59,946 bases of DNA. Origin: Parabacteroides sp. OttesenSCG-928-G21. Lineage in GTDB: Bacteria; Bacteroidota; Bacteroidia; Bacteroidales; Tannerellaceae. Below are positions 1 through 59,946 of the stretch, one piece after another. The translations under genes and the position numbers were made by a program. The first letter of the stretch is position 1. Each line of letters opens with the position of its first letter. The stretch lies in contig JAJDIA010000001.1 of NCBI GenBank assembly GCA_030266465.1, positions 1 through 59,946 of the forward strand, read 5' to 3'. The notes below the pieces were generated by a model, which searched no databases, was not told the origin of the DNA, and worked only from the letters and a program-made list of their open reading frames with translations.

Positions 1-279
1 GATGATTTGCCTGTCCAGTTGGAGTACAGGTTTGATTTCATCAATAATCCCTTCAACGTGCCATGGCTTTACTGCTATAATAATCATGTCAGCAGAACGA
101 GCTGCCTCCAGATTATCCTGTGTTATATGAATATCCGGATAGCCTTTTTTTAAATCCTGAAGAGCCGCTTCCGATAAACTTGTACAAGTAATGTCTGAAG
201 CCTTAAACAAAGTGCCTTTTGCTAAACCGCGGGCAATGGCTCCACCTATACTTCCCGCACCAATGATAGAAATCTTCAT
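1..279 (-). CDS. proC: pyrroline-5-carboxylate reductase; only the N-terminal 93 codons lie in the window (ORF runs off the left edge)
   Basis: Reverse-complement translation from the ATG at 277-279 gives MKISIIGAGSIGGAIARGLAKG...MIIIAVKPWHVEGIIDEIKPVLQLDRQII with no stop down to position 1. It carries the GxGxxG Rossmann motif and the AVKP motif typical of ProC. It is absent from the ORF track because the window truncates it; the track ORF 203..448 is a different frame. Confidence 0.8.
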   Translation of the reverse strand, partial: MKISIIGAGSIGGAIARGLAKGTLFKASDITCTSLSEAALQDLKKGYPDIHITQDNLEAARSADMIIIAVKPWHVEGIIDEIKPVLQLDRQII

Positions 280-392
280 GGATATGTAATTTGTTAAAAT
301 AATGATGTATAAAGATAACAAAAGTAGAGAAAATAATGGAATAATCGACAGGCTTGCTTAAATTTGCAGTCATAACTAAATGTATTAATAAG

Positions 393-1580
393 ATGAAGAA
401 ATTATTTTTAGTCATTTTTATAATGACTGGCTTGTTTACCTCTGCCAATGGGCAAGGTAATGAGGGGTATGTGTTTACCCCTGTAAAAGAGTTGAAAATA
501 ACTCCTATTCAAAACCAAAACCGTACAGGTACTTGCTGGTGTTTTTCTACATTGGCTTTTATTGAGTCGGAACTAATCCGTATGGGTAAAGGAGAACATA
601 ACTTCTCTGAAATGTTTGTTGTAAATCATACCTATAGGGATAAGGCAGAAAAATATGTTCGTATGCATGGAACAATGGAGTTTGCTGAAGGTGGGGCTTT
701 TGATGATGTCATCTATGCCATTAAACATTATGGATTGGTTCCTGAGGATGTAATGCCCGGCAAAGAGTATGGAGAAGATGCTCATGTTCATAGTGAGATG
801 GCAGCTGCCATGCGAGGTTATGTGGATGCGATAATTAAAAATCCTAACCGTAAATTATCTACAGCCTGGAAAAATGGTTTTAACGCTATTGCTGACGCCT
901 ATTTAGGTGAATTGCCGGAAAAATTTGTTTATCAGGGAAAGGAATACACGCCTTTAAGTCTGTTGAAAGAATTAGGATTGAATATGGATGATTATATCTC
1001 TTTAACATCGTATTCTCATCATCCTTTTTATGCAACATTTCCTTTAGAGATACCGGATAACTGGCGCTGGTCTGCTTCTTATAACTTACCCATAGATGAG
1101 TTAATGCAGGTTATGGATAATGCTGTGAATACGGGATATACAATTGCATGGGCTTCCGACGTAAGTGAAAACGGATTTACCCGTAATGGAATAGGGGTTA
1201 TGCCTGATGTTACAGCTATCGAGACTGCCGGATCTGATCAGGCTCGCTGGGTTGGATTAAGTGCTACGGAAAAAAATGCAGAGATACAAAAAATGATAGA
1301 TCAACCGGGTTTGCAAGAGCTTTGGGCTACTCAGGAAATGCGTCAGGAAGCTTTTGATAATTATCAGACTACTGATGATCATGGTATGCAGATTTATGGT
1401 ATAGCAAAAGACCAGAATGGAAAAAAGTTTTACATGGTGAAAAATTCATGGGGAACAGATAGTAAATACAACGGTATCTGGTATGTATCCGAAGCCTTTG
1501 CACGCTACAAAACAATGGATATAATTGTCCACAAAAATGCAATCCCAGCTGCAATTAAAACGAAGTTAGGATTGAGATAA
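393..1580 (+). CDS. C1-family cysteine peptidase (aminopeptidase C / bleomycin-hydrolase-like) with signal peptide
   Basis: The QNQNRTGTCWCFS active-site Cys context matches papain-like C1B enzymes. The start was moved to the ATG at 393 (MKKLFLVIFIMTGLFTSANG signal peptide) inside track ORF 354..1580. Confidence 0.85.
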   Translation: MKKLFLVIFIMTGLFTSANGQGNEGYVFTPVKELKITPIQNQNRTGTCWCFSTLAFIESELIRMGKGEHNFSEMFVVNHTYRDKAEKYVRMHGTMEFAEGGAFDDVIYAIKHYGLVPEDVMPGKEYGEDAHVHSEMAAAMRGYVDAIIKNPNRKLSTAWKNGFNAIADAYLGELPEKFVYQGKEYTPLSLLKELGLNMDDYISLTSYSHHPFYATFPLEIPDNWRWSASYNLPIDELMQVMDNAVNTGYTIAWASDVSENGFTRNGIGVMPDVTAIETAGSDQARWVGLSATEKNAEIQKMIDQPGLQELWATQEMRQEAFDNYQTTDDHGMQIYGIAKDQNGKKFYMVKNSWGTDSKYNGIWYVSEAFARYKTMDIIVHKNAIPAAIKTKLGLR

Positions 1581-1600
1581 TAAAAACAAATAGATAAAAA

Positions 1601-1634
1601 AATCGCTCAAGAAATCTTTTCTGAGCGATTTTTC
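1601..1634. terminator. bidirectional intrinsic terminator hairpin between convergent genes
   Basis: AATCGCTCA (1601-1609) pairs with TGAGCGATT (1622-1630). The stem is flanked by an A-run upstream and a T-run downstream. Confidence 0.7.
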
Positions 1635-1744
1635 TACTTAATAAAGGAAGTGAATGATTCATCTTCCGGTAACGGACCTACAATAAATACCTGAGAGTTT
1701 TTAATCTAATATCTAAGAACGGTTGATGTTACTTTATGATTGAA

Positions 1745-3508
1745 TTACCAACCTGGATTTTGTTTCAAGGGACCACCAACAATTTCTCCGCTCAACAAGA
1801 TCTCTTGTTGCGGAAATGGAAGTAATTCGTGCTTGCCTGTTTTAAAACCATATCCTGATTCATTTATGACCTGATTTTGTACTCCTAATGTGTAAGCAAT
1901 ACCATTAACAGTAACAGAGCCTTCGCTTCTGGAATTAAGATTTACCAAATTACCTTCACTATCATAAGTTGCCCCCTCAGTATAGGCAGAAAAATAAGGA
2001 ATGTCAGCACCCTGATCTTTCATGTTTGTTGAAGCAAGTCCCCAGCGTATAAGGTCGTATGAACGAGTACCTTCAAGATATAGTTCACAACGTTTTTCTT
2101 GTTGTAAGTCTGAAAGTGTAATATTTGACATGTCCGCCAATCCAGCTCTTCTACGTACCTGATTCATATATTGGTCAGCCTTACCTTGATTGCCAATCAT
2201 TAGATTAGCTTCAGCTGCCAGTAACAAAACTTCGGCATAACGCATAATAGGATAATTTTTTTCAGTAGCATGGTTAGTAATACAATCAAGATTTTGATCC
2301 CTGAAATACTTCATGTCAAACACACCATCACTTGCATAAATAGTGTAGATCCCGTTTTTCACACCTACTCCCATATCGTTTACAAGCTGTTCATAGGTTC
2401 TGATACTTCCATGCATACGGTCATTGTCGGCACCTTGCCAGGCAACCATAGCATCATAAGCTTCCCGGCGTGGAGTCAGGAAGTTACTTGCGCGGTTACA
2501 AGGAACTATTGTTCCGTATGCGGTTATAGCAGCATTGTCCCATCCGATCATATACGATTCGAAACCTGCTGAAAGATTTGTTCCTGTATTGGATGCGTTA
2601 AATATGCGATTAAATTCATACATATTTTCAGAAGACCAGTTTGTTGCATTCTTTAGGATATCAACGAATGGTCCGTCATAGAGGGCATACATGTTGCTAT
2701 TGATGAGTGTTTCAAAAACTTCCGCAGCTTTTGACCAATATTCGGATGTCTGAGCTTTTGCTACTGCTGCAGTAGCTTGTTCGCCTCCTAAAGCTCCACC
2801 ATTTAATGAATAAGTCATAAATACATATGCTTTGCCTAAAAGGGCTTGAGCATAACCCGTTGTTACATTAGCAACAGCATCGTTTACGGATTTTTTCTGT
2901 GGTAAGTCGCCAGAACTGAGCGCTTGAGTCAGGTCAGTTACAACGAGATTCCAAAGCTCTTCCGGATTTCCATTCGGTTGCTGATATTCGTCAGGTGTTA
3001 GACAATGATCAACTAATGGTGGAGTACCCCACAACGTGATTAATTCTGTGTAAGCCCATGCGCGCCATACTTTAGCTTGTGCTACGGCACTTTTCTTTGT
3101 AGTCGTATCAAGATTATCTCCTGAAAAATTATCAATAATAAGATTGCAGCGATAAATGAAGTTATAGAGCAACTGGAAATAGCTTAATACGAAAGGATTT
3201 TCTGCTTCAAAAGTAAACTCATTTATGGCTTCATAGAGTGCCTGGTCATTTCTTTTCAAGCCTCCTGAATAGATATCGTCACTCATGATATTTTTCATGA
3301 AAGGATATATTCCATTGTTACTGCTGTAAGTAACATTCCAAAGATATCTGTAAACTACCGCAAGGGCAGCTTCGGCATCCTCATCTGTTTTATAAAAATC
3401 ACTTTGAGGCATTACACCTTTACGAGGAATATCCAGCAAATCGTCACTGCATGAAGTAATCGCAGTTAAAACAGCTATGATTCCAATCAATAAATATTTT
3501 ATTTTCAT
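1745..3508 (-). CDS. susD: SusD/RagB-family nutrient-binding outer-membrane lipoprotein
   Basis: Lipobox (LTAITSCSDD), size near 590 aa, TPR-like SusD sequence character, and position immediately downstream of a SusC-type gene. The start is set at the ATG at 3508 (MKIKYLL); the track start at 3517 is a TTG. Confidence 0.9.
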   Translation of the reverse strand: MKIKYLLIGIIAVLTAITSCSDDLLDIPRKGVMPQSDFYKTDEDAEAALAVVYRYLWNVTYSSNNGIYPFMKNIMSDDIYSGGLKRNDQALYEAINEFTFEAENPFVLSYFQLLYNFIYRCNLIIDNFSGDNLDTTTKKSAVAQAKVWRAWAYTELITLWGTPPLVDHCLTPDEYQQPNGNPEELWNLVVTDLTQALSSGDLPQKKSVNDAVANVTTGYAQALLGKAYVFMTYSLNGGALGGEQATAAVAKAQTSEYWSKAAEVFETLINSNMYALYDGPFVDILKNATNWSSENMYEFNRIFNASNTGTNLSAGFESYMIGWDNAAITAYGTIVPCNRASNFLTPRREAYDAMVAWQGADNDRMHGSIRTYEQLVNDMGVGVKNGIYTIYASDGVFDMKYFRDQNLDCITNHATEKNYPIMRYAEVLLLAAEANLMIGNQGKADQYMNQVRRRAGLADMSNITLSDLQQEKRCELYLEGTRSYDLIRWGLASTNMKDQGADIPYFSAYTEGATYDSEGNLVNLNSRSEGSVTVNGIAYTLGVQNQVINESGYGFKTGKHELLPFPQQEILLSGEIVGGPLKQNPGW

Positions 3509-3541
3509 AATATACAATTTAAAAGAGTAAAATTCAAATAA

Positions 3542-6500
3542 TTAGAAAGTAAGGTTTACACCAAGAATATAGTTTCTGTTATTTGGATATCTTCCGGAAT
3601 CTATACCCATAGAATTACCGGAACTCATAATTTCAGGGTCAAATCCCGGATAATCGGTGATCGTGAACAAATTTTCGCATGAAGCGTAAATTCTCAGATT
3701 TTCAATTAACAATTTCTTTGTTAGATTTGAAGGTATAGTGTATCCGACTTGTAATTGTTTTAGTTTAAAATAGTCTCCCTTGAATATCTGCGCATCACTG
3801 ACATAATAGTAACCCACATCATCCATACCGACTTTAGGAACATTTGTGTTTCTATTCGTTTCTGTCCAGGCATCTTCCAGAAGATAGGCAGGTACATTAG
3901 ACTGAAGTTGGAATGCGCGTGTTACGGTTTGGAAAATTTTATTTCCTCCTTGTCCTGCCCCGAAAACGATGAGGTCAAAATTCTTGTAGTTGGCAGTAAT
4001 AGTCAAACCATAACTGTATGTAGGAATACCGCTTCCACAATCAACTTTATCATCTGCATCAAGTATGCCGTTATCATTAACATCATAAAATGTGGGATTC
4101 CCGTTTTCGTCTACACCAGTATAGTGATAGGTTTTGAAGTGCCACATCGGATAGCCTTGTTCGAACCAGGTTACCGTTTGACTATCTTGTGAGGCGCCGG
4201 CAATATAAGTAAGTGTGCTGGTTATTTCCTTCACTTCATTTTTTAGAGTTGTGAAATTCCCACTTATTGAATAACTGAAATCTTTGCCAATTTGATCTCT
4301 CCATGTTACTTCGAATTCATGGCCCATATTTTCTACTTTTCCCGCATTGAATGGGGAAGCAGTAATGCCCATAACATAGGATGGAGTGATACCTGTCAAA
4401 ATAAGGTCTTTTGTAGTTTTCTTATACCAATCGTACGAGAATGACAGGCGGTTGTTCAATAAGCGTACATCAAACCCAAGGTCGAGTTGTTCGGAGGTTT
4501 CCCATTTTAAGTTCTCATTACCCGCTGTTGAAGGCAATTTTCCTGTAACATATATCATTTGATCCGGATTGAAAGAGTATACCTGACTTGAAGCAATAGC
4601 ACTTTGCCAAGTATAATTACTTAAACCGGCAGTTGATCCGTTTTGTCCCCATGAAGCGCGAAGTTTTAAATGTGAGATACTATTGATATCTTTCATGAAA
4701 TCTTCATTAGAAACAGTCCATCCAACTGAACCTGCCGGGAAATACCCCCAACGTCCATTTGCAGGGAGTTGAGAAAGGTCGGCAGCATCTGCCCGAAGAG
4801 AAGCCTGGAAGAAATATTTATTGTCATAATCATAATTGATACGACCATAGTATGCTATTTTTCTTCCGGTATATTCTTCTCCGCCAGAGGCAGTTTGAGA
4901 ATAACTTCCGCTTTTATAAGCAAAATAAGCATATAGGGGGTCAAGATTTTGGAAGCCACTATTTGTTCCTGTTCCTTGAACTCTGCCTGTAACGTATGAA
5001 CTTCGATTTTGTATATACGACATACCTGCCATAAGAGTCATGTTGTGTAATCCGAATGATTTAGTATAATTGGCAAAGTTTTCCCATTGATATCCTTCAC
5101 CTGTTCTTTCTGTTGCTTCTACAGTCTGATTATAGGATGATGACTGAGAACTGTAAACGCCCGGAAGTTCTTGGGAATATGAACGTTGGGAATTGATATT
5201 ATATCCTAATCGCGAAGTGAATATAAAGTCTTTTATAGGGGTGAATATTAAAGCTGTTGTACCATTAATACTTGAACCTTTAGACCATGCATTACTTCTG
5301 TTAAGCGTATTTATCGGATTTACATCATCCCCGGTAGAATAAACCGGAAGAGTAGCGTAGTTGCCGTCTTTATCCTGAATAAGGTTATAACCCTGATCAA
5401 TATAAGATGCCATATGGCTTGTCGGTTCTGAAACGGTAGGAGTGAAAAGCGGACTCATACGCATAGCAGATCCAAACACATTGGCGCCCCCGTTTGTCTT
5501 TGCATACGAGATATTATTATTCGTTGTGACTTTCAACCACGGTTTTACCTGATATTCACCATTAAAAGTAGCAGTATAACGAACATACTTGTCTTTTGTT
5601 CCGATAACGGGACCATCATTCGTATTTGATGATAAGGCTATATAATAAGCCATATCACTATTACCTCCCGAAAAAGCAAGATTATGTCTTGTCAATATAC
5701 CTGTACCGAATATATGGCCGAGCCAGTCGGTATCAGTAGTTCTGTCTCCCCAGTCTGCATCGAGTGCTGATTGGTTAGAAGCACTTAAAGTCGTTTGATA
5801 GTCATAAAATTGTTGGGCATTGAGCATGGTAGGAACATTGTTGTTCGATTGCCAGGAATTCATAAAGCGATATTGAATACTCCCTTTAGTACTTCTATCT
5901 CCCTTTTTAGTCGTAATTAAAATAACACCATTACCTGCTCGAGCACCATAGATGGCTGCTGCTGAGGCATCTTTCAGAATCTCCATGGACTCGATATCAT
6001 CGGAGTCCAGATAGTTGATGTCATTAACCTGACGTCCGTCGACTACGTAAAGAGGATCATTGTTGGAGTTTGATCCCATACCACGAACGCGTACACTACC
6101 GGCAGTACCGGGTTGACCTGAAGATAAGAAGATTTGTACACCTGCCGTTTTCCCTTGTAATGCTTGTGTAGCATCAGAGAAAGCACGGTTTTCCATATCC
6201 TCGGATTTAACTTGAGATATGGCTCCTGTTACCTGGCTTTTCTTCTGCACACCGTAACCAACAACGATTACTTCATCCAAGGTTTGTGTGTCTTCAGCGA
6301 GAGTTACAGAAATATTCGTCTGATTTTCAACAGGAATTTCTCTGGTAACGTATCCAATATAAGAAACAACTAAAATGGCGTTATTAGGTACATTCTGGAT
6401 CCGAACATTCCCATCTAAATTTGTTACATCCCCATTAGTTGTGCCTTTAATAATAACATTAGCCCCAATTACGGGTCCCATGTTATCAACAACAGTCACT

Positions 6501-6640
6501 GTAATCGTACGTCCTTGCAGAACGTCGTCTACAATCGCATCAGATGTATTCCGAACATTATCGACTGCCCATATATTAGTACTGAACAGTAATAGTAATG
6601 TTCCTAAAAACATCTTTTTACAAAAAATAGATTTACTCAT
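3542..6640 (-). CDS. susC: SusC/RagA-family TonB-dependent outer-membrane transporter
   Basis: 1032 aa with a signal peptide and an N-terminal carboxypeptidase-regulatory-like domain (TVVDNMGPVIGANVIIKGTTNG). It also has a plug domain and the C-terminal beta-barrel ending NYILGVNLTF. Confidence 0.93.
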   Translation of the reverse strand: MSKSIFCKKMFLGTLLLLFSTNIWAVDNVRNTSDAIVDDVLQGRTITVTVVDNMGPVIGANVIIKGTTNGDVTNLDGNVRIQNVPNNAILVVSYIGYVTREIPVENQTNISVTLAEDTQTLDEVIVVGYGVQKKSQVTGAISQVKSEDMENRAFSDATQALQGKTAGVQIFLSSGQPGTAGSVRVRGMGSNSNNDPLYVVDGRQVNDINYLDSDDIESMEILKDASAAAIYGARAGNGVILITTKKGDRSTKGSIQYRFMNSWQSNNNVPTMLNAQQFYDYQTTLSASNQSALDADWGDRTTDTDWLGHIFGTGILTRHNLAFSGGNSDMAYYIALSSNTNDGPVIGTKDKYVRYTATFNGEYQVKPWLKVTTNNNISYAKTNGGANVFGSAMRMSPLFTPTVSEPTSHMASYIDQGYNLIQDKDGNYATLPVYSTGDDVNPINTLNRSNAWSKGSSINGTTALIFTPIKDFIFTSRLGYNINSQRSYSQELPGVYSSQSSSYNQTVEATERTGEGYQWENFANYTKSFGLHNMTLMAGMSYIQNRSSYVTGRVQGTGTNSGFQNLDPLYAYFAYKSGSYSQTASGGEEYTGRKIAYYGRINYDYDNKYFFQASLRADAADLSQLPANGRWGYFPAGSVGWTVSNEDFMKDINSISHLKLRASWGQNGSTAGLSNYTWQSAIASSQVYSFNPDQMIYVTGKLPSTAGNENLKWETSEQLDLGFDVRLLNNRLSFSYDWYKKTTKDLILTGITPSYVMGITASPFNAGKVENMGHEFEVTWRDQIGKDFSYSISGNFTTLKNEVKEITSTLTYIAGASQDSQTVTWFEQGYPMWHFKTYHYTGVDENGNPTFYDVNDNGILDADDKVDCGSGIPTYSYGLTITANYKNFDLIVFGAGQGGNKIFQTVTRAFQLQSNVPAYLLEDAWTETNRNTNVPKVGMDDVGYYYVSDAQIFKGDYFKLKQLQVGYTIPSNLTKKLLIENLRIYASCENLFTITDYPGFDPEIMSSGNSMGIDSGRYPNNRNYILGVNLTF

Positions 6641-6788
6641 GTGTGATTAGATTTAAAGATTAATATAAAAGAGCAAAGTTTTATTATCAAATTATGAGAG
6701 TAGGTATAAGAGCTGATAGGCTTTTAATACGCTTGTGTTTATCGTTATTAATTTTGTTATAAAAAAGGACCACCGTTTTAGCGAGTTT

Positions 6789-6819
6789 AAATAGCACGGA
6801 ATTTTCATCCGTGCTATTT
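6789..6819. other. 12-bp perfect stem-loop between the Tat-signal gene and susC (possible intra-operon attenuator or processing site)
   Basis: AAATAGCACGGA (6789-6800) pairs with TCCGTGCTATTT (6808-6819). There is no strong U-run on the minus-strand transcript. Confidence 0.4.
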
Positions 6820-6869
6820 ATTATTTAAGACGCATGAGAAAAAAAGATTTTGGAAATGGTGGTTATTTT

Positions 6870-7865
6870 TTAAGCATACCAAGGACGTTTCCGATTTCCA
6901 AGGCTTGCTATTGTTTCATTAAAGATGTTTACATCTTGAATCATGTTGAAGTCAAACATGCCTAAGCAGATAAAGTCTCCACCGTTTTCAAGGCCATATC
7001 TGATTCCGTCAGCAGGAGGAATTGCACCGGCAGCAAGTACTTTAAATGCAATGAATGGTTCTTTTCTCCCTTCAAAGAAGGCAATCGTTCCGTCCGGATC
7101 ATCACAATACCTGTTATCCCTTGCCGGTTCGCCCGGACGTGCAGACCAATAATTATGATGATGCAAAGTTTTCATCCAAAAATCAGGAACAAGCCCATTG
7201 GCAACACATGCTTTTAATGATTCGATATGGTGTGCTCCTATACCTGCGGGCATTCCTGCTTTTCTAAAAACTTCAAGTCCTTTTTCAATACTTTTAAAAT
7301 CACCTGCTTTCACGAGCCGGTCGGTCATTTCTCCCTGACAATAACCGGCAACGCAACCGCCATCAATTGATTCCTGAGCAGCAGTAGCAAATTCACCACT
7401 ACCACAATCCGAAATCCATTTGATTTTACCAATTCCACGAGACCAGTATTTATTCAATATTGGAATCATTGTAGGGTGACCTAAAATAGTATCTACACCG
7501 CAATTCTCTGCCATTTGGAATATCTCCATTTTCTTGTCGTCTGTCAAATATGCCCTGGCTAATGATCCGACATAATTTAGATCACGAGAATGTAACCATC
7601 CGCCAATAGGATTACCACCAAGGATCAGCTTGGAAAATTCCACATTTCCGATTTTGCCTTTGGCTGTAACTGGTCCTTGCAGTGTGTTTTGCTGAGCTTG
7701 CATAGCTGCCCGCTGTTCCGGAGTCATTCTTGTTTGTGGTAAAGCATCTACAGGAACAGCTGTTGAATGATTAAAAACTTCAGCTGAAGCTTTTCCGCTT
7801 AACATCAGACCTGCAGTTGCAAGTCCACCTGTTTTTAGAAATTCTAATCTTGATATTTTTTTCAT
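6870..7865 (-). CDS. uncharacterised exported protein with a Tat-like signal; paralogue of the C-terminal domain of 15804..17330
   Basis: N-terminus MKKISRLEFLKTGGLATAGLMLSGKASA. It shares long motif blocks with 15804..17330: GGWxHSRDLxYVGSL, ISDC, QGExTDR, AGIGAH, PDFWxKTxHHHNYWSAR, KVxAAGAI, RKRPW. I do not recognise the family. Confidence 0.75.
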   Translation of the reverse strand: MKKISRLEFLKTGGLATAGLMLSGKASAEVFNHSTAVPVDALPQTRMTPEQRAAMQAQQNTLQGPVTAKGKIGNVEFSKLILGGNPIGGWLHSRDLNYVGSLARAYLTDDKKMEIFQMAENCGVDTILGHPTMIPILNKYWSRGIGKIKWISDCGSGEFATAAQESIDGGCVAGYCQGEMTDRLVKAGDFKSIEKGLEVFRKAGMPAGIGAHHIESLKACVANGLVPDFWMKTLHHHNYWSARPGEPARDNRYCDDPDGTIAFFEGRKEPFIAFKVLAAGAIPPADGIRYGLENGGDFICLGMFDFNMIQDVNIFNETIASLGNRKRPWYA

Positions 7866-7901
7866 CTCAATAACTATTTAATGGTTTATAATTTTATTGT
7901 A

Positions 7902-8822
7902 TTAATATTCCGTTGTCTCATCCAATAAAGCGGCGCCAATCAACGGAGCATTATCACCAAGGGAAGAATGAACAATTTCTATTTTTTGTGCAACAGCAGA
8001 ATAAGCATGCTTTTGCACAAATTCTCTTAATGGATTTAATAATAAATGATCCGGTGCATTACTGATTCCTCCACTGATTGCGATCATTTCCAGACTGATA
8101 AGATTAATAAGATTAACCATGCCGATCCCAAGACTATGTACTACCTGTTCTGTTATTTTCAGTGCCGCTTTGTTGCCGGATTCAGCTAATTGATAAATAT
8201 CTTTTACTTTTAGGTTGTCGCCTAATGCTTTTCCAGCTTGTGTAATCGCTAATCCTGCGCAATACGTTTCCAGACAACCTTTACGGCCACAGTTACATTG
8301 CGGACCATTGGGGTCAAGCAACTGATGGCCAAATTCTCCGGCCGTATTATAGCCGCCATGAAAAATCATGCCATTGATTATCAAACCACAACCAATACCG
8401 GTGCCGATAGTAATAGCTGCTATATTGTTGTAATTCTTACCGGCTCCCACACAGTATTCGCCCCAAGCAGCAGCTCTGGAGTCTTGACCCAGATATATCG
8501 GACAATTAAATGTGTAGGCTATTTTTGATTTCACATCTACATTCCTGAAAAAGATATTAGGTGCAAAAACGACTATACCTTTTTGGGACTCAACAGTTCC
8601 GGGAAATCCAAGGCCGATAGATGCGATATCGTTATTTGAAAGATCTAATTTTTTCAATAAGGCTTTAATATTGTAGATAATAGATTCGATAATCATTTCG
8701 CTGTCTCCGCGTCCTGATTGTGTATGTGCCGTAATCTTATCAATTATACGTCCGTCAGCGGTAACGGCACCAACATTAATAGTCGTTCCACCTACATCTA
8801 CTCCAATATTAATTTTATCCAT
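7902..8822 (-). CDS. ROK-family sugar kinase
   Basis: N-terminal ATP-binding DVGGT motif and the ROK zinc motif CNCGRKGCLETY. Confidence 0.88.
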   Translation of the reverse strand: MDKINIGVDVGGTTINVGAVTADGRIIDKITAHTQSGRGDSEMIIESIIYNIKALLKKLDLSNNDIASIGLGFPGTVESQKGIVVFAPNIFFRNVDVKSKIAYTFNCPIYLGQDSRAAAWGEYCVGAGKNYNNIAAITIGTGIGCGLIINGMIFHGGYNTAGEFGHQLLDPNGPQCNCGRKGCLETYCAGLAITQAGKALGDNLKVKDIYQLAESGNKAALKITEQVVHSLGIGMVNLINLISLEMIAISGGISNAPDHLLLNPLREFVQKHAYSAVAQKIEIVHSSLGDNAPLIGAALLDETTEY

Positions 8823-8825
8823 GAT

Positions 8826-9269
8826 TTAATGTGTGTTTTCGTATGCTGCAATTTTTTCGATTCGAGCTGCATGGCGGCCACCTTCAAAAGGCGTATTCAG
8901 CCATTCGTCAATAATCATCTTTGCAAGTTCTATTCCTATAACTCTCCCCCCCAATGAAAGGACATTGGTGTTGTTGTGCTCACGAGATAATTTGGCTGAA
9001 TATGGTTCGCTACACACAATACATCGTATGCCTTTTACTTTATTTGCCGCGATAGAGATTCCCACACCGGTTCCGCAACAAAGTATACCACATTCAAATT
9101 CTCCTTTTGCAACAGCTTCACCTACAGCAAAGCCATAATCGCAATAATCAACACTTTCTTTTGAATATGTGCCAAAGTCTGACACCTGATGTCCTTTATT
9201 TAAAATGTATTCTTTGATCTGCTCTTTGAATTCGTAAGCAGCATGATCTGAGCCTATAGCTATTTTCAT
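8826..9269 (-). CDS. rpiB: RpiB/LacA/LacB-family sugar-phosphate isomerase
   Basis: MKIAIGSDHAAYEFKEQI...CGTGVGISIAANK is typical of RpiB. The start is set at the ATG at 9269; the track's longer ORF would overlap the upstream permease gene. Confidence 0.88.
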   Translation of the reverse strand: MKIAIGSDHAAYEFKEQIKEYILNKGHQVSDFGTYSKESVDYCDYGFAVGEAVAKGEFECGILCCGTGVGISIAANKVKGIRCIVCSEPYSAKLSREHNNTNVLSLGGRVIGIELAKMIIDEWLNTPFEGGRHAARIEKIAAYENTH

Positions 9270-9279
9270 CGTATATGTT

Positions 9280-10299
9280 TCATTTTGAAAGCGTAAGTAA
9301 AACAACACCTGCTGCGAAGAACAAGAACATCAATGCAATAAGCTTATTAGTGCCTTTAGGCGCACCCCTAAACTCTTTCCACACGAATACTCCCCAGATT
9401 GCTGCAATCATCGGGTTACTTTGACCAAGTGCATAAGCCACTGCAGCTCCTACCATACCGGAAGCAATAATATTAAAGGTAGTACCTGTTGCATTAATCA
9501 TACCTCCGGTGATACCGATAATATGATCTTTGGCAGATTGTTTGAAATATCCTTTATAAGTAACCGGCTCACCTTTGAAAGGATGACGCATTACATACGT
9601 ATTATAAATAAAATTGGAAAGGAAAGATGCGCCGGCAAATACAACCACTGCCGAGTATGGTGTAAATTTACCTGTGCCGGTAATGCTTGATAAACTTTCT
9701 GCATTAAGCACCGTTGGCATGGAATTCTGAAGCAGATAATAGAATAGCCCCATAAGAAAACCACCAATGATAGCCAGCTTGATACCCTTTTTTACCATAA
9801 CTTTATCCTCTTCCTTAGTATTCATCTTAGCATATGCCCGTGCATTGATAACTATGGCGATAACGACACATAGCATACCGGCAAATATTAAGATAGGATC
9901 GCCTTCCGGTTTCGCGATGTAATTTAGTATTACCCCCAAGACAAGTGAGAATCCCATTCCAACAGGGAATGCCACAGCCATACCTGCAATATCAACCGAT
10001 GCAACAAATATGATGTTTGCAAGATTGAAAACAAACGCAGCGCCTATAGCCCATAGCCATGAAGAGGCATCAGCTTCAAGTAAATTTGGAATAAATGCCT
10101 GTCCTTCTTGCCCGATTGATCCCATTGTTAAAGCCAATATCAATGGCAACAAAATATAACCAATCGCCTGATCCCAGTAATAATAGGAATAAGAATAGCC
10201 TTTGCTCTGCATTTTAAGCATATTGGCATGTGAACCCCAGCAAATCATAGTGATGACACACATCAAAATGGCAACGTTATAAGAGTCAACTATATACAT
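9280..10299 (-). CDS. DMT-superfamily sugar permease (GRP/RhaT-like, about 10 TM)
   Basis: 339 aa, hydrophobic throughout. Its size and position among sugar-phosphate genes fit a glucose/ribose-porter-type permease. Confidence 0.6.
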   Translation of the reverse strand: MYIVDSYNVAILMCVITMICWGSHANMLKMQSKGYSYSYYYWDQAIGYILLPLILALTMGSIGQEGQAFIPNLLEADASSWLWAIGAAFVFNLANIIFVASVDIAGMAVAFPVGMGFSLVLGVILNYIAKPEGDPILIFAGMLCVVIAIVINARAYAKMNTKEEDKVMVKKGIKLAIIGGFLMGLFYYLLQNSMPTVLNAESLSSITGTGKFTPYSAVVVFAGASFLSNFIYNTYVMRHPFKGEPVTYKGYFKQSAKDHIIGITGGMINATGTTFNIIASGMVGAAVAYALGQSNPMIAAIWGVFVWKEFRGAPKGTNKLIALMFLFFAAGVVLLTLSK

Positions 10300-10353
10300 A
10301 CTTCAGTCGTTTTAATTAATTATTTAGTATTAGATATTTTTTATCTGTTGTTT

Positions 10354-11022
10354 TTAATACAATGACTTAACCAGTTCAACCGATTCTTTGATGGAATGAC
10401 CCTCACGGAATACACTTGAAGTACCCCCTACAAGTATGGTTGCGCCGGCTTCGACCATCAAGGGGATATTCTCTATACTGACATTTCCGTCTACCAGGAT
10501 TTCAACATTCTCTTTGCCTCGGGAATTAAGATAGCCTCTTGTTTCAGCGATTTTTCTTATCATGGCGGGAATCAATTTTTGTCCGGCAAACCCGGGATTG
10601 ATCATCATCAGTGTGACTAAATCCAAATCATCAATAATGTAATTAAGCACATCAACAGGAGTGGCGGGATTAAGTGCAATCCCTGCTTTCATACCTTTGC
10701 GGCGGATAAATGCTAATGCCCGTTGTGCATGTGGAGTTGCTTCATAATGTATTGATAAATATTCTGCTCCCGCTTCAGCTATATCCTCAACATATCTCTC
10801 CGGATCATTGATCATTAAATGGCATTCTAAAGGAATATTAGTCAGTTTATTCAAAGCACGCAGAATATCTATGTTCAGACAGAAGTTAGGAACAAATACA
10901 CCATCCATAATATCTATATGTAAAAGCTCTATTCCGGCTTCCTCTAAACAGTGAACATCTCTTTCCAGATTCAAGATATCTGCACATGCCATTGAAGGGC
11001 TTATTTTAATTTTTCTGCTCAT
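10354..11022 (-). CDS. hexulose/pentulose-phosphate 3-epimerase (Rpe family, AlsE-like)
   Basis: KISPSMACADIL...HIDIMDGVFVPN...ECHLMI...VDGNV...VGGTSSVF. The N-terminal PSxxCxD pattern resembles, from memory, D-allulose-6-P 3-epimerase (AlsE) more than the PSILSADF of housekeeping Rpe. Confidence 0.8.
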   Translation of the reverse strand: MSRKIKISPSMACADILNLERDVHCLEEAGIELLHIDIMDGVFVPNFCLNIDILRALNKLTNIPLECHLMINDPERYVEDIAEAGAEYLSIHYEATPHAQRALAFIRRKGMKAGIALNPATPVDVLNYIIDDLDLVTLMMINPGFAGQKLIPAMIRKIAETRGYLNSRGKENVEILVDGNVSIENIPLMVEAGATILVGGTSSVFREGHSIKESVELVKSLY

Positions 11023-11246
11023 GAATAGTATGGAAATTAATTGTTGAGAAAAACTGTTTCCCGAAATAAAAGTAATCCCATATTATGGGTTAATGCATTC
11101 GTTTTTATTGCTTAATCTTTTGTTTTTATCTCATGTTGAGCGTGTTGTACTGGAATGAGACAAAAAGAGGAATTGGTGAGAAGATAATATAAGTTTCATC
11201 TATTATATACTTAGATCTATAATTTGCCTAGATTTTGTTTTTTATT

Positions 11247-11534
11247 GAAAGTGACTCTCCCCGAACTCTCGGGAGCCCCAAATATTTGAAATGGACCCTT
11301 CCCGAAGTCTCGGGAACCTCTAAATATTTGAAAGTGACCCTTCCCGAAGTCTCAGGAACCTCCAAATATTTGAAATGGACCCTCCCCGAAGTCTCAGGAA
11401 CCTCCAAATATTTGAAAGTGACCCTCCCCGAAGTCTCGGGAACGTCCAAATATTTGAAAGTGACCCTTCCCGAAGTCTCGGGAACCTCCAAATATTTGAA
11501 AGGGACCCTCCCCGAGTTTGGGGAAAGATATCTT
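11247..11534. repeat. 42-bp tandem repeat, about 6.9 copies, each unit carrying a 7-bp stem / 4-nt loop hairpin
   Basis: The unit consensus is GAAAGTGACCCTTCCCGAAGTCTCGGGAACCTCCAAATATTT. The hairpin within it is TTCCCGA-AGTC-TCGGGAA. The first and last copies are degenerate. Three overlapping track ORFs here are stop-free only because of the repeat. Confidence 0.95.
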
Positions 11535-11608
11535 GAAAATAATTTGCGAGTGATTTTTCTAATAATTTGCCTATTGACAACACTTTCCCGTCTTAAACTT
11601 ACGTTAGT

Positions 11609-14600
11609 TTACTTCAGTTTATTCGCTTTGGCATATTTGGATGGACTCATCCCGAATTGTTTAATAAATGCAGTCCAGAAGTAGGATTGTGAACTAAAAC
11701 CTACTAATTCGGAAATTTCATAAATCCTCAGGTCACCCTGAATCAGTAATTCCGCTGCTTTTTTTAGCCGGGCAATTTTTATCAAATCGTGTGGGGTAAG
11801 ACTTGATATGGCATTAATCTTTCTATATAATGTAGGCCGGCTCATATGTAGCATGCTGGCAATTGAATTTACATCGAAGTCCGAATCGCTTAAGTGTTCA
11901 TTAATAATAACATTTAGTTTTTCAAGAAACTCTTCATCTGCTTTGGAATAAGCCATAGATTTCATGTTGGCAATCGGCGATTTGAAATAAAACTGCCGGA
12001 TATTTTCCCGGTTTATTAATAGGTTTGATATTTGCGCGAGGAGTATATCCATTGAAAAAGGTTTGTCGATATAGGCATCAGCTCCCAGTTCTAACCCCTC
12101 TAAACGTGCTTGCATAGTTGTTTTTGCTGTAAGTAAAATGACCGGAATGTGGCTGAATTCGATGTTGGTTTTGATTTCTTTTAATAATTCCAGGCCATCC
12201 ATAACCGGCATTAAGATATCACTGATAACAAGTTGAATATTCTTTTTTTCTAATATCTGCAATGCTTCTTGTCCGTTTCCGGTACTAATAACATTGTATT
12301 TCGGACTTATCTCCGATGAAATTAACGATTTTAATTCTTCATTGTCTTCTACTATTAATATTGATGATCGGTTTGCTTCGTAGGGGTAATCATGAATAAC
12401 AGGCGTGAGGGAGAACGGTTTCTCCTGTATGGATTCGAGAACTTTAGATTGATTGATTGGAGTTATTATTCTGAAGATTGTTTGCTTTTCAGTCGATTCA
12501 ACAACGGATATAGTTCCATTATGTTTTTCAATCAGAAAGCGGCTGAGCGAAAGCCCAAGACCTGTTCCCGGCTTTAGTTCATGTTCTTTGATGCGATAGA
12601 AAGGCTCAAATATTTTCCCCTGATCTTCTTTACGAATAGGTTGGCCATCATTTATGAAATCAATAATAAAAGCTTGCTTATCGTCAGAAACGTGCAAATT
12701 AATATTAACTTGACTGAATGCGTATTTAATGGCATTTGTGAATAGATTGCTTAAAATTTTGGTATAGGCTTCTTTATCTATAGAAACTACCAGGTTATCG
12801 ACCGATAGATCTAAATAGATGGATAAGTTTCTTGCGCTTGCAGACTCTTGAAATCTATTAGCCGTTATTGTAAGCAAAGATACTATGTCGACATTTACAT
12901 AAGTCAGACTTCCTCCTTCTGTTTCAGCTTTTCTGAAGTCTAATAACTGGTTGACTAATTCAATAAGACGTGAAGTGTTTTTTTCCATCAATACTAATGA
13001 TGTACGTCCCCGTTCACAAATTTGACTATGTTTTATCAGTCTTTCAAGCGGAACTTTGATCAATGTCAGTGGTGTTCGTATTTCATGGGCAATATTGATG
13101 AAAAAATCGATTTTAGCCTGATATAATTCTTTTTCTTTCCTGCTTTCAAACAGCTGCATTTCGTATATCATGGATTTTTTTTGTCTGAATACAAAGAATT
13201 TAATAATAAAGAAAATGATGCCTATAATTAATAGTATATATATGCTGTAAGCAGTAGTTGAAGCCCACCAGGGGGGCATGATAGTGATATGTAGAAAAGA
13301 GGAATCGCTTTGTGCCCAATTTCCATAAATATCAGAGGCTTTAATTTCCAATGTGTATTTTCCGGGATGTAAATCCGTGAAATATATAATATTACGCTGT
13401 CCGATTATATTCCATTCTTTACTCGTTTCAACCATACGGTAAGCGTATTGGATAGAACCGGGAGCAATATAACTCAATGTGGAGAAATTAATATTGAATG
13501 TCGATTGGTTATGCTTCAATTCGAGGTGTTGTGCTTCTGACGAGTTGTTTTTACAGAAAAAGCTTAATTCTTCACCGGAGGTGTGAATTGAAGTGATGCA
13601 TACATTTGGCGATGTATTGTTTAGGTGTATTTCCCGGGGATCAAAATGAATCAATCCTTTTACTGTTCCGAAATAGAGTGAACCATCATTGTCTTTAAAT
13701 CCCGCATGATAATTAAATTGTCTTGTGATGAGTCCATGGGCTTCAGTATAAGTTGTAATACTATTATCTAATGTATTTATACTAACTAAACCGGCAGCTG
13801 TGCTTACCCATACATTATTATTATCATCCGAAAGAATCCTGAAAACAATATTACTTGGCATTCCATTTTTTGTTGTAAACCAGGTGATGCTTTCGTTTTC
13901 AAGAGAATATTTTATCAATCCTTTTTCAGTTAATAAAAACCAAATATCACCGTTTTTATCCGTGTAAACATCAGCTACCTCATATCTGCCATCGTTAAAT
14001 TCAGGTATTTCAAGTTTGTGGAAAGTTAATTCCGGTTGATTTAATTCATTCAAATCACAATAATAACGACCTATCCACAATCTGTTACTATTGTCTTGTC
14101 GCAACATGCCAATCGATCTTTTCAATAGGAGAATGAATTGATCTGTTACGGCATCATATTTATAAAGTCCATCGGTCGTAGCTATAAGTAAAATGTCGTT
14201 GTTTATAGATAGCATGGTCGACACACTGCTGTTCACATGTGTTTCGGTGTCTTTGTACAGATTGTAGTTCTTTATTAATTTGCCTGTTTTAATATCTAAT
14301 AAGTCAACGCCATGAATGACATGTCCAATCCATAGTTTATCTTTTGTAACAGCCATCCCTCTTATGTTCGTATGTGTAAGGTTTTGTTGTCCTAATTCGG
14401 AATGATAATTTGTAAATTCTCCGGTTTCTTTATTAAAAGAACTAAGACCTGCGTCTTCAGTGGCTACCCACATAGTACCATAATCATCTACGCAAATATC
14501 ATGAACTACGCCTCCTTTTAAGGATTTGTTATCATTTTTAGGATAATAGACATCAAATGGGTTGAAGGGAGAATAATAGCTTAATCCATTTTGATGATAG

Positions 14601-15559
14601 CCGATCCAGATCCCATTTTCTCGATCTTGATAGAGTTCTGCTACAAAATGGCTCGCTATCCCATATGTATCTAATGGATCCGGAAGAATTTTTATCCATT
14701 CTTCGCTGTTTTTTCTGTAAATAAATATACCGGTATCTGTTCCGACCCAGATTTCATTCGCATTAACCTCTAAAAAGCAATTTATCAATATAGGAGCATC
14801 ATTTTCATCTTGTATGTCTAAATCTTTGTATTTCAACGTAGATGGATCAAAAACCTTCAGGTTGTCGGATTCATAAGCCATATAAATCTCAAATGTATAT
14901 TTAGATGAATACAGTTCAAAGATTTTCTTAGATGTATTAGTTGAATGATTTGGGAACATGTCATATGATTTGAAACTACCGTCGTTTTTATTTAATAAAG
15001 ACAGGTATCCACGAGAGTCTCCAGCCCAAATGCTATTATCTTCTCCTATACAAAATGAGGTGAAATCGAAACCGCTTTCATTTGCGTAGGTTTTGTATGT
15101 ATCATTTAAGACATCATGTTGCACCAAATCCCCGTTTTCAATTCTCCACAAGTTATTATCAGAATCAAATTGGAAAAAGCGGATATGTTTATTCTGTGTG
15201 GAAGGGATTATGTTGAATTTATCTTCTTTCTCCTCGTATTTGTATAACCCGACTCTTGTCCCGATCCATAGATTGCCGTTTTTGTCGCAGTCTAAATGAT
15301 GTATTCTGTTATTATTCTGTAATTGATTACATATAGTTTCGTCCCTATAGGTTTTAAATGTGTAACCATCGAATTTGTTCAACCCATCCCGTGTCCCGAT
15401 CCATATGAAGCCATTTTTATCTTGTATAAAGCCTGTTACTAGATTATCACTAAGGCCATCTCTCACCTGATAATGGCGAAAAATATGCGAATAGTCATTA
15501 GCAATTGCCTGAAGTGATGTGTGAAGTAAAAATAAACAGAGCAAAAATTGTTTAAACAT
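11609..15559 (-). CDS. hybrid two-component system regulator (HTCS): periplasmic beta-propeller/YYY sensor, TM, HisKA, HATPase, REC, AraC-type HTH
   Basis: 1316 aa. Repeated propeller motifs (IWIGT..GL..F/Y), a TM segment (YSIYILLIIGIIFFIIKFFVF), an H-box (NIAHEIRTPL), a receiver (LVISDILMPVMDG) and a C-terminal AraC HTH (GFSSQSYFWTAFIKQFGMSPSKY). Confidence 0.93.
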   Translation of the reverse strand: MFKQFLLCLFLLHTSLQAIANDYSHIFRHYQVRDGLSDNLVTGFIQDKNGFIWIGTRDGLNKFDGYTFKTYRDETICNQLQNNNRIHHLDCDKNGNLWIGTRVGLYKYEEKEDKFNIIPSTQNKHIRFFQFDSDNNLWRIENGDLVQHDVLNDTYKTYANESGFDFTSFCIGEDNSIWAGDSRGYLSLLNKNDGSFKSYDMFPNHSTNTSKKIFELYSSKYTFEIYMAYESDNLKVFDPSTLKYKDLDIQDENDAPILINCFLEVNANEIWVGTDTGIFIYRKNSEEWIKILPDPLDTYGIASHFVAELYQDRENGIWIGYHQNGLSYYSPFNPFDVYYPKNDNKSLKGGVVHDICVDDYGTMWVATEDAGLSSFNKETGEFTNYHSELGQQNLTHTNIRGMAVTKDKLWIGHVIHGVDLLDIKTGKLIKNYNLYKDTETHVNSSVSTMLSINNDILLIATTDGLYKYDAVTDQFILLLKRSIGMLRQDNSNRLWIGRYYCDLNELNQPELTFHKLEIPEFNDGRYEVADVYTDKNGDIWFLLTEKGLIKYSLENESITWFTTKNGMPSNIVFRILSDDNNNVWVSTAAGLVSINTLDNSITTYTEAHGLITRQFNYHAGFKDNDGSLYFGTVKGLIHFDPREIHLNNTSPNVCITSIHTSGEELSFFCKNNSSEAQHLELKHNQSTFNINFSTLSYIAPGSIQYAYRMVETSKEWNIIGQRNIIYFTDLHPGKYTLEIKASDIYGNWAQSDSSFLHITIMPPWWASTTAYSIYILLIIGIIFFIIKFFVFRQKKSMIYEMQLFESRKEKELYQAKIDFFINIAHEIRTPLTLIKVPLERLIKHSQICERGRTSLVLMEKNTSRLIELVNQLLDFRKAETEGGSLTYVNVDIVSLLTITANRFQESASARNLSIYLDLSVDNLVVSIDKEAYTKILSNLFTNAIKYAFSQVNINLHVSDDKQAFIIDFINDGQPIRKEDQGKIFEPFYRIKEHELKPGTGLGLSLSRFLIEKHNGTISVVESTEKQTIFRIITPINQSKVLESIQEKPFSLTPVIHDYPYEANRSSILIVEDNEELKSLISSEISPKYNVISTGNGQEALQILEKKNIQLVISDILMPVMDGLELLKEIKTNIEFSHIPVILLTAKTTMQARLEGLELGADAYIDKPFSMDILLAQISNLLINRENIRQFYFKSPIANMKSMAYSKADEEFLEKLNVIINEHLSDSDFDVNSIASMLHMSRPTLYRKINAISSLTPHDLIKIARLKKAAELLIQGDLRIYEISELVGFSSQSYFWTAFIKQFGMSPSKYAKANKLK

Positions 15560-15803
15560 TATATCCCCCTTTTATTACTATATGTGTAACTGTTATGCAA
15601 GATAGTTATTCTTAACTCTCACCCTATTTTGTTTTGTATCATGAATATCACATTTTGTCTCATTAAGATTTGAGAAGCAGATGATGAGACAGAAAAAGAA
15701 ATTTAAGGTGTAAAAACGAATTAATTAAACAGGTAAATCAAGTTAACTTTATGGTATATAATAAAGAATTAGGGAGGAAAATGTCAAATAAAAACATCGT
15801 GTT

Positions 15804-17330
15804 ATGAAGAAGATAAAATCAGAAATAGTGTTCAGCAATGTTCAGTTGATCATTTTGTTGGTCTTACGAATTGCCATTGGTTGGCACTTCTTATATGAAG
15901 GCCTTATAAAGCTCTTTAATCCGAATTGGACGGCGGCCAGCTATCTGAAATATTCGAATTGGATTTTCGCAGACCTATTTCATACGATGGCAGAGAATCC
16001 AACGATACTCTCAATAGTCGATTTTTGTAATATATGGGGACTTATACTTGTTGGTTTAGCTCTTATATTCGGGGTGCTTACAAAATATGCGGCATTGGGT
16101 GGCGCCGCCTTACTATTGTTATATTATGTGGCAAATCCGCCATTTACCTTACCGGAGTCGATGAAAGAAGGAAGCTATATGATTGTCGATAAAAATCTCG
16201 TTGAAATGATAGGTTTGATTTTTATTGCTTTTCTGCCGACTCCTTCTCTTATTCCATGGACAAAACTCAAAGTATTTATTCAAACGAAAATTTTGCATAA
16301 AGATATTATTCCTTCTGAACAACTCTATCCATGTCAACAGGCGGCAAAAGAAGAAAGGGAAATATTAGAACGCAGAGGTTTCCTTTACAATCTTATCTCG
16401 GTGCCAATAGCCGGAACCTTCACGGCCGTGGCTGCCAAAACAAAGGCTTTTACTAAACCTTTGGATGGTATTACCGGAGCAACAACGTTGAATTATGATT
16501 TTCTGGATATAAGCGGATTAAAAGGGGATCTGCCTCAAACGAACATGTGTGGTGTAGAATTGAGTCGACTTATTATGGGGTGTAACTTGATTGGCGGATG
16601 GGCTCATTCCCGTGACCTGCGTTATGTAGGTTCATTAGTAAAGAAATACCATACACAGGAAAAGGTGTTTGAAACGTTTGCGTTAGGAGAGAAATGCGGC
16701 GTGAATGCAATTATTATTAATACTGCATTAACCCCGTTGATGACTGCTTATTGGAAGGAAACACGTGGCAATCTTAAATTTATTTCAGATTGTGCAGGTG
16801 TTGGAAGTGCAGAGAAAGGTATTGAAATATCATGTGATGCCGGTGCTGCTGCTTGTTATATACAGGGAGAGATAACAGACCGGATTTTACGTAACGGAGA
16901 AAGCTTTGAAATTGTTGGAGAATGGCTGGAGATGATTCGGAAGAGAGGTGTCCCGGCAGGGATAGGGGCGCATTCTATCAGCGTTTTTAAGGAATGTGTA
17001 AAAATTGGATTAAAGCCGGACTTTTGGGTAAAAACAATCCATCATCATAACTATTGGTCGGCTCGGCATCCGGAAGAGAATGATAATCTATGGTGTAAAG
17101 ATCCTGAAGGTACTATTGAATTTATGAATACCCTTAAGGAACCTTGGATTGGATTTAAAGTAATGGCGGCAGGCGCGATTACGCCACAAGATGGTTTTAA
17201 GTATGCTTATGAGAACGGAGCAGATATTATTTGCGCAGGAATGTATGATTTCCAGATTGTAGAAGATGTAAATATTGCATCCGAGATTTTAGCCGGACCA
17301 TTAGACAGAAAACGCCCTTGGCGATGTTGA
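15804..17330 (+). CDS. fusion protein: N-terminal DoxX-like membrane domain plus a domain paralogous to 6870..7865
   Basis: The N-terminal ~150 aa are hydrophobic with the DoxX-like LVLRIAIGWHFLYEGLIKL. An internal ERRGFLYNLISVPIAG resembles a relic twin-arginine signal. The C-terminal ~300 aa align block by block with the 331-aa Tat-signal protein. Confidence 0.75.
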   Translation: MKKIKSEIVFSNVQLIILLVLRIAIGWHFLYEGLIKLFNPNWTAASYLKYSNWIFADLFHTMAENPTILSIVDFCNIWGLILVGLALIFGVLTKYAALGGAALLLLYYVANPPFTLPESMKEGSYMIVDKNLVEMIGLIFIAFLPTPSLIPWTKLKVFIQTKILHKDIIPSEQLYPCQQAAKEEREILERRGFLYNLISVPIAGTFTAVAAKTKAFTKPLDGITGATTLNYDFLDISGLKGDLPQTNMCGVELSRLIMGCNLIGGWAHSRDLRYVGSLVKKYHTQEKVFETFALGEKCGVNAIIINTALTPLMTAYWKETRGNLKFISDCAGVGSAEKGIEISCDAGAAACYIQGEITDRILRNGESFEIVGEWLEMIRKRGVPAGIGAHSISVFKECVKIGLKPDFWVKTIHHHNYWSARHPEENDNLWCKDPEGTIEFMNTLKEPWIGFKVMAAGAITPQDGFKYAYENGADIICAGMYDFQIVEDVNIASEILAGPLDRKRPWRC

Positions 17331-17390
17331 AATTTAATGATATGAAGAAATAGAAATGTATTCCAGATCGAGATAGTGTTTGTAATCAAA

Positions 17391-17421
17391 AGGCCGTCAG
17401 ATTTACTCCGACGGCCTTTAT
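17391..17421. terminator. bidirectional terminator hairpin between convergent genes
   Basis: AGGCCGTC (17391-17398) pairs with GACGGCCT (17410-17417). The stem is followed by TTTATT and preceded by AAAA. Confidence 0.7.
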
Positions 17422-17455
17422 TATAATCTCAAAAGAACAATAGCCAGTTGGCGTA

Positions 17456-18583
17456 TTAAACGTTTAAAACTTTTTTGAAGCGGGAGATGAAATCGACAGC
17501 TTCTTCAATGCTTAGACAGAGTGGGGGAAGAAGGCGAATGGTATTTGTCCCGGCTACTCCTGTGAATACCTTTTCTTCAAAGAGCAATTTGCTTCGTACT
17601 TCACGGATAGACTCTTCAAATTCTAATCCGATCATCAGACCGCGACCACGTATTTCTTTGATGCCCGGAAGTAATGCCAGCTCTTTCATCAGATAAGCGC
17701 CTACCTCTGCTGTGTTTTCAATCAGTTTTTCTTCTTCAAAAATATCCAATACAGCTATAGCAGCCGCACAAGCTAAATGATTTCCTCCAAAAGTAGTGCC
17801 CAGCATACCATATACTGGATTAAACATCGGGCTGATCAGTAAACCGGCAACCGGAAAACCATTACCAATACCTTTGGCAACCGTAATTAAGTCCGGTTTA
17901 ATGCCAGCGTATTGGTGGGCAAAGAATTTACCGCTCCTGCCGTATCCGGACTGAATTTCATCCAGAATAAGGCAAACGTCATATTGCGTACATAGTTCCC
18001 GTAAATTTTGCATAAACGTATCGGAAGGCAACTGGATACCTCCAACCCCTTGAATCCCTTCGATAATAACAGAAGAAACATCACCCTTTTGAAGTTCTTT
18101 CTCCACTAAATCAGCATTATTCAAGGGTAGATAAGTTACTGCCAGATCCTCATTGACCGGTGCAATGATTTTCGGATTATCAGTTACGCGTACAGCAGCA
18201 GAGGTGCGTCCATGAAACGCATGTTCGAAAGCTATCACTCTTTTCTTTCCGTTATGAAAAGAGGCCAGCTTGAGGGCATTTTCATTAGCTTCCGCACCTG
18301 AGTTGATTAAGAAAAGTGAATAATCATCATACCCGGAGGCTTTCCCTAATTTATCAGCCAACACTTGTTGCAGACTGTTTATAACGGAATTGGAATAAAA
18401 TCCCAGTTTTTTCACCTGTTCGGTAATTGCTTTTACATATACGGGGTGGCTGTGTCCTACAGAGATAACAGCGTGTCCTCCGTACAGGTCAAGATATTCT
18501 GTTCCTTCTTTGTCCCAGACTTTACAGCCTTTCCCTTCAACAATTTCTATATTGAATAGGGGATATACGTCGAATAGTTTCAT
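17456..18583 (-). CDS. argD: acetylornithine/succinylornithine-family aminotransferase
   Basis: Class-III PLP aminotransferase motifs (LILDEIQSGYGRSGKFFA, TVAKGIGNGFP) within an arg operon. Confidence 0.88.
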   Translation of the reverse strand: MKLFDVYPLFNIEIVEGKGCKVWDKEGTEYLDLYGGHAVISVGHSHPVYVKAITEQVKKLGFYSNSVINSLQQVLADKLGKASGYDDYSLFLINSGAEANENALKLASFHNGKKRVIAFEHAFHGRTSAAVRVTDNPKIIAPVNEDLAVTYLPLNNADLVEKELQKGDVSSVIIEGIQGVGGIQLPSDTFMQNLRELCTQYDVCLILDEIQSGYGRSGKFFAHQYAGIKPDLITVAKGIGNGFPVAGLLISPMFNPVYGMLGTTFGGNHLACAAAIAVLDIFEEEKLIENTAEVGAYLMKELALLPGIKEIRGRGLMIGLEFEESIREVRSKLLFEEKVFTGVAGTNTIRLLPPLCLSIEEAVDFISRFKKVLNV

Positions 18584-18591
18584 TTTAATAA

Positions 18592-18635
18592 ATTGAAAAT
18601 TGAAAATTGAAAGTTGAAAATGAAAAATTAAAAAA
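18592..18635. repeat. degenerate 8-nt microsatellite (ATTGAAAA)n in the argC-argD spacer
   Basis: The sequence reads aattgaaaattgaaaattgaaagttgaaaatgaaaaattaaaaa. Confidence 0.8.
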
Positions 18636-18641
18636 TCAATG

Positions 18642-19610
18642 CTAGAAGGCGGAGGGTTTTACGCGTAAACCGACTTTTTCTTCTAATCCGAACAGCAGAT
18701 TCATGTTATGAACAGCTTGCCCGCTTGCACCTTTTAGTAAGTTATCAATCATAGATATGATTAAAAGCTTGTCGCCATGTTTCTCCAGATGTAAAAGGCA
18801 TTTATTCGTATTAACGACCTGTTTTAAATCCGGATTTTTATCTGTTATGAAAGTAAACGAATGATCGTCGTAGTATTCTTCGTAGATACGTCGGACCTCT
18901 TCCAGGTTAACTTTACAATCCAGATATATCGTTGCGAAAATTCCTCGTGAAAAATTACCACGTACCGGAATGAAATTCAGTTGATTGTTATAGCTGTTTT
19001 GTAATTGTAACAAACTTTGGTTTACCTCTGCCAGATGCTGATGCGTAAATGGTTTGTAAATGGAAATATTATCATTGCGCCAACTAAAATGAGAGGTGGC
19101 GGAGGGTTTTACTCCTGCACCGGTAGACCCGGTGATGGCATTCACGTGAATTTCGGTATTTAACATCAGGTGTTTAGCCAATGGTAAAAGACCTAATTCT
19201 ATACAGGTAGCGAAACAACCGGGATTGGCTACGTACATAGATTTACATATCTGCCTGCGATTTAATTCCGGTAAACCGTAAATAAACGGATTATCTTCAC
19301 TCTTTATCCGGTAATCCATACTTAGATCAATGATTTTGAGTGATTCGGGAAGCGTATGGCTATCCATGAATTTTCGTGCATCTCCGTGAGCAACACACAG
19401 GAAAAGCAGGTCTATGTCATTTAACGGCAATTCGTTTGTAAAAACAAGATCGGTTTCTCCAAACAATCCGCTGTGAATGTCCGTGACTTTATTACCCGCA
19501 TTGCTTGAACTGTTTACAAAAACAATTTCAACGTCAGGATGATTGATCAATAAACGAAGTAGTTCACCTGCCGTGTATCCTGCTCCGCCGATTATACCAA
19601 CTTTAATCAT
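18642..19610 (-). CDS. argC: N-acetyl-gamma-glutamyl-phosphate reductase
   Basis: MIKVGIIGGAGYTAGELLRLL, the active-site context ANPGCFAT, and 322 aa. Confidence 0.9.
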   Translation of the reverse strand: MIKVGIIGGAGYTAGELLRLLINHPDVEIVFVNSSSNAGNKVTDIHSGLFGETDLVFTNELPLNDIDLLFLCVAHGDARKFMDSHTLPESLKIIDLSMDYRIKSEDNPFIYGLPELNRRQICKSMYVANPGCFATCIELGLLPLAKHLMLNTEIHVNAITGSTGAGVKPSATSHFSWRNDNISIYKPFTHQHLAEVNQSLLQLQNSYNNQLNFIPVRGNFSRGIFATIYLDCKVNLEEVRRIYEEYYDDHSFTFITDKNPDLKQVVNTNKCLLHLEKHGDKLLIISMIDNLLKGASGQAVHNMNLLFGLEEKVGLRVKPSAF

Positions 19611-20815
19611 TATTTTTCTTCTTTGTTAACGTTATAATATATTTTCATTTGATTACCAAGAATACGTGTAAATCCTTTCACGTCGTCTGCCGTCCACGCT
19701 TTTTGTTCCTCACCATATACACCAAAGTCGCTTTTCATCAAATCGTGTTCACTTTCAACACCCACTAATGTATAGGTATAAGGGCGTAAGGTAATAATGA
19801 CGCGGCCGGTCACATTGTGTTGTGTACTTTGCAGGAATGCTTCCATGTCACGCATTACCGGTTCTAGATATTGGGCTTCGTGTAAAAACATACCATACCA
19901 TGTGCCGATTTGCTCTTTCCAGTATTGTTGCCATTTGGTCAATGTATGTTTCTCCAACAGCTTATGGGCATTAATGATCAACAGCGAACCCGCCGCTTCA
20001 AATCCTACACGTCCCTTAATACCGATAATAGTATCACCTACGTGCATATCACGACCGATTGCCCAGCGACTTCCCAATTCTTCCACTTTGCGGATAGCAT
20101 CCACTTTATTGTCAAAAGTTTCTCCATTTACTCCAGCAATTTCTCCTTCAACGAAATCAATGAAAATATCTTCCTCTATTTCATCTTCTGCCTCCAGTTG
20201 AGAAGGATAAGCGGTATCCGGAAGGGTTTTATTTGAGTGCAACGTCTCTTTTCCACCCACACTTGTACCCCATAACCCTTTATTGATGGAATACTCCATT
20301 TTCACGAAATCAGCCACATAGCCATGTTCTTTCAGGTAATTGATTTCGTATTCACGACTGAGGTTCATATCGCGGGTAGGGGTGATAATCTCCATATTAG
20401 GCGCCAACACTTCGAATGTAAGGTCGAAACGAACCTGATCATTCCCCGCGCCGGTACTTCCGTGTGCTACAGCATCTGCACCGATTTCTTTAGCATAATT
20501 GATCGTAGCCAATGCCTGGAAAATACGTTCCGAACTTACCGAAATAGGATAGGTGCCGTTACGCAGTACATTCCCGAACACCATGTATTTTATACTTTTT
20601 TCGTAGTATTCTTTTTCAATGTTTATAGTGACATGCTTAACGGCTCCCAGCTTGTAAGCTCTTTCTTCGATGGCTTTGCATTCTTCTTCCGTGAATCCGC
20701 CGGTATTAGCAAGAGCGGTATACACATCATATCCTTTATCTTTAGATAAATACATAGCACAGAAAGAGGTGTCCAATCCTCCGCTAAATGCCAATACTAC
20801 TTTTTTCTTTTTCAT
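19610..20815 (-). CDS. argG: argininosuccinate synthase
   Basis: MKKKKVVLAFSGGLDTS (ATP-PPase SGGLDTS motif). The start is set at the ATG at 20815; the track's 58-codon N-terminal extension overlaps the upstream GNAT gene. The stop overlaps the argC start by 1 nt. Confidence 0.9.
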   Translation of the reverse strand: MKKKKVVLAFSGGLDTSFCAMYLSKDKGYDVYTALANTGGFTEEECKAIEERAYKLGAVKHVTINIEKEYYEKSIKYMVFGNVLRNGTYPISVSSERIFQALATINYAKEIGADAVAHGSTGAGNDQVRFDLTFEVLAPNMEIITPTRDMNLSREYEINYLKEHGYVADFVKMEYSINKGLWGTSVGGKETLHSNKTLPDTAYPSQLEAEDEIEEDIFIDFVEGEIAGVNGETFDNKVDAIRKVEELGSRWAIGRDMHVGDTIIGIKGRVGFEAAGSLLIINAHKLLEKHTLTKWQQYWKEQIGTWYGMFLHEAQYLEPVMRDMEAFLQSTQHNVTGRVIITLRPYTYTLVGVESEHDLMKSDFGVYGEEQKAWTADDVKGFTRILGNQMKIYYNVNKEEK

Positions 20816-20816
20816 C

Positions 20817-21422
20817 TTATATTTTTTTATTGTTATTATTTTTCTTCTTTTGGGCGGCCTGTTCCCGTTTTGCCCGGTTCGGATCACTCGGATCGAATAG
20901 CATAGCCGTGCAAATACAGTATTTCCGGTTTGTCCGTACCAGGATGTCATGGTTGATACAGCCTTCGCAACCTCGCCAGAAAGCTTCATCGTCTGTTAGT
21001 TCAGCAAAGGTTACCGGAACATAGCCCAGACTCGTGTTCATCTTCATAACCGCTCCCCCTGACGTCAGACTGAATATTTTAGCTTTCGGCCATCGTAATC
21101 GTGCCAGCGCAAAAGAGGCATCTTTTATACGCTTGGCAATACCCAGATGGCGGAATTTTTCCGGAACAATTAATCCGGAGGTAGCCACATATTGTTTGTT
21201 TCCCCATGATTCGATATAACTGAATCCGGCAAATTCATCTCCGGCTAAAGCAATAATAGCTTTGCCTTCTTTCATCTTTTGTGCCAGATAATCATGCGTA
21301 CGGCTGGCAATACCAGTGCCACGTACTTTTGCTGCTGCTTCTATGGTTTCAAGAACTATGTCTACATATTCTTCGTGCGAAGCGTCGGCAACCATTACAT
21401 CAATTTCGATCTTTTCTTCCAT
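20817..21422 (-). CDS. GNAT-family N-acyltransferase in the arg operon (probable glutamate N-acyltransferase)
   Basis: GNAT core (GLIVPEKFRHLGIAKRI). Its position between argR and argG matches the usual Bacteroidetes arg operon layout. Confidence 0.7.
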   Translation of the reverse strand: MEEKIEIDVMVADASHEEYVDIVLETIEAAAKVRGTGIASRTHDYLAQKMKEGKAIIALAGDEFAGFSYIESWGNKQYVATSGLIVPEKFRHLGIAKRIKDASFALARLRWPKAKIFSLTSGGAVMKMNTSLGYVPVTFAELTDDEAFWRGCEGCINHDILVRTNRKYCICTAMLFDPSDPNRAKREQAAQKKKNNNNKKI

Positions 21423-21469
21423 TTCTAATGTTATACCAGAATAGTTTTCCCTATAAATATCACCTGTTA

Positions 21470-21910
21470 TTATATAAATTGCATTAATGCTGTAATCAGT
21501 TCCTCCCGTGAGATACCTTCCCGCGGTATCACTAATATCGTGTCGTCTCCGGCTATTGTTGCCAGTATTTCCCGGGTTTCCGCATTGTCAATATCCGACG
21601 CGATCCCCATAGCATATCCGGGTTTTGTCCGTACGACAGCCAGATTACCGGAAAATTCCACATTCGAAAGTTTTATCGGATCGGATTTTTGTTGGGCAGC
21701 TATGATATGATCCGGTAATTTATATACATAGTTCCCTTCGGTATCCGGTATTTTTACGATTTTCAACTGTTTGATATCGCGTGACAACGTGGCCTGTGTA
21801 ACTGAAAATCCCCTGTCATTCAGTTGTTTCAGTAATTCCTCCTGATTGCCTACTACCGTTGTTTGTAGTATTTCGCAAATGGTGTCTAATCGTTGTTCTT
21901 TACTTTTCAT
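21470..21910 (-). CDS. argR: arginine repressor
   Basis: 146 aa with a winged-helix N-terminus (QEELLKQLNDRGFSVTQATLSRDIKQLK) and a C-terminal oligomerisation/arginine-binding domain (GTIAGDDTILVI). Confidence 0.9.
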   Translation of the reverse strand: MKSKEQRLDTICEILQTTVVGNQEELLKQLNDRGFSVTQATLSRDIKQLKIVKIPDTEGNYVYKLPDHIIAAQQKSDPIKLSNVEFSGNLAVVRTKPGYAMGIASDIDNAETREILATIAGDDTILVIPREGISREELITALMQFI

Positions 21911-21911
21911 A

Positions 21912-22013
21912 TTGTATTTTTATACAAAAGAAGCGCAAATATAAGGTCTATTTTTGAATATTTATACAAAACGAGTCTCTTTTTACATGGTATTTTTGCA
22001 AATATTTTATAAG
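21912..22013. promoter_or_regulatory. three ARG-box-like palindromes at exact 42-bp phasing in the argR upstream region
   Basis: The boxes are TTGTATTTTTATACAA (from 21912, perfect inverted repeat), TTGAATATTTATACAA (from 21954) and TTGCAAATATTTTATAA (from 21996, weak). They resemble the TGAAT-w4-ATTCA ARG-box architecture. Confidence 0.4.
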
Positions 22014-22120
22014 TTGACTTAATCTGATCTTTACATTATATATATTATCCTTACATTTCATAGCGTTCTTTTCTCTTTTTCATCCTTATCTGTTTGGCTT
22101 TTTACCGGCATGAAATCTGT

Positions 22121-22208
22121 TGCCGACAATTGTCGGCAATTCTGCCGATAGTTATCGACAAGCCTGCCGATAATTATCAACAATTCTGCCGACAATTGTC
22201 GGCAATAA
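22121..22208. repeat. 4 x 22-bp tandem array of 18-bp palindromes (array a)
   Basis: U1 TGCCGACAATTGTCGGCAattc, U2 TGCCGATAGTTATCGACAagcc, U3 TGCCGATAATTATCAACAattc, U4 TGCCGACAATTGTCGGCAataa. The U1 and U4 cores are identical perfect palindromes. Confidence 0.95.
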
Positions 22209-22383
22209 AAATCGACGGCAAGAAACTGAAAAATAATCAAATAGAAATTCGCATTTCATGCAGAAGAAAAAAGACGGTATTGAGATAAAAATACCCTGCC
22301 TATTATTTTACTACCATCAACAACCTATCTATCTTATAAACTGTTATCTTTGTGACGACTATATTTGAAAAAAAGAAAAAGTT

Positions 22384-23172
22384 ATGAAAAAAGGATTTGC
22401 ATTGATTGCTTTATTGCTGCTTATGTCAGCTTGTTCCAGTGTGCCACTAACCGGACGTAGACAGGTTATGCTGGTTTCCGACCAGGAAATATTGACCAGT
22501 AGTTTTTCCCAATACAGTGAATTTATGAAGACGGCTAAGAAGTCGACCAATAAAACACAGACAGATATGGTTGTCCGCGTAGGCAAGAAGATTGCTGCTG
22601 CTACTGAAGAGTATCTGAAACAAAATGGTTTGAGTAGTGAAATTCAGAATTTTGCATGGGAATTTAACCTGGTTGCAGATCCGCAACTGAATGCTTTTTG
22701 TATGCCCGGAGGAAAGATTGTCGTTTATGAAGGATTGATGAATATTGTTTCTTCGGATGATGAACTGGCAGTTGTTGTAGGACATGAGGTGGCCCACGCG
22801 GTAGCGAAACACAGCAATGAACGTATGAGTCAGCAGTTGATGGCACAATATGGCGCTGCTATTTTGGGCGTGGCTGTAAGCAATAAAAGTGATGCGATAC
22901 AAGAAGTAGCCAGTACGGTATATGGGGTAGGCGCGCAATATGGCGTTGTTCTTCCTTTCTCTCGCAAACATGAGTCGGAAGCCGATTATATGGGATTGGT
23001 ATTTATGGCTATGGCCGGATATGATCCTTCTCTCGCGATTACTTTCTGGCAGAAGATGTCGGCAGGAAACGGTGGATCTGTTCCTGAATTTATGAGTACG
23101 CACCCAAGTGATGCCCGCCGTATTTCCGATATACAGAACTATTTGCCGGAAATCCAGAAATACAGGAGGTAA
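22384..23172 (+). CDS. M48-family zinc metallopeptidase lipoprotein
   Basis: Lipobox LLLMSACSS, the HEVAHAV zinc motif and a downstream E (ESEADYMG). Confidence 0.88.
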   Translation: MKKGFALIALLLLMSACSSVPLTGRRQVMLVSDQEILTSSFSQYSEFMKTAKKSTNKTQTDMVVRVGKKIAAATEEYLKQNGLSSEIQNFAWEFNLVADPQLNAFCMPGGKIVVYEGLMNIVSSDDELAVVVGHEVAHAVAKHSNERMSQQLMAQYGAAILGVAVSNKSDAIQEVASTVYGVGAQYGVVLPFSRKHESEADYMGLVFMAMAGYDPSLAITFWQKMSAGNGGSVPEFMSTHPSDARRISDIQNYLPEIQKYRR

Positions 23173-23252
23173 TTAGGAATTAAGAATTATGAGTTATGAA
23201 TTGAAAGGGATTTTATTCATAACTCATAATTTATAATTCATAATTCCTAATT
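23171..23252. terminator. long composite hairpin between convergent genes (bidirectional terminator)
   Basis: The inner 16-bp perfect stem pairs AATTATGAGTTATGAA (23185-23200) with TTCATAACTCATAATT (23216-23231). The outer 12-bp stem pairs AATTAGGAATTA (23171-23182) with TAATTCCTAATT (23241-23252). The structure overlaps both stop codons. Confidence 0.7.
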
Positions 23253-24820
23253 ATTCCCACTTCTTCAATAAAGTACCTGTCGTGAGAGATTAATAGGAGA
23301 GTTCCGCTGTATTCTTTGATGACGGAGGTGATGATTTCGACGCTCTGAATGTCCAGGTTGTTTGTGGGTTCATCTAAAATGAAGATATCCGGAGTTTGAT
23401 TGCCTATCATCAGACAACAGAACAACAGGCGCATTTTTTCTCCTCCGCTTAGTTTGGAACAGGGTTTATCCCAGGTGTCGAAAGAAAACAAATAGCGGTT
23501 CAACATCATCTTTATTTCATGTTCCTGAAATTGTCTGGTATTGAATTGTTGCGCTTGTTCATAGACGGTCAACTCATTTTGAATCAAAGAATACTCCTGA
23601 TCTATATATATGTAGTTAAAATCAGCACGTTCAATCCGGCCTGTTGTGGGAGTCAGTTGGCCTATTAAAATCTTCAATAAGGTAGTCTTTCCTGATCCGT
23701 TGTCGCCCTGAATTAAGATTCTGTCGCCGCTATGTATAATCAAGTCAACTGCATTACGCCATAAAAAGGTGTCTGTATAAGCATAATTAATCTGTTCTGC
23801 TTTTATAAGAATTTTCCCTTGATGCAGACCTGATGAATTGAAGTTGATTTTCATCTTACGGCTGTCCGGTGCAATAGCGCGGATTTTGTCTACACTCTCA
23901 GACAAAGAAGACATCTTGTTTGCATGAATATCTTTTAGTTTGGTGCCGCTTTTCTCCGCTTTATCTTTTAAGGTATTCATACCCATACGGCTGATTCCTT
24001 TTTTCTCGCTGAGTTTTTTCCCGCGGCTTTCATGCTTTTGCTTACGCTCTATACTCTCACGGGCGATTTTTTTAGCTAGTCGCAACTCTTTTTCTTTTTC
24101 TTCCAATGAGGCTTGCAGGGCATTTAACTGAATTTCTTTTTGCTCTTTATAAAAGTCATAATTGCCTCCGTAAACCGTGATTTTGTCTTTTTCCAACTCC
24201 ATTGTTTCAGGTAAAAGACGCAGCAGGGTGATATCGTGACTAACAATCATTAAGGTGGCATTTGTATGTTCAATCCATTGATAGAGTTCTTCCCGGCTAT
24301 GCCAGTCCAGATGGTTTGTCGGCTCATCCATCAAAATAATTTCCGGCGCATGAATTTGTAATCCGCTCAGAAATACTTTTGTTTTCTCTCCGCCGCTTAA
24401 AGAGGCGAAAGGTTGTTCGAGTGCGATATGTTCCAGTTTCCAGGAAGACAAGGCGGCAAGACTGCGTTCTTCAATAGTCCAGTCGTCATTTAGTATAGTG
24501 AAGTTATCTATAGAGGCATCCCCTTCCAATATCGCATGTAAAGCGTATAACTTATCTTTGATATGAAGCGCTTCCGCAACAGTCATCTGATCATACTGCC
24601 CGAAATGCTGCGGTATGTAATAGGGGGAAGAGGCGGTTTGTATACTACCCGACATCGGTGTGATACTGCCTGAAAGCATTTTCAATAGCGTTGATTTTCC
24701 GGAACCGTTTAATCCTACCAAAGCTACTTTTTCACCTTTATTGACGACACAGGAAATATCATTAAACAAAACGACATTATCCGGATGTATATAACTGATT
24801 TTTTGTATGACAATACTCAT
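23231..24820 (-). CDS. ABC-F family ATPase (two ABC domains, no TM domain)
   Basis: Two Walker A motifs (GLNGSGKST, GDNGSGKTT), two LSGGE signatures and a basic interdomain linker. The start is set at the ATG at 24820 (MSIVIQKISY); the track start at 24844 is a GTG. Confidence 0.88.
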   Translation of the reverse strand: MSIVIQKISYIHPDNVVLFNDISCVVNKGEKVALVGLNGSGKSTLLKMLSGSITPMSGSIQTASSPYYIPQHFGQYDQMTVAEALHIKDKLYALHAILEGDASIDNFTILNDDWTIEERSLAALSSWKLEHIALEQPFASLSGGEKTKVFLSGLQIHAPEIILMDEPTNHLDWHSREELYQWIEHTNATLMIVSHDITLLRLLPETMELEKDKITVYGGNYDFYKEQKEIQLNALQASLEEKEKELRLAKKIARESIERKQKHESRGKKLSEKKGISRMGMNTLKDKAEKSGTKLKDIHANKMSSLSESVDKIRAIAPDSRKMKINFNSSGLHQGKILIKAEQINYAYTDTFLWRNAVDLIIHSGDRILIQGDNGSGKTTLLKILIGQLTPTTGRIERADFNYIYIDQEYSLIQNELTVYEQAQQFNTRQFQEHEIKMMLNRYLFSFDTWDKPCSKLSGGEKMRLLFCCLMIGNQTPDIFILDEPTNNLDIQSVEIITSVIKEYSGTLLLISHDRYFIEEVGIIRNYEL

Positions 24821-24984
24821 AATTACGCTTAAAAATAGATGCACATAGCCTAAGATGATATGTACATTTGTTATGAAAATGAATGAATTAAAACCTGTTA
24901 CCCGATAGGATTTCGGGTAGAAATAGAATAGTTGTAAACTGGTTTTTACATTCTCATCGGAGTAATTATGTTATTTTGTTGGTG

Positions 24985-24992
24985 CAAAGATA
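24985..24992 (-). promoter_or_regulatory. Bacteroidetes-type -7 promoter box (TATCTTTG) upstream of the ABC-F gene
   Basis: The plus strand reads caaagata at 24985-24992, which is TAnnTTTG on the minus strand. This implies a leader of roughly 150 nt. Confidence 0.45.
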
Positions 24993-25098
24993 CGACCTTT
25001 TCCAAAAAAAACATAAAAAAAGGGAAATATTTACGTTATTGTTATAAGTTTGCGAAATAATCATAGTAAATTGTTCATCATTTAATTAGTTATATAAT

Positions 25099-25524
25099 AT
25101 GCGGAAATATTTGAATATTGCTTTGTGCGTGTGTGCGATTGTTGTCATGGTTGGCTGTAAAGGAACATCAACGAATCAAAACGTTCGGGAAACCTTATTT
25201 GACAAAACCCTGCCGGAAGTAAAGGCCTTGGTTGATGGGCGATGGGAATTAATAAGCGGAGAAAACGCTACGGAAATGGGTGAGTTTGAAAACACCTTTA
25301 TCACCTTTGACGGAGATCGCTATATCTGGTCGGAAGATGGTGTGGATCAGCCCGATGCTCTTAACTGGCGTTTGGCTCCTACAGGAGCGGGATATGATGC
25401 CTGGCTGATGGATGTTTTTTATGCGGATTCGCCCTCTTACCCCTTAGCTGTTGTTGGCGATACACTGTATATTCAGGATTGTACCGAGACCGCCTATAAA
25501 TATACCTTACTCCGGCGCAAATAA
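25099..25524 (+). CDS. small lipoprotein, lipocalin-like, function unknown
   Basis: Lipobox VVMVGCKG and a GRWELISGEN motif typical of lipocalin-like lipoproteins. Confidence 0.7.
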   Translation: MRKYLNIALCVCAIVVMVGCKGTSTNQNVRETLFDKTLPEVKALVDGRWELISGENATEMGEFENTFITFDGDRYIWSEDGVDQPDALNWRLAPTGAGYDAWLMDVFYADSPSYPLAVVGDTLYIQDCTETAYKYTLLRRK

Positions 25525-25610
25525 CGTTTTATTAGCTATTTAACAATTCTTTCTGAACAAATTCCTTCTTTCTCTGTTATTCATACGTAATTTATTATAA
25601 GGAAAGAAGA

Positions 25611-27830
25611 ATGAAACAGTTTTTTGCAAAAAGAAGTATTGCGTGTTTATTTACACTTATTATTTTAGGAGGAATAACAAGTTGTACAGACTTGCCTGAA
25701 AATGATGTAACGCCTCCAACTCCGGAACCTGGTGAAGAATTTTTTACATGGGAAAGTTCACATGATTTAAAAATAGAGGTAAAGGTTCCTGCAACATCCG
25801 ATGATTTCAATAATTTTTATCGTCGGGTTCAGATATTTACAGACAACTCTTTTGAAGCATCTGCTTTGATCGCTTCAGGAGCTGCACTGCCTACTCAGAC
25901 GTTTAAGACAGCGGTGACAGTTCCGACTTATGTGAATTCATTGTATTTTACAGTGAAAGATGCTGCCGGAAAGATAAAAACATTTAAAGCTGATGTCTCT
26001 TCAACAATGACCAATCTGACTTTAGATGTGGCAACTGCCGAAGAGTATGAAGTTTTAAGTAAAAGTGCTGTTGCGACTCCAACCCCTCCGGATATTACAA
26101 TCCCATCAATGGATGAAATGATTGTCATTACAGAATCATTCCCGGAAACAATAACCAAGGGTGCAAATTATTATATTCCTAAAGGAACAACGATTACGGT
26201 ATCTGATCCGAATGTATTTGGTGGTGTTAGTAAATATAATGATCGTGCTACGGCATCTATCTATGTGGAAGGGACGTTGAATGTGGCTAATGGTGCTACT
26301 AACGGTATTTTCAATAAACATATCATCGTTATGGACGGCGGTAAGTTTGTGACGGAAAAACTTTATTACGTTAAATATCACTATGCGGATGAATATGCTA
26401 TTCCTGCGTTGTATGTCATGGAAAACGGAAAAGTGGAAGCTGCTGATTTTACATTGCAAAATAAAATGATATTGGTCAACAAAGGTGTAATCGAATGTCA
26501 GACATTTACTACAAACGCACATTCTCAAACACATATCTCCGGCAGACTGACGGCCTCTGTAAAAGTAAATCTTTGGTGGCCTACATCTACCAGCTCTGTA
26601 TATCTATACCCGGGATCACTGCTGGAAGGAAGTGCCACATCCTGGTATGGTAACGCGCAGATCACCATGTATAAAGATGCGATCATCTATAATGCAGGAT
26701 CAATCAGCTATGGCGATACCTGTCGCTTTATTACTCCTGAAGGCGAGGCTACTTCATTGATCCGTTTTGATGGTGTTGCCGGAATTCCTTCAGCAAAAGC
26801 TTCATTTATTGGTCCGATAGAAGTCTTTATCCCTGGCATAGGTGGAAAACCAAAGGCAATTGAATTCTTTGAAAATACCATGTCGAATGGCGCAAAACTG
26901 GTAAGCAGCTGGGAAACCCGTGAATATCTGATTAAGAATAATGGTATAAATAAAGGATATGGTGAATTTACTCCGGTGGATTTGGATGGTGATGGTGTTA
27001 TCGGCGGTGATGATATTGATGATACGAATCCCGGTGTAAGTTTTGACAACTATTATCCGTCAGCCGAAGGCTTTGCTACGGTGATGTTTGAAGATGTCTG
27101 GCCCTATATCGGGGATTATGATATGAACGATATCGTGTGTGATATCCGTACCGAAATGAAAACCAATGCGAACAACGAAGTGGTGTCTATGACGTTCAAA
27201 TGGCGTCTGCGTGCCGCCGGTACGAAAAGCCAGATTGGTATGGGTGTGCAACTGGATGATATTTATCCGGCTGATATCAAGTCGGTGCAGTATTCCAGAC
27301 CGGTTAACGGAAACACGCCGTTTAGCCTGACCAATGGATTAGAATCCGGACAGGAAAAAGCTGTTTTTGCCCTCTTTAATACAGTGGAAGATGTATTTGG
27401 GAATATATATGTAAATACAGGTCATTCCGGCTATATCACACCTAAAACAGAGTCTGTTGAAATCGTATTTAACGCACCGGTAAGCCGGGGACGTTTGACT
27501 GAAAAGAAATTAAATATCTTCCTGACTGTAAATTCCCGCGAAAAAGAGATTCATCTGCCAACCTATAAGATGACCAATAAGGGTGTAAAACAGAACAGTG
27601 AATATCTATCTGCGGATAATATCTACCTGTCCAACACAGGCATGATGTGGGGTATTATGGTGCCTCAATCTATCGTTTATCCGAAAGAGGGAATAAATAT
27701 GGAGGCTGTTTATGGAAATTATAAAACCTGGTACGAATCGAACGGCACCACCAATCAGGATTGGTATAAAAGGAATATCAATTCCGGTAATGCCTTCATC
27801 GAACCGGTCGAAGAAGATGTCATTGAGTAA
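25611..27830 (+). CDS. LruC-domain-containing lipoprotein
   Basis: Lipobox LGGITSCTD. A calcium-binding-like DLDGDGVIGGDDIDDTNP is followed by VMFEDVWPYIGDYDMNDIV, the hallmark I associate with the LruC domain. Confidence 0.7.
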   Translation: MKQFFAKRSIACLFTLIILGGITSCTDLPENDVTPPTPEPGEEFFTWESSHDLKIEVKVPATSDDFNNFYRRVQIFTDNSFEASALIASGAALPTQTFKTAVTVPTYVNSLYFTVKDAAGKIKTFKADVSSTMTNLTLDVATAEEYEVLSKSAVATPTPPDITIPSMDEMIVITESFPETITKGANYYIPKGTTITVSDPNVFGGVSKYNDRATASIYVEGTLNVANGATNGIFNKHIIVMDGGKFVTEKLYYVKYHYADEYAIPALYVMENGKVEAADFTLQNKMILVNKGVIECQTFTTNAHSQTHISGRLTASVKVNLWWPTSTSSVYLYPGSLLEGSATSWYGNAQITMYKDAIIYNAGSISYGDTCRFITPEGEATSLIRFDGVAGIPSAKASFIGPIEVFIPGIGGKPKAIEFFENTMSNGAKLVSSWETREYLIKNNGINKGYGEFTPVDLDGDGVIGGDDIDDTNPGVSFDNYYPSAEGFATVMFEDVWPYIGDYDMNDIVCDIRTEMKTNANNEVVSMTFKWRLRAAGTKSQIGMGVQLDDIYPADIKSVQYSRPVNGNTPFSLTNGLESGQEKAVFALFNTVEDVFGNIYVNTGHSGYITPKTESVEIVFNAPVSRGRLTEKKLNIFLTVNSREKEIHLPTYKMTNKGVKQNSEYLSADNIYLSNTGMMWGIMVPQSIVYPKEGINMEAVYGNYKTWYESNGTTNQDWYKRNINSGNAFIEPVEEDVIE

Positions 27831-27865
27831 TAAAGATTAATTGTCGCAGGGTCTAACTTATTATG

Positions 27866-27896
27866 AAGGCTGTCCGTTAGGGCAGCCTTTTTTTTG
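27866..27896 (+). terminator. intrinsic terminator after the LruC gene
   Basis: AAGGCTGTCC-gtta-GGGCAGCCTT followed by a T-run of about 8. Confidence 0.8.
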
Positions 27897-28058
27897 ATTT
27901 TTGCGATTATCTTTTTGTTATCATAAAAGGCTCTTTAGTGACAATATTTTCGAAATAGGCAGTTTCTGCTAACGCGTACTTTTTCGAAAATCGAATCAAA
28001 AAGAGGGGAAATCGACAATTTTGCAATCTCGACATAGCAAAAACGCCTTTTTTGACCG

Positions 28059-28146
28059 AAATCATCACAATGATTTTTTGAAATCATTACAATGAAATTT
28101 CAAAATCATTGTGATGATTTTCGAATTTCATTGTGATGAATTCGGG
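28059..28146. repeat. 4 x 22-bp tandem array of AAATCAT-N4-ATGATTT palindromes (array b)
   Basis: U1 aaatcatcacaatgattttttg, U2 aaatcattacaatgaaatttca, U3 aaatcattgtgatgattttcga, U4 atttcattgtgatgaattcggg, with an exact 22-bp period. A fifth isolated copy, AAAATCATTGCAATGATTTT, lies at 28284-28303. Confidence 0.95.
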
Positions 28147-28565
28147 AAAAACCATCATGAAATGTTAAAAATCCGTCTCAAATCTACGGATTAACCGTAT
28201 TTAACTACTTGTTTGATTAAAATCCCGGGTGAAACAGATTTGACGTTTTGGTGGATTCAGTTCCGTATATTTGACACCTCTTCAAAATCATTGCAATGAT
28301 TTTTATTTGGGCTTTCATTTTGTCAGCGGATCGGTTTTTCGCCTGACATACTGAATTTCCTTGAGCCTCATTTTGGCGATTCTAATCGAATAGGCTCGTA
28401 CATAGACCCGAATAAACGATTCTACGAGGGGGTAAAATGACAGATTGATAGTTGGAGGGAAGGGGTTATTGTTTGAGGGGAGATTTTGACGATTTGATAA
28501 ATTGGATATTCGATTTTTGTAAGAAATGAAGGTTTTAAAGGGAGAAAGGAAGATATAAGTATCTT

Positions 28566-28732
28566 GGCTCCTTCCCTTAGAAAAGGGAAGGGTGGACCGC
28601 CGCTCTGCGGTGGTGGAAGGGTTTGATCATTTCTATCTTATACGAAATTTGAATAAACATTTATAAAGAATTCCAACTACCCCACCACGGCAAAGCCGCG
28701 GTCCACCCCCTTCTTTTCAAAGAAGGGGAGCC
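28566..28732. repeat. GC-rich imperfect inverted repeat (two ~51-nt arms, ~65-nt AT-rich spacer), each arm with its own sub-hairpins
   Basis: The left arm is GGCTCCTTCCCTTAGAAAAGGGAAGGGTGGACCGCCGCTCTGCGGTGGTGG (28566-28616). The right arm is CCACCACGGCAAAGCCGCGGTCCACCCCCTTCTTTTCAAAGAAGGGGAGCC (28682-28732). GGGTGGACCGC pairs perfectly with GCGGTCCACCC. Confidence 0.85.
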
Positions 28733-28866
28733 AAAATACTCATATATACACATCAAAACACCTTCAAATCTTCTTCAACTAATAAGCGTATAAATAGCTA
28801 TTCTATATTTTAAGAATGGCTATTGCTTTTTAGTAAGAGCAGATAGATGAAAGATTATTTATTCAA

Positions 28867-29308
28867 TTATATTTCATATTTAGCACGAGATAAAGTCCAG
28901 AGTTTGTTCCTTGCAGAGACAAAGTCGTCCCAACATTCATATAGCTTTAATGTGTCTGAAGTTAATTCTATTATTTCCAGATAAGGCCCGCTTTTAATAT
29001 CTCCTTCATATTTATATTTTCCATCAAAGGTGAGGAAAAAATATTTGTTATCGATAAATTCAAAATCGGATGCGTATACGGAGTGCATTCCTCCACCCCC
29101 CCCAATAACTTACAGTCCAATGATTGGTAAATGTAAAAGATCTGCCATTAATCCCAAAATCTGTATATGTTCTATCTTCAGAAGGATAGTAACATTCTTC
29201 AGCATCCCATTCTCCTATAATCGGATGATCGAACTTGAGTTTCTCTTCATTTTTGCTGCAGGCACCAGTTATAAATAGTAAGGCAATCAGACAAATAATC
29301 TTTTTCAT
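28867..29308 (-). pseudogene. lipocalin-like lipoprotein gene interrupted by a frameshift in a G8 homopolymer
   Basis: Track ORFs 29060..29308 (MKKIICLIALLFITGACS...SYWGGWRNAL*) and 28867..29088 (MHSVYASDFEF...) overlap at the C8 run at 29096-29103. Removing one G joins them into one ~147-aa ORF (...SYWGGGGMHSVYASDF...). Confidence 0.8.
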
Positions 29309-29392
29309 ATGGATAAATTTTAAGATATAGACAAATATAATGGTTTCTGCGGAAAAACAAAACCTTAAGAATCACGAGTGAACTACATACCC

Positions 29393-29430
29393 TAAAAAAA
29401 TAAGCTGTCTCAGGACGAAACAGCTTATTT
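29393..29430 (-). terminator. intrinsic terminator after the minus-strand Gfo/TIM-barrel gene pair
   Basis: TAAGCTGT (29401-29408) pairs with ACAGCTTA (29420-29427). The A-run at 29394-29400 becomes a U-run on the minus-strand transcript. Confidence 0.7.
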
Positions 29431-29453
29431 TATATCGTTTATGTAATAACTTC

Positions 29454-30431
29454 TTATTTCACAAAAGAAGCATTTTGTAGAAAGTCAGCACAACCTTTAA
29501 CTCCTTCGAATTGAGTAATGTTTAATGCTTGTACACTTTCCAGTTCCACGAAGAAATCTTCAATGCCATTGGCATACATCTGATTAAAGATGTTTTCAAA
29601 ATTCAATAAGCCGCTTTGTCCAAGAACAGCAGTGTCTTTAATATGCAATGCTTTAATGCGGTTGGCATGTTTCTTTAGATATTCCAACGGATCATTACCG
29701 CCACGAACAGTCCAGTAAACATCTAATTCGAATGATACCAATGCCGGATCAGTATATTCAATCATCAGATCCTGAATTTGTTGTCCGCTTGGAGCAAATG
29801 GATTGCGACCAGCTTGTTCGCCCGGAGTAGTTACGCGATTAAATTCCCAATTGTGATTGTGGTAAGCGAAAGTAATACCTGCTTGTTTGTTGATTTCAGC
29901 TAATTGGTTGAAGTAGTCGCTCATTTGTTTTACCTCGTCGGATGTTTTCATAGACATGATAGGCAAAAACATCGGAATGATCATAAACTTACAACCAAGT
30001 TTCTGGTGTTCTTCGGTTTTAAACTTCCAGTCTTCTTTCAATTTAGGAACATCATCATATGAGAATGGTGCGAACATTTGTTGGCCTTCGATAGAAGGGC
30101 TAACGTGGCTGCTGACAAGTTTCAAACCGGCATCTTCCGCCATTTTTTTGAACTCCATCATATCTACATCTCCAACCTTTCCGGCACTATAACCGGATAG
30201 TTCCAATTTTACATAGCCCATCTCTTTCAATTCCGCCATTCGCTTAGGGAGATCATTGTACAGCTCTTGCTGAAGCGAATAGATCTGTAGTCCCAATACT
30301 TTATTGCCTTTAGGGGCAGCGGCTGTCGCTGTGGCCGTTCCACCACTACAAGATGTTCCGGTTACTCCGGCTAATACACCTCCGGCAGTGATGAGCGACA
30401 TGTTTTTAATAAAATCTCTTCTATTTGTCAT
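29454..30431 (-). CDS. Tat-exported xylose-isomerase-like TIM-barrel protein (sugar phosphate isomerase/epimerase family)
   Basis: Twin-arginine signal MTNRRDFIKNMSLITAGGVLAG. The family character shows in FAYHNHNWEF, HIKD and similar blocks. Confidence 0.8.
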   Translation of the reverse strand: MTNRRDFIKNMSLITAGGVLAGVTGTSCSGGTATATAAAPKGNKVLGLQIYSLQQELYNDLPKRMAELKEMGYVKLELSGYSAGKVGDVDMMEFKKMAEDAGLKLVSSHVSPSIEGQQMFAPFSYDDVPKLKEDWKFKTEEHQKLGCKFMIIPMFLPIMSMKTSDEVKQMSDYFNQLAEINKQAGITFAYHNHNWEFNRVTTPGEQAGRNPFAPSGQQIQDLMIEYTDPALVSFELDVYWTVRGGNDPLEYLKKHANRIKALHIKDTAVLGQSGLLNFENIFNQMYANGIEDFFVELESVQALNITQFEGVKGCADFLQNASFVK

Positions 30432-30438
30432 GATCGTA

Positions 30439-31893
30439 TTATGCTAAATTATTTTTCTTGTAATAAGGTAATGAATATGGATTACGATATTTATACCAAT
30501 ACAGACGGTGATTAGCCGCTTCTTTATCATTCGGGAAGCTTAACGTAGCCGGATCCCATTTCACAGGACGACCTAATTCCAGTGCGATGTTAACCAGACA
30601 GCATAATGTGTTGGTGCTGGCGCCTACCTCTACCGGAGCGATCGGGTTTTTACGTGAGCGTACGCAATCCACAAAGTTTTGCATATGCGGAGAGCTGATT
30701 TCGTAAGTGGTAGCCGCTTGTGCCCGACTTGGGTTATTTGCGTTTTCAGCCATACGCTTCATGTATTCCTGATACATCTTCATCATTTCTTCGCGACTTA
30801 CCGGACGCGTACCTGCTACTTCAGCCGGTACTTTTGAAGGATCCGAACATCCCAGGTATCCACGGGCTACTTCAATCCAACCTTTGGAACCGATAAATTT
30901 AATACCTTGTGCATCTTCATTACTATCCAGGAATGGTTGTTCTGTCATAACAACGCCATTGGCATATTTCATGGTAGCCCATTTGGTTCCGTTGTATCCT
31001 TGTGGGATAAACTCAACCGGACCTGAACCGTCCATGCCTAAAGCAGCCTGAGCGATATCGAACATATGTGCTCCCCAGTCGGCAGTATAGCCATTTCCTG
31101 TTTCGCGGTACCAGCGCCATGCTCCCCATAACTTTTCATTCTGAGCCGGATCAAGAGAGATAGGAGGACATAAGTCATCGTTATAATGAATTTTAGGATC
31201 ATTCAATGGTCCCATCCACATGTTGAAGTTCAAGTTAGCAGGGATCGCTTGTTCCGGTAAATTCAACGGTGTAGGAGGTGCACCTACGCGGGCATATATT
31301 TTTTCGATATGACCGATTGCACCGGTTTGTACTAATTCGATGGCTTTTTGGAATTCAGCGCTTGAACGCTGCTGGCTACCTACTTGTAATACGCGATTAT
31401 TGTCACGTACGGCTTTTATCATAGCTAATCCTTCAGTGATGGTATAGGCCAACGGTTTTTGACAATACACATCTTTACCTGCTTCGCAAGCGTGTATTGT
31501 TGCCAGGGCATGCCAGTGATCCGGTGTCGCTACTTCTACCGCATCAATATCCTTACGATTAAGTAAGTCTTCATAAAATTCGTATTTGTCACAACGCTGA
31601 TTCATCCCTTTAGATGCTTGCCATGCTTCAATACGTCTTTTGAAACGTTCGGTTTTCATTGTGTCTACATCACAACAGGCGGCCACCTGAATACCCGGAC
31701 ATGCAGCGAAGCCGGTGAAATCAGACAAAGCTTGTTGTCCTAAACCAATGAAACCTAATACAACTCTGTCACTTGGGGCAATACGAACACCGTTTTGCGC
31801 CCAACTCGGCATGATCGTCAGTCCGGTTAATCCTAAGGCTGAATAACCCAGGAATGCCCGGCGACTAATGCCATTTTTTTTGTTTTCTTTCAT
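30439..31893 (-). CDS. Tat-exported Gfo/Idh/MocA-family oxidoreductase
   Basis: Twin-arginine signal ISRRAFLGYSALGLTGL, a Rossmann N-terminus (LGFIGLGQQ) and VYCQKPL (EKP-type motif). Confidence 0.85.
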   Translation of the reverse strand: MKENKKNGISRRAFLGYSALGLTGLTIMPSWAQNGVRIAPSDRVVLGFIGLGQQALSDFTGFAACPGIQVAACCDVDTMKTERFKRRIEAWQASKGMNQRCDKYEFYEDLLNRKDIDAVEVATPDHWHALATIHACEAGKDVYCQKPLAYTITEGLAMIKAVRDNNRVLQVGSQQRSSAEFQKAIELVQTGAIGHIEKIYARVGAPPTPLNLPEQAIPANLNFNMWMGPLNDPKIHYNDDLCPPISLDPAQNEKLWGAWRWYRETGNGYTADWGAHMFDIAQAALGMDGSGPVEFIPQGYNGTKWATMKYANGVVMTEQPFLDSNEDAQGIKFIGSKGWIEVARGYLGCSDPSKVPAEVAGTRPVSREEMMKMYQEYMKRMAENANNPSRAQAATTYEISSPHMQNFVDCVRSRKNPIAPVEVGASTNTLCCLVNIALELGRPVKWDPATLSFPNDKEAANHRLYWYKYRNPYSLPYYKKNNLA

Positions 31894-32175
31894 GATACAA
31901 ATGTTTTATTATAAGAACGATTAAAAAATCAATCTTCAAAACTATAAAATGATTGGGATATATTCAACCGAAGGGAATTGACATAAGTCAAATAGGGCTG
32001 GATTTGTCGGGAAAGATGGTTAATTTTTGTTATATATGCTATTTTTTTACAGTAACTCAAAACATTTTGTAGGGTTGCTCTGTTTTACAGAATCACATGT
32101 GAAAGCAGATAAAATATTATTTATTTACAAGAAAGTATGACGCATGATACGCGCTGATTTTTTCACAAAATGCGC

Positions 32176-32183
32176 TATCTTTG
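32176..32183 (+). promoter_or_regulatory. Bacteroidetes-type -7 promoter box (TATCTTTG) upstream of the hybrid kinase gene
   Basis: tatctttg at 32176-32183 lies 33 nt upstream of the ATG at 32216. It sits inside the track's longer ORF, which argues for the downstream start. Confidence 0.5.
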
Positions 32184-32215
32184 CACATTATTTATATATC
32201 AGATTGAGGGACCCT

Positions 32216-35200
32216 ATGAGATTAAAACGTTTATTTACCATGCGGATGAAGCACTTATTACCTGTATTATTTATAACTTTATCATTGAATTTTAGTGTTT
32301 TCGCATCTGTTGTCGATGTTGAGAACACGAAGGATTATATCCTTATTATAAACCCTGATGCAGAGACTTGCGCCTGGGGTGAGACACTTATTCCTACCAT
32401 TAGTAAAGAACTTACTGCTAAATATCCGGATTTAGATGTAAAAATAGAATATATGTATGCCTTAGGTATTACCGATGAAGAAGGCATCAATGATTTTAAA
32501 GCACATCTGTTTGGGAAGTATCAAAAACCACCTAAATACCTGATGCTTTTTGAAACGGATGCTTATGCTATTTTACATGAAAGCATAGATGAGTATTGGG
32601 GAGAAGATATCCCTGCGTTAGTAATAGCCCGTGAGTCTTTTATAGGACCCTCGTCATACTATCTGGAACGGGAAGCTATTCCTGAAAAAGATAGGACTTA
32701 TTTGAATAAAATAGCAGAATCCCGGGATAATATATATGTTGTATATGATCTTTTTGATATACCCGGTACGATTGATATTATGAAAGGTATGTATCCGGAT
32801 ATCCATAATATCGTATTTATTACAGATGGCAGATATATTAGTGCAGAAAATCGCAAGGAGGTTATAGAGGCTGTAGCTGCTAAATATCCGAACATGACTG
32901 TTGAGAATTTAACTCCGGATACTTTAACTACAGACCAGTTGATCCAAAAATTCCAAGCGATACCTGAAGGAAGTGGTTTTCTCTATTTTACATGGTTTAA
33001 TAATGAATTGACCGGAGAAAAAGACCTTATTTTACAAACAAATGCATATCGAATTTTCAGTTTGTATGTAAATTATCCGGTCTTTACAATCAATGATGTC
33101 GGCCTGAAAGAAAGCGGTATGTTGGGCGGTAGTTATACGCGCTTTGACCAGGTAAAGGAAACAATAACAAATACAATGGATGATATTATTGCCGGACGTT
33201 CTGTCAGCCATAATATATCAGTGCCTAAGCCTGTTCCGACATTTAACTATTTAGCGATGCAGAATCATAACATCTCATTGTCTGATGTCCCTTCGAATAG
33301 TTATCTGTATCACCGTCCGCTGACTTTCCTTGAAAAGAATAAAGATCTGATATTAGGCCTGGCGGTAATTTTATTCCTGAGTATTATTTTTAGCCGTATC
33401 ATCTTGCTGATTAAGACACGCAAGATGCAGGATAAAGAGATTAAGCTATTGGAGCGGTATAGTGATCTGGTCAATAATATGCCGATCGGTTATGAACAAG
33501 AGCAGTTAATCTTCAATGAAACCGGCGAACCGGTGGACTATATAGTGACAGAAGTTAACTCGACTTTTGAGAAACTGATTACTCCCAGCGAAGATATTAT
33601 CGGTAAAAAAGGTAGTGAGGTTAATCTTGCATTAGTAACAGAACTATCCAATATCTATAAAATGTTTCTTGAGGGGAAAACGAAAAGAGTCACCATGCCT
33701 TATTACCATAAAGAAACAGATCGTTTTTTCAATATAATTATTACCTCCTCGGGTAAGTTTGGTAATATAGACCTTTTCTTTACGGATGCAACGGAATTAT
33801 ATAAAACACAACAACTGCTTCGTACGGCCAACAATAAATTGTCCATGTCTCTGGATATTGCGAATATAACACCATGGAAATGGGATATTGAAAGCCGGAG
33901 TATGACCTATGAAGATAATAAACCGATAGAAACTTATCTGGACGGATCTGAAAAAGAAGAGACTAAGGATGCAAGTATCGTATTGACGGAAGCGGAATAT
34001 TTCTCTCTTATCCATGTCGATGATCGTGAACGGGTAAAACAGGCTTTCCAGGATTTATTGGAGGGAAAAATTGATAAGGCTAAAGAAGAATATCGTATTT
34101 ATTTCACGCCTGAAAGTCTGAATTTTGACTGGGTTGAGGCACAAGCAGTGGTTGAAAAACGTGATAAAGAAGGAAAACCTTTGTCCGTGGTCGGATCTTC
34201 ACTGACGATTACAGAACGCAAACATATTGAAGAAGAATTGCTTCGCGCCAAAGAAAAGGCAGAAGAATCCAACCGGTTGAAATCAGCTTTCTTGGCCAAT
34301 ATGAGCCATGAAATACGGACTCCTCTTAATGCTATTGTCGGTTTCTCTAATATCTTGGCTACAACAGAGAAGGAAGAGGAAAAGATGGAGTATATCAATA
34401 TTATTGAAAATAATAATACGCTGTTGTTACAACTGGTTAGTGATATTCTGGATCTTTCCAAACTTGAGGCCGGAACAATGGAGGTGAATTATACGGATGT
34501 TGATCTGAATAAGGTGATGCAGGATCAGGTGGAACATGTACAGGAAAAGGCTGCTCCTGGTGTTCAGGTTATATTAGAACAACAGCCGGACGAATGTCAT
34601 GTAAAGATTGAAAAAATACGCTTGTTGCAAGTCCTGACAAATCTGTTAATGAATGCGGCTAAGTTTACGGCAAAAGGGGAAATCCGTTTTGGATATTCCG
34701 TACAGGATGATAAAATGTTACGCTTCTATGTGTCGGATACCGGTAAAGGTATAGCAAGAGATCAGGTCGATAAAATATTTGGTCGCTTTGTGAAATTGGA
34801 TACATTTAAGCAGGGGACCGGACTTGGACTATCCTTGTGTCAGGCTATTGTAGACCATTTTGGTGGAGAAATAGGCGTTGATTCTGAAGAAGCTAAAGGA
34901 TCTACCTTCTGGTTTACTTTCCCTTATGCGAAATCAGCCGTTAAGCCGGCTAAAGAAATTGTCGATACTGTCGAGGAGAAACAGAAACCTGTTATTTTGA
35001 TAGCAGAAGATATTCCCAGCAACTTTGAATTGTTTGAATTGATTCTCAAACACGATTATGAGATTGTTCATGCATGGGATGGAAAAGAGGCCGTGGATTT
35101 GTTTAAAGAGAAAAACCCGCTGCTTATCCTTATGGATATTAATATGCCGAAGCTTAATGGATATGAGGCAACTATGGAAATCCGTAAGCTCTCGAGAGAT

Positions 35201-35347
35201 GTTCCTATTATTGCTGTTACGGCATACGCATTTTCTACCGATGAGAATCAGATCAAGAAAAATGGCTTCAGTGCTTATACACCGAAACCATTGGATGCAC
35301 AGAGTTTGAAAAATCAAATTTCCGAATTACTGGAGTACACCAATTGA
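32216..35347 (+). CDS. orphan hybrid sensor histidine kinase / response regulator (large extracytoplasmic domain, TM, PAS-like region, HisKA, HATPase, REC; no DNA-binding output)
   Basis: Signal/TM segment, a ~330-aa extracytoplasmic domain, a second TM (LGLAVILFLSIIFSRIILLI), an H-box (NMSHEIRTPLN), a G-box (GTGLGLSLC) and a receiver (LILMDINMPKLNG). The start at 32216 (MRLKRLF) was chosen from the promoter position; 32240 is also possible. Confidence 0.88.
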   Translation: MRLKRLFTMRMKHLLPVLFITLSLNFSVFASVVDVENTKDYILIINPDAETCAWGETLIPTISKELTAKYPDLDVKIEYMYALGITDEEGINDFKAHLFGKYQKPPKYLMLFETDAYAILHESIDEYWGEDIPALVIARESFIGPSSYYLEREAIPEKDRTYLNKIAESRDNIYVVYDLFDIPGTIDIMKGMYPDIHNIVFITDGRYISAENRKEVIEAVAAKYPNMTVENLTPDTLTTDQLIQKFQAIPEGSGFLYFTWFNNELTGEKDLILQTNAYRIFSLYVNYPVFTINDVGLKESGMLGGSYTRFDQVKETITNTMDDIIAGRSVSHNISVPKPVPTFNYLAMQNHNISLSDVPSNSYLYHRPLTFLEKNKDLILGLAVILFLSIIFSRIILLIKTRKMQDKEIKLLERYSDLVNNMPIGYEQEQLIFNETGEPVDYIVTEVNSTFEKLITPSEDIIGKKGSEVNLALVTELSNIYKMFLEGKTKRVTMPYYHKETDRFFNIIITSSGKFGNIDLFFTDATELYKTQQLLRTANNKLSMSLDIANITPWKWDIESRSMTYEDNKPIETYLDGSEKEETKDASIVLTEAEYFSLIHVDDRERVKQAFQDLLEGKIDKAKEEYRIYFTPESLNFDWVEAQAVVEKRDKEGKPLSVVGSSLTITERKHIEEELLRAKEKAEESNRLKSAFLANMSHEIRTPLNAIVGFSNILATTEKEEEKMEYINIIENNNTLLLQLVSDILDLSKLEAGTMEVNYTDVDLNKVMQDQVEHVQEKAAPGVQVILEQQPDECHVKIEKIRLLQVLTNLLMNAAKFTAKGEIRFGYSVQDDKMLRFYVSDTGKGIARDQVDKIFGRFVKLDTFKQGTGLGLSLCQAIVDHFGGEIGVDSEEAKGSTFWFTFPYAKSAVKPAKEIVDTVEEKQKPVILIAEDIPSNFELFELILKHDYEIVHAWDGKEAVDLFKEKNPLLILMDINMPKLNGYEATMEIRKLSRDVPIIAVTAYAFSTDENQIKKNGFSAYTPKPLDAQSLKNQISELLEYTN

Positions 35348-35377
35348 TTTTACTATAAAAGATATTCAATACGAGAA

Positions 35378-35414
35378 GGGGCTGTCCGATTTAATTTTTG
35401 GACAGCCTCTTTTA
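35378..35414 (+). terminator. intrinsic terminator after the hybrid kinase gene
   Basis: GGCTGTCC (35380-35387) pairs with GGACAGCC (35400-35407), followed by TCTTTTAT. Confidence 0.75.
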
Positions 35415-35507
35415 TATCCGGAGATGTTCTAAAAGCAACTCTTTTTTTATGTGTGTAAAGTCAATGAAAATATACAACGAATTCCTATAGTCGTCGCTAT
35501 CTTTTTT

Positions 35508-35595
35508 GCTTTTGACTCCTGTGAAAAAGCTTTTTGACAGCAGTGATAAACTTTTTTGACAGCTGTGCTAAAGCTTTTCGACTCCTGTCAAAAGC
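35508..35595. repeat. 4 x ~22-bp tandem array (array c)
   Basis: U1 GCTTTTGACTCCTGTGAAAAA, U2 GCTTTTTGACAGCAGTGATAAA, U3 CTTTTTTGACAGCTGTGCTAAA, U4 GCTTTTCGACTCCTGTCAAAA. The outer units resemble each other, as do the inner units. Confidence 0.85.
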
Positions 35596-35670
35596 ATAAA
35601 GCATTAGTAATAAAACAGACAATCATCACTATGATATAGGGGGAAGAATGTAATATTTTCCGGGTTTACG

Positions 35671-35694
35671 TTAATTTATACCTGGGTCTAACTG
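35671..35694 (-). repeat. solitary copy of the array-d unit (22/24 nt identical to 47425-47448)
   Basis: The minus strand reads CAGTTAGACCCAGGTATAAATTAA, against CAGTTAGACCCGGGTATAAATTTA at 47425-47448. Confidence 0.85.
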
Positions 35695-35732
35695 GTTTTA
35701 TAGGAGTTTTCTGGTATCACATTCCCTTTTTT

Positions 35733-36377
35733 TCAGCGGGCGGTAATATGGAAACAGCCTTGTTGGCGTTCGTGTTTGATATAGCAACGATCCGCTCGTT
35801 TCAGGTCGCGTAAGACCATTGCTAAAACCATTTTTAAACGATCACTGTCGATGTTTAAGGTGTCTTTTTCATTGATCTTGGTATATCTTACCCAGGAGAT
35901 ATCGACGGTTGTTCCAAATAAATGGGCAGAATTTGCGGATGCGTTTATATTTCTTTTACTCAGGCTCTGAATGTCGTCCACTGTCCGGGTTACGCTCGTT
36001 ACTTTTATCTTATATAAAGAGGCATTGTGGTTGTAAAGAGAGTCCTGAAAATTTTTACCGATATCCTCTAATAGTTTGGCTGCTTCCGGCACCAGAAAAG
36101 GAATGGAGTGGGTTAATTCTTCGATTTCGTAATATTTGTTTGATTTGATTTCGACCATTTTTCTTGAGGCATGTTTGGCCTCTTCCCTGGAGGATATGGG
36201 TTGGATGCCAATAGCATTGGCTGCGTTTAAATGCAATTCGTTCAGATCGTTGAAATCCCGATTGTAGCTTCCGTTATACCAAATTCGCTTTAGTTCTCCT
36301 CGTTTTTCCTTGCAGGCAGAAGGAATTATCAATGTTGCTAACAGCAAAAGCAACAAAGCATGGTGTGTTCTTTTCAT
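35733..36377 (-). CDS. hypothetical lipoprotein (possible LAS/VanY-like metallopeptidase fold)
   Basis: Signal and lipobox (LIIPSACKE). SAHLFGTTVDIS resembles the H-x-x-G-x-x-D metal site of M15/VanY-type enzymes; this is a weak inference. Confidence 0.5.
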   Translation of the reverse strand: MKRTHHALLLLLLATLIIPSACKEKRGELKRIWYNGSYNRDFNDLNELHLNAANAIGIQPISSREEAKHASRKMVEIKSNKYYEIEELTHSIPFLVPEAAKLLEDIGKNFQDSLYNHNASLYKIKVTSVTRTVDDIQSLSKRNINASANSAHLFGTTVDISWVRYTKINEKDTLNIDSDRLKMVLAMVLRDLKRADRCYIKHERQQGCFHITAR

Positions 36378-36526
36378 TCTCTTGTCACAGTATGGTAAGC
36401 AAAAGTAATGATAATCGCAGAAAACCCAATGCGGACAACGTAAAAAATAGCAGCTAAGTCAATTAGTAAACAGGAATATTACTAATTTTGTATACTTTAA
36501 ATTATTGACAGACCAAAAAGAGTTGA

Positions 36527-37516
36527 ATGATAGAACGAATATATATTCTGGAGAATGTTGATCCCGTGATTTTTTACGGTGTAAATAATGTCAACATGCA
36601 GTTGATCAAAACCTTATTCCCTAAGTTGCGGATTGTTGCCCGCGGAAATGTGATGAAAGTGATCGGCGAGGAGGGAGAATCGGAATTGTTTCTGAAAAAG
36701 ATCCGTGAGGTGGAAAAATATTGTGAAGAATATAATTTACTTACGGAAGAGGTCATTCTGGATATAATAAAAGGAAAAGCTCCAACAACAGTAAAGCAGG
36801 AAAACCTGATTATTCATGGTATGAACGGAAAACCGATTCTTGCCCGTTCGGACAATCAGCAATTGCTGGTGAAATCGTTTGAAAAAAATGATCTGGTTTT
36901 TGCGATCGGTCCTGCCGGTACCGGAAAAACGTTTGTGGCCATAGCATTAGCTGTCAGGGCATTGAAAAACAAGGAAGTTCGTAAGATTATTTTGAGTCGT
37001 CCCGCGGTGGAGGCCGGAGAGAAACTGGGCTTTCTTCCCGGAGAGATGAAGGACAAGCTCGATCCTTATTTGCAACCCTTGTATGATGCTTTACAGGATA
37101 TGTTGCCGGCTGCCAAGCTAAAAGAATATATGGAGAATAATGTTATTCAGATCGCTCCGTTAGCTTTTATGCGCGGACGGACTCTGAATGATGCTGTTAT
37201 TATTCTGGATGAGGCTCAGAACACGACTACGCATCAGATAAAGATGTTTTTAACACGCTTGGGGATGAATGCAAAGATGGTGGTGACAGGTGATGTTACG
37301 CAGATAGACTTGCCTCCGACGGCAACTTCCGGATTGATACAGGCGATGCATATATTGAAAGGTGTTGATGGAATAGGTAAAGTGGAATTTAATAAAAAAG
37401 ATATTGTACGACATAAGTTGGTTCAACGCATAGTAGAGGCTTATGACAAGCATGATGCCGCAAAGAGAAAAGAGGCAAAACAGAAAAAAGAGGATAATAA
37501 AATTAATAATAGCTGA
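36527..37516 (+). CDS. phoH: PhoH-family ATPase
   Basis: Walker [10 protein letters not shown], Walker B ILDEAQN and conserved PhoH blocks ([16 protein letters not shown]). Confidence 0.92.
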
Positions 37517-37520
37517 AGGT

Positions 37521-38471
37521 ATGGAAAAAGCATTAACAAAAACAGATTATAACTTTCCCGGACAAGTAAGTGTCTATCATGGAAAAGTTCGTGATGTATA
37601 TAATATCAACAATGAGCAACTGGTGATGGTGGCAACCGATCGTATCTCCGCTTTTGATGTCGTATTGCCGAAAGGGATTCCGTATAAAGGACAAATGCTT
37701 AATCAGATAGCTGCTAAATTCCTGGATGCTACGACAGATATTTGTCCGAACTGGAAACTGGCGACACCCGATCCGATGGTAACTGCCGGTGTGCAATGTG
37801 AAGGTTATCCGGTGGAAATGATCGTTCGCGGTTACTTGTGTGGTAGTGCCTGGCGGGCGTATAAAAATGGAGTCCGGGAGATTTGTGGTGTAAAGATACC
37901 GGATGGGATGCGTGAAAACGAACGTTTTAAGGAACCGATCATCACGCCAACAACAAAAGCTGAGATTGGCGAGCACGATCAGGATATTTCCCGTGAAGAT
38001 ATCTTGGCGAAAGGGTTGGTTTCTGAAGAAGAATATGCGCTTCTGGAAAAATATACTATAGCTTTGTTTAAACGTGGAACGGAGATTGCTGCTGAAAGAG
38101 GCTTGATCTTGGTGGATACTAAATATGAATTTGGGCATCGTGATGGGAAGATTTACCTAATCGATGAGATACATACACCGGATTCTTCCCGCTATTTCTA
38201 TAAAGAAGGCTATGAGGAACGTTTTGCCAAGAGTGAACCGCAAAAGCAATTGTCCAAGGAATTTGTTCGTGAATGGCTGATGGATAATGGTTTTCAAGGA
38301 CAAGCAGGACAGGTTGTTCCTGAAATGACGAATGAGATAGTGGACAGTATCAGTAACCGGTATATCGAACTTTACGAACATATTACAGGTGAAACGTTTG
38401 TAAAGGGCGCGACAGATCATTTATTGTCTCGTATTGAGACGAATGTGTTGAGTTATCTGAAAGCGAAGTAA
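37521..38471 (+). CDS. purC: phosphoribosylaminoimidazole-succinocarboxamide (SAICAR) synthase
   Basis: YHGKVRDVY...ATDRISAFD...LVDTKYEFG. The start is set at the ATG at 37521 ([10 protein letters not shown]), just after the phoH stop. Confidence 0.9.
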
Positions 38472-38474
38472 GTG

Positions 38475-39218
38475 ATGGTGCAGTATGGTTCAGAAAAGGT
38501 TCTTCCTTATAATGAAGAGGAGGTAAAAGGAAAGCAAGTTCGCAGAATGTTTGATGCGATTGCCGGTAAATATGATTTTTTGAACCATACGCTTTCATTA
38601 GGATTCGATAAAGGTTGGCGCCGGAAAGGTATTCGTTTTCTGAAACCTTTTCATCCTGAAGTGATTTTGGATTTAGCTACCGGGACAGGCGATCTGGCAA
38701 TACAAATGTATCGTTCCCTGGCTCCGAAATCAGTGGTTGGTGCTGATATTTCCGAGGGTATGATGGCTGTTGGGAGAGATAAGGTCAGACAGGAGGGTCT
38801 GTCAGATGTTATTTCATTTGACTATCAGGATGCGATGGAATTGACTTATCCGGACTGTTCGTTTGATGCCGTTACTGCCGCTTTCGGTATTCGGAATTAT
38901 GAGGATATAGAGCAGGGTTTGTCGGAAATGTATCGGGTATTGAAACCCGGCGGATGCTTGATGGTATTGGAGTTGTCTACTCCGGAGTATTTCCCGATGC
39001 GACAGTTGTATCAACTTTATTCGACAATTGTGATACCTACTGTCGGGAGATTGTTTTCAAAAGAGAGAAATGCGTATAATTATTTGCCTGCATCTATCCG
39101 GCAGTTTCCGCAGGGAGAGGTGATGAAGGCATTACTTACAAAAATCGGTTTTGTAAATGCAGATGTGAAAACGTTTACGTTTGGTATCTGTTCAATGTAC
39201 ACAGGGATAAAAGAATAA
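38475..39218 (+). CDS. menG: demethylmenaquinone/ubiquinone C-methyltransferase
   Basis: FDAIAGKYDFLNH is the UbiE/MenG signature. The SAM-binding motif is ILDLATGTGDLA. Confidence 0.88.
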   Translation: MVQYGSEKVLPYNEEEVKGKQVRRMFDAIAGKYDFLNHTLSLGFDKGWRRKGIRFLKPFHPEVILDLATGTGDLAIQMYRSLAPKSVVGADISEGMMAVGRDKVRQEGLSDVISFDYQDAMELTYPDCSFDAVTAAFGIRNYEDIEQGLSEMYRVLKPGGCLMVLELSTPEYFPMRQLYQLYSTIVIPTVGRLFSKERNAYNYLPASIRQFPQGEVMKALLTKIGFVNADVKTFTFGICSMYTGIKE

Positions 39219-39228
39219 CTACTACTTT

Positions 39229-39972
39229 ATGGATAAATATGGACTTATTGGCTATCCGTTAGGCCATTCATTTTCAAAAACCTATTTTAATGATAAGTTT
39301 GCTGCCGAGAATATTGCTGCGGAGTATGTGAATTTCGAAATAGCAACGATCAAGGATTTAAAACATGTGCTTCGTGAGAATCCTAATTTAAAGGGACTAA
39401 ATGTTACACGTCCGTATAAAACTCAGGTTATTTCTTTTTTGGATGATATCGATGAGGATGCCAAGATTATCGGAGCTGTCAATGTGATTAAGATCACTAA
39501 AGGCCGTTTTGGAAAAATAAAGCTAAAAGGATATAACTCTGATGTTGTAGGTTTTAGAAACTCTATAGATCCATTATTGATTGATCATCATCGGAAGGCT
39601 CTTATTTTAGGGACAGGAGGTGCAGCTAAAGCAGTGGCGCAGGGATTGAAACAGTTGGGGATCGGTTTTACTTATGTTTCGCGTAAACCGTTTGAAAGCG
39701 CGCTTACTTATGAAGAACTCTCTCCGAAAATAATGGAACAATATACGATCATAGTGAATGCTACTCCTGTAGGTATGTTCCCGAATGTCAATGAATGCCC
39801 GCCTATTCCTTATGACTTGGTGACAGCTAAACATTTATTATACGATCTTATTTATAATCCGGATGAAACTCTGTTTATGAAAAAGGGAAAGGAACAGGGG
39901 GCTTTGGTCAAGAACGGATTAGAGATGTTGTTGTTGCAGGCATTTGCCGGTTGGGAAATATGGAATAGCTAA
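39229..39972 (+). CDS. aroE: shikimate dehydrogenase
   Basis: YGLIGYPLGHSFSKTYFN, NVTRPYK and LGTGGAAKAV. Confidence 0.88.
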   Translation: MDKYGLIGYPLGHSFSKTYFNDKFAAENIAAEYVNFEIATIKDLKHVLRENPNLKGLNVTRPYKTQVISFLDDIDEDAKIIGAVNVIKITKGRFGKIKLKGYNSDVVGFRNSIDPLLIDHHRKALILGTGGAAKAVAQGLKQLGIGFTYVSRKPFESALTYEELSPKIMEQYTIIVNATPVGMFPNVNECPPIPYDLVTAKHLLYDLIYNPDETLFMKKGKEQGALVKNGLEMLLLQAFAGWEIWNS

Positions 39973-39974
39973 TA

Positions 39975-40619
39975 TCAATCGTCACTTTCTAGACTCCATA
40001 CCCATACATAATCGGGCATAACTTCGAAGGCTAGTTGAAAAGACTGTTTTTCGGCTGTTTTGGTTTCATTGGCGATAAGTATACCTGACTCCTTAAAAGA
40101 GAAAGGAGTTATATGTAAATCTTGTTTAAAGTCAACACCTTCTTGTCCAAGCATTTTGAACAAAACTTCTTTGGCGCTCCAATAGATCAGGGAATGATCC
40201 GCTTCGTGTTCTGCGTCAATGCTTTTATATTCTTTTTCACATAGAAATTTTTTCTGAATTTTGAGGATGCGGTTATTCCGTGTCTCAATGTCAATTCCAA
40301 CAAAAGGAGAGTTCAGGAGTAAAACAGCCACGTATCCGGTCGTATGTGAGATACTGATATGAAAAGGTGAATCTTTTAGTTCAGGCCTTCCATTTTCAGC
40401 ATATTCAATTATTATTTCTTCTCCTAAAAGTTCTCTGGATAATAACCGGGTAGCAAGCCATTCCTTTTGCCGTTTTTCGGTTTTAAGCATAGGCGGCACT
40501 GTTTTATACAAGGAGTTCTCACCCAAAAGTGTTTTTAATTCGTCGACACTTTCTTCTATTTTCCAAATACCGGTTAACGGCTGTTTATGTTTTAAAAGCA
40601 ACGGCATTAGTTTTTCCAA
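39975..40619 (-). CDS. 4'-phosphopantetheinyl transferase (Sfp type)
   Basis: ISISHTTGYVAV, GIDIE and WSAKEVLFK motifs. Confidence 0.8.
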   Translation of the reverse strand: MEKLMPLLLKHKQPLTGIWKIEESVDELKTLLGENSLYKTVPPMLKTEKRQKEWLATRLLSRELLGEEIIIEYAENGRPELKDSPFHISISHTTGYVAVLLLNSPFVGIDIETRNNRILKIQKKFLCEKEYKSIDAEHEADHSLIYWSAKEVLFKMLGQEGVDFKQDLHITPFSFKESGILIANETKTAEKQSFQLAFEVMPDYVWVWSLESDD

Positions 40620-41173
40620 TAAAATGTCTCTATCAAATGAATGATATCATATGTGACATAATTAATTACAGGCATCAGGGAGTCTGTATTCAATTTAGTT
40701 TCAAAATAGAGTGCACCTCTGAAAAAGTGCGTAGTACTGTCGGTAATAAAAAACTGTACCGGCGAAGCGGCATTTCCTTCAATTTCGAAAAGAGTGGCAT
40801 ATACTTTGTTTTCCGCATCCACGTACTCGTTCTCAATAATATCAGATTCTCTTGCCTGACGTAATACTAACGAGCGGTTTTCGGATTCGACCTCTTTATA
40901 GGAAGAAGGAGTGATCGGTAGATAGCTACAATATATTTTTGCCTGTAATTGCGGATAGAATAGGTTTATCCATCCTTCAGGTTCAGTGACAGGAGGAAGT
41001 TCAACTGTTATTCCATTCGACAGTTCAAAGGCATAAGGAAGTTTATTGTCAGGAAGCAAAGTGTACTGCGGCTCCGGCAGTTCTATCCGAAAATAACCCC
41101 GTGGTTTAGGTGTATAGTCTATACAGGAAGATAAACTAATCAGTAAAAGGAATATATACTCAATCCTTTTCAT
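40607..41173 (-). CDS. gldD: GldD-like gliding-motility-associated lipoprotein
   Basis: Lipobox LSSCID followed by PKPRGYFRIELP. It lies immediately downstream of, and overlapping, a gldE-like gene, as in Flavobacterium. Confidence 0.65.
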   Translation of the reverse strand: MKRIEYIFLLLISLSSCIDYTPKPRGYFRIELPEPQYTLLPDNKLPYAFELSNGITVELPPVTEPEGWINLFYPQLQAKIYCSYLPITPSSYKEVESENRSLVLRQARESDIIENEYVDAENKVYATLFEIEGNAASPVQFFITDSTTHFFRGALYFETKLNTDSLMPVINYVTYDIIHLIETFYWKN

Positions 41174-42512
41174 GCTCTTTTTCTCTGTTTTTTTCTTCCA
41201 GATCAGTCAGACAGTTGAATTTTACTTTTAATATCCGGCGATGATCAATTTCCAAAACTTGAAACCGATAATTCCCATAAGTTATTATTTCTTGTCGTTT
41301 CGGAAAATCACCTTTTATTTCTAATAATAAACCGGCTAATGTTTCTACTTCATCCGTTAGTTTACCAAAATCAGCAGAAGGCACATCTATTATCCGGAAA
41401 AAATCGGTCAGCAATATCTTGGCTTCAAAAATTAAACTACCATCCGGCAAGACGATATATTGCTTTAGCTCTTCGTCATATTCATCAGATATTTCTCCTA
41501 CAATTTCCTCTAAAATATCTTCCATAGTAACGATCCCTGAAGTACCTCCAAACTCATCCACAACAATGGCCATGTGTATTTTATTCGTTCGGAATTCTTC
41601 CAGCAAATCATCAATTTTTTTTGTTTCAGGAACGAAATATGCGGGTCTTATCAAGCTTTGCCAACGGAATGTTTCCGGTTTATCTATATAAGGCAAAAGG
41701 TCTTTAATATAGAGTATCCCTTTAATATTATCTTCTGATTCCGAGTAAACAGGAATACGGGAATAGCCTGATTGAACAACAAAATCGATTACTTCCCGGA
41801 AATTCATTTTAATATCAATGTCTTCCACATCTAATCGGGAGGTCATAATTTCATCGGCTGTTTTATCATAGAATTTGATAATTTCTTCCAGCATCTCTTT
41901 TTCTTCCGGAATTTCAGAAGATGTGAGTTCCAATGCCTTGGATAGTTCGTCGACAGAAAGATCATATCTCTTTTTGCCTATAGTATTATTTACTACGAAG
42001 GAGGAAGATACCAGTAGACGAGCAAGAGGATGAGAGATCTTTTCTATGCTTTTAATGAAAGGAGCGGAGAAACGAACGAATTTCAACGGATTTTTCTGTG
42101 CATAAATCTTAGGCATAATCTCTCCAAACAGTAATAACAGGAAAGTTAATGCGATAATTTCTAAAATAAAACCGAATATCGGCGTGGAAGAAAAATCAAT
42201 CGTAATATTTATAGCGTAACTAAATAGTATAACTACTGAGATATTGGCAAAAATATTGGTGATTTGAATAGATGCCAACAAATATTCGGACTGTTCCAAT
42301 TGCTGCCGAATAATATTATCCATACGTTTTTTCCCTTCTTTGAGAATATGAAGGTCGTTGGGAGAAAGTGAAAAAAAAGCAATTTCGGAACCGGACACAA
42401 GAGCCGAAAGGCATAAAAATAACGTTGCGACACCCAAGGCAATTGCCGCACCGACAGTCAAACCATTTACAGATATTTGTTCAAATAAACTCGAAAAATA
42501 ATCAGAGTCCAA
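41160..42512 (-). CDS. gldE: GldE-like / hemolysin-family protein (DUF21 membrane domain, CBS pair, CorC_HlyC)
   Basis: 450 aa with N-terminal TM helices and CBS-pair sequence (IMTSRLDVEDID...IPVY). The C-terminal transporter-associated domain and synteny with ssb and gldD support the call. Confidence 0.75.
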   Translation of the reverse strand: MDSDYFSSLFEQISVNGLTVGAAIALGVATLFLCLSALVSGSEIAFFSLSPNDLHILKEGKKRMDNIIRQQLEQSEYLLASIQITNIFANISVVILFSYAINITIDFSSTPIFGFILEIIALTFLLLLFGEIMPKIYAQKNPLKFVRFSAPFIKSIEKISHPLARLLVSSSFVVNNTIGKKRYDLSVDELSKALELTSSEIPEEKEMLEEIIKFYDKTADEIMTSRLDVEDIDIKMNFREVIDFVVQSGYSRIPVYSESEDNIKGILYIKDLLPYIDKPETFRWQSLIRPAYFVPETKKIDDLLEEFRTNKIHMAIVVDEFGGTSGIVTMEDILEEIVGEISDEYDEELKQYIVLPDGSLIFEAKILLTDFFRIIDVPSADFGKLTDEVETLAGLLLEIKGDFPKRQEIITYGNYRFQVLEIDHRRILKVKFNCLTDLEEKNREKEHEKD

Positions 42513-42535
42513 AGATGTATAATTTAATTAAACAA

Positions 42536-43006
42536 TCAGAAAGGGAGATCATCCACTTCGTTGGAATCAGCAACTTGCGGCGATTGAGAAGCCACTGGCT
42601 GCTGGTATGTAGGAGCTTGCGCAGGTTGAGAGGCCGACTGAGTGGATTGACCGGTTGTGGCTCCTTCCGGCCTTCCGGTACTGTAAAACTCTACTCTGTC
42701 AGCATAAATTTCAGTCATATATCTTTTTACACCATTTTGATCATCATAATTGCGCGTACGGATTTTTCCTTCCACATAGACACTAGAACCTTTTCGTACC
42801 CATTTTTCAATGAAAGCAACCAGTTCACGACGTGCTACGATATTGTGCCATTCCGTACGTTCAGGCACTACTGTTCCATTAGCTAAGGTATAACCTCTTT
42901 CAGAAGTTGCCAAAGGGAAATTAGCGACAGCCCTGTTTTCATCAAAATAGCGAACTTCAGGATCCTTGCCTACATTTCCAATTAAAATTACTTTATTCAG
43001 TGACAT
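42536..43006 (-). CDS. ssb: single-stranded DNA-binding protein
   Basis: MSLNKVILIGNVGKDPEVRY, a Gln/Pro-rich tail and the C-terminal DDLPF. Confidence 0.93.
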   Translation of the reverse strand: MSLNKVILIGNVGKDPEVRYFDENRAVANFPLATSERGYTLANGTVVPERTEWHNIVARRELVAFIEKWVRKGSSVYVEGKIRTRNYDDQNGVKRYMTEIYADRVEFYSTGRPEGATTGQSTQSASQPAQAPTYQQPVASQSPQVADSNEVDDLPF

Positions 43007-43086
43007 ATTTTGGTATTGTTTTAATTTTCACAAAGAAACATAAATTCAATCATTCAAACAAGAGTCTGCAACAGGAAATAACAGAT

Positions 43087-43581
43087 TTAATTTCCACAAT
43101 ATTGCTGTATTAGCCTGTCAACAACCGTATCTCCAAGTTCTTTTGCTTTATGGAAAGACTGACAGGCTGCCGCTGTGTTACCTTTTCGTACCTGACAGAC
43201 TCCTAATAATCGGTGACTGTCAGCAAGTTCGGGACTTTGTTCTATGGCTTTCTGCAGACTGTTAATGGCGCTATCATAATCTTCCAACCGGATGTAGATA
43301 GCTGCTTCTTCTGCCATATAAATCGGATTACTCGGTGCCAGTCTTAAAGCCTGTTTGATGTCATCAAGAGCACTAACGTAATCTCCTTTTCGAAATTTAG
43401 CTTGTTCACGATAGTAAAAGAAAAGGTCGTTAACCTGTGCATTCAGTAAGGTATAATATCTGTCGAAATCGGCAATCGCGTCATCGTACAGCATAATTTG
43501 CAATTTGCAGTTCCCACGCTCCCATAATGCAACAACTGTTTCGTTCGTCGGGCTGTCAATACTCAGGTTGACAAAAAACAC
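43087..43581 (-). CDS. TPR-repeat protein, possibly 5'-truncated
   Basis: TPR-like repeats (AIADFDRYY..., ALDDIKQALRLAPSNP, AINSLQKAIEQSPE). There is no signal peptide. The only start is a GTG at 43581, directly against the truncated proC fragment. Confidence 0.6.
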   Translation of the reverse strand: MFFVNLSIDSPTNETVVALWERGNCKLQIMLYDDAIADFDRYYTLLNAQVNDLFFYYREQAKFRKGDYVSALDDIKQALRLAPSNPIYMAEEAAIYIRLEDYDSAINSLQKAIEQSPELADSHRLLGVCQVRKGNTAAACQSFHKAKELGDTVVDRLIQQYCGN

Positions 43582-43582
43582 C

Positions 43583-44047
43583 GCTTACGAAAATATTCCT
43601 GTCCCTACCATATTCCGGGTAATCCCCAATACAGCTATTGAAGTCAGGAGCAGTATGACCTTTGTTTCCGCATTCAATGCTTCCAAAGAACAAACAGAAT
43701 TGATCCTTCGTATTTTCAATGAATTAGGAAATGCGATGTTAATAGAAGAACGACTAATGGCAGCAGGGACAGCACTAGCATCTAGCGGAATAGCTTTTGC
43801 GCTTCGCTACATCCGCGCAGCTATTGAAGGAGGAGTAGAACTTGGTTTCTATCCGGAAGAGGCTCAGGAAATTGTTGTTCATACCGTTAAAGGATCCGTT
43901 GATCTTCTTTTGGAAAAGAAAAGTAATCCGGAGGCTGAAATTGATAAAGTAACCACTCCCGGAGGTATTACCATTAAAGGATTGAATGAAATGGAACTTT
44001 CGGGTTTTACATCGTCTGTTATTCGGGGATTGAAAGCAAGCAAATGA
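43583..44047 (+). pseudogene. proC: pyrroline-5-carboxylate reductase, C-terminal ~150 codons without N-terminal Rossmann domain or credible start
   Basis: ...PTIFRVIPNTAIEVRSSMTFVSAF...ALRYIRAAIEGGVELGF...IDKVTTPGGITIKGLNEMELSGF matches the central and C-terminal ProC blocks. The upstream in-frame sequence overlaps the TPR ORF on the other strand. Confidence 0.75.
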
Positions 44048-44115
44048 CCTTATTTTAATTAATCCCAAAACTATCTTCGCCTCAAAATAGTTATAAAATA
44101 AAAGTCAGAATAAAA

Positions 44116-44547
44116 ATGAAAAAGATTTTACAGGAATTTAAAGACTTTGCCATGCGTGGCAATGTAATCGACATGGCTGTCGGTATCATTATCGGTGGAG
44201 CTTTTGGAAAAATCGTTTCCTCTTTGGTCAACGATGTAATCATGCCGGGTATCGGTCTTTTAATTGGTGGCGTTAACTTTACGGATTTGAAAGTTACATT
44301 AAAACATGCAGTTATAGAAGGAGGAGCAGAAATCGCTCCAGCTGTCACCATCAATTATGGAAGTTTTTTACAACAAACATTTGATTTTCTTATCATTGCT
44401 TTTGTTATCTTTATGATGATCAAGGCGCTTAATGCATTGCAGAAAAAGAAAACTGAAGAACCTGCTGCTCCGGCGGAACCACCGGCACCACCTGCAGATG
44501 TTCAGTTACTCTCCGAAATACGGGACTTACTGAAAGAGAAAAAATAA
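44116..44547 (+). CDS. mscL: large-conductance mechanosensitive channel
   Basis: [38 protein letters not shown] is the canonical MscL N-terminus. Confidence 0.93.
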
Positions 44548-44647
44548 ACAATTATTCAGAAATTAAACAGGACGACAGGATTGAATTAATCATGAATTAA
44601 ATCACCTGCTCTGCCTGTATCTTTTCGTAACTACCAATATATTTCCG

Positions 44648-44655
44648 TACATTTG
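44648..44655 (+). promoter_or_regulatory. Bacteroidetes-type -7 box (TACATTTG) upstream of 44676
   Basis: tacatttg at 44648-44655 lies 21 nt before the ATG. Confidence 0.4.
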
Positions 44656-44675
44656 TCCGCATAATCTGTGAGGAT

Positions 44676-46160
44676 ATGAGAACAAAAGCATGGTTGATAT
44701 TGGTAGTTTTCTTTTCCGGTATTCCTTTCTTACAAGGAAAAGCTCAGGAAGAAATAACAAATACACTCACTTATCATGCGGAGACTTTTGGTTCGGTTGC
44801 CACTGGAAACACCACGCCCTTCTGGATGGCAAGCAACAACTATGGCGTCACCCCTATTGATGCCGGAAGCGGACTCCTTCGTGGAGGTATCACTATCAAC
44901 AAATCTCTTTATAGACATTTTTTCTGGAGAGCCGGAGCAGAAGCTATCATTGCTGCACCACGAGAAAAAAATATCTTCATCCAGCAATTATATGCAGAAA
45001 TTGGTTTCCAATCTTTTTTATTAAGTATCGGAAGTAAAGAACGCTACCGCTCTTTATATAACCGTAATCTTAGCTCCGGCGATATGATCCTATCCACGAA
45101 TGCGCGACCTATACCTGAAGTCAGCGTGGGCTTACCACAGTTTACAGTTGTTCCACTCACTAAAGGTTGGCTACAGGTCAAAGGAGAAATTACCGTCGGA
45201 AAAGCATTTGAATCAGACTATCTGAAAAGTTTTGCAAAACCTGACATACGCTATGTAAAAGATATTCTATGGCACTATAAATCCGCTTTTGTCCGTATAG
45301 GAGACACACGTAACGAAGCTCCTTTTTCTGTTGCATTCGGCATACAACATATAGCACAATGGGGAGGAGAGTCTACTGATCCAAACTGGGGTGTACAACC
45401 ACATTCACTGAAAGACTTCGTCCGTGTTTTCTTTGGTAGAAGCGGCGGAGAGGATGCTAGTGAAGGGGATCAGATTAATATATTAGGCAGCCACCATTTA
45501 TCCTATGAAATGAAATTAGGTTATACCAAAAAGACATGGGCCGTACATGCGTATTATCAACATATTTCCGCCGATAAATCGGGGCTTCTATTTTATAACG
45601 GTACAGATGGTTTATGGGGAGTTGAAGTGGATTTGAAACGTTTCAGTCCTATCAGAAAAATCGTAGCGGAGTTTATCACCACCCGTAACCAAAGTGGTTC
45701 ATTCCATTATATCAATTTTGATCATGCCGCACATCCCGGACGCGGAGGAGGGGATGATGATTATTATAATAACTGGGAATATGCTACCGGAAGTACCTAT
45801 TTCAATCGCTCTGTCGGATCCCCCTTGTTGATTTCACCTGAATACAATACGGATAATGAATTAGGATTTAAAAGCACCAGAGTTCGGGACTATCACTTAG
45901 GTTTAGAAGGGGACTTATCTCCTCAACTCTCCTATCGTTTTTTAATGACGGTAATGAATGGATGGGGAACATCGTATGCGCCTTTCCTGAAAAAGAAAAC
46001 AGGAACATCTTTGCTATTCGACCTCGCCTATACACATCCCAAACTATCCGATTGGCAGTTTATGGGATCAATCGGTGCCGATACCGGAAATATTACCGGA
46101 AAAAGCACGTATGGATTCCGTTTAGGTATCCGTAAACAAGGCATACTAAAATCCTGGTAA
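44676..46160 (+). CDS. outer-membrane beta-barrel protein, capsule-assembly Wzi-like
   Basis: Signal peptide, a TPFWMASNNYGV motif that I associate with the Wzi family, and alternating beta-strand character with an aromatic C-terminus. Confidence 0.5.
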   Translation: MRTKAWLILVVFFSGIPFLQGKAQEEITNTLTYHAETFGSVATGNTTPFWMASNNYGVTPIDAGSGLLRGGITINKSLYRHFFWRAGAEAIIAAPREKNIFIQQLYAEIGFQSFLLSIGSKERYRSLYNRNLSSGDMILSTNARPIPEVSVGLPQFTVVPLTKGWLQVKGEITVGKAFESDYLKSFAKPDIRYVKDILWHYKSAFVRIGDTRNEAPFSVAFGIQHIAQWGGESTDPNWGVQPHSLKDFVRVFFGRSGGEDASEGDQINILGSHHLSYEMKLGYTKKTWAVHAYYQHISADKSGLLFYNGTDGLWGVEVDLKRFSPIRKIVAEFITTRNQSGSFHYINFDHAAHPGRGGGDDDYYNNWEYATGSTYFNRSVGSPLLISPEYNTDNELGFKSTRVRDYHLGLEGDLSPQLSYRFLMTVMNGWGTSYAPFLKKKTGTSLLFDLAYTHPKLSDWQFMGSIGADTGNITGKSTYGFRLGIRKQGILKSW

Positions 46161-46164
46161 CAGC

Positions 46165-46902
46165 CTATTTAAACTCTTCCCACAAAGCTGACCGGATAAT
46201 TTCCTGCGTATGGTCCGCTACCTGTTGAAGTCCTTTATGAGAAACATCTGTTCCTTCTAAGGAGATAGGAGGATGAATAATCATTTCCATCCGATGCCGA
46301 CGCAAATTAAGAGTACCGATAGGTAGTACATAAAAAGGTCCGTTCAGTGTAATAGGGACAATTGGTAAATGCTGATCAACAGCCATCTGATAAGCACCCC
46401 GTTTAAACCGGATCATCTTACCATCATACGTCCGTGAACCCTCCGGAAAAACCACAATAGAAGCGCCTTTACGAAGCGCCTTCTCTGCCTCTTTCACACT
46501 ATTTGCCGCCGCCTTTGCACTGGAATTATCGACAAAAATAAAACCTGCCGCGCGACAGGCAGCACCCACAAAAGGTATCTTTCCAATCCCCGCTTTCATG
46601 ACCCATTTCACAGGCACCCGCAGAAAACCATAGATCATAAAAATATCAAAAGCACCCTGGTGGTTAGCCACAAACACATACGATTTTGTTCGGTCTATGT
46701 GCTCTCTTCCTTTTATCTTAATAGGACATAGCGCCAGCCAACAAGTAATCCTTGACCACAGCATTCCTGGATAGTAGGCAAATATCTTCTCGCCACCTAA
46801 TAAACAGCCTATAATGGTAGTCAATGCCGTTATTAGTGTAAGAACTAAAAAAACGGGCACAAATAACAACCAGGTATACAGAATGTAAAGTAACCGTTTC
46901 AT
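46165..46902 (-). CDS. plsC: 1-acyl-sn-glycerol-3-phosphate acyltransferase
   Basis: The NHQGAFD (HX4D) and FPEGSRT motifs, plus an N-terminal TM helix. Confidence 0.85.
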   Translation of the reverse strand: MKRLLYILYTWLLFVPVFLVLTLITALTTIIGCLLGGEKIFAYYPGMLWSRITCWLALCPIKIKGREHIDRTKSYVFVANHQGAFDIFMIYGFLRVPVKWVMKAGIGKIPFVGAACRAAGFIFVDNSSAKAAANSVKEAEKALRKGASIVVFPEGSRTYDGKMIRFKRGAYQMAVDQHLPIVPITLNGPFYVLPIGTLNLRRHRMEMIIHPPISLEGTDVSHKGLQQVADHTQEIIRSALWEEFK

Positions 46903-47041
46903 AGAAAAATCTTAATATATCACAAATATAACGGGTAAATCTGAGGCTTTCAATATTTTTATCTCAAAATATTTTCGGATTTGGGTTATTATCACTTTAT
47001 TTGCGGTAGAAAAAATTTGTAACAAAATAATATCTAAAACC

Positions 47042-47212
47042 ATGAATGTATTATTAAAAAATCTGGGAGTAATTATTCTCCTCATTGGTGTAGCTATATT
47101 GGCGGTTCCTGCTTTAACCGGCAGCATGTCAAATTCTGTATTAGCTGTTGGTCTTGTTGTTGTTCTAGTAGGCTACTTCAGTCATATTTTCCTCAACAAG
47201 AAATTTGATTAA
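47042..47212 (+). CDS. 56-aa two-TM small membrane protein (below the ORF-track size cutoff)
   Basis: ATG at 47042 gives MNVLLKNLGVIILLIGVAILAVPALTGSMSNSVLAVGLVVVLVGYFSHIFLNKKFD, with the stop at 47210-47212. A strong terminator follows 27 nt downstream. Confidence 0.6.
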   Translation: MNVLLKNLGVIILLIGVAILAVPALTGSMSNSVLAVGLVVVLVGYFSHIFLNKKFD

Positions 47213-47238
47213 TTCGACCAATTTTATCTACATAAAAA

Positions 47239-47273
47239 AGCCCGGTAGAAGATTTTTCTACCGGGCTTTTTTA
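47239..47273 (+). terminator. intrinsic terminator
   Basis: AGCCCGGTAGAA (47239-47250) pairs with TTCTACCGGGCT (47256-47267), followed by a T-run. Confidence 0.85.
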
Positions 47274-47374
47274 TTATTCATCTCGTATCACGCTGAAAAA
47301 CAGGAATCAGCCCGAATCCCTGTGTAGGCATTTCGTCTTTTCTAAAACGAAGTTTTTCTGTACCCATCATGTTG

Positions 47375-47405
47375 TTTTAGCCTATTCATCATAGGCTAAA
47401 ATTTG
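47375..47405 (+). terminator. second terminator-like hairpin, 10-bp perfect stem
   Basis: TTTTAGCCTA (47375-47384) pairs with TAGGCTAAAA (47392-47401), followed by TTTGATT. Confidence 0.45.
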
Positions 47406-47427
47406 ATTCATCATATCCAAAAATCAG

Positions 47428-47515
47428 TTAGACCCGGGTATAAATTTATTTTGACCCGGGTGTAAATAAAATTAGACCCGGGTGTAATCTGATTTAGACC
47501 CGGGTCTAACGGAAA
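47428..47515. repeat. 4 x 22-bp tandem array of TTAGACCCGGGTNTAA palindromes (array d)
   Basis: U1 ttagacccgggtataaatttat, U2 tttgacccgggtgtaaataaaa, U3 ttagacccgggtgtaatctgat, U4 ttagacccgggtctaacggaaa, with an exact 22-bp period. U4 contains the perfect 16-bp palindrome TTAGACCCGGGTCTAA. Confidence 0.95.
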
Positions 47516-47664
47516 ACATACCTGCGTCTGACTGGAAAAACAATCAAATGCTACCAACAAGACATGCTTGCATTACAAGAAAAAAATAAGCATGGAAAGA
47601 GAACTAAGCCTCATCCATGCTTATATATAATGTCAATTGATTTATAGGATTGATTCGGGGGGGC

Positions 47665-48696
47665 TTAATCTTGTTTTTCCAGCCACTCTTTAATTGCTTC
47701 TACAAAAGCTGCATTTTCAGCAGGCATCTGTGTAGAAAGGCGGAAATAAGTTTCATCCAGTCCACGGAAATTGGAGGCATCCCGAATAAGGATACCATAA
47801 TTTTCCACCAAATATTTCTTCAGATCAGCAGCTGTCCCCTTTTTTAAGCGTACTAAAAAGAATGTTGTTGCTGTTGGCAAAACCTCCAGACCATCCAATT
47901 TATTTAATTGGAAAATAAATTCAGCCGTTTCCCGTTGCCATTTGCGAATAGGCAAGGTAAACTGTGCCGGATGAATCAGGATATATTTACTGGCTTCAAT
48001 TGCCAACGCATTGATAGACCATGGAATAACATACTTATTGATCTTTTCCACTATCGCAGATGATGCCATCAGATAACCAATACGTAATCCGGGGATATTA
48101 TAATCTTTAGATATCGACTCTACCAGGATCAGGTTTTTGTAAGTATTGATATCTGTTGGTTTAAGCGTTTCCTCTGTTGTAAAAGTCGCATACGCCTGGT
48201 CTACGACAAACATTGTTTTTTTGTTCTCGGAAATCAGCTTCAATAATTCCGTACGATGCAATAATTTTCCATCCGGATTATTGGGATTGCATATCCAACA
48301 GAAATCCTGTCCTTCCAAAGATAACTCCGATAAATCATCCGAAGTTGAGAAAAAGGTGATTTCATGGTCATGCAACTGACATGCATCTTCATATTCTGAA
48401 AATGAAGGGATAGCGATCATTGACTTTGCACCTTTCCAAGCCTGAGCCAGCAGATAGAAGGCAGATACAGAGCCATTAGTCATTACCACATTTTCATTCT
48501 TGATTTCAAAACGCCGGGCCAACAAACGTTTCAACGATCCGGCATCCGGTTCCGGATAACGGGTCAGAACTTCAAGTTTAGCAGTCAGGTGTGCTATAAG
48601 CTTTTCCAGATTAGCACCATGCCACACATTAGAACTGAAGTTCATCTTAACTTCATTCTGTGCATTATAAAAATCATCCCCGTGTCCAAATATCAT
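47665..48696 (-). CDS. class I/II PLP-dependent aminotransferase-fold enzyme (HisC / threonine-phosphate decarboxylase CobD-like)
   Basis: MIFGHGDDFY N-terminus, YPEPDAGSLK, NPNNPDG, and the PLP lysine context SISKDYNIPGLRIGY. Confidence 0.65.
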   Translation of the reverse strand: MIFGHGDDFYNAQNEVKMNFSSNVWHGANLEKLIAHLTAKLEVLTRYPEPDAGSLKRLLARRFEIKNENVVMTNGSVSAFYLLAQAWKGAKSMIAIPSFSEYEDACQLHDHEITFFSTSDDLSELSLEGQDFCWICNPNNPDGKLLHRTELLKLISENKKTMFVVDQAYATFTTEETLKPTDINTYKNLILVESISKDYNIPGLRIGYLMASSAIVEKINKYVIPWSINALAIEASKYILIHPAQFTLPIRKWQRETAEFIFQLNKLDGLEVLPTATTFFLVRLKKGTAADLKKYLVENYGILIRDASNFRGLDETYFRLSTQMPAENAAFVEAIKEWLEKQD

Positions 48697-48765
48697 GATT
48701 ATACGTATAAATGAAAATGTAAATACTCTGTTCTTAGCAATGCAAAAATAAGAATCTTTTCGGTT

Positions 48766-51750
48766 CTATCGATCAATTGATTTATAGATTGCATCCTGAA
48801 TACGCGTACGTATGTCTAAAGAGGATAGTTTATTATTTCCTCTGTTAGGATTCACCCGGTTGGTAAGTAATATATATATCAACTGATTATCCGGATCAAC
48901 CCAAAAACAGGTCCCTGTATATCCGGTATGCCCATAAACCGATTGTGGTGCCAATGCCCCGCAAGGTGACAGGTTCGGATTGCTCGGATCCGGTTTATCA
49001 AAGCCCAATCCTCTACGGCTATTCGGACTTTTACTTTGTGTAAACAGACGGGTTGTTTCTTCCGAGATATACTCTTCTCCACCATAATTACCCATATTCA
49101 AATACATCTGCAAAACCTTAGCCAGATCGTTTGCATCAGAAAATAATCCGGCATTACCCGAAACTCCACCCTGAAAAGCAGCCGCTTCGTCATGCACATA
49201 TCCCCGCAGCAATTGTTTGCGGACAAACTGATCGTCTTCCGTCGGTACAATCCGACTGATAAGTATAGTTTTCAACGGATTAAACCTTAATGTCTGCGCA
49301 CCTAATCTATTATAAAAATCATCATACAACTGCTGATCCATCGGTTTATCCATAAGCCTTTCCATCGCCATCTTCAACATAATGAAATTGACACAGCTAT
49401 ATGAATAGCGTCCTCTGCGGCTTAATCGGGAATCTTTTATTTCCTTCATAATCGTATCTTTAAAGGACTCATGAACATAAAAGTTCTTAGCTGCCTCCGT
49501 AGAATAGCCTGCTTTCTTTGTTGTCGAAATCAAAGAAGGGAAGTAGGTAAAATCATTGCGCACCCAGGTTCGCGCATCAAAACGTACCGGATGGGTGGCT
49601 TTTCTCGAACTGCTGTACAAACTGCCTGTATAACTGTCATGATCAATCGCCTTTAGGTAAAAATTTATCGTAGAGATAACTCCGGATTGATGATACAATA
49701 ACTCGCGAATAGAAAGATCTTTTTTATCCGAATCTTTCAGTTCCGGCAAAAACTCTGAGATTTTACTATTCAATGTGAATTTCTTCGCATCGTATGCCTT
49801 CATTACCGTTAAAAGCGTACCGGCTGCTTTTGTTATGGAAGCCAGATCATAGACAGAACTCTCCGTTACCTGTTGGTCTTTGGAATAATCAAAATATCCA
49901 AACCCTTTATTGTAAACGATCATTCCGTCTTTTGCGATCAGGATCTGACATCCGGGAAAAGCCTCTTTTTCCAATGCCTCATTGACAATAGACTCAACCA
50001 CATTCAGACGTACCGGATTAAAACCAACCTCCTCCGGTTGATGATAACCCAATCTGTTTTTTTCCGTAAACAAACCGGTACCTGCAAAATAAAAATCTGA
50101 GATGGAAACCGGAAGTTTACCCTTTGCCCCTATCCCGCCAAAGACAACCTGAGCAGCATATTCCTGTGACAATGGCGTGGACTCATAGCCCATAATCACA
50201 CTTTTAGAATTGACAAGGGAAACACTGTAATTCCGAATGAAATAAGGTTGTGTGAAAAAAACCAGGATAAACTCTTTTTTTGCCGCCAACTGCCGCAGAC
50301 TCTGACTTTCAGGAATACGAACAGTATGTACGCTGCATATAATTACATCATAATTGGACAACTGGTTATATACCCGTTGAATCTGTTCGGCGGACATACT
50401 TTGCGTAATAGCAAAACAGGCAACAGAATCATATTTATTCAACGTGGTTTGAAACTCATTTCCGGTCAATTCACCAATAGAAAGTGCCGCTATTTTCTTC
50501 TTATCCAATTGTTTTAACGGAAGATAAGATGCTTCATTTTTTAACACAGTAATAGCCTCTGCATTTAGTTTAGCAACCAACCAGTCCGCATGTGGTGTAT
50601 TCAGGCGTTCCAGCAAACGCACCGTATCTATCGGCTGATACTGGTGTAATCCGGCTATGTATTTATATTGCAAAATCTTAATACATTTTGCCTCTATATC
50701 TTTCAGGCTAAGAACGCCACTTTCTACCGCCTGTTTTACCGCTTTAAAATCAGTAAAAGGAGATGTTGGTGCCAATAAAACATCATTCCCTGCCAACAGT
50801 GCTTTTACAGAAGGATTATCTGAACTTTGGGTGGAAGCTCCCTTCATCGCCAATGCATCTGTAAAGCATAGCCCCTGAAAACCTAATTCTTTTTGTAAGT
50901 AATCCGTCACAATCTTACGGGAAAAAGAAGAGGCTTGATTAGGCGTATTATCCAAAGTCGGTACATATAGATGTCCGGTCATTACGCCGGCAAAACCTTC
51001 ATAGATATAGCGTTTGAAAGGCAACAACTCCACGCTGTCTAACCGTTGGCGGTCATGCCGGATAACAGGGAGTGTATTATGAGAATCGTCCGAAGTGTCT
51101 CCGTGTCCGGGGAAATGTTTGGCTACCGAAAGTACCCCCATACTTTCCAATCCGCGTGAATAAGCAATTCCTTTTTCAGCTACGGCATCCGGATCCTCTC
51201 CGAATGCACGTGTTCCGATAACCGGATTACGCGGATTGCTATTCACATCCAAAACCGGTGCAAAATTGATATGGATCCCCATTTCAAGACATTGCCGGGC
51301 TACCTCTTTTCCATACGCTTCAATCAGGCTATTGTCTTCAATAGCACCCAACATCATATTTTTAGGGAAACGCGTCGTCTCACTCAAACGCATGGAAAGT
51401 CCCCACTCGCCATCCAGGGAAACCAACATCGGAACACGGGAAACCTGCTGTATCCGGTTAGTTACTTCAGCCTGTTTGACCGGATTCCCCACATGAAAAA
51501 GAATCCCTCCTATCTTTACTTCATTAACATAACGTAAAAGCAATTGGATATTGCGCGAATCGTCTGTCGGATTGGCCACCACCATGAAAAGTTGACCGAT
51601 ACGTTCATCCTCACTCAACGTATCAAAAACAGAATCCACCCAGTGGTTCATCTTCTCCTTGTCAACCTTACGATATAATTCAGGTATAGTTTGCGCAAAG
51701 GCAGAGAGTAGGCTACAACAACATAAAAAAATCAAACAAAACTTTCTCAT
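48766..51750 (-). CDS. fusion of a glycoside hydrolase family 3 (NagZ-like) N-terminal domain with a C-terminal serine beta-lactamase/PBP-like domain
   Basis: Signal peptide. GH3 motifs are KHFPGHGDTSDDSH and DALAMKG. The C-terminal serine hydrolase carries SITK (SxxK) and a HTGYTGT (KTG-like) motif. Confidence 0.85.
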   Translation of the reverse strand: MRKFCLIFLCCCSLLSAFAQTIPELYRKVDKEKMNHWVDSVFDTLSEDERIGQLFMVVANPTDDSRNIQLLLRYVNEVKIGGILFHVGNPVKQAEVTNRIQQVSRVPMLVSLDGEWGLSMRLSETTRFPKNMMLGAIEDNSLIEAYGKEVARQCLEMGIHINFAPVLDVNSNPRNPVIGTRAFGEDPDAVAEKGIAYSRGLESMGVLSVAKHFPGHGDTSDDSHNTLPVIRHDRQRLDSVELLPFKRYIYEGFAGVMTGHLYVPTLDNTPNQASSFSRKIVTDYLQKELGFQGLCFTDALAMKGASTQSSDNPSVKALLAGNDVLLAPTSPFTDFKAVKQAVESGVLSLKDIEAKCIKILQYKYIAGLHQYQPIDTVRLLERLNTPHADWLVAKLNAEAITVLKNEASYLPLKQLDKKKIAALSIGELTGNEFQTTLNKYDSVACFAITQSMSAEQIQRVYNQLSNYDVIICSVHTVRIPESQSLRQLAAKKEFILVFFTQPYFIRNYSVSLVNSKSVIMGYESTPLSQEYAAQVVFGGIGAKGKLPVSISDFYFAGTGLFTEKNRLGYHQPEEVGFNPVRLNVVESIVNEALEKEAFPGCQILIAKDGMIVYNKGFGYFDYSKDQQVTESSVYDLASITKAAGTLLTVMKAYDAKKFTLNSKISEFLPELKDSDKKDLSIRELLYHQSGVISTINFYLKAIDHDSYTGSLYSSSRKATHPVRFDARTWVRNDFTYFPSLISTTKKAGYSTEAAKNFYVHESFKDTIMKEIKDSRLSRRGRYSYSCVNFIMLKMAMERLMDKPMDQQLYDDFYNRLGAQTLRFNPLKTILISRIVPTEDDQFVRKQLLRGYVHDEAAAFQGGVSGNAGLFSDANDLAKVLQMYLNMGNYGGEEYISEETTRLFTQSKSPNSRRGLGFDKPDPSNPNLSPCGALAPQSVYGHTGYTGTCFWVDPDNQLIYILLTNRVNPNRGNNKLSSLDIRTRIQDAIYKSIDR

Positions 51751-51848
51751 TCGTACCTTCTGATATTTCTTTCAAAAGTAACCATTTTCTTTTAAATTTA
51801 TCTATCTTTGGCTCGTTACCTTTTTGTTAATCTAATACTAAAACAGTT

Positions 51849-52628
51849 ATGCAACGTCGGCATTTCATTAAAGCGGCTGGTGTTCTGGCCACAATACCAG
51901 CATTAAGCTGTGTAAATCAAACTTCTGCACAAACAGAATCCTCTTCAGAAAAAAAAGAGATCTACGAATGGCGTATTTACACATTAGCTGAAAACGGCAC
52001 TACAGTAGACACCTTTTTTCAAAACACATTAATACCTGCTTATAACAAAATGGGTATTAAAGTAGGTGCTTTCAAACTTCATAAGGAAGGAGAGGAAGAT
52101 AAACGCTATTTCTTATTCATCTATCCGGATATTACGACCTATTTTAATTGCAAGAAAAATATCTGGAAAGACGCAGCATTCACGCAAGCGGCTCAGCCGT
52201 ATTTCGATGAAACGGCCCCTAATCCGGCATTTTCAGCCCTGGAGACCTATTTATCAGAAGCATTTGATAAAATCCCGGTATACCGGAAACCCGATCCAAG
52301 CAGGGGTTTATTCGAATTGCGTATCTATCGCAGTCCTAACGAAGAGGCCAATCAACGGAAGGTTAAAATGTTTAACGTAGACGAGATTGCTATTTTCGAC
52401 GAAGTAGGTATTAATTCCGTTTGTTACGGAGATATTCTGGCAGGTCCAAGAATGCCGGCATTATTATATCTGACCTGGTATAAAGATGAAGAGACAAGAA
52501 GTGAAGCCTGGAGCAAATTCAGCGCACATCCGGAATGGCAACGAATCAGAAAATTACCTGAATATGCTTATACTTCCACTCAGAATCAAAGTATATTACT
52601 GGCTCCTTTAGCCTATTCACAATTATAA
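51849..52628 (+). CDS. Tat-signal protein with two NIPSNAP-like domains
   Basis: MQRRHFIKAAGVLATIPALS twin-arginine signal. EIYEWRIYTL and LFELRIYRS start two dimeric alpha-beta-barrel-type repeats. Confidence 0.7.
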   Translation: MQRRHFIKAAGVLATIPALSCVNQTSAQTESSSEKKEIYEWRIYTLAENGTTVDTFFQNTLIPAYNKMGIKVGAFKLHKEGEEDKRYFLFIYPDITTYFNCKKNIWKDAAFTQAAQPYFDETAPNPAFSALETYLSEAFDKIPVYRKPDPSRGLFELRIYRSPNEEANQRKVKMFNVDEIAIFDEVGINSVCYGDILAGPRMPALLYLTWYKDEETRSEAWSKFSAHPEWQRIRKLPEYAYTSTQNQSILLAPLAYSQL

Positions 52629-53795
52629 TCAACCCATACGGAAAGTATAATCATTCTTTCCCCGGAATAATCTATAGATACGAACATAGACATCAAACAA
52701 AGGTGCTATTATCTCCAAGAGCAAAAGCCATCCGCCGGGTGGCTTTTGTTTTAATAGCTTAGATGATTTATGAAAAATAACCACTTTAACAACAAAGCGT
52801 ATCAGATAAAGAAGTCCGGCCAATACAGCAATCAGCCAATTGCCTGATAAACCGACAACCACAGAAGCTATCACAGCCAGAACAAATAAGAAAAACAAGA
52901 CCTCTTCCATACGAAAGAAGGGCAAACTTCCTCCCTTATAATATCGCTTGGTAGCCGCCCGCGAAACCTTCATTTCTTTCCAGATTTTAAAGCGCTCTAT
53001 CCGATTCATTTCCACGATACTATTCGGCATATATACGACTTCTGTATTTCTTTTATTGGCAGACTCATTGACAAATAAATCATCATCTCCGGCATGCAAT
53101 GCCAATGATCTTTGATAACCTTTATGTTGAAAAAACAGTGCTTTCAGGTAAGATAAATTCCTACCGTTGCCGGTATAAGGTTTCCTGACAAGAGCAGAGG
53201 TAAACATTTGTAAACCCTCTTTCAGATTATCATAAGCAATCAATCTATGCAAAAAGCCTTTATGATGTCCGTAAGCACAGAAACCGAGAACAATTTCCGT
53301 ATTTGCTTTATATTTTCCGGCGACGGATGCTATCCAGTCCGAACTGAGCGGTTTGCAATTCGCTTCCGTAAACAATAGTATATCATGCTTTGCCGCTTTA
53401 ATACCAACAGTCAATGCCAATTTCTTCCGGCTCAGGTATTTTACATCTTCCGGAATATAGGTGTGATATAGATGTTTATATTCCAATTCGAAACGTTTCA
53501 GCACATCATCACTTTCATCCGTTGAGCCGTCATTGATCACAACAACTTCATATTCCGGATAATCCTGTGTCAATAATGCAGGCAGATTCTTCTGCAAATT
53601 CTCCGATTCATTTTTTGCATAAACGATAACCGAAACAGGCGGTTGAGTGGGTTCTATTGTCTCTTCTCTCCGTGCCCTGCGTAGTGGACGGGAATAACTT
53701 ATCAACCAGTATAACAACAGAATAACAAATAAAACCGTTGTTATTCCAGCTACAACCAACTCTAAAAAAGAAAATTGAAATAACTGTTCCATCAT
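52629..53795 (-). CDS. family 2 glycosyltransferase, membrane-anchored
   Basis: VSVIVYAKNE...VVVINDGSTDES and a GDDDLF (DxD-like) motif. It has an N-terminal and several C-terminal TM helices. Confidence 0.8.
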   Translation of the reverse strand: MMEQLFQFSFLELVVAGITTVLFVILLLYWLISYSRPLRRARREETIEPTQPPVSVIVYAKNESENLQKNLPALLTQDYPEYEVVVINDGSTDESDDVLKRFELEYKHLYHTYIPEDVKYLSRKKLALTVGIKAAKHDILLFTEANCKPLSSDWIASVAGKYKANTEIVLGFCAYGHHKGFLHRLIAYDNLKEGLQMFTSALVRKPYTGNGRNLSYLKALFFQHKGYQRSLALHAGDDDLFVNESANKRNTEVVYMPNSIVEMNRIERFKIWKEMKVSRAATKRYYKGGSLPFFRMEEVLFFLFVLAVIASVVVGLSGNWLIAVLAGLLYLIRFVVKVVIFHKSSKLLKQKPPGGWLLLLEIIAPLFDVYVRIYRLFRGKNDYTFRMG

Positions 53796-53836
53796 ACTCC
53801 GTATATCATCCTAACATTAAAATAAAATCCGAACGA

Positions 53837-54994
53837 TTATAATTCATCCGAATAATAAGCTACCGGCAACTGGCGGCAATTATATTGTGAAGCCATCACT
53901 TCACCATAAGCTCCCGCCGAACGAAGCGCTATTAAATCTCCCCGGTGCGCTTTATTCAATTCAACCTCTTTCCCGAAAACGTCCGATGACTCGCAGATAG
54001 GACCGACAACGTCATAAAATTCAACAGGATCATCATTGCTTATGTTCTCAATCCGGTGATAGGCATCATACATAGCCGGACGGATTAATTCCGTAAACCC
54101 GGCATCTAAGATAGCGAATTTCTTAGCCTCACCCTCTTTCACATACAATACTTTTGATATCAGGCTTCCGCACTGTGCTACAACTGAACGTCCGGGTTCA
54201 AAATGAACCTGTTGTCCCGGACGAACCTGTAATAACTTATGAAAAACAGCAAAATAATCATCAAACGGAGGAATAGACAGATGATTAGGATGATAATAGT
54301 CCACTCCCAATCCGCCACCAAAATTCACATGCTCCACGGTAATTCCTCGCTGATCCAGCTCTTCCTGAATTTCATTCATGCGAATAGCCAGACTACGAAA
54401 AGCCGAGATATCGGTGATTTGAGAGCCAATATGACTATGTATCCCTATTAGCTTAACATGCTTCAGAGTTTTTAGCAAATCCAGCACTTGCCCCAACATA
54501 CTCAGGTTAATGCCAAACTTGTTTTCTTTCATGCCAGTAGTAATTTTGGCATGTGTGCGTGCATCCACCTCCGGATTGATACGAAACGCCACGGAAGCAA
54601 TTTTATTCTTCTTTTCCGCCCATTCGTTTAGTATTTCCAGTTCAGCAGCCGACTCCACATTAAAACAGAAAATATCATTATCCAAGCCAAGCTCTATCTC
54701 CCAATCCGCTTTTCCTACACCAGCAAAAACAATTTTATTAGCCGGAAAACCGGCAGCAAGCGATGCCCGTATCTCACCTCCGCTCACACAATCCGCACCT
54801 AATCCATATTCGGCAATAATCGAAAGAATGCGCGGATTGGCATTTGCTTTTACGGCATAATGCACATGATATCCATATTTGTCGGATTCCGTTTTTACCG
54901 TTTCCAATGTTTCTCTTAATAATGAGATATCGTAATAATAAAAAGGCGTAGGGATAACCTTAAACTTTTCTACCGGAAATGTACCCTTGAGCAT
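53837..54994 (-). CDS. lysA: diaminopimelate decarboxylase
   Basis: TPFYYYD, HYAVKAN (PLP lysine), GGGLGV and CESSDVF motifs. Confidence 0.9.
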   Translation of the reverse strand: MLKGTFPVEKFKVIPTPFYYYDISLLRETLETVKTESDKYGYHVHYAVKANANPRILSIIAEYGLGADCVSGGEIRASLAAGFPANKIVFAGVGKADWEIELGLDNDIFCFNVESAAELEILNEWAEKKNKIASVAFRINPEVDARTHAKITTGMKENKFGINLSMLGQVLDLLKTLKHVKLIGIHSHIGSQITDISAFRSLAIRMNEIQEELDQRGITVEHVNFGGGLGVDYYHPNHLSIPPFDDYFAVFHKLLQVRPGQQVHFEPGRSVVAQCGSLISKVLYVKEGEAKKFAILDAGFTELIRPAMYDAYHRIENISNDDPVEFYDVVGPICESSDVFGKEVELNKAHRGDLIALRSAGAYGEVMASQYNCRQLPVAYYSDEL

Positions 54995-55068
54995 AATATG
55001 TATTATTTGAAAAGATTACAGAAATGCGAAATAAAAGGGCAACCTTAAAAGACTGCCCTTATTATTAT

Positions 55069-56382
55069 TTAGTTATTAAATAGATGATCACTAAGGGCTT
55101 GAAGAGCTCGCTTCTTATCTTCAGCTTTTACCAGTAACGATACGTTATAATTGCTACCGCCATAAGAAATCATACGAACAGGAACATCTTTCAATGAATG
55201 AACGATTTTAGCTTCAAAACCAACATTCTCCCATTCCAGATCACCGACAACACAGATAATCACCATATCCGGATCTACTGTTACTGTTCCGAATTTCTTC
55301 AAATCATCCACGATCTCTTCCAGATGTTTACGATTGTCAATCGTAACGGAAACACCCACTTCCGAAGTGGTTACCATATCTATTGGTGTCTGGTAGTTTT
55401 CAAATATCTCAAAAACTTTACGAAGAAAACCGGTAGCCAATAACATACGACCACTCTTTATCTTGATCGCAGTAATATTTTCTTTCGCCGCAACAGCTTT
55501 GATCAACCCTTTTTCAGTTGCATTTGAAATCAATGTACCCGGAGCTTTCGGTTCAATTGTATTCAGTAAACGCACCGGTATATTGTTCAGTTTAGCCGGA
55601 AGAATACAGGTCGGGTGTAATATTTTCGCACCGAAATAGGCTAACTCTGCCGCTTCCTCAAAATGAAGGTTACGCACCGGAGATGTTTTATCCACAATAC
55701 GGGGATCATTATTATGCATACCGTCGATATCCGTCCAAATCTGTATTTCTTCCGCATTAATAGCGGCACCTACCAGTGAAGCTGTATAATCACTACCACC
55801 ACGCTGCAGGTTATCAATCTCGGCATAAGCGTTCCGGCAAATATAACCCTGTGTGATATACAGGTCCGCATCTTTTTGCTGATCCAGCAACTTCAATAAT
55901 TTTTCCTTGATATATACCGGATCCGGTTCTGCATTTTTATCCGTACGCATATAATCCAAAGCCGGGATCTGTACCGAATTAACTCCACATTCGTTCAGGT
56001 AGAGATTCACCATACCGGTAGAAAGCAACTCACCCTGTGCCAACACGATACGCTCTTCAAACAAGGTAAACAGATCTTTCGTAAAGGTACGGATCAAATC
56101 AAATATAGATTTTATATGTTCTTTGGCCTTCTGTTTATATTCTTCGGTAGCATATAATTCTTCCACATGGTCATAATATTTCATGGCCAATTTGTTGATG
56201 ATTTCATTGGCTCCGTCCGGATTCTTTTTATACAAATAATCCGATATTTCCACCAATGAGTTGGTTGTACCTGACATGGCAGACAACACGACAATCTTAC
56301 GCTCGCCTGTAATCAGTTTTGCTACATCTTTCATTCGTTGGGCTGAGCCCACAGAAGTACCGCCAAACTTTAAAACTTTCAT
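55069..56382 (-). CDS. lysC: aspartate kinase (monofunctional)
   Basis: MKVLKFGGTSVG, GGSDYTA and C-terminal ACT domains. Confidence 0.9.
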   Translation of the reverse strand: MKVLKFGGTSVGSAQRMKDVAKLITGERKIVVLSAMSGTTNSLVEISDYLYKKNPDGANEIINKLAMKYYDHVEELYATEEYKQKAKEHIKSIFDLIRTFTKDLFTLFEERIVLAQGELLSTGMVNLYLNECGVNSVQIPALDYMRTDKNAEPDPVYIKEKLLKLLDQQKDADLYITQGYICRNAYAEIDNLQRGGSDYTASLVGAAINAEEIQIWTDIDGMHNNDPRIVDKTSPVRNLHFEEAAELAYFGAKILHPTCILPAKLNNIPVRLLNTIEPKAPGTLISNATEKGLIKAVAAKENITAIKIKSGRMLLATGFLRKVFEIFENYQTPIDMVTTSEVGVSVTIDNRKHLEEIVDDLKKFGTVTVDPDMVIICVVGDLEWENVGFEAKIVHSLKDVPVRMISYGGSNYNVSLLVKAEDKKRALQALSDHLFNN

Positions 56383-56466
56383 TTTCTTCTATAGATATTA
56401 ATTGGTTTATTTCGCTCCGATTGGATTTTTCATTAAGCCTTTTCTGCCCCAATCGTTTAGCAGGTG

Positions 56467-56474
56467 CAAAGTTA
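56467..56474 (-). promoter_or_regulatory. Bacteroidetes-type -7 box (TAACTTTG) upstream of lysC
   Basis: The plus strand reads caaagtta at 56467-56474, giving a leader of roughly 80 nt to the ATG at 56382. Confidence 0.4.
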
Positions 56475-56484
56475 CAATAAAAAA

Positions 56485-57159
56485 TTATTCTTTTATATCA
56501 CTCAAACGGGCATTCTCACACTTTACGATGCGAGCCGGATAATTATGAACCAGCGTATAGTTGTGCGTAGTCATCACCACTGCCGTTCCTTTACTGCAAA
56601 TATCATGTAAGAGTTGCACGATTTGTCCGCTTGTCTCCGGATCCAGATTACCGGTAGGTTCATCAGCCAGAATAAGCTTCGGATCATTCAATAACGCCCG
56701 GGCAATCACGATACGCTGCTGTTCACCACCCGATAATTCATGCGGCATCTTATACCCTTTATTCTGCATGCCAACCTGCGTAAGCACCTCTTCTATCCGT
56801 TTACTGATATCCGTTTTTTTCTTCCATCCGGTTGCTTTCAAAACAAACTCAAGGTTCCGGATCACCGTACGATCGGTCAACAGTTGAAAATCCTGAAAAA
56901 CGATCCCCAGTTTCCTCCTCAAATAAGGAATATCCTTTCGTTTGACATTCACCAGATTATAATCCATCAACCAGGCCTCACCCTTCAAAATAGGAATTTC
57001 ACCATATAACGCTTTCAGCAGACTGCTCTTACCGGAGCCGACTTTTCCAATGACATACACAAACTCACCATTATGGAGTGTCAGGCAGGCTTCTTGCAAA
57101 ATAAGGTTTTCATCACGACAAACCTCCACATCCTTCAGTTTAAGCAGTACTTCATCCAT
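56485..57159 (-). CDS. ftsE: FtsE-like ABC transporter ATP-binding protein
   Basis: Walker A GKVGSGKSS, LSGGEQQR, Walker B LILADEPTGNLD, and about 224 aa. Confidence 0.8.
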   Translation of the reverse strand: MDEVLLKLKDVEVCRDENLILQEACLTLHNGEFVYVIGKVGSGKSSLLKALYGEIPILKGEAWLMDYNLVNVKRKDIPYLRRKLGIVFQDFQLLTDRTVIRNLEFVLKATGWKKKTDISKRIEEVLTQVGMQNKGYKMPHELSGGEQQRIVIARALLNDPKLILADEPTGNLDPETSGQIVQLLHDICSKGTAVVMTTHNYTLVHNYPARIVKCENARLSDIKE

Positions 57160-57170
57160 CGTTTTCGTTT

Positions 57171-57767
57171 TTATTCTTTATGTCTTTTCTTTAACTCCCT
57201 GGCCAGATCCTCTATACGCAACCCTTTACTGGTCAACAGGACAATCAGGTGATAAAGCATATCGGAGGCTTCATAAATAAAACCTTCCTCCGTACCATTT
57301 GTTGCTTCAATTACCGTTTCAACAGCCTCCTCTCCCACTTTCTGTGCCATGCGGTTCACACCTTTGGCAAACAATGAAGTGGTATAAGAACCTTCCGGCA
57401 TCTCCTGATGACGACGCTCAATAAAATCCTGAAGATATTTCAGGAACATCACATCTTCTATATTTTTTTCACCGAAACAGGTATCATCGCCTTTATGACA
57501 AACCGGACCGGCAGGGATAACCTTGATCAGCAACGTATCATCATCACAATCCGCCTTTATACTGACTACCTGAAGCGTATTACCACTTGTTTCACCCTTC
57601 ATCCACAAGCGATTTTTTGAACGACTGTAAAAAGTCACCTTCCCTGTTTTGCAGGTTTCCGTTACAGCCTCTTCATTCATAAAACCCAGCATCAGGATTT
57701 TATTCGTATTGTTATCCTGCACAATAGCAGGAATCAATCCGTTCATTTTTTCAAAATTCAAGTTCAT
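57171..57767 (-). CDS. hisIE: bifunctional phosphoribosyl-AMP cyclohydrolase / phosphoribosyl-ATP pyrophosphatase
   Basis: GLIPAIVQD...FYSRSKNRLWMKGETSGN (HisI) followed by a HisE helical domain (EEAVETVIEA...YHLIVLL). Confidence 0.9.
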   Translation of the reverse strand: MNLNFEKMNGLIPAIVQDNNTNKILMLGFMNEEAVTETCKTGKVTFYSRSKNRLWMKGETSGNTLQVVSIKADCDDDTLLIKVIPAGPVCHKGDDTCFGEKNIEDVMFLKYLQDFIERRHQEMPEGSYTTSLFAKGVNRMAQKVGEEAVETVIEATNGTEEGFIYEASDMLYHLIVLLTSKGLRIEDLARELKKRHKE

Positions 57768-57778
57768 TATTTCTGCCT

Positions 57779-58540
57779 TTATAATCGTACACTTATCCCT
57801 TCGTTTTTCAAATATTCTTTTAATTCGCCGATTTTAATTTCACCGAAGTGGAATACACTGGCAGCTAATGCCGCATCAGCCTTACCTTTCAGAAAAGCAT
57901 CTTTAATATGCTCCCTGTTTCCGGCTCCACCCGAAGCAATAATCGGGATATGTAATTCATCGGCCAACTGAGCCAAAGCTTCATTCGGATAACCCTCTTT
58001 TACGCCGTCGTGCGTCATACTGGTAAACAGGATTTCACCGGCGCCCCGGCTTTCTGCCTCTTTCGCCCATTCCAATAACTGCCGGTCGGTCGGTACACGT
58101 CCGCCATTCAGGTAACATCTCCAGACATCATCTTCAAAATTGCCATCAATAGCCACCACACAAACCTGACTACCAAAATTACGGGCAATCTCATCAATCA
58201 ATCCCGGATTACGCAGCGCCGCAGAATTGATCGAAACCTTATCCGCACCGGCATTCAACAGACGATCAACATCCTGTATTTCATTGATACCACCACCAAC
58301 CGTAAACGGAATACTTATTTCTGCCGCCACTTTTTTGACTAACTCCGTAAAAGTTTTCCGTCCTTCATGAGAGGCTGTAATATCCAGATAAACAAGTTCA
58401 TCTGCTCCTTCGCGACTATATTGCGCACCTAATTCAACCGGATCTCCCGCCTGACGGAAATTGACAAAATTAACCCCTTTTACTGTTGCACCGTCTTTTA
58501 CATCCAGACAAGGTATAATCCGTTTAGCTAACATCTTCAA
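57779..58540 (-). CDS. hisF: imidazole glycerol phosphate synthase, cyclase subunit
   Basis: [14 protein letters not shown]...[11 protein letters not shown]...GGGI. The start may instead be the ATG two codons downstream. Confidence 0.92.
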
Positions 58541-58549
58541 ATGTATCGT

Positions 58550-59272
58550 TTAATTTTTAATAAATCTAATTAAATCTTTCAGTTTTATCCGTCCTTCATA
58601 AATGGCCTTACCAAAAATTACAGCCGGAATCCCTGCCTCTTCCAACGCAGCGATATCATCAATCGAACTCACACCACCGCTGGCAATCAGATAAACCGGT
58701 ACGGCTGCCAGAATCTCTTTATACAATTCTACCGCAGCACCTTGCAACATACCATCCCGGCCAATATCCGTACATATCACCTTATTGATCCCTTTCTGAT
58801 GATAACCTTCGATAAAAGGAATCAGCTCCAGTTCAGTACTTTCCTCCCAACCACTGACAGCAATCTTGCCCTCTTTGGCATCCGCCCCGAGAATAATCCG
58901 CTCATTCCCGAAACGTTCGATCCAGGAGGTAAACATTTCCGGATTTTTCACAGCGATACTACCACCGGTAATCATCTTCGCCCCACTCTCAAAAGCGATA
59001 TGCAGATCTTCCTCTTTCTTTAATCCACCACCAAAATCAATCACCAATGCAGTCCGGTTCGCCAGTTTTTCCAGGACACGGTAGTTGACGATATGTCCCT
59101 GCCGGGCTCCGTCGAGATCAACCACATGAAGTCGTTGGATACCATGATCCTCAAACATCTTCGCCACCTCCAACGGGTCTTCATTATAGACCTTTTTGGT
59201 TGCGTAATCACCCTGCGTCAGACGAACACATTTACCTTCAATAATATCTATAGCCGGAATTAACTCTATCAT
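58550..59272 (-). CDS. hisA: ProFAR isomerase
   Basis: [18 protein letters not shown]...LHVVDLDGA...GGGL. Confidence 0.92.
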
Positions 59273-59283
59273 TATTTATTGTA

Positions 59284-59874
59284 TCAGAGATTCAGGAAAT
59301 TTGTCAGTATCGCCTCCCCTACCGAACCGCTTTTCTCGGGATGGAACTGGGTGGCATAATAATTCTCCTTATGCAAAGCCGCGCTGAACGGTTGGATGTA
59401 ATTCGTCGTTGCCGCCGTATACGCATTGACAGGTACATAATAACTATGTACAAAATAGACAAAAGCATTCTCCTGCTTCGGCGTAAACAATCCGCTGTTT
59501 ACATTTTCCAGACTGTTCCAACCCATATGCGGCACCTTATCTTCATGACGTTGAGGCATAAAACGCTTCACCTCCACATCAAAAATACCCAGACAATCGA
59601 CATGACCCTCTTCCGACCGACGGCACATAACCTGTTGACCAAGACAAATCCCCAGAACAGGCTGTTTTAAGCCGCAGATCAATCGATCCAAACCAGTAGC
59701 TTTCAAGTGATTCATAGTCGTCGCGGCTTCGCCCACGCCAGGAAAAATCACCTTATCCGCTTTCTGTATCGACTCCTTATCCCCCGTCACCCTATACGGA
59801 ACACCTAAGCGCTTCAATGCATATTCAACAGAATAAATATTACCCGCGTTATATTTGATAATGGCTACATCCAT
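59284..59874 (-). CDS. hisH: imidazole glycerol phosphate synthase, glutamine amidotransferase subunit
   Basis: PGVGEA, GICLGQQ (catalytic Cys) and QFHPEKS motifs. Confidence 0.92.
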   Translation of the reverse strand: MDVAIIKYNAGNIYSVEYALKRLGVPYRVTGDKESIQKADKVIFPGVGEAATTMNHLKATGLDRLICGLKQPVLGICLGQQVMCRRSEEGHVDCLGIFDVEVKRFMPQRHEDKVPHMGWNSLENVNSGLFTPKQENAFVYFVHSYYVPVNAYTAATTNYIQPFSAALHKENYYATQFHPEKSGSVGEAILTNFLNL

Positions 59875-59946
59875 GATTGGGAGATTACGTAATCGAGTCG
59901 CAAAAGTAACAATTTCCTATGACATATTCACTGCAAAAGCAGGAAA

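Follow-up and report, generated by a model that had tools for sequence, protein, structure and literature searches.

Seven co-directional ORFs on the minus strand, found in an ORF check of the window (the whole 59,946-nucleotide stretch of Parabacteroides sp. OttesenSCG-928-G21 DNA that was analysed), encode, in order, an Rpe-family epimerase, a GRP/DMT permease, RpiB, a ROK kinase, a 331-aa exported protein, SusC and SusD. The intergenic spacers, from epimerase to SusD, are 54, 10, 3, 36, 229 and ~33 bp. These are the ORFs that the initial annotation had grouped as one cluster, and Pfam and NCBIfam assign their families, the 331-aa protein apart; the hybrid two-component regulator (HTCS) that it had placed directly upstream has a complete domain set by Pfam. 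The features of the locus are as follows.

1745-3508, minus strand: SusD-family outer-membrane lipoprotein (Pfam SusD_RagB, 114.8 bits, and SusD-like_3)
3542-6640, minus strand: SusC/RagA-type TonB-dependent transporter (TIGR04056, 802.8 bits; Plug, CarbopepD_reg_2 and barrel domains)
6788-6820, no strand assigned: stem-loop with a 13-bp stem, within the 229 bp that separate the TIM-barrel gene from susC
6870-7865, minus strand: exported 331-aa (β/α)8 TIM-barrel protein of an orphan family (AF2 model; no match in Pfam, NCBIfam or PDB sequence searches)
7902-8822, minus strand: ROK-family sugar kinase, glucokinase-like, without a DNA-binding domain (Pfam ROK, 251 bits)
8826-9269, minus strand: RpiB-type aldose-phosphate/ketose-phosphate isomerase (LacAB_rpiB, 206 bits; TIGR01120, 203 bits)
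9280-10299, minus strand: GRP-branch DMT-superfamily inner-membrane sugar permease (Pfam Ureide_permease, 60.5 bits; Sugar_transport, PF06800, 27.3 bits)
10354-11022, minus strand: Rpe-family ketose-phosphate 3-epimerase with an AlsE-type β8 loop (PF00834, Ribul_P_3_epim, 219 bits)
11245-11515, no strand assigned: 42-bp tandem repeat, 6.5 copies (TRF score 430, 90% matches)
11609-15559, minus strand: HTCS (twelve Pfam domains)
15804-17330, plus strand: DoxX membrane domain fused to a paralogue of the orphan TIM barrel (Pfam DoxX, PF07681, 39.7 bits)

The susC-like and susD-like genes that mark a polysaccharide utilisation locus (PUL) are adjacent, ~33 bp apart, and the linked sensor-regulator is a complete HTCS whose linkage is kept in orthologous loci. 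CAZymes are usual in PULs but lie outside the minimal definition. No product encoded between 354 and 17330 matches a GH, PL or CE family in Pfam or NCBIfam, in agreement with the initial annotation, which had recognised no CAZyme; this holds for both the 331-aa protein and its DoxX-fused paralogue in the HMM searches. The SusC protein lacks an STN domain. The SusD ORF extends to a TTG at 3517, and the ATG at 3508 is the most likely start from the sequence, giving an N-terminus, MKIKYLLIGIIAVLTAITSC (MKIKYLL...TSC), that is a lipoprotein signal; SusD orthologues have 587 aa. Comparison of SusD with solved structures returned only weak, uninformative matches.

The regulator carries Reg_prop, Y_Y_Y, HisKA, HATPase_c, Response_reg and HTH_18 domains (Pfam), forming a periplasmic double β-propeller sensor and an AraC-type output domain, with a single predicted transmembrane helix (residues 773-791). 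Its sensor part has matches in 4a2l and 3v9f, structures of BT4663-type sensors, and its orthologues flank the cluster in loci L005-7, L011, L012 and L110. In characterised systems β-propeller-type sensors bind oligosaccharides, and such a sensor fits poorly with a depolymerase-less locus, a point against the allose reading developed below.

Two non-coding elements were noticed. The stem-loop upstream of susC has a folding free energy of -20.2 kcal/mol (z-score -6.2); it is retained in the 90%-identical locus L002 and missing from more distant orthologous loci. The 42-bp repeat lies within the 586 bp that separate the stop codon of the regulator gene from the first gene of the operon, and it is unique to that place within the window. 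A role as operator array was rejected because the repeat is missing from orthologous loci (neither L002, L012 nor any other fetched locus has it), which is also why we take it to be lineage-specific, and its membership in the operon system is uncertain. A sigma-70 promoter scan stayed at background level, the sigma-70 consensus being not applicable to Bacteroidota, and Rfam found no RNA family in the window.

Cytoplasmic enzymes and permease

The kinase, isomerase and epimerase had been likened in the initial annotation to the AlsK, RpiB and AlsE set of the E. coli D-allose pathway. All three belong to the same superfamilies, and the isomerase is close to that of E. coli, but the kinase is no AlsK orthologue and the epimerase is AlsE-like only in part. 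RpiB passes the TIGR01120 equivalog (203 bits against a cut-off of 138.65), is 58% identical to E. coli RpiB (annotated allose-6-phosphate isomerase/ribose-5-phosphate isomerase B) and retains the catalytic cysteine of CGTGVG as well as the phosphate-binding GGRHxxR motif; as far as sequence can tell, it fits the allose-6-phosphate isomerase family. Its start is most likely at 9269 (147 aa, matching orthologues) rather than at the GTG at 9308. The kinase falls under every NCBIfam equivalog cut-off. On the AlsK model NF007251 it scores 141.7 bits (cut-off 253), its identity to E. coli AlsK is 26%, and its nearest PDB entries are the glucokinases 2qm1 and 3vgk, with AlsK (3htv) at only 83 bits, so orthology to AlsK was rejected. 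The permease, which has several hydrophobic segments in a hydropathy scan, is the best-conserved gene of the cluster (86-98% identity) and belongs to a family that includes ribose uptake proteins.

The epimerase passes the Rpe equivalog TIGR01163 by 11 bits (223.8 against 212.6) and stays below the cut-off of the AlsE model NF007266 (194.8 against 271), which speaks against AlsE orthology; it is 39% identical to E. coli AlsE. When TIGR01163 is calibrated with the E. coli proteins, AlsE itself scores 212.4 bits and Rpe 319.6, which puts the epimerase 96 bits under Rpe and near AlsE. Its loop after β8 reads VGGTSSVF, compared with IVGTSGLF in AlsE and VAG-SAIF in Rpe. In a comparison with E. coli Rpe, AlsE and four solved Rpe structures with alignments shown (1tqj, 2fli, 7u5y, 7sbj), this loop aligns with AlsE without a gap and is one residue longer than in every Rpe; the short G-S-A-type loop that fits pentulose-5-phosphates is not present, GGTSSVF standing in its place. 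The extra residue in AlsE presumably provides a longer phosphate-binding site for hexulose-6-phosphate, and the loop length thus suggests AlsE-type specificity. It is a hint and not a proof, because AlsE and Rpe were reportedly found to be mutually promiscuous by Chan et al. in 2008. Among the 120 closest epimerase homologues there is no Bacteroides or Parabacteroides Rpe. Some observations on these enzymes run against an allose reading: the kinase is glucokinase-like, the epimerase passes the Rpe cut-off and fails that of AlsE, and in another lineage an epimerase of 68% identity and equal loop length lies alone in housekeeping-like surroundings.

The same enzymes could serve a pentose. The permease would import ribose or a related pentose freed in the periplasm, the kinase would make the 5-phosphate, and RpiB and an Rpe-type epimerase would carry ribose-5-phosphate to xylulose-5-phosphate and into the non-oxidative pentose phosphate pathway, in parallel to the Bacteroides rus locus plus an isomerase and an epimerase. 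This agrees with the equivalog cut-offs that the epimerase and RpiB pass, with the name Rpe given to the epimerase orthologues by NCBI and JGI, with the PF06800 match of the permease and with the solitary, as if housekeeping, homologue just mentioned. We nevertheless regard a pentose as rather unlikely: ROK enzymes are hexose or hexosamine kinases, we know of no ROK ribokinase, and the nearest structures here are glucokinases; the epimerase has the extra AlsE-type loop residue and its large deficit to E. coli Rpe on the Rpe model; and neither of the two extra enzymes is needed for ribose catabolism.

The orphan barrel and its DoxX fusion

The 331-aa protein is the only candidate in the operon for periplasmic chemistry. 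Sequence searches with the single protein and with a family profile found no usable match in Pfam, NCBIfam or PDB; across 37 family members Pfam gave no CAZyme or aldo-keto reductase (AKR, PF00248) match even at E=5, and an exhaustive profile search of 1.8 billion representatives returned family members only, none of the 150 listed proteins leading on to a named family. The AF2 model (pLDDT 83.8) is an eight-stranded α/β barrel. Foldseek ranks the putative aldo-keto reductase 4exb nearest to it (TM 0.70, 13% identity) and phosphate-binding barrels next. Membership in the AKR family was rejected (hhalign probability 1%), the likeness to 4exb being at fold level only. Kinship with the xylose-isomerase-like barrel encoded elsewhere in the window was rejected as well, since the hhalign match (probability 47%) aligns only the signal peptide and N-terminal region.

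The leader of the 331-aa protein, which had been called a Tat signal, is Tat-like, but it does not contain S/T-R-R-x-F-L-K, the pattern taken here to define such a signal, and has a degenerate twin arginine (S-R-L-E-F-L-K). In close homologues the leader carries K-R or a single R, and Pfam TAT_signal matches 4 of 37 family members. A true RR occurs only in the DoxX-fused relatives, as R-R-E-L-L-K ahead of a hydrophobic helix. The family comprises ~1,400 sequence clusters at 50% identity, and about three quarters of the members listed are fused to a DoxX membrane domain via a twin-arginine linker. The example in the window is transcribed divergently from the regulator and runs from the DoxX domain through an RR-containing linker helix to the barrel, its C-terminal 255 aa being 52.5% identical to the 331-aa protein. 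A 94% orthologue lies near the HTCS orthologue in L110, with two extra genes between; no close orthologue of the fusion was found in the metagenome scan. In other SusCD loci DoxX-TIM orthologues adjoin Tat-exported flavin dehydrogenases and a multihaem cytochrome. A literature search found no relevant paper on such a fusion and no characterised DoxX protein with such a C-terminal barrel.

This protein could be the founder of an unrecognised GH (or lyase) family, which would make the locus an ordinary PUL with a single unclassified depolymerase and leave the released monosaccharide to the cytoplasmic module. No fold is commoner among glycosidases than the (β/α)8 barrel, the protein is exported and encoded next to susC, and many of the invariant Asp, Glu and His residues lie at barrel strand ends (the family has ~60 invariant residues, including five Cys, several His and Asp). 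The β-propeller HTCS sensor suggests an oligosaccharide signal, and the family's neighbourhoods are carbohydrate-rich, with fucosidases, GH130, sulfatases and SusCD. However, no glycosidase occurs among the 50 solved structures nearest to the model by Foldseek, of which the best are an aldo-keto reductase and phosphate-binding barrels; the β7-β8 region is similar to the phosphate/FMN-binding motif of IMPDH/GMP reductase; and the frequent fusion to DoxX is an uncommon trait for a glycosidase, cofactor-bearing redox proteins being the more typical case. A hidden depolymerase is in our judgement somewhat less probable again than a pentose.

Conserved linkage and a proposed pathway

At least four independent contigs have the same gene set, with protein identities of 62-98%; in one case the gene order differs. 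The same eight genes recur in L002/L003 at 90-98% identity, and L011 and L012, two loci from Tannerellaceae MAGs, have them too. L005-7 show another order, with the epimerase gene downstream of susD and still within the cluster, so that linkage holds at 62-70% identity after rearrangement; this variant also gains a gene for a DUF1080 lipoprotein, and published work assigns action on 3-keto-glucosides to members of the DUF1080 family. The epimerase-permease-RpiB cassette is found in the same order in Acidobacteria (L096/97), and directly after a DoxX-TIM fusion in the unrelated SusCD locus L114/115, which links barrel and cassette in two independent architectures. The arrangement is beyond chance. 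Although both proteins exceed housekeeping equivalog cut-offs, it is very improbable that epimerase and RpiB are ordinary pentose-phosphate-pathway genes that lie beside susCD without functional connection, because the cluster survives rearrangement at such identities, the linkage recurs next to another SusCD pair, again together with a member of the orphan barrel family, and the sugar permease sits between the two genes in every case, Acidobacteria included. A literature search found no relevant paper on a locus of this type.

The reading that we prefer, though with slightly less than even confidence, takes the locus for a conserved PUL-like operon that serves a small, rare carbohydrate, probably with non-hydrolytic chemistry in the periplasm and an allose-type funnel in the cytoplasm. 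Feeding on a rare sugar is made probable by the pairing, in an operon without CAZymes, of a periplasmic barrel with an allose-like enzyme set. The initial annotation had arrived at a locus for a rare hexose (allose- or psicose-like); the AlsE-length loop, the likeness of RpiB, the conserved linkage and the absence of CAZymes speak for it, and against it stand a kinase that is no AlsK orthologue and an epimerase that scores below the AlsE cut-off.

We infer both the sugar (D-allose, D-allulose or a glycoside yielding an allo-configured hexose) and all catalytic steps. The substrate, a small glycoside, an oligosaccharide or a free sugar, would pass the outer membrane by way of SusD and SusC, and the exported barrel may turn it into a transportable hexose; the context of the barrel points to keto-sugar chemistry dependent on a cofactor or metal, or to isomerisation, rather than to Koshland-type hydrolysis. 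The hexose would be imported by the GRP/DMT permease and phosphorylated by the ROK kinase, after which RpiB would convert the ribo/allo-configured aldose-6-phosphate to the ketose-6-phosphate and the AlsE-like epimerase would invert C3 to give fructose-6-phosphate. The HTCS would sense a periplasmic ligand and turn the operon on. The DoxX-TIM paralogue may run the same chemistry in a membrane-anchored form, possibly coupled to menaquinone. To our knowledge, gut Bacteroidales have no abundant natural source of an allo-configured hexose, a further point against the allose reading.

The barrel might further represent a new class of periplasmic carbohydrate-processing enzyme, cofactor-bound, which makes or reduces a 3-keto sugar and delivers an allo-configured hexose instead of glucose, its fused form being coupled via DoxX to the menaquinone pool. 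This would explain a funnel from allose-6-phosphate to fructose-6-phosphate in a SusCD operon without CAZymes, and we hold it to be rather improbable. A search of the literature for a link from 3-ketoglucose to allose found nothing relevant. Of 104 loci of the barrel family, 22 have a GFO/Idh/MocA oxidoreductase within 10 kb and 9 have one within 3.5 kb, which is not clearly above the expectation from the abundance of these enzymes in these phyla; we do not use them as evidence, and the lack of clear enrichment counts against the preferred reading.

CAZymes are the normal key to reading a PUL, and a locus that lacks them tends to be passed over as uninterpretable. The present locus is both compact and conserved. 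It joins a SusCD importer, a well-defined cytoplasmic funnel with an AlsE-type epimerase determinant and a large exported orphan family that occurs in the chief glycan-degrading phyla. Its downstream pathway limits what the product can be, which makes the operon a direct experimental handle on the orphan family and the DoxX fusion. According to a published survey, few gut species have AlsE; should the allose reading hold, AlsE-type metabolism would also occur in gut or termite-gut Bacteroidales. Were the barrel to act on 3-keto sugars, this would be a second non-Koshland way of breaking down glycosides, and one widespread in Bacteroidota, Planctomycetota and Acidobacteriota.

Comparison with known systems

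The 3-keto-glycoside pathway (BT2156-BT2159 / AL1-AL3) is the known case of non-Koshland glycoside processing in the Bacteroidales periplasm by Tat-exported, cofactor-bearing enzymes. It shares with our system a DUF1080 member, in the L005-7 variant only. The operon in the window encodes no GFO/Idh/MocA oxidoreductase, xylose-isomerase-like lyase or DUF1080 lyase/hydratase; a GFO and xylose-isomerase-like pair lies 18 kb off, at 29454-31893. No sequence kinship of the orphan barrel to the xylose-isomerase-like lyase was detectable, and the known pathway ends in glucose, not in an allo-configured sugar. The paralogue at 15804-17330 connects the family to DoxX/DoxD (thiosulfate:quinone oxidoreductase subunit family) through a bona fide DoxX domain (PF07681).

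The B. thetaiotaomicron fructan PUL (BT1754-BT1765) and rus are SusCD loci with an inner-membrane monosaccharide permease, cytoplasmic sugar kinase(s) and a dedicated sensor-regulator, an HTCS in the fructan PUL. The window operon resembles both in its SusCD pair, permease, kinase and dedicated regulator. The fructan PUL has GH32 enzymes and rus a glycosidase and a nucleoside hydrolase, whereas the operon described here has no recognisable hydrolase and instead an isomerase, an epimerase and the orphan barrel.

The E. coli D-allose operon (alsRBACEK plus rpiB) differs in uptake, by the AlsBAC ABC transporter there and by SusCD and a GRP/DMT permease here, and in control, by the RpiR-type AlsR there and by an HTCS here; neither AlsBAC nor AlsR is encoded in positions 1-17500, and the window operon has an additional periplasmic enzyme. 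Identity to AlsK is only 26% for the kinase; the epimerase has 39% identity to AlsE and scores below the cut-off of that family. Common to both systems are a ROK kinase, an RpiB-type isomerase (58% identical) and an Rpe-family 3-epimerase, three enzyme families in a matching logical order, and the epimerase has a β8 loop of AlsE length in both.

Gene content and upstream region of the operon

The locus is a genuine, conserved SusCD operon without a CAZyme. The ORF list for 1-20000 gave seven minus-strand ORFs with coordinates identical to those of the initial annotation and a 1316-aa minus-strand ORF (11609-15559) directly upstream, so that the proposed arrangement of seven co-directional genes behind a hybrid two-component system (HTCS) gene is borne out, also by the Pfam and NCBIfam model matches from which the following assignments were made.

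11609-15559, minus strand: complete hybrid two-component regulator
10354-11022, minus strand: Rpe-family epimerase
9280-10299, minus strand: Ureide_permease/Sugar_transport protein, glucose/ribose-porter branch of the DMT permeases
8826-9308, minus strand: ORF of RpiB
7902-8822, minus strand: ROK kinase without DNA-binding domain
6870-7865, minus strand: 331-aa protein without any family match
3542-6640, minus strand: SusC/RagA
1745-3517, minus strand: ORF of SusD

Two starts were corrected, that of RpiB to 9269 (147 aa, matching orthologues) and that of SusD to 3508 (with a lipoprotein signal). Pfam and NCBIfam scans of the products from 354 to 17330 returned no match to a glycoside hydrolase, polysaccharide lyase or carbohydrate esterase model, in agreement with the earlier failure to recognise any such enzyme by eye. 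Immediately past a DoxX gene at 15804-17330, the sugar locus is bounded by an arginine-biosynthesis block (17456-21910; class-III aminotransferase, semialdehyde dehydrogenase, argininosuccinate synthase, GNAT-like protein and ArgR repressor). Farther on, 25611-27830 encodes a protein of 739 aa that has a DUF4842 domain, matches the G8 domain weakly and appears unrelated to the operon.

The HTCS sensor resembles the BT4663-type double β-propeller, and sensors of this type bind oligosaccharides in characterised systems. A 42-bp tandem repeat (11245-11515; 6.5 copies, 90% identity) lies in the 586 bp that separate the stop codon of the HTCS gene from the operon's first gene. In each unit, a short GC hairpin is accompanied by the palindrome CAAATATTTG; the repeat occurs nowhere else in the window and is absent from the orthologous loci. 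The spacer between the 331-aa protein gene and susC contains a hairpin (6788-6820) with a perfect 13-bp stem (free energy -20.2 kcal/mol, z-score -6.2), which is kept in a 90% relative (L002), is absent from more distant orthologous loci and may serve in processing or attenuation. Rfam identified no RNA family in the window.

The cytoplasmic enzymes

Compared with solved structures, the epimerase scores 172-162 bits against bona fide Rpe enzymes and 162 bits against E. coli AlsE, and so lies at about equal distance from both. NCBIfam was calibrated by scanning E. coli AlsE and Rpe as references: against TIGR01163 (Rpe; cut-off 212.6) and NF007266 (AlsE; cut-off 271), the window epimerase scores 223.8 and 194.8, AlsE 212.4 and 426.8, and Rpe 319.6 and 179.5, which makes the window enzyme as atypical an Rpe as AlsE, though no AlsE orthologue. 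In the alignment, strand β8 is followed by VGGTSSVF in the window epimerase, IVGTSGLF in AlsE and VAG-SAIF in E. coli Rpe, whose one-residue gap recurs in all four aligned solved Rpe sequences. Chan et al. (Biochemistry 2008) are said to have found that the extra residue lengthens the AlsE phosphate site for hexulose-6-phosphate, and that AlsE deprived of it reportedly shifts its preference to ribulose-5-phosphate. The description "AlsE-like" holds for the loop length and for an Rpe-model score near that of AlsE, and fails for orthology, with a score under the AlsE cut-off.

The 120 closest epimerase homologues include no named Bacteroides or Parabacteroides Rpe, which suggests that the ordinary Bacteroidales Rpe belongs to a different clade. 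In another lineage, an epimerase of 68% identity whose loop is equally long has only unrelated genes around it, which speaks against an exclusively dedicated role. RpiB shares 58% identity with the E. coli protein that carries the annotation allose-6-phosphate isomerase/ribose-5-phosphate isomerase B, and it retains both the active-site cysteine and the phosphate motif GGRHxxR. The ROK kinase shares just 26% identity with AlsK, falls under all NCBIfam equivalog cut-offs and has Gram-positive glucokinases as its nearest structures. Taking together an Rpe-model score far under that of E. coli Rpe and the AlsE-length loop, we consider a pentose or pentose-phosphate role for the locus unlikely.

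The exported barrel and its DoxX fusion

We conclude that the 331-aa protein is a member of an orphan exported enzyme family. The DoxX protein at 15804-17330 (508 aa) ends in a paralogue of it, which spans the C-terminal 255 residues and is 52.5% identical. A word-indexed search returned 2,734 homologues of the domain and an exhaustive profile search 1,419 clusters at 50% identity. Among the matches listed, only the closest relatives of the 331-aa protein are free-standing; most members are ~500 aa long and carry the orphan domain behind an N-terminal DoxX domain, an RRxLLK motif and one further hydrophobic helix. Their sources are Bacteroidota, Planctomycetota, Acidobacteriota, Kiritimatiellia, Lentisphaerota and other glycan-degrading groups. 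The Tat signal previously assigned to the 331-aa protein survives in part, as a Tat-like leader with one arginine, not two. In L004 (6298-10957), outside any SusCD context, genes for two aldo-keto reductases and for an esterase precede a free-standing homologue (68% identity), under a divergent AraC-type regulator.

The AlphaFold model of the 331-aa protein is an eight-stranded α/β barrel (pLDDT 83.8) whose best structural match is the putative aldo-keto reductase 4exb (TM 0.70, 13% identity), followed by generic phosphate-binding barrels (DERA, KDO8P and DAHP synthases, IMPDH, OMP decarboxylase). The β7-β8 segment of the family profile weakly matches IMPDH/GMP reductase, and nothing else; hhalign gave no relation to an aldo-keto reductase or to the xylose-isomerase-like barrel of the window. 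About 60 positions, five cysteines and several His and Asp among them, are invariant in the family, although two of these cysteines are substituted in one homologue (L114), so that not all are essential. The DoxX fusion and twin-arginine linker would fit a cofactor-bearing, possibly quinone-linked enzyme rather than a hydrolase. An unrecognised glycosidase is improbable, with these features pointing elsewhere and no glycosidase among the first 50 structural matches.

Context clues to the chemistry are individual cases. DoxX-fusion orthologues (65-67% identity) directly follow SusD in two other loci, and a 94% orthologue lies two genes from an HTCS orthologue. In the first locus (L111, 5096-14667), the fusion follows SusC and SusD near Gluconate_2-dh3, a GMC oxidoreductase and a multihaem cytochrome c; in the second (L112, 1306-7871), it adjoins two FAD_oxidored proteins, one of them with a Tat signal. 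In both loci, the fusion is thereby a neighbour of periplasmic flavin dehydrogenases. GFO-type oxidoreductases, counted across 104 loci of the family, were not clearly above background.

Conservation and proposed pathway

Homologues of the 331-aa protein were looked up in public assemblies; none of the carriers that came to light is cultured. One contig of 90-98% identity (L002/L003) and two MAGs of Tannerellaceae (L011 and L012) keep the gene set and order unchanged. In L005-L007, which represent a more remote lineage (62-86% identity), the order is permease, RpiB, ROK, orphan-barrel protein, SusC, SusD and epimerase. Between this epimerase and the regulator come a 3keto-disac_hyd-type DUF1080 lipoprotein, a second ROK kinase and an Fe/Mn superoxide dismutase (L005, 16953-19552).

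The closest epimerase relatives outside the clade are acidobacterial (57-61% identity) and lie, as in the window, in a three-gene cassette of epimerase, permease and RpiB. On a Bacteroidota-type contig (L114/L115), this cassette follows SusC(STN), SusD, Lyase_1, MmgE/PrpD, a 499-aa DoxX fusion of the orphan domain (46% identical to that of the window) and a 75-aa ORF. This ORF is cysteine-rich, and Lyase_1 is of the fumarate-lyase family; the enzyme mix of this SusCD locus (L114, 1-12247) hints at a sugar conjugate more than a glycan. The cassette is a unit, and the two independent architectures that tie it to the orphan domain, together with an epimerase that moved downstream of susD in L005-L007 yet stayed in the cluster, leave chance adjacency of housekeeping genes very improbable.

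The reading we tentatively prefer is that a small rare carbohydrate would be imported and undergo a periplasmic, probably non-hydrolytic step by the orphan barrel, the DMT permease would take up the product, and the kinase, RpiB and AlsE-like epimerase would convert it to fructose-6-phosphate. The operon makes the function of a sizeable uncharacterised enzyme family testable. An attractive idea is that a 3-keto-hexose might be formed in the periplasm and that its reduction would give the allo epimer; the presence of an allose-type funnel in the cytoplasm would then be accounted for. In Bacteroides and Alistipes, DUF1080 proteins are lyases and hydratases of 3-keto-glucosides in a non-Koshland periplasmic pathway, and a DUF1080 lipoprotein is present in the L005-L007 variant of the locus.

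Elsewhere in the window, 29454-31893 encodes a xylose-isomerase-like TIM barrel adjacent to a GFO/Idh/MocA oxidoreductase, both with twin-arginine-type leaders (NRRDFIK, SRRAFL), next to a hybrid histidine kinase (32144-35347). This pair is similar to two enzymes of the 3-keto-glycoside pathway published for Bacteroides, its lyase and its oxidoreductase. No DUF1080 partner is seen beside it. As for the E. coli D-allose pathway, whose enzyme set the initial annotation had equated with that of the operon, the window enzymes are not an orthologue set, RpiB being close and the kinase far from AlsK and nearer glucokinases; the match is one of enzyme families and reaction logic, which the two systems share.

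Follow-up and report, generated by a model that had tools for sequence, protein, structure and literature searches.

Intergenic arrays of 22-bp dyad modules in Bacteroidales: a candidate class of dispersed palindromic elements

Bacteroidales carry tandem arrays with a period of 22 bp in their intergenic DNA, four of which (arrays a to d) are located in the 59,946-nt stretch of Parabacteroides sp. OttesenSCG-928-G21 analyzed here (the window). We give an about even chance to the reading that these arrays are four families, distinct in sequence, of a single class of small non-coding elements, which is restricted to Bacteroidales among the sequences sampled. This class is apparently not yet described. 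The elements are probably REP/BIME-like, i.e. dispersed palindromic elements with fast turnover, and candidate loading sites for dimeric DNA-binding proteins. Closely related species differ by gain, loss and replacement of arrays, and one family occurs at unrelated loci while different families occur at one locus.

Results

Architecture of the arrays

A preliminary description of the window had reported four arrays of 4 x ~22 bp, which is borne out by Tandem Repeats Finder; all four are built on dyads (Table 1). The program assigned 3.9 copies of a 22-bp period to array a (22121-22206), 3.8 to array c (35510-35593) and 3.7 to array d (47428-47509). The two halves of array b are reverse complements of each other, so that it was reported as two overlapping rows of period 22 (28057-28140). 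Dyad complementarity, taken over at most 9 nt on each side of the centre, amounts to 0.89 (a), 0.72 (b), 0.67 (c) and 0.83 (d), versus 0.25 by chance. The pairing of outer with outer and inner with inner units in arrays a and c, and the half-complement of array b, were described correctly. In array c, the outer units are centred on TCCTG and the inner units on AGCAG or AGCTG. In array b, the first two units have CACA/TACA as their centre and the last two TGTG, and therefore the whole array is a global palindrome. The period is fixed at 22 bp, while the lengths of arms, centres and linkers (0-6 nt in arrays a-d) vary. Reversed modules are found in array b and in the arrays of L305, L216 and L025.

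The core sequences had been considered unrelated, but a central S-A-Y N4 R-T-S core is common to all four arrays (GAC-N4-GTC/G in a, c and d; CAT-N4-ATG in b); of all arrays sampled, only about half have it. The tetranucleotides at the dyad centres are their own reverse complements (AATT, CCGG, AGCT, GGCC, CTAG). The reported layout of four units and 88 bp in total holds for the mode of about four copies, not for the range of three to eight copies, and arrays a and d extend in phase beyond 88 bp. The non-palindromic units at 47384-47427 show that the 22-bp step holds for non-dyad sequence too. The 154-bp segment of array a is bracketed by a 9-bp inverted repeat, GCATGAAAT (22108-22116) / ATTTCATGC (22253-22261), which is only marginally above chance (p ~0.085). 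The motif ATCAT-N4-ATGAT occurs five times in the window versus ~0.2 expected.

Table 1. Arrays, single modules and terminators in the window
Feature	Position	Characteristics
42-bp x 6.5 array	11245-11515	Confirmed; each unit with dyad CCCGA-AGTC-TCGGG
Array a	22121-22208	4 x 22 bp; outer units TGCCGACAATTGTCGGCA, perfect 18-20-bp palindromes; inner units TGCCGATARTTATCRACA
Two degenerate a-type slots	22209-22252	22-bp phase kept with array a
Array b	28059-28146	4 x 22 bp; units AAATCAT-NNNN-ATGATTT; global palindrome
Isolated b-type palindrome AAATCATTGCAATGATTT	28285-28302	140 bp from array b
Terminator hairpin	35380-35407	3' of hybrid histidine-kinase gene
Array c	35508-35595	4 x 22 bp; arms TTTTGAC / GTSAAAA
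b-like unit CAATCATCACTATGATAT	35620-35637	22-bp phase with array c (35576 + 44)
Single d-type module with both linkers	35673-35699	25/27 identity to array d edge unit, other strand
Bidirectional intrinsic terminator	47238-47268	Common to both convergent genes at array d
Two non-palindromic 22-bp units ATTCATCATAGGCTAAAAT / ATTCATCATATCCAAAAAT (family D2)	47384-47427	In phase with array d
Array d	47428-47515	4 x 22 bp; unit TTAGACCCGGGTCTAA + variable 6-nt linker
Degenerate fifth d unit ACATACCTGCGTCTGACTGGAA	47516-47537	
Second terminator, array d spacer	47588-47622	

Period and abundance

A lag scan was performed on ~0.85 Mb of Bacteroidales sequence (20-60 kb per genome), in which tandem repeats with at least three copies were counted as arrays. 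It returned 21 arrays at lag 22, one at lag 21, three at lag 23 and three at lags 42-43, and zero at lags 16-20 and 24-41, which makes period 22 by far the most frequent. The 0.77 Mb of Bacteroidota from outside the Bacteroidales had no array at lags 21-23, the 1 Mb of unrelated viral DNA none at lag 22, and shuffled sequence none at any lag ≥ 17. Coincidence as the source of the four-array pattern is excluded, and the recurrent architecture extends to many Bacteroidales genomes. High-identity two-copy duplications are found at the same lags only (lag 22, n = 6; lags 21 and 23, n = 1 each; lags 42-43, n = 3). Array density is ~30 per Mb in the Bacteroidales sampled.

Besides lags 21-23, lags 42-43 are the only ones with arrays. 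The 42-bp array noted earlier at 11247 was recovered with 6.5 copies (Table 1) and is a second allowed period of the same phenomenon. L024 carries a 42-bp x 6.9 array with a different sequence.

Genomic context

All 25 arrays are intergenic, with six in convergent, six in divergent and 12 in co-directional spacers and one at a locus edge. Since arrays occur in every spacer type, there is no preference for 3'-3' spacers, and their prevalence in the window is not general. The neighboring genes encode ArgR, an M48 peptidase, DUF4842, a histidine kinase, DUF5715, an aminotransferase and an acyltransferase. Array a is located in a divergent spacer, 195-280 bp upstream of the argR promoter, array c between the histidine-kinase terminator hairpin and the DUF5715 stop codon, and array d between the two terminators of its spacer. 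A Pfam scan of the window genes revealed no transposase, RAYT-like or other candidate mobilizing gene, nor adjacent rep or par genes. Array-segment borders coincide with the ends of short-read contigs from the same or related strains: position 22105, beside the array a segment, is the end of a Logan contig from the same strain, and positions 47385 and 47531, which enclose the entire seven-slot array d segment, are ends of metagenome-assembled genome (MAG) contigs.

Turnover between relatives

Upstream of argR, the window has an a-type array, an 88%-identical relative (L305) has a c-type array in exactly the same place, and 66% relatives (L306, L307) have none. Array a was therefore rejected as an ArgR operator, for which 18-bp ARG-box pairs would be kept at the arg promoters of related species. 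Conserved ARG-box-like palindromes, TGTATAAAAATACA and TGTATAAATATTCA (21913-21926, 21955-21968), flank the TAnnTTTG promoter. Array d is kept in a relative with 99% amino-acid identity, with two changes in 88 bp versus ~8% divergence of the flanks, and both changes are parallel substitutions in the two outer units. It is absent in an 87% relative, where a 75-bp terminator is the sole content of the spacer. At the site of array c, the spacer of a 93% relative is unrelated. In one spacer between two co-directional genes, L010 carries 6 x 23 bp of CACAACGACCTTGTG, L008 a different mosaic of 22-bp slots despite flanks that are 92-96% identical, and L015 and L013 no array. A Bacteroides spacer has a GTACC array in L031 and L044, a different array in L030 and none in L035. 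Apart from such cases of retention, orthologous spacers of close relatives have no array or another one.

Dispersal of families

The c-type array of L305 has a last unit and flank that are 29/32 identical to those of array c in the window, with its units reordered and flipped. Two Parabacteroides species have arrays of TGAGAATTTTTTCTCA (TGAGAA/TTCTCA family) at unrelated loci (profile score 0.73 versus a null maximum of 0.57), and GTACC-N7-GGTAC arrays occur at ≥ 4 loci without flank homology. The spacer of array c also holds single d-type and b-type modules. With 20-60 kb sampled per genome, families recur at two to five loci across species, and the genes beside arrays of the same family are unrelated. 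The family-specific outer arms are kept across species and loci, and the loops and linkers are saturated; within the GTACC units, the inner part is a palindrome at 29/63 positions only. The d module had three matches metagenome-wide, none with any similarity to the window, and arrays a-d had no match in 7.3 Gb of plasmids or 2.3 Gb of phages.

Comparison with known systems

Like the REP/BIME elements of Enterobacteria and Pseudomonas, the arrays are short imperfect palindromes that are extragenic only and often located between stop codon and terminator or inside operons. Both form mosaic clusters with units in both orientations, differ in presence between close relatives, have a comparable density and can comprise several families per genome. 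Extragenic palindromes with alternating orientation, typical of REP/BIME, were found here as well (25/25 intergenic, dyad units, flipped modules). BIMEs are bound by host proteins at the DNA level. Unlike REP/BIME, the modules of the window are just 22 bp, are arranged head to tail with a strict helical period, belong to many families (four in 60 kb) and conserve only their arms within an array. Neither a RAYT gene (in the window) nor a GTAG-type guide motif was found, in contrast to REPINs mobilized by RAYT. A REP/BIME consensus typically has tens to hundreds of copies per genome, and the cognate Y1 (RAYT) transposase gene has REPs on its flanks.

Same-face site spacing is also displayed by HipB O1-O4, lambda OR1-3, the 22-bp iterons of pPS10/R6K and the 12 x 43-bp sopC of F. 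These systems share with the arrays 3-12 sites at two or four helical turns, dimer dyads and 22- and 43-bp periods. However, operators, iterons and centromeres adjoin their cognate gene (repressor, rep, parAB) and are conserved together with it, whereas the window arrays have no such gene nearby, unconserved positions and the same type at unrelated loci. Plasmid iterons, which are non-palindromic direct repeats of 17-22 bp beside a rep gene and an AT-rich or DnaA-box region, were rejected since the units are dyads and no rep gene is adjacent. A partition centromere (sopC/parC type) was rejected as well, given the lack of par genes among the window genes (Pfam) and the chromosomal housekeeping context; the iteron or partition-site meaning proposed earlier is thereby dropped. 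CRISPR, in which repeats of 23-50 bp alternate with unique spacers of similar length, usually near cas genes, was rejected because units abut with 0-6-nt linkers and there are no cas genes.

Within the same order, Porphyromonas gingivalis has the BrickBuilt and 464/PgRS elements, and in its strain W83 tandem direct repeats of 22, 23 and 41 nt were noted; copy numbers differ between strains, and mobility was proposed (PMC4596501). BrickBuilt has a 23-nt brick consensus, a conserved leader and tail, IS5-like terminal inverted repeats and target-site duplications, and its bricks are not called palindromes (PMC4596501). These repeats are likewise intergenic and fall in the same two period classes (22-23 and 41 versus 22 and 42). 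Unlike BrickBuilt, the window arrays consist of dyads of several families without leader, tail or terminal inverted repeats; identity with BrickBuilt was rejected based on the other unit sequences and the lack of a leader or tail common to the arrays. Bacteroidota are MITE-rich according to automated inverted-repeat finders (PMC11602168). Such finders could flag an 88-bp palindromic array as a candidate, and the 22-bp tandem dyad architecture is absent from the main text of that paper ('tandem' occurs 0 times). A MITE was rejected because terminal inverted repeats are inconsistent (flank repeat at p < 0.1 versus shuffles in only 3-4/21 arrays) and no target-site duplications were seen in the flanks of the L010/L008 spacer, the Bacteroides spacer or the array d site. 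Rfam gave 0 matches at gathering thresholds; its sub-threshold matches were to miRNA precursors only, which reflects a generic long hairpin.

Discussion

It is unlikely that the arrays are neutral scars of a Bacteroidales replication or repair process that duplicates steps of ~22 bp (~42 bp) and palindromizes them by template switching, with ectopic conversion causing the likeness between loci. Such scars would fit the fast turnover, the tandem duplications at lags 21-23 and 42-43 only (including young two-copy ones), the duplication of non-palindromic units (47384-47427, L016, L020) and the partly palindromic inner part of the GTACC units, as expected of decaying perfect palindromes. They do not account for outer arms that outlast saturated loops and linkers across species and loci, for the better conservation of array d than of its flanks, or for a copy number that peaks near four without geometric decay, and we know of no mechanism that yields a 22-bp step.

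Quite improbable is a role in RNA, in which the arrays would be transcribed in 3' UTRs or intercistronic regions as four hairpins or one ~40-bp stem and would stabilize, terminate or process mRNAs or act as small RNA. All four arrays fold as long hairpins (minimum free energy -30 to -56 kcal/mol, z-scores -4 to -12), several arrays lie between stop codon and intrinsic terminator or between two co-directional genes, and structure is kept while sequences are diverse. The strong z-scores are, however, a trivial consequence of palindromy. Mismatches on the sense strand show no asymmetry (24 G.U versus 22 A.C), the tetranucleotides in the loops are self-complementary, stems and loops differ in size at an unchanged period, family arms keep their sequence instead of covarying, six of the 25 arrays are in divergent promoter spacers, array d lies between two terminators, and no Rfam family matched; the four-hairpin RNA modules of the preliminary description thus find no support. 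We consider it very improbable, too, that the arrays are locus-specific operators to which four dimers of a particular transcription factor bind cooperatively on one face to control the genes beside them, as at HipB, lambda CI or ArgR operators. The 16-18-bp dyad units at two-turn spacing, the perfect outer and weaker inner sites of array a, its position upstream of the argR-argG-argC-argD operon and the arms conserved without covariation in the L031/L044 family would agree with operators, but orthologous promoters do not keep the arrays, as seen upstream of argR. Moreover, 18/25 arrays are in convergent or co-directional spacers, some between stop codon and terminator and one between two co-directional genes, and arrays of one family are flanked by unrelated genes. 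Binding by dimeric proteins, another proposed meaning, is compatible as a biochemical mode but not in the form of locus-specific operators. Non-autonomous elements with diverging sequence and retained architecture are the best supported of the three meanings proposed, based on the same family at different loci and different families at the same locus.

As a class of dispersed palindromic elements, an element would consist of consecutive 22-bp modules, most often about four, with each module usually a short dyad, often with an S-A-Y N4 R-T-S centre, so that the dyads would be two helical turns apart on one duplex face and the whole array would form an imperfect palindrome of ~88-150 bp. Elements may grow by duplication in 22-bp register and may spread or be overwritten via DNA-level copying, for which template switching, gene conversion between arrays or a putative structure-recognizing enzyme are candidates. 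Putative dimeric DNA-binding proteins would load side by side on one face, which would explain the conserved arms and the helical phasing; the loading protein may be the mobilizing enzyme or a host architectural protein. The lack of G.U strand bias and the constant 22-bp period at varying arm and loop lengths indicate that the constraint acts on DNA and is helix-phased. Arm retention amid saturated loops and linkers suggests a host-level function more than pure selfishness. The many distinct arms would need many proteins, or one protein that reads the degenerate SAY-N4-RTS core only. What counts against the element reading is that consistent terminal inverted repeats, target-site duplications and a mobilizing gene in the window are lacking. 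The metagenome matches of the d module, only three and none similar to the window, and the absence of arrays a-d from the plasmids and phages searched count against it as well.

A more speculative possibility, which we consider doubtful, is an undiscovered molecular-ruler system of Bacteroidales, consisting of either a module-writing enzyme or a family of filament-forming DNA-binding proteins. If true, the enzyme would write or copy dyad modules of 22 bp (and 42 bp) into the spacers between genes, and DNA would thereby be mobilized in a new way that involves neither terminal inverted repeats nor target-site duplications. In the case of a filament-forming protein, the ~100-200 arrays per genome would be dedicated, freely relocatable loading sites, which could serve, for example, chromosome structuring or supercoil management.

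Sampling and repeat detection

Repeats were surveyed in 80 loci around ABC-F homologues from Bacteroidota genomes, plus further relatives; comparison loci carry an L number. Each lag (repeat step length) from 12 to 49 was scanned with a threshold of ≥ 3 copies at ≥ 70% identity. The Bacteroidales set (~0.85 Mb) comprised Parabacteroides, Bacteroides, Tannerellaceae MAGs, Dysgonomonas and the window.

Palindromic arrays in the window

The window is a chromosomal segment of a Parabacteroides-like Tannerellaceae member, with housekeeping genes (an argR-argG-argC-argD operon, an ABC-F gene, a SusC/SusD pair, PhoH and purC), no tRNA genes and no Rfam match. Tandem Repeats Finder (TRF) recovered, at period 22, the four arrays at the places given in the preliminary description, and the 42-bp array near 11247 is equally present. 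Array b is split into two rows because its second half is the reverse complement of its first. Complementarity of the dyad (palindromic) units is 0.67–0.89 within 9 nt on each side of the centre, versus 0.25 by chance. The proposed layout of 4 × 22 = 88 bp holds for period and dyads, but not for a fixed length, as arrays a and d exceed 88 bp once in-phase degenerate or different units are counted, and arrays elsewhere range from 3 to 8 units (mode ~4).

Coordinates of arrays and neighbouring features (positions in the window unless a comparison locus is named)
Feature	Position	Strand	Description
Array a	22121-22206		period 22, 3.9 copies (TRF); core GAC-AATT-GTC
Array b	28059-28146		two overlapping period-22 rows at 28057-28140 (TRF); core CAT-CACA-ATG
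Array c	35510-35593		period 22, 3.8 copies (TRF); core GAC-AGCT-GTG
Array d	47428-47509		period 22, 3.7 copies (TRF); core GAC-CCGG-GTC
In-phase units beside array a	22209-22252
In-phase units beside array d	47384-47427; 47516-47537
42-bp array	11245-11515		42 bp × 6.5; one dyad per unit
42-bp array, L024	14647-14936		42 bp × 6.9; one dyad per unit
21-bp repeat	11083-11129		21 bp × 2.2
Short-read contig ends	22105; 35713; 47385; 47531		window's own strain/species
ARG-box-like palindrome	21913-21926		TGTATAAAAATACA
ARG-box-like palindrome	21955-21968		TGTATAAATATTCA
ABC-F gene	23231-24844
Mini-ORF	24946-24992	minus	ATGAGAATGTAA (MRM*)
Gene-poor stretch	27831-29453		1.6 kb
Inverted repeat	~28577-28730		GAAAAGGGAAGGGTGGACCGCCGC ... 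GCGGTCCACCCCCTTCTTTTC
Overlapping ORFs	28867-29308	minus	73 and 82 aa
His_leader-like match	47232-47375	minus	34.6 bits; gathering score 49
30-codon ORF	47278-47370		within the His_leader-like match
22-bp array region, L014	13478-15547		integrase and fimbrial genes
22-bp array region, L055	543-2830		integrase and SusC-like genes
CRISPR array, L030	7654-8299		47-nt repeats
18-bp palindromes, L079	12118; 16362		TTCCGATAATTATCGGAA; TCCCGATAATTATCGGGA
Viral array, L403	~3960	minus	near contig end

The 42-bp array in L024 is unrelated in sequence to that of the window. The gene-poor stretch adjoining array b has no long ORF apart from two overlapping ones, of which the second encodes a lipoprotein signal peptide and which together look like one frameshifted gene; its long-range inverted repeat might represent a small element or a structured RNA. 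A conserved mini-ORF occupies the ABC-F gene leader, on the downstream side of a TAnnTTTG promoter box; in relatives it reads ATGAGAATATCTAAATAA (MRISK*), ~100–200 nt upstream of the ABC-F start in L004–L020. It looks like a leader-peptide attenuator, by analogy with those typical of antibiotic-responsive ABC-F genes.

A 22-bp period class in Bacteroidales

Among the Bacteroidales loci, 21 arrays were found at lag 22, one at lag 21, three at lag 23 and three at lags 42–43, with none at lags 16–20 and 24–41. The TRF period histogram agrees with the lag scan. No array at lags 21–23 occurred in 0.77 Mb of Flavobacterium, Pedobacter, Chitinophaga and similar genera, no lag-22 array in 1 Mb of unrelated viral contigs, and none at any lag ≥ 17 in block-shuffled sequence. 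Young, high-identity two-copy duplications were confined to lags 21–23 (n = 8, six at lag 22) and 42–43 (n = 3). Modules of 22 bp make up the elements; a second class uses ~42 bp. With a lag-22 peak in Bacteroidales and none in shuffles, the layout is beyond coincidence, as had been argued from the window; across the sampled loci, TRF, lag scan and shuffles gave the enrichment sought in the preliminary description, period 22 predominating and ~4 copies being modal. The density of ~30 arrays/Mb in the Bacteroidales loci extrapolates to the order of 100–200 per genome, which suggests that a single genome harbours palindrome arrays of strict phase in numbers around a hundred.

Integrase-anchored gut mobile-element contigs (1.26 Mb) yielded only five unique arrays at lags 21–23. 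A plasmid or phage origin was rejected on the basis of these array-poor contigs and the lack of a blastn match for the four arrays in 7.3 Gb of plasmid and 2.3 Gb of phage sequence. Several small environmental viral contigs (L403, L311, L322, L347 and others) share a conserved array, GGTACATCTAGTACC TATGAAG GGTACTACTAGTGCC ATAGTAT GGTACTACTAGTGCC, close to a contig end; its dyads of 15 bp recur every 22 bp, and it resembles an operator or origin array of a phage.

Genomic setting and turnover

All of the arrays that were placed (25/25) are intergenic, in 6 divergent, 6 convergent and 12 co-directional spacers and at 1 locus edge; the 3'-3' bias remarked on in the window is therefore not general. 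In the resolvable cases, arrays occupy "safe" DNA. The array shared by the Bacteroides loci L031 and L044 lies between a stop codon and an intrinsic terminator, array d is flanked by two terminators, array a lies well upstream of a promoter, and the arrays of L010 and L008 separate co-directional genes that are only ~30–60 bp apart in array-free relatives. Two other 22-bp arrays have a Bacteroides-type tyrosine integrase gene on one side and, on the other, fimbrial genes (L014) or a SusC-like gene (L055), an arrangement that characterises invertible-promoter loci. An association with tyrosine integrases (L014b, L055) was dismissed, since 2 of ~50 flanking genes is not significant.

Orthologous spacers differ widely in content. 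In a spacer whose conserved flanking genes run in the same direction, P. goldsteinii (L010) carries 6.3 × 23 bp of CACAACGACCTTGTG, P. segnis (L008), with flanks 92–96% identical, a different mosaic of ~seven 22-bp slots with three kinds of palindrome, and two other Parabacteroides (L015, L013) only ~30–60 bp. In Bacteroides, a GTACC-N7-GGTAC array in L031 and L044 is missing from L035 and replaced by a different array in L030. L030 also holds a CRISPR array, with 47-nt repeats (GTTGTGATTTGCTTTCATTTTAGTATCTTTGAACCATTGGAAACAAC) separated by ~30 nt of unique sequence; such long repeats are typical of Bacteroidetes type II-C systems. The idea that the architecture persists at orthologous sites applied to array d in a relative with 99% amino-acid identity, where 2 changes in 88 bp compare with ~8% divergence in the flanks and each outer unit has one of them, C to A in both cases; elsewhere arrays were absent or replaced by different ones. 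The 87% relative has only a shared 75-bp terminator at the site of array d. At that of array c, the spacer of the 93% relative is unrelated from the stop codon onward, and contigs from three samples all stop 99 bp downstream. Short-read contigs of the window's own strain/species end at the edges of array segments, a pattern consistent with sequence that is polymorphic or multicopy.

Rfam gave a His_leader-like match below threshold, outside array d. It spans a 30-codon ORF with the shared terminator behind it, in ~385 bp of additional spacer sequence that is missing in the 87% relative.

Families and a shared core

Families of arrays recur at unrelated loci, the chief case being the c-type array upstream of argR in L305, described below. 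Two Parabacteroides species share TGAGAATTTTTTCTCA arrays, at loci unrelated to each other (profile score 0.73 vs a null maximum of 0.57), and GTACC-N7-GGTAC arrays at ≥ 4 loci without flank homology (L031/L044, L344, L381, L328). The outer arms of the latter are constant across ≥ 20 units from several species, while inner arm positions vary (29/63 still complementary) and linkers are unrelated. One d-type module, matching at 25/27 positions with both linkers counted, is found in the window's array c spacer, as is a b-like unit that keeps the phase of array c. Outside arrays in the window, single unit copies exceeded chance only for the b and d types; viral scans with TGAGAA (TGAGAA/TTCTCA arms) and d units turned up lone matches only, none of them within an array, and the d module gave three matches in a metagenome scan, none similar to the window.

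The cores of arrays a–d had been called unrelated. For whole units this stands, their similarity not being significant, but dyad alignment revealed a short central core, S-A-Y N4 R-T-S, common to all four and also found in L211, L055, L014a and L007. AC-N4-GT occurs in 7/13 even-centred arrays vs 1/16 expected (binomial p ~6e-6, uncorrected for post hoc motif choice). The likeness of a-type units to L211 (CCGAC-N4-GTCGG) is marginal. L079, a Bacteroidetes MAG, has two perfect 18-bp palindromes 4 kb apart that resemble the inner units of array a.

Operators, RNA modules or DNA elements

A reading of array a as the ArgR operator was rejected on comparison of argR upstream regions in relatives. 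In L305 (ArgR 88% identical), that region begins within a c-type array (...CAGTGATAAAC, CTTTTTCACTCCTGTCGAAAAC, CTTTTTGACAGGAGTCAAAAGC, AAAAAA), whose last unit and flank are 29/32 identical to array c of the window, with unit order and orientation differing; in the window, array c lies 13 kb away from the argR site, which array a occupies. The more distant L306 and L307 have no array there. A regulon logic also fails, because arrays of one family have unrelated genes on their flanks, and locus-specific operators are very unlikely. The true ArgR operators are probably the two ARG-box-like palindromes, which lie 42 bp apart, flank the operon's promoter box (TATATTTG, TAnnTTTG type) and are conserved in L305, L306 and L307.

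Transcribed four-hairpin RNA modules were another suggestion. Folded as single strands, the arrays do give long hairpins (z-scores −4 to −12), but palindromy gives this automatically. Where the sense strand is known, dyad mismatches lack strand asymmetry (24 G.U vs 22 A.C), and each tetranucleotide at a "loop" centre is self-complementary. The step is always 22 bp, whatever the size of arms (5–11 bp), centres (0–7 nt) and linkers (0–6 nt), non-palindromic units are likewise duplicated in 22-bp steps, and no known Rfam family was found. Together these points favour a helix-phased constraint on duplex DNA, and RNA modules are very unlikely.

We read the arrays, with their period and dyads, intergenic restriction, gain, loss, replacement and flipping, recurrence of families at unrelated loci, conserved arms and lack of RNA-type bias, as dispersed, fast-turnover, non-coding palindromic elements, here only in Bacteroidales and analogous to REP/BIME. 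The preliminary observation is confirmed and extended, and its interpretation is partly supported: the class of diverging elements that it envisaged fits best, and its RNA reading gains no support. As a composite, this reading commands about even confidence. Arrays would grow by in-register duplication, and would spread or overwrite one another through template switching or conversion between arrays, or through a putative enzyme. Dimeric proteins loading side by side on one DNA face may account for phasing and arm conservation. A neutral mutational by-product seems unlikely.

Relation to known elements and implications

Enterobacterial REP/BIME, whose defining trait is association with RAYT and which reach high copy number, are closest in concept, with BrickBuilt and 464/PgRS of P. 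gingivalis. The 22-, 23- and 41-nt tandem repeats recorded for P. gingivalis W83 in the BrickBuilt paper (PMC4596501) fall into the same two period classes as found here. The present arrays are not BrickBuilt elements, having different units and no leader, tail or terminal inverted repeats; nor are they MITEs, with no general flanking or terminal inverted repeats and no target-site duplications. Iterons and centromeres are set aside since there are no rep or par genes, and the arrays match no ARG box, CRISPR or Rfam family. A full-text literature search found no description of this architecture, and automated MITE catalogues for Bacteroidota (PMC11602168) may hold such arrays with their structure undescribed. 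The arrays belong with intergenic palindromic repeat elements, a known kind; what is new is the unusually strict helical ruler.

So sharp a periodicity, at 22 and 42 bp, implies that some specific protein or mechanism is at work. Few gut bacteria have been studied as much as Bacteroides and Parabacteroides, in whose genomes the arrays make up a hidden source of hypervariable intergenic sequence and of assembly breaks. Their positions, at promoters, in 3' regions and between co-directional genes, are ones from which transcription, supercoiling or mRNA ends could be influenced. Should they prove mobile, Bacteroidales would have in them an equivalent of REP/BIME that differs in geometry.
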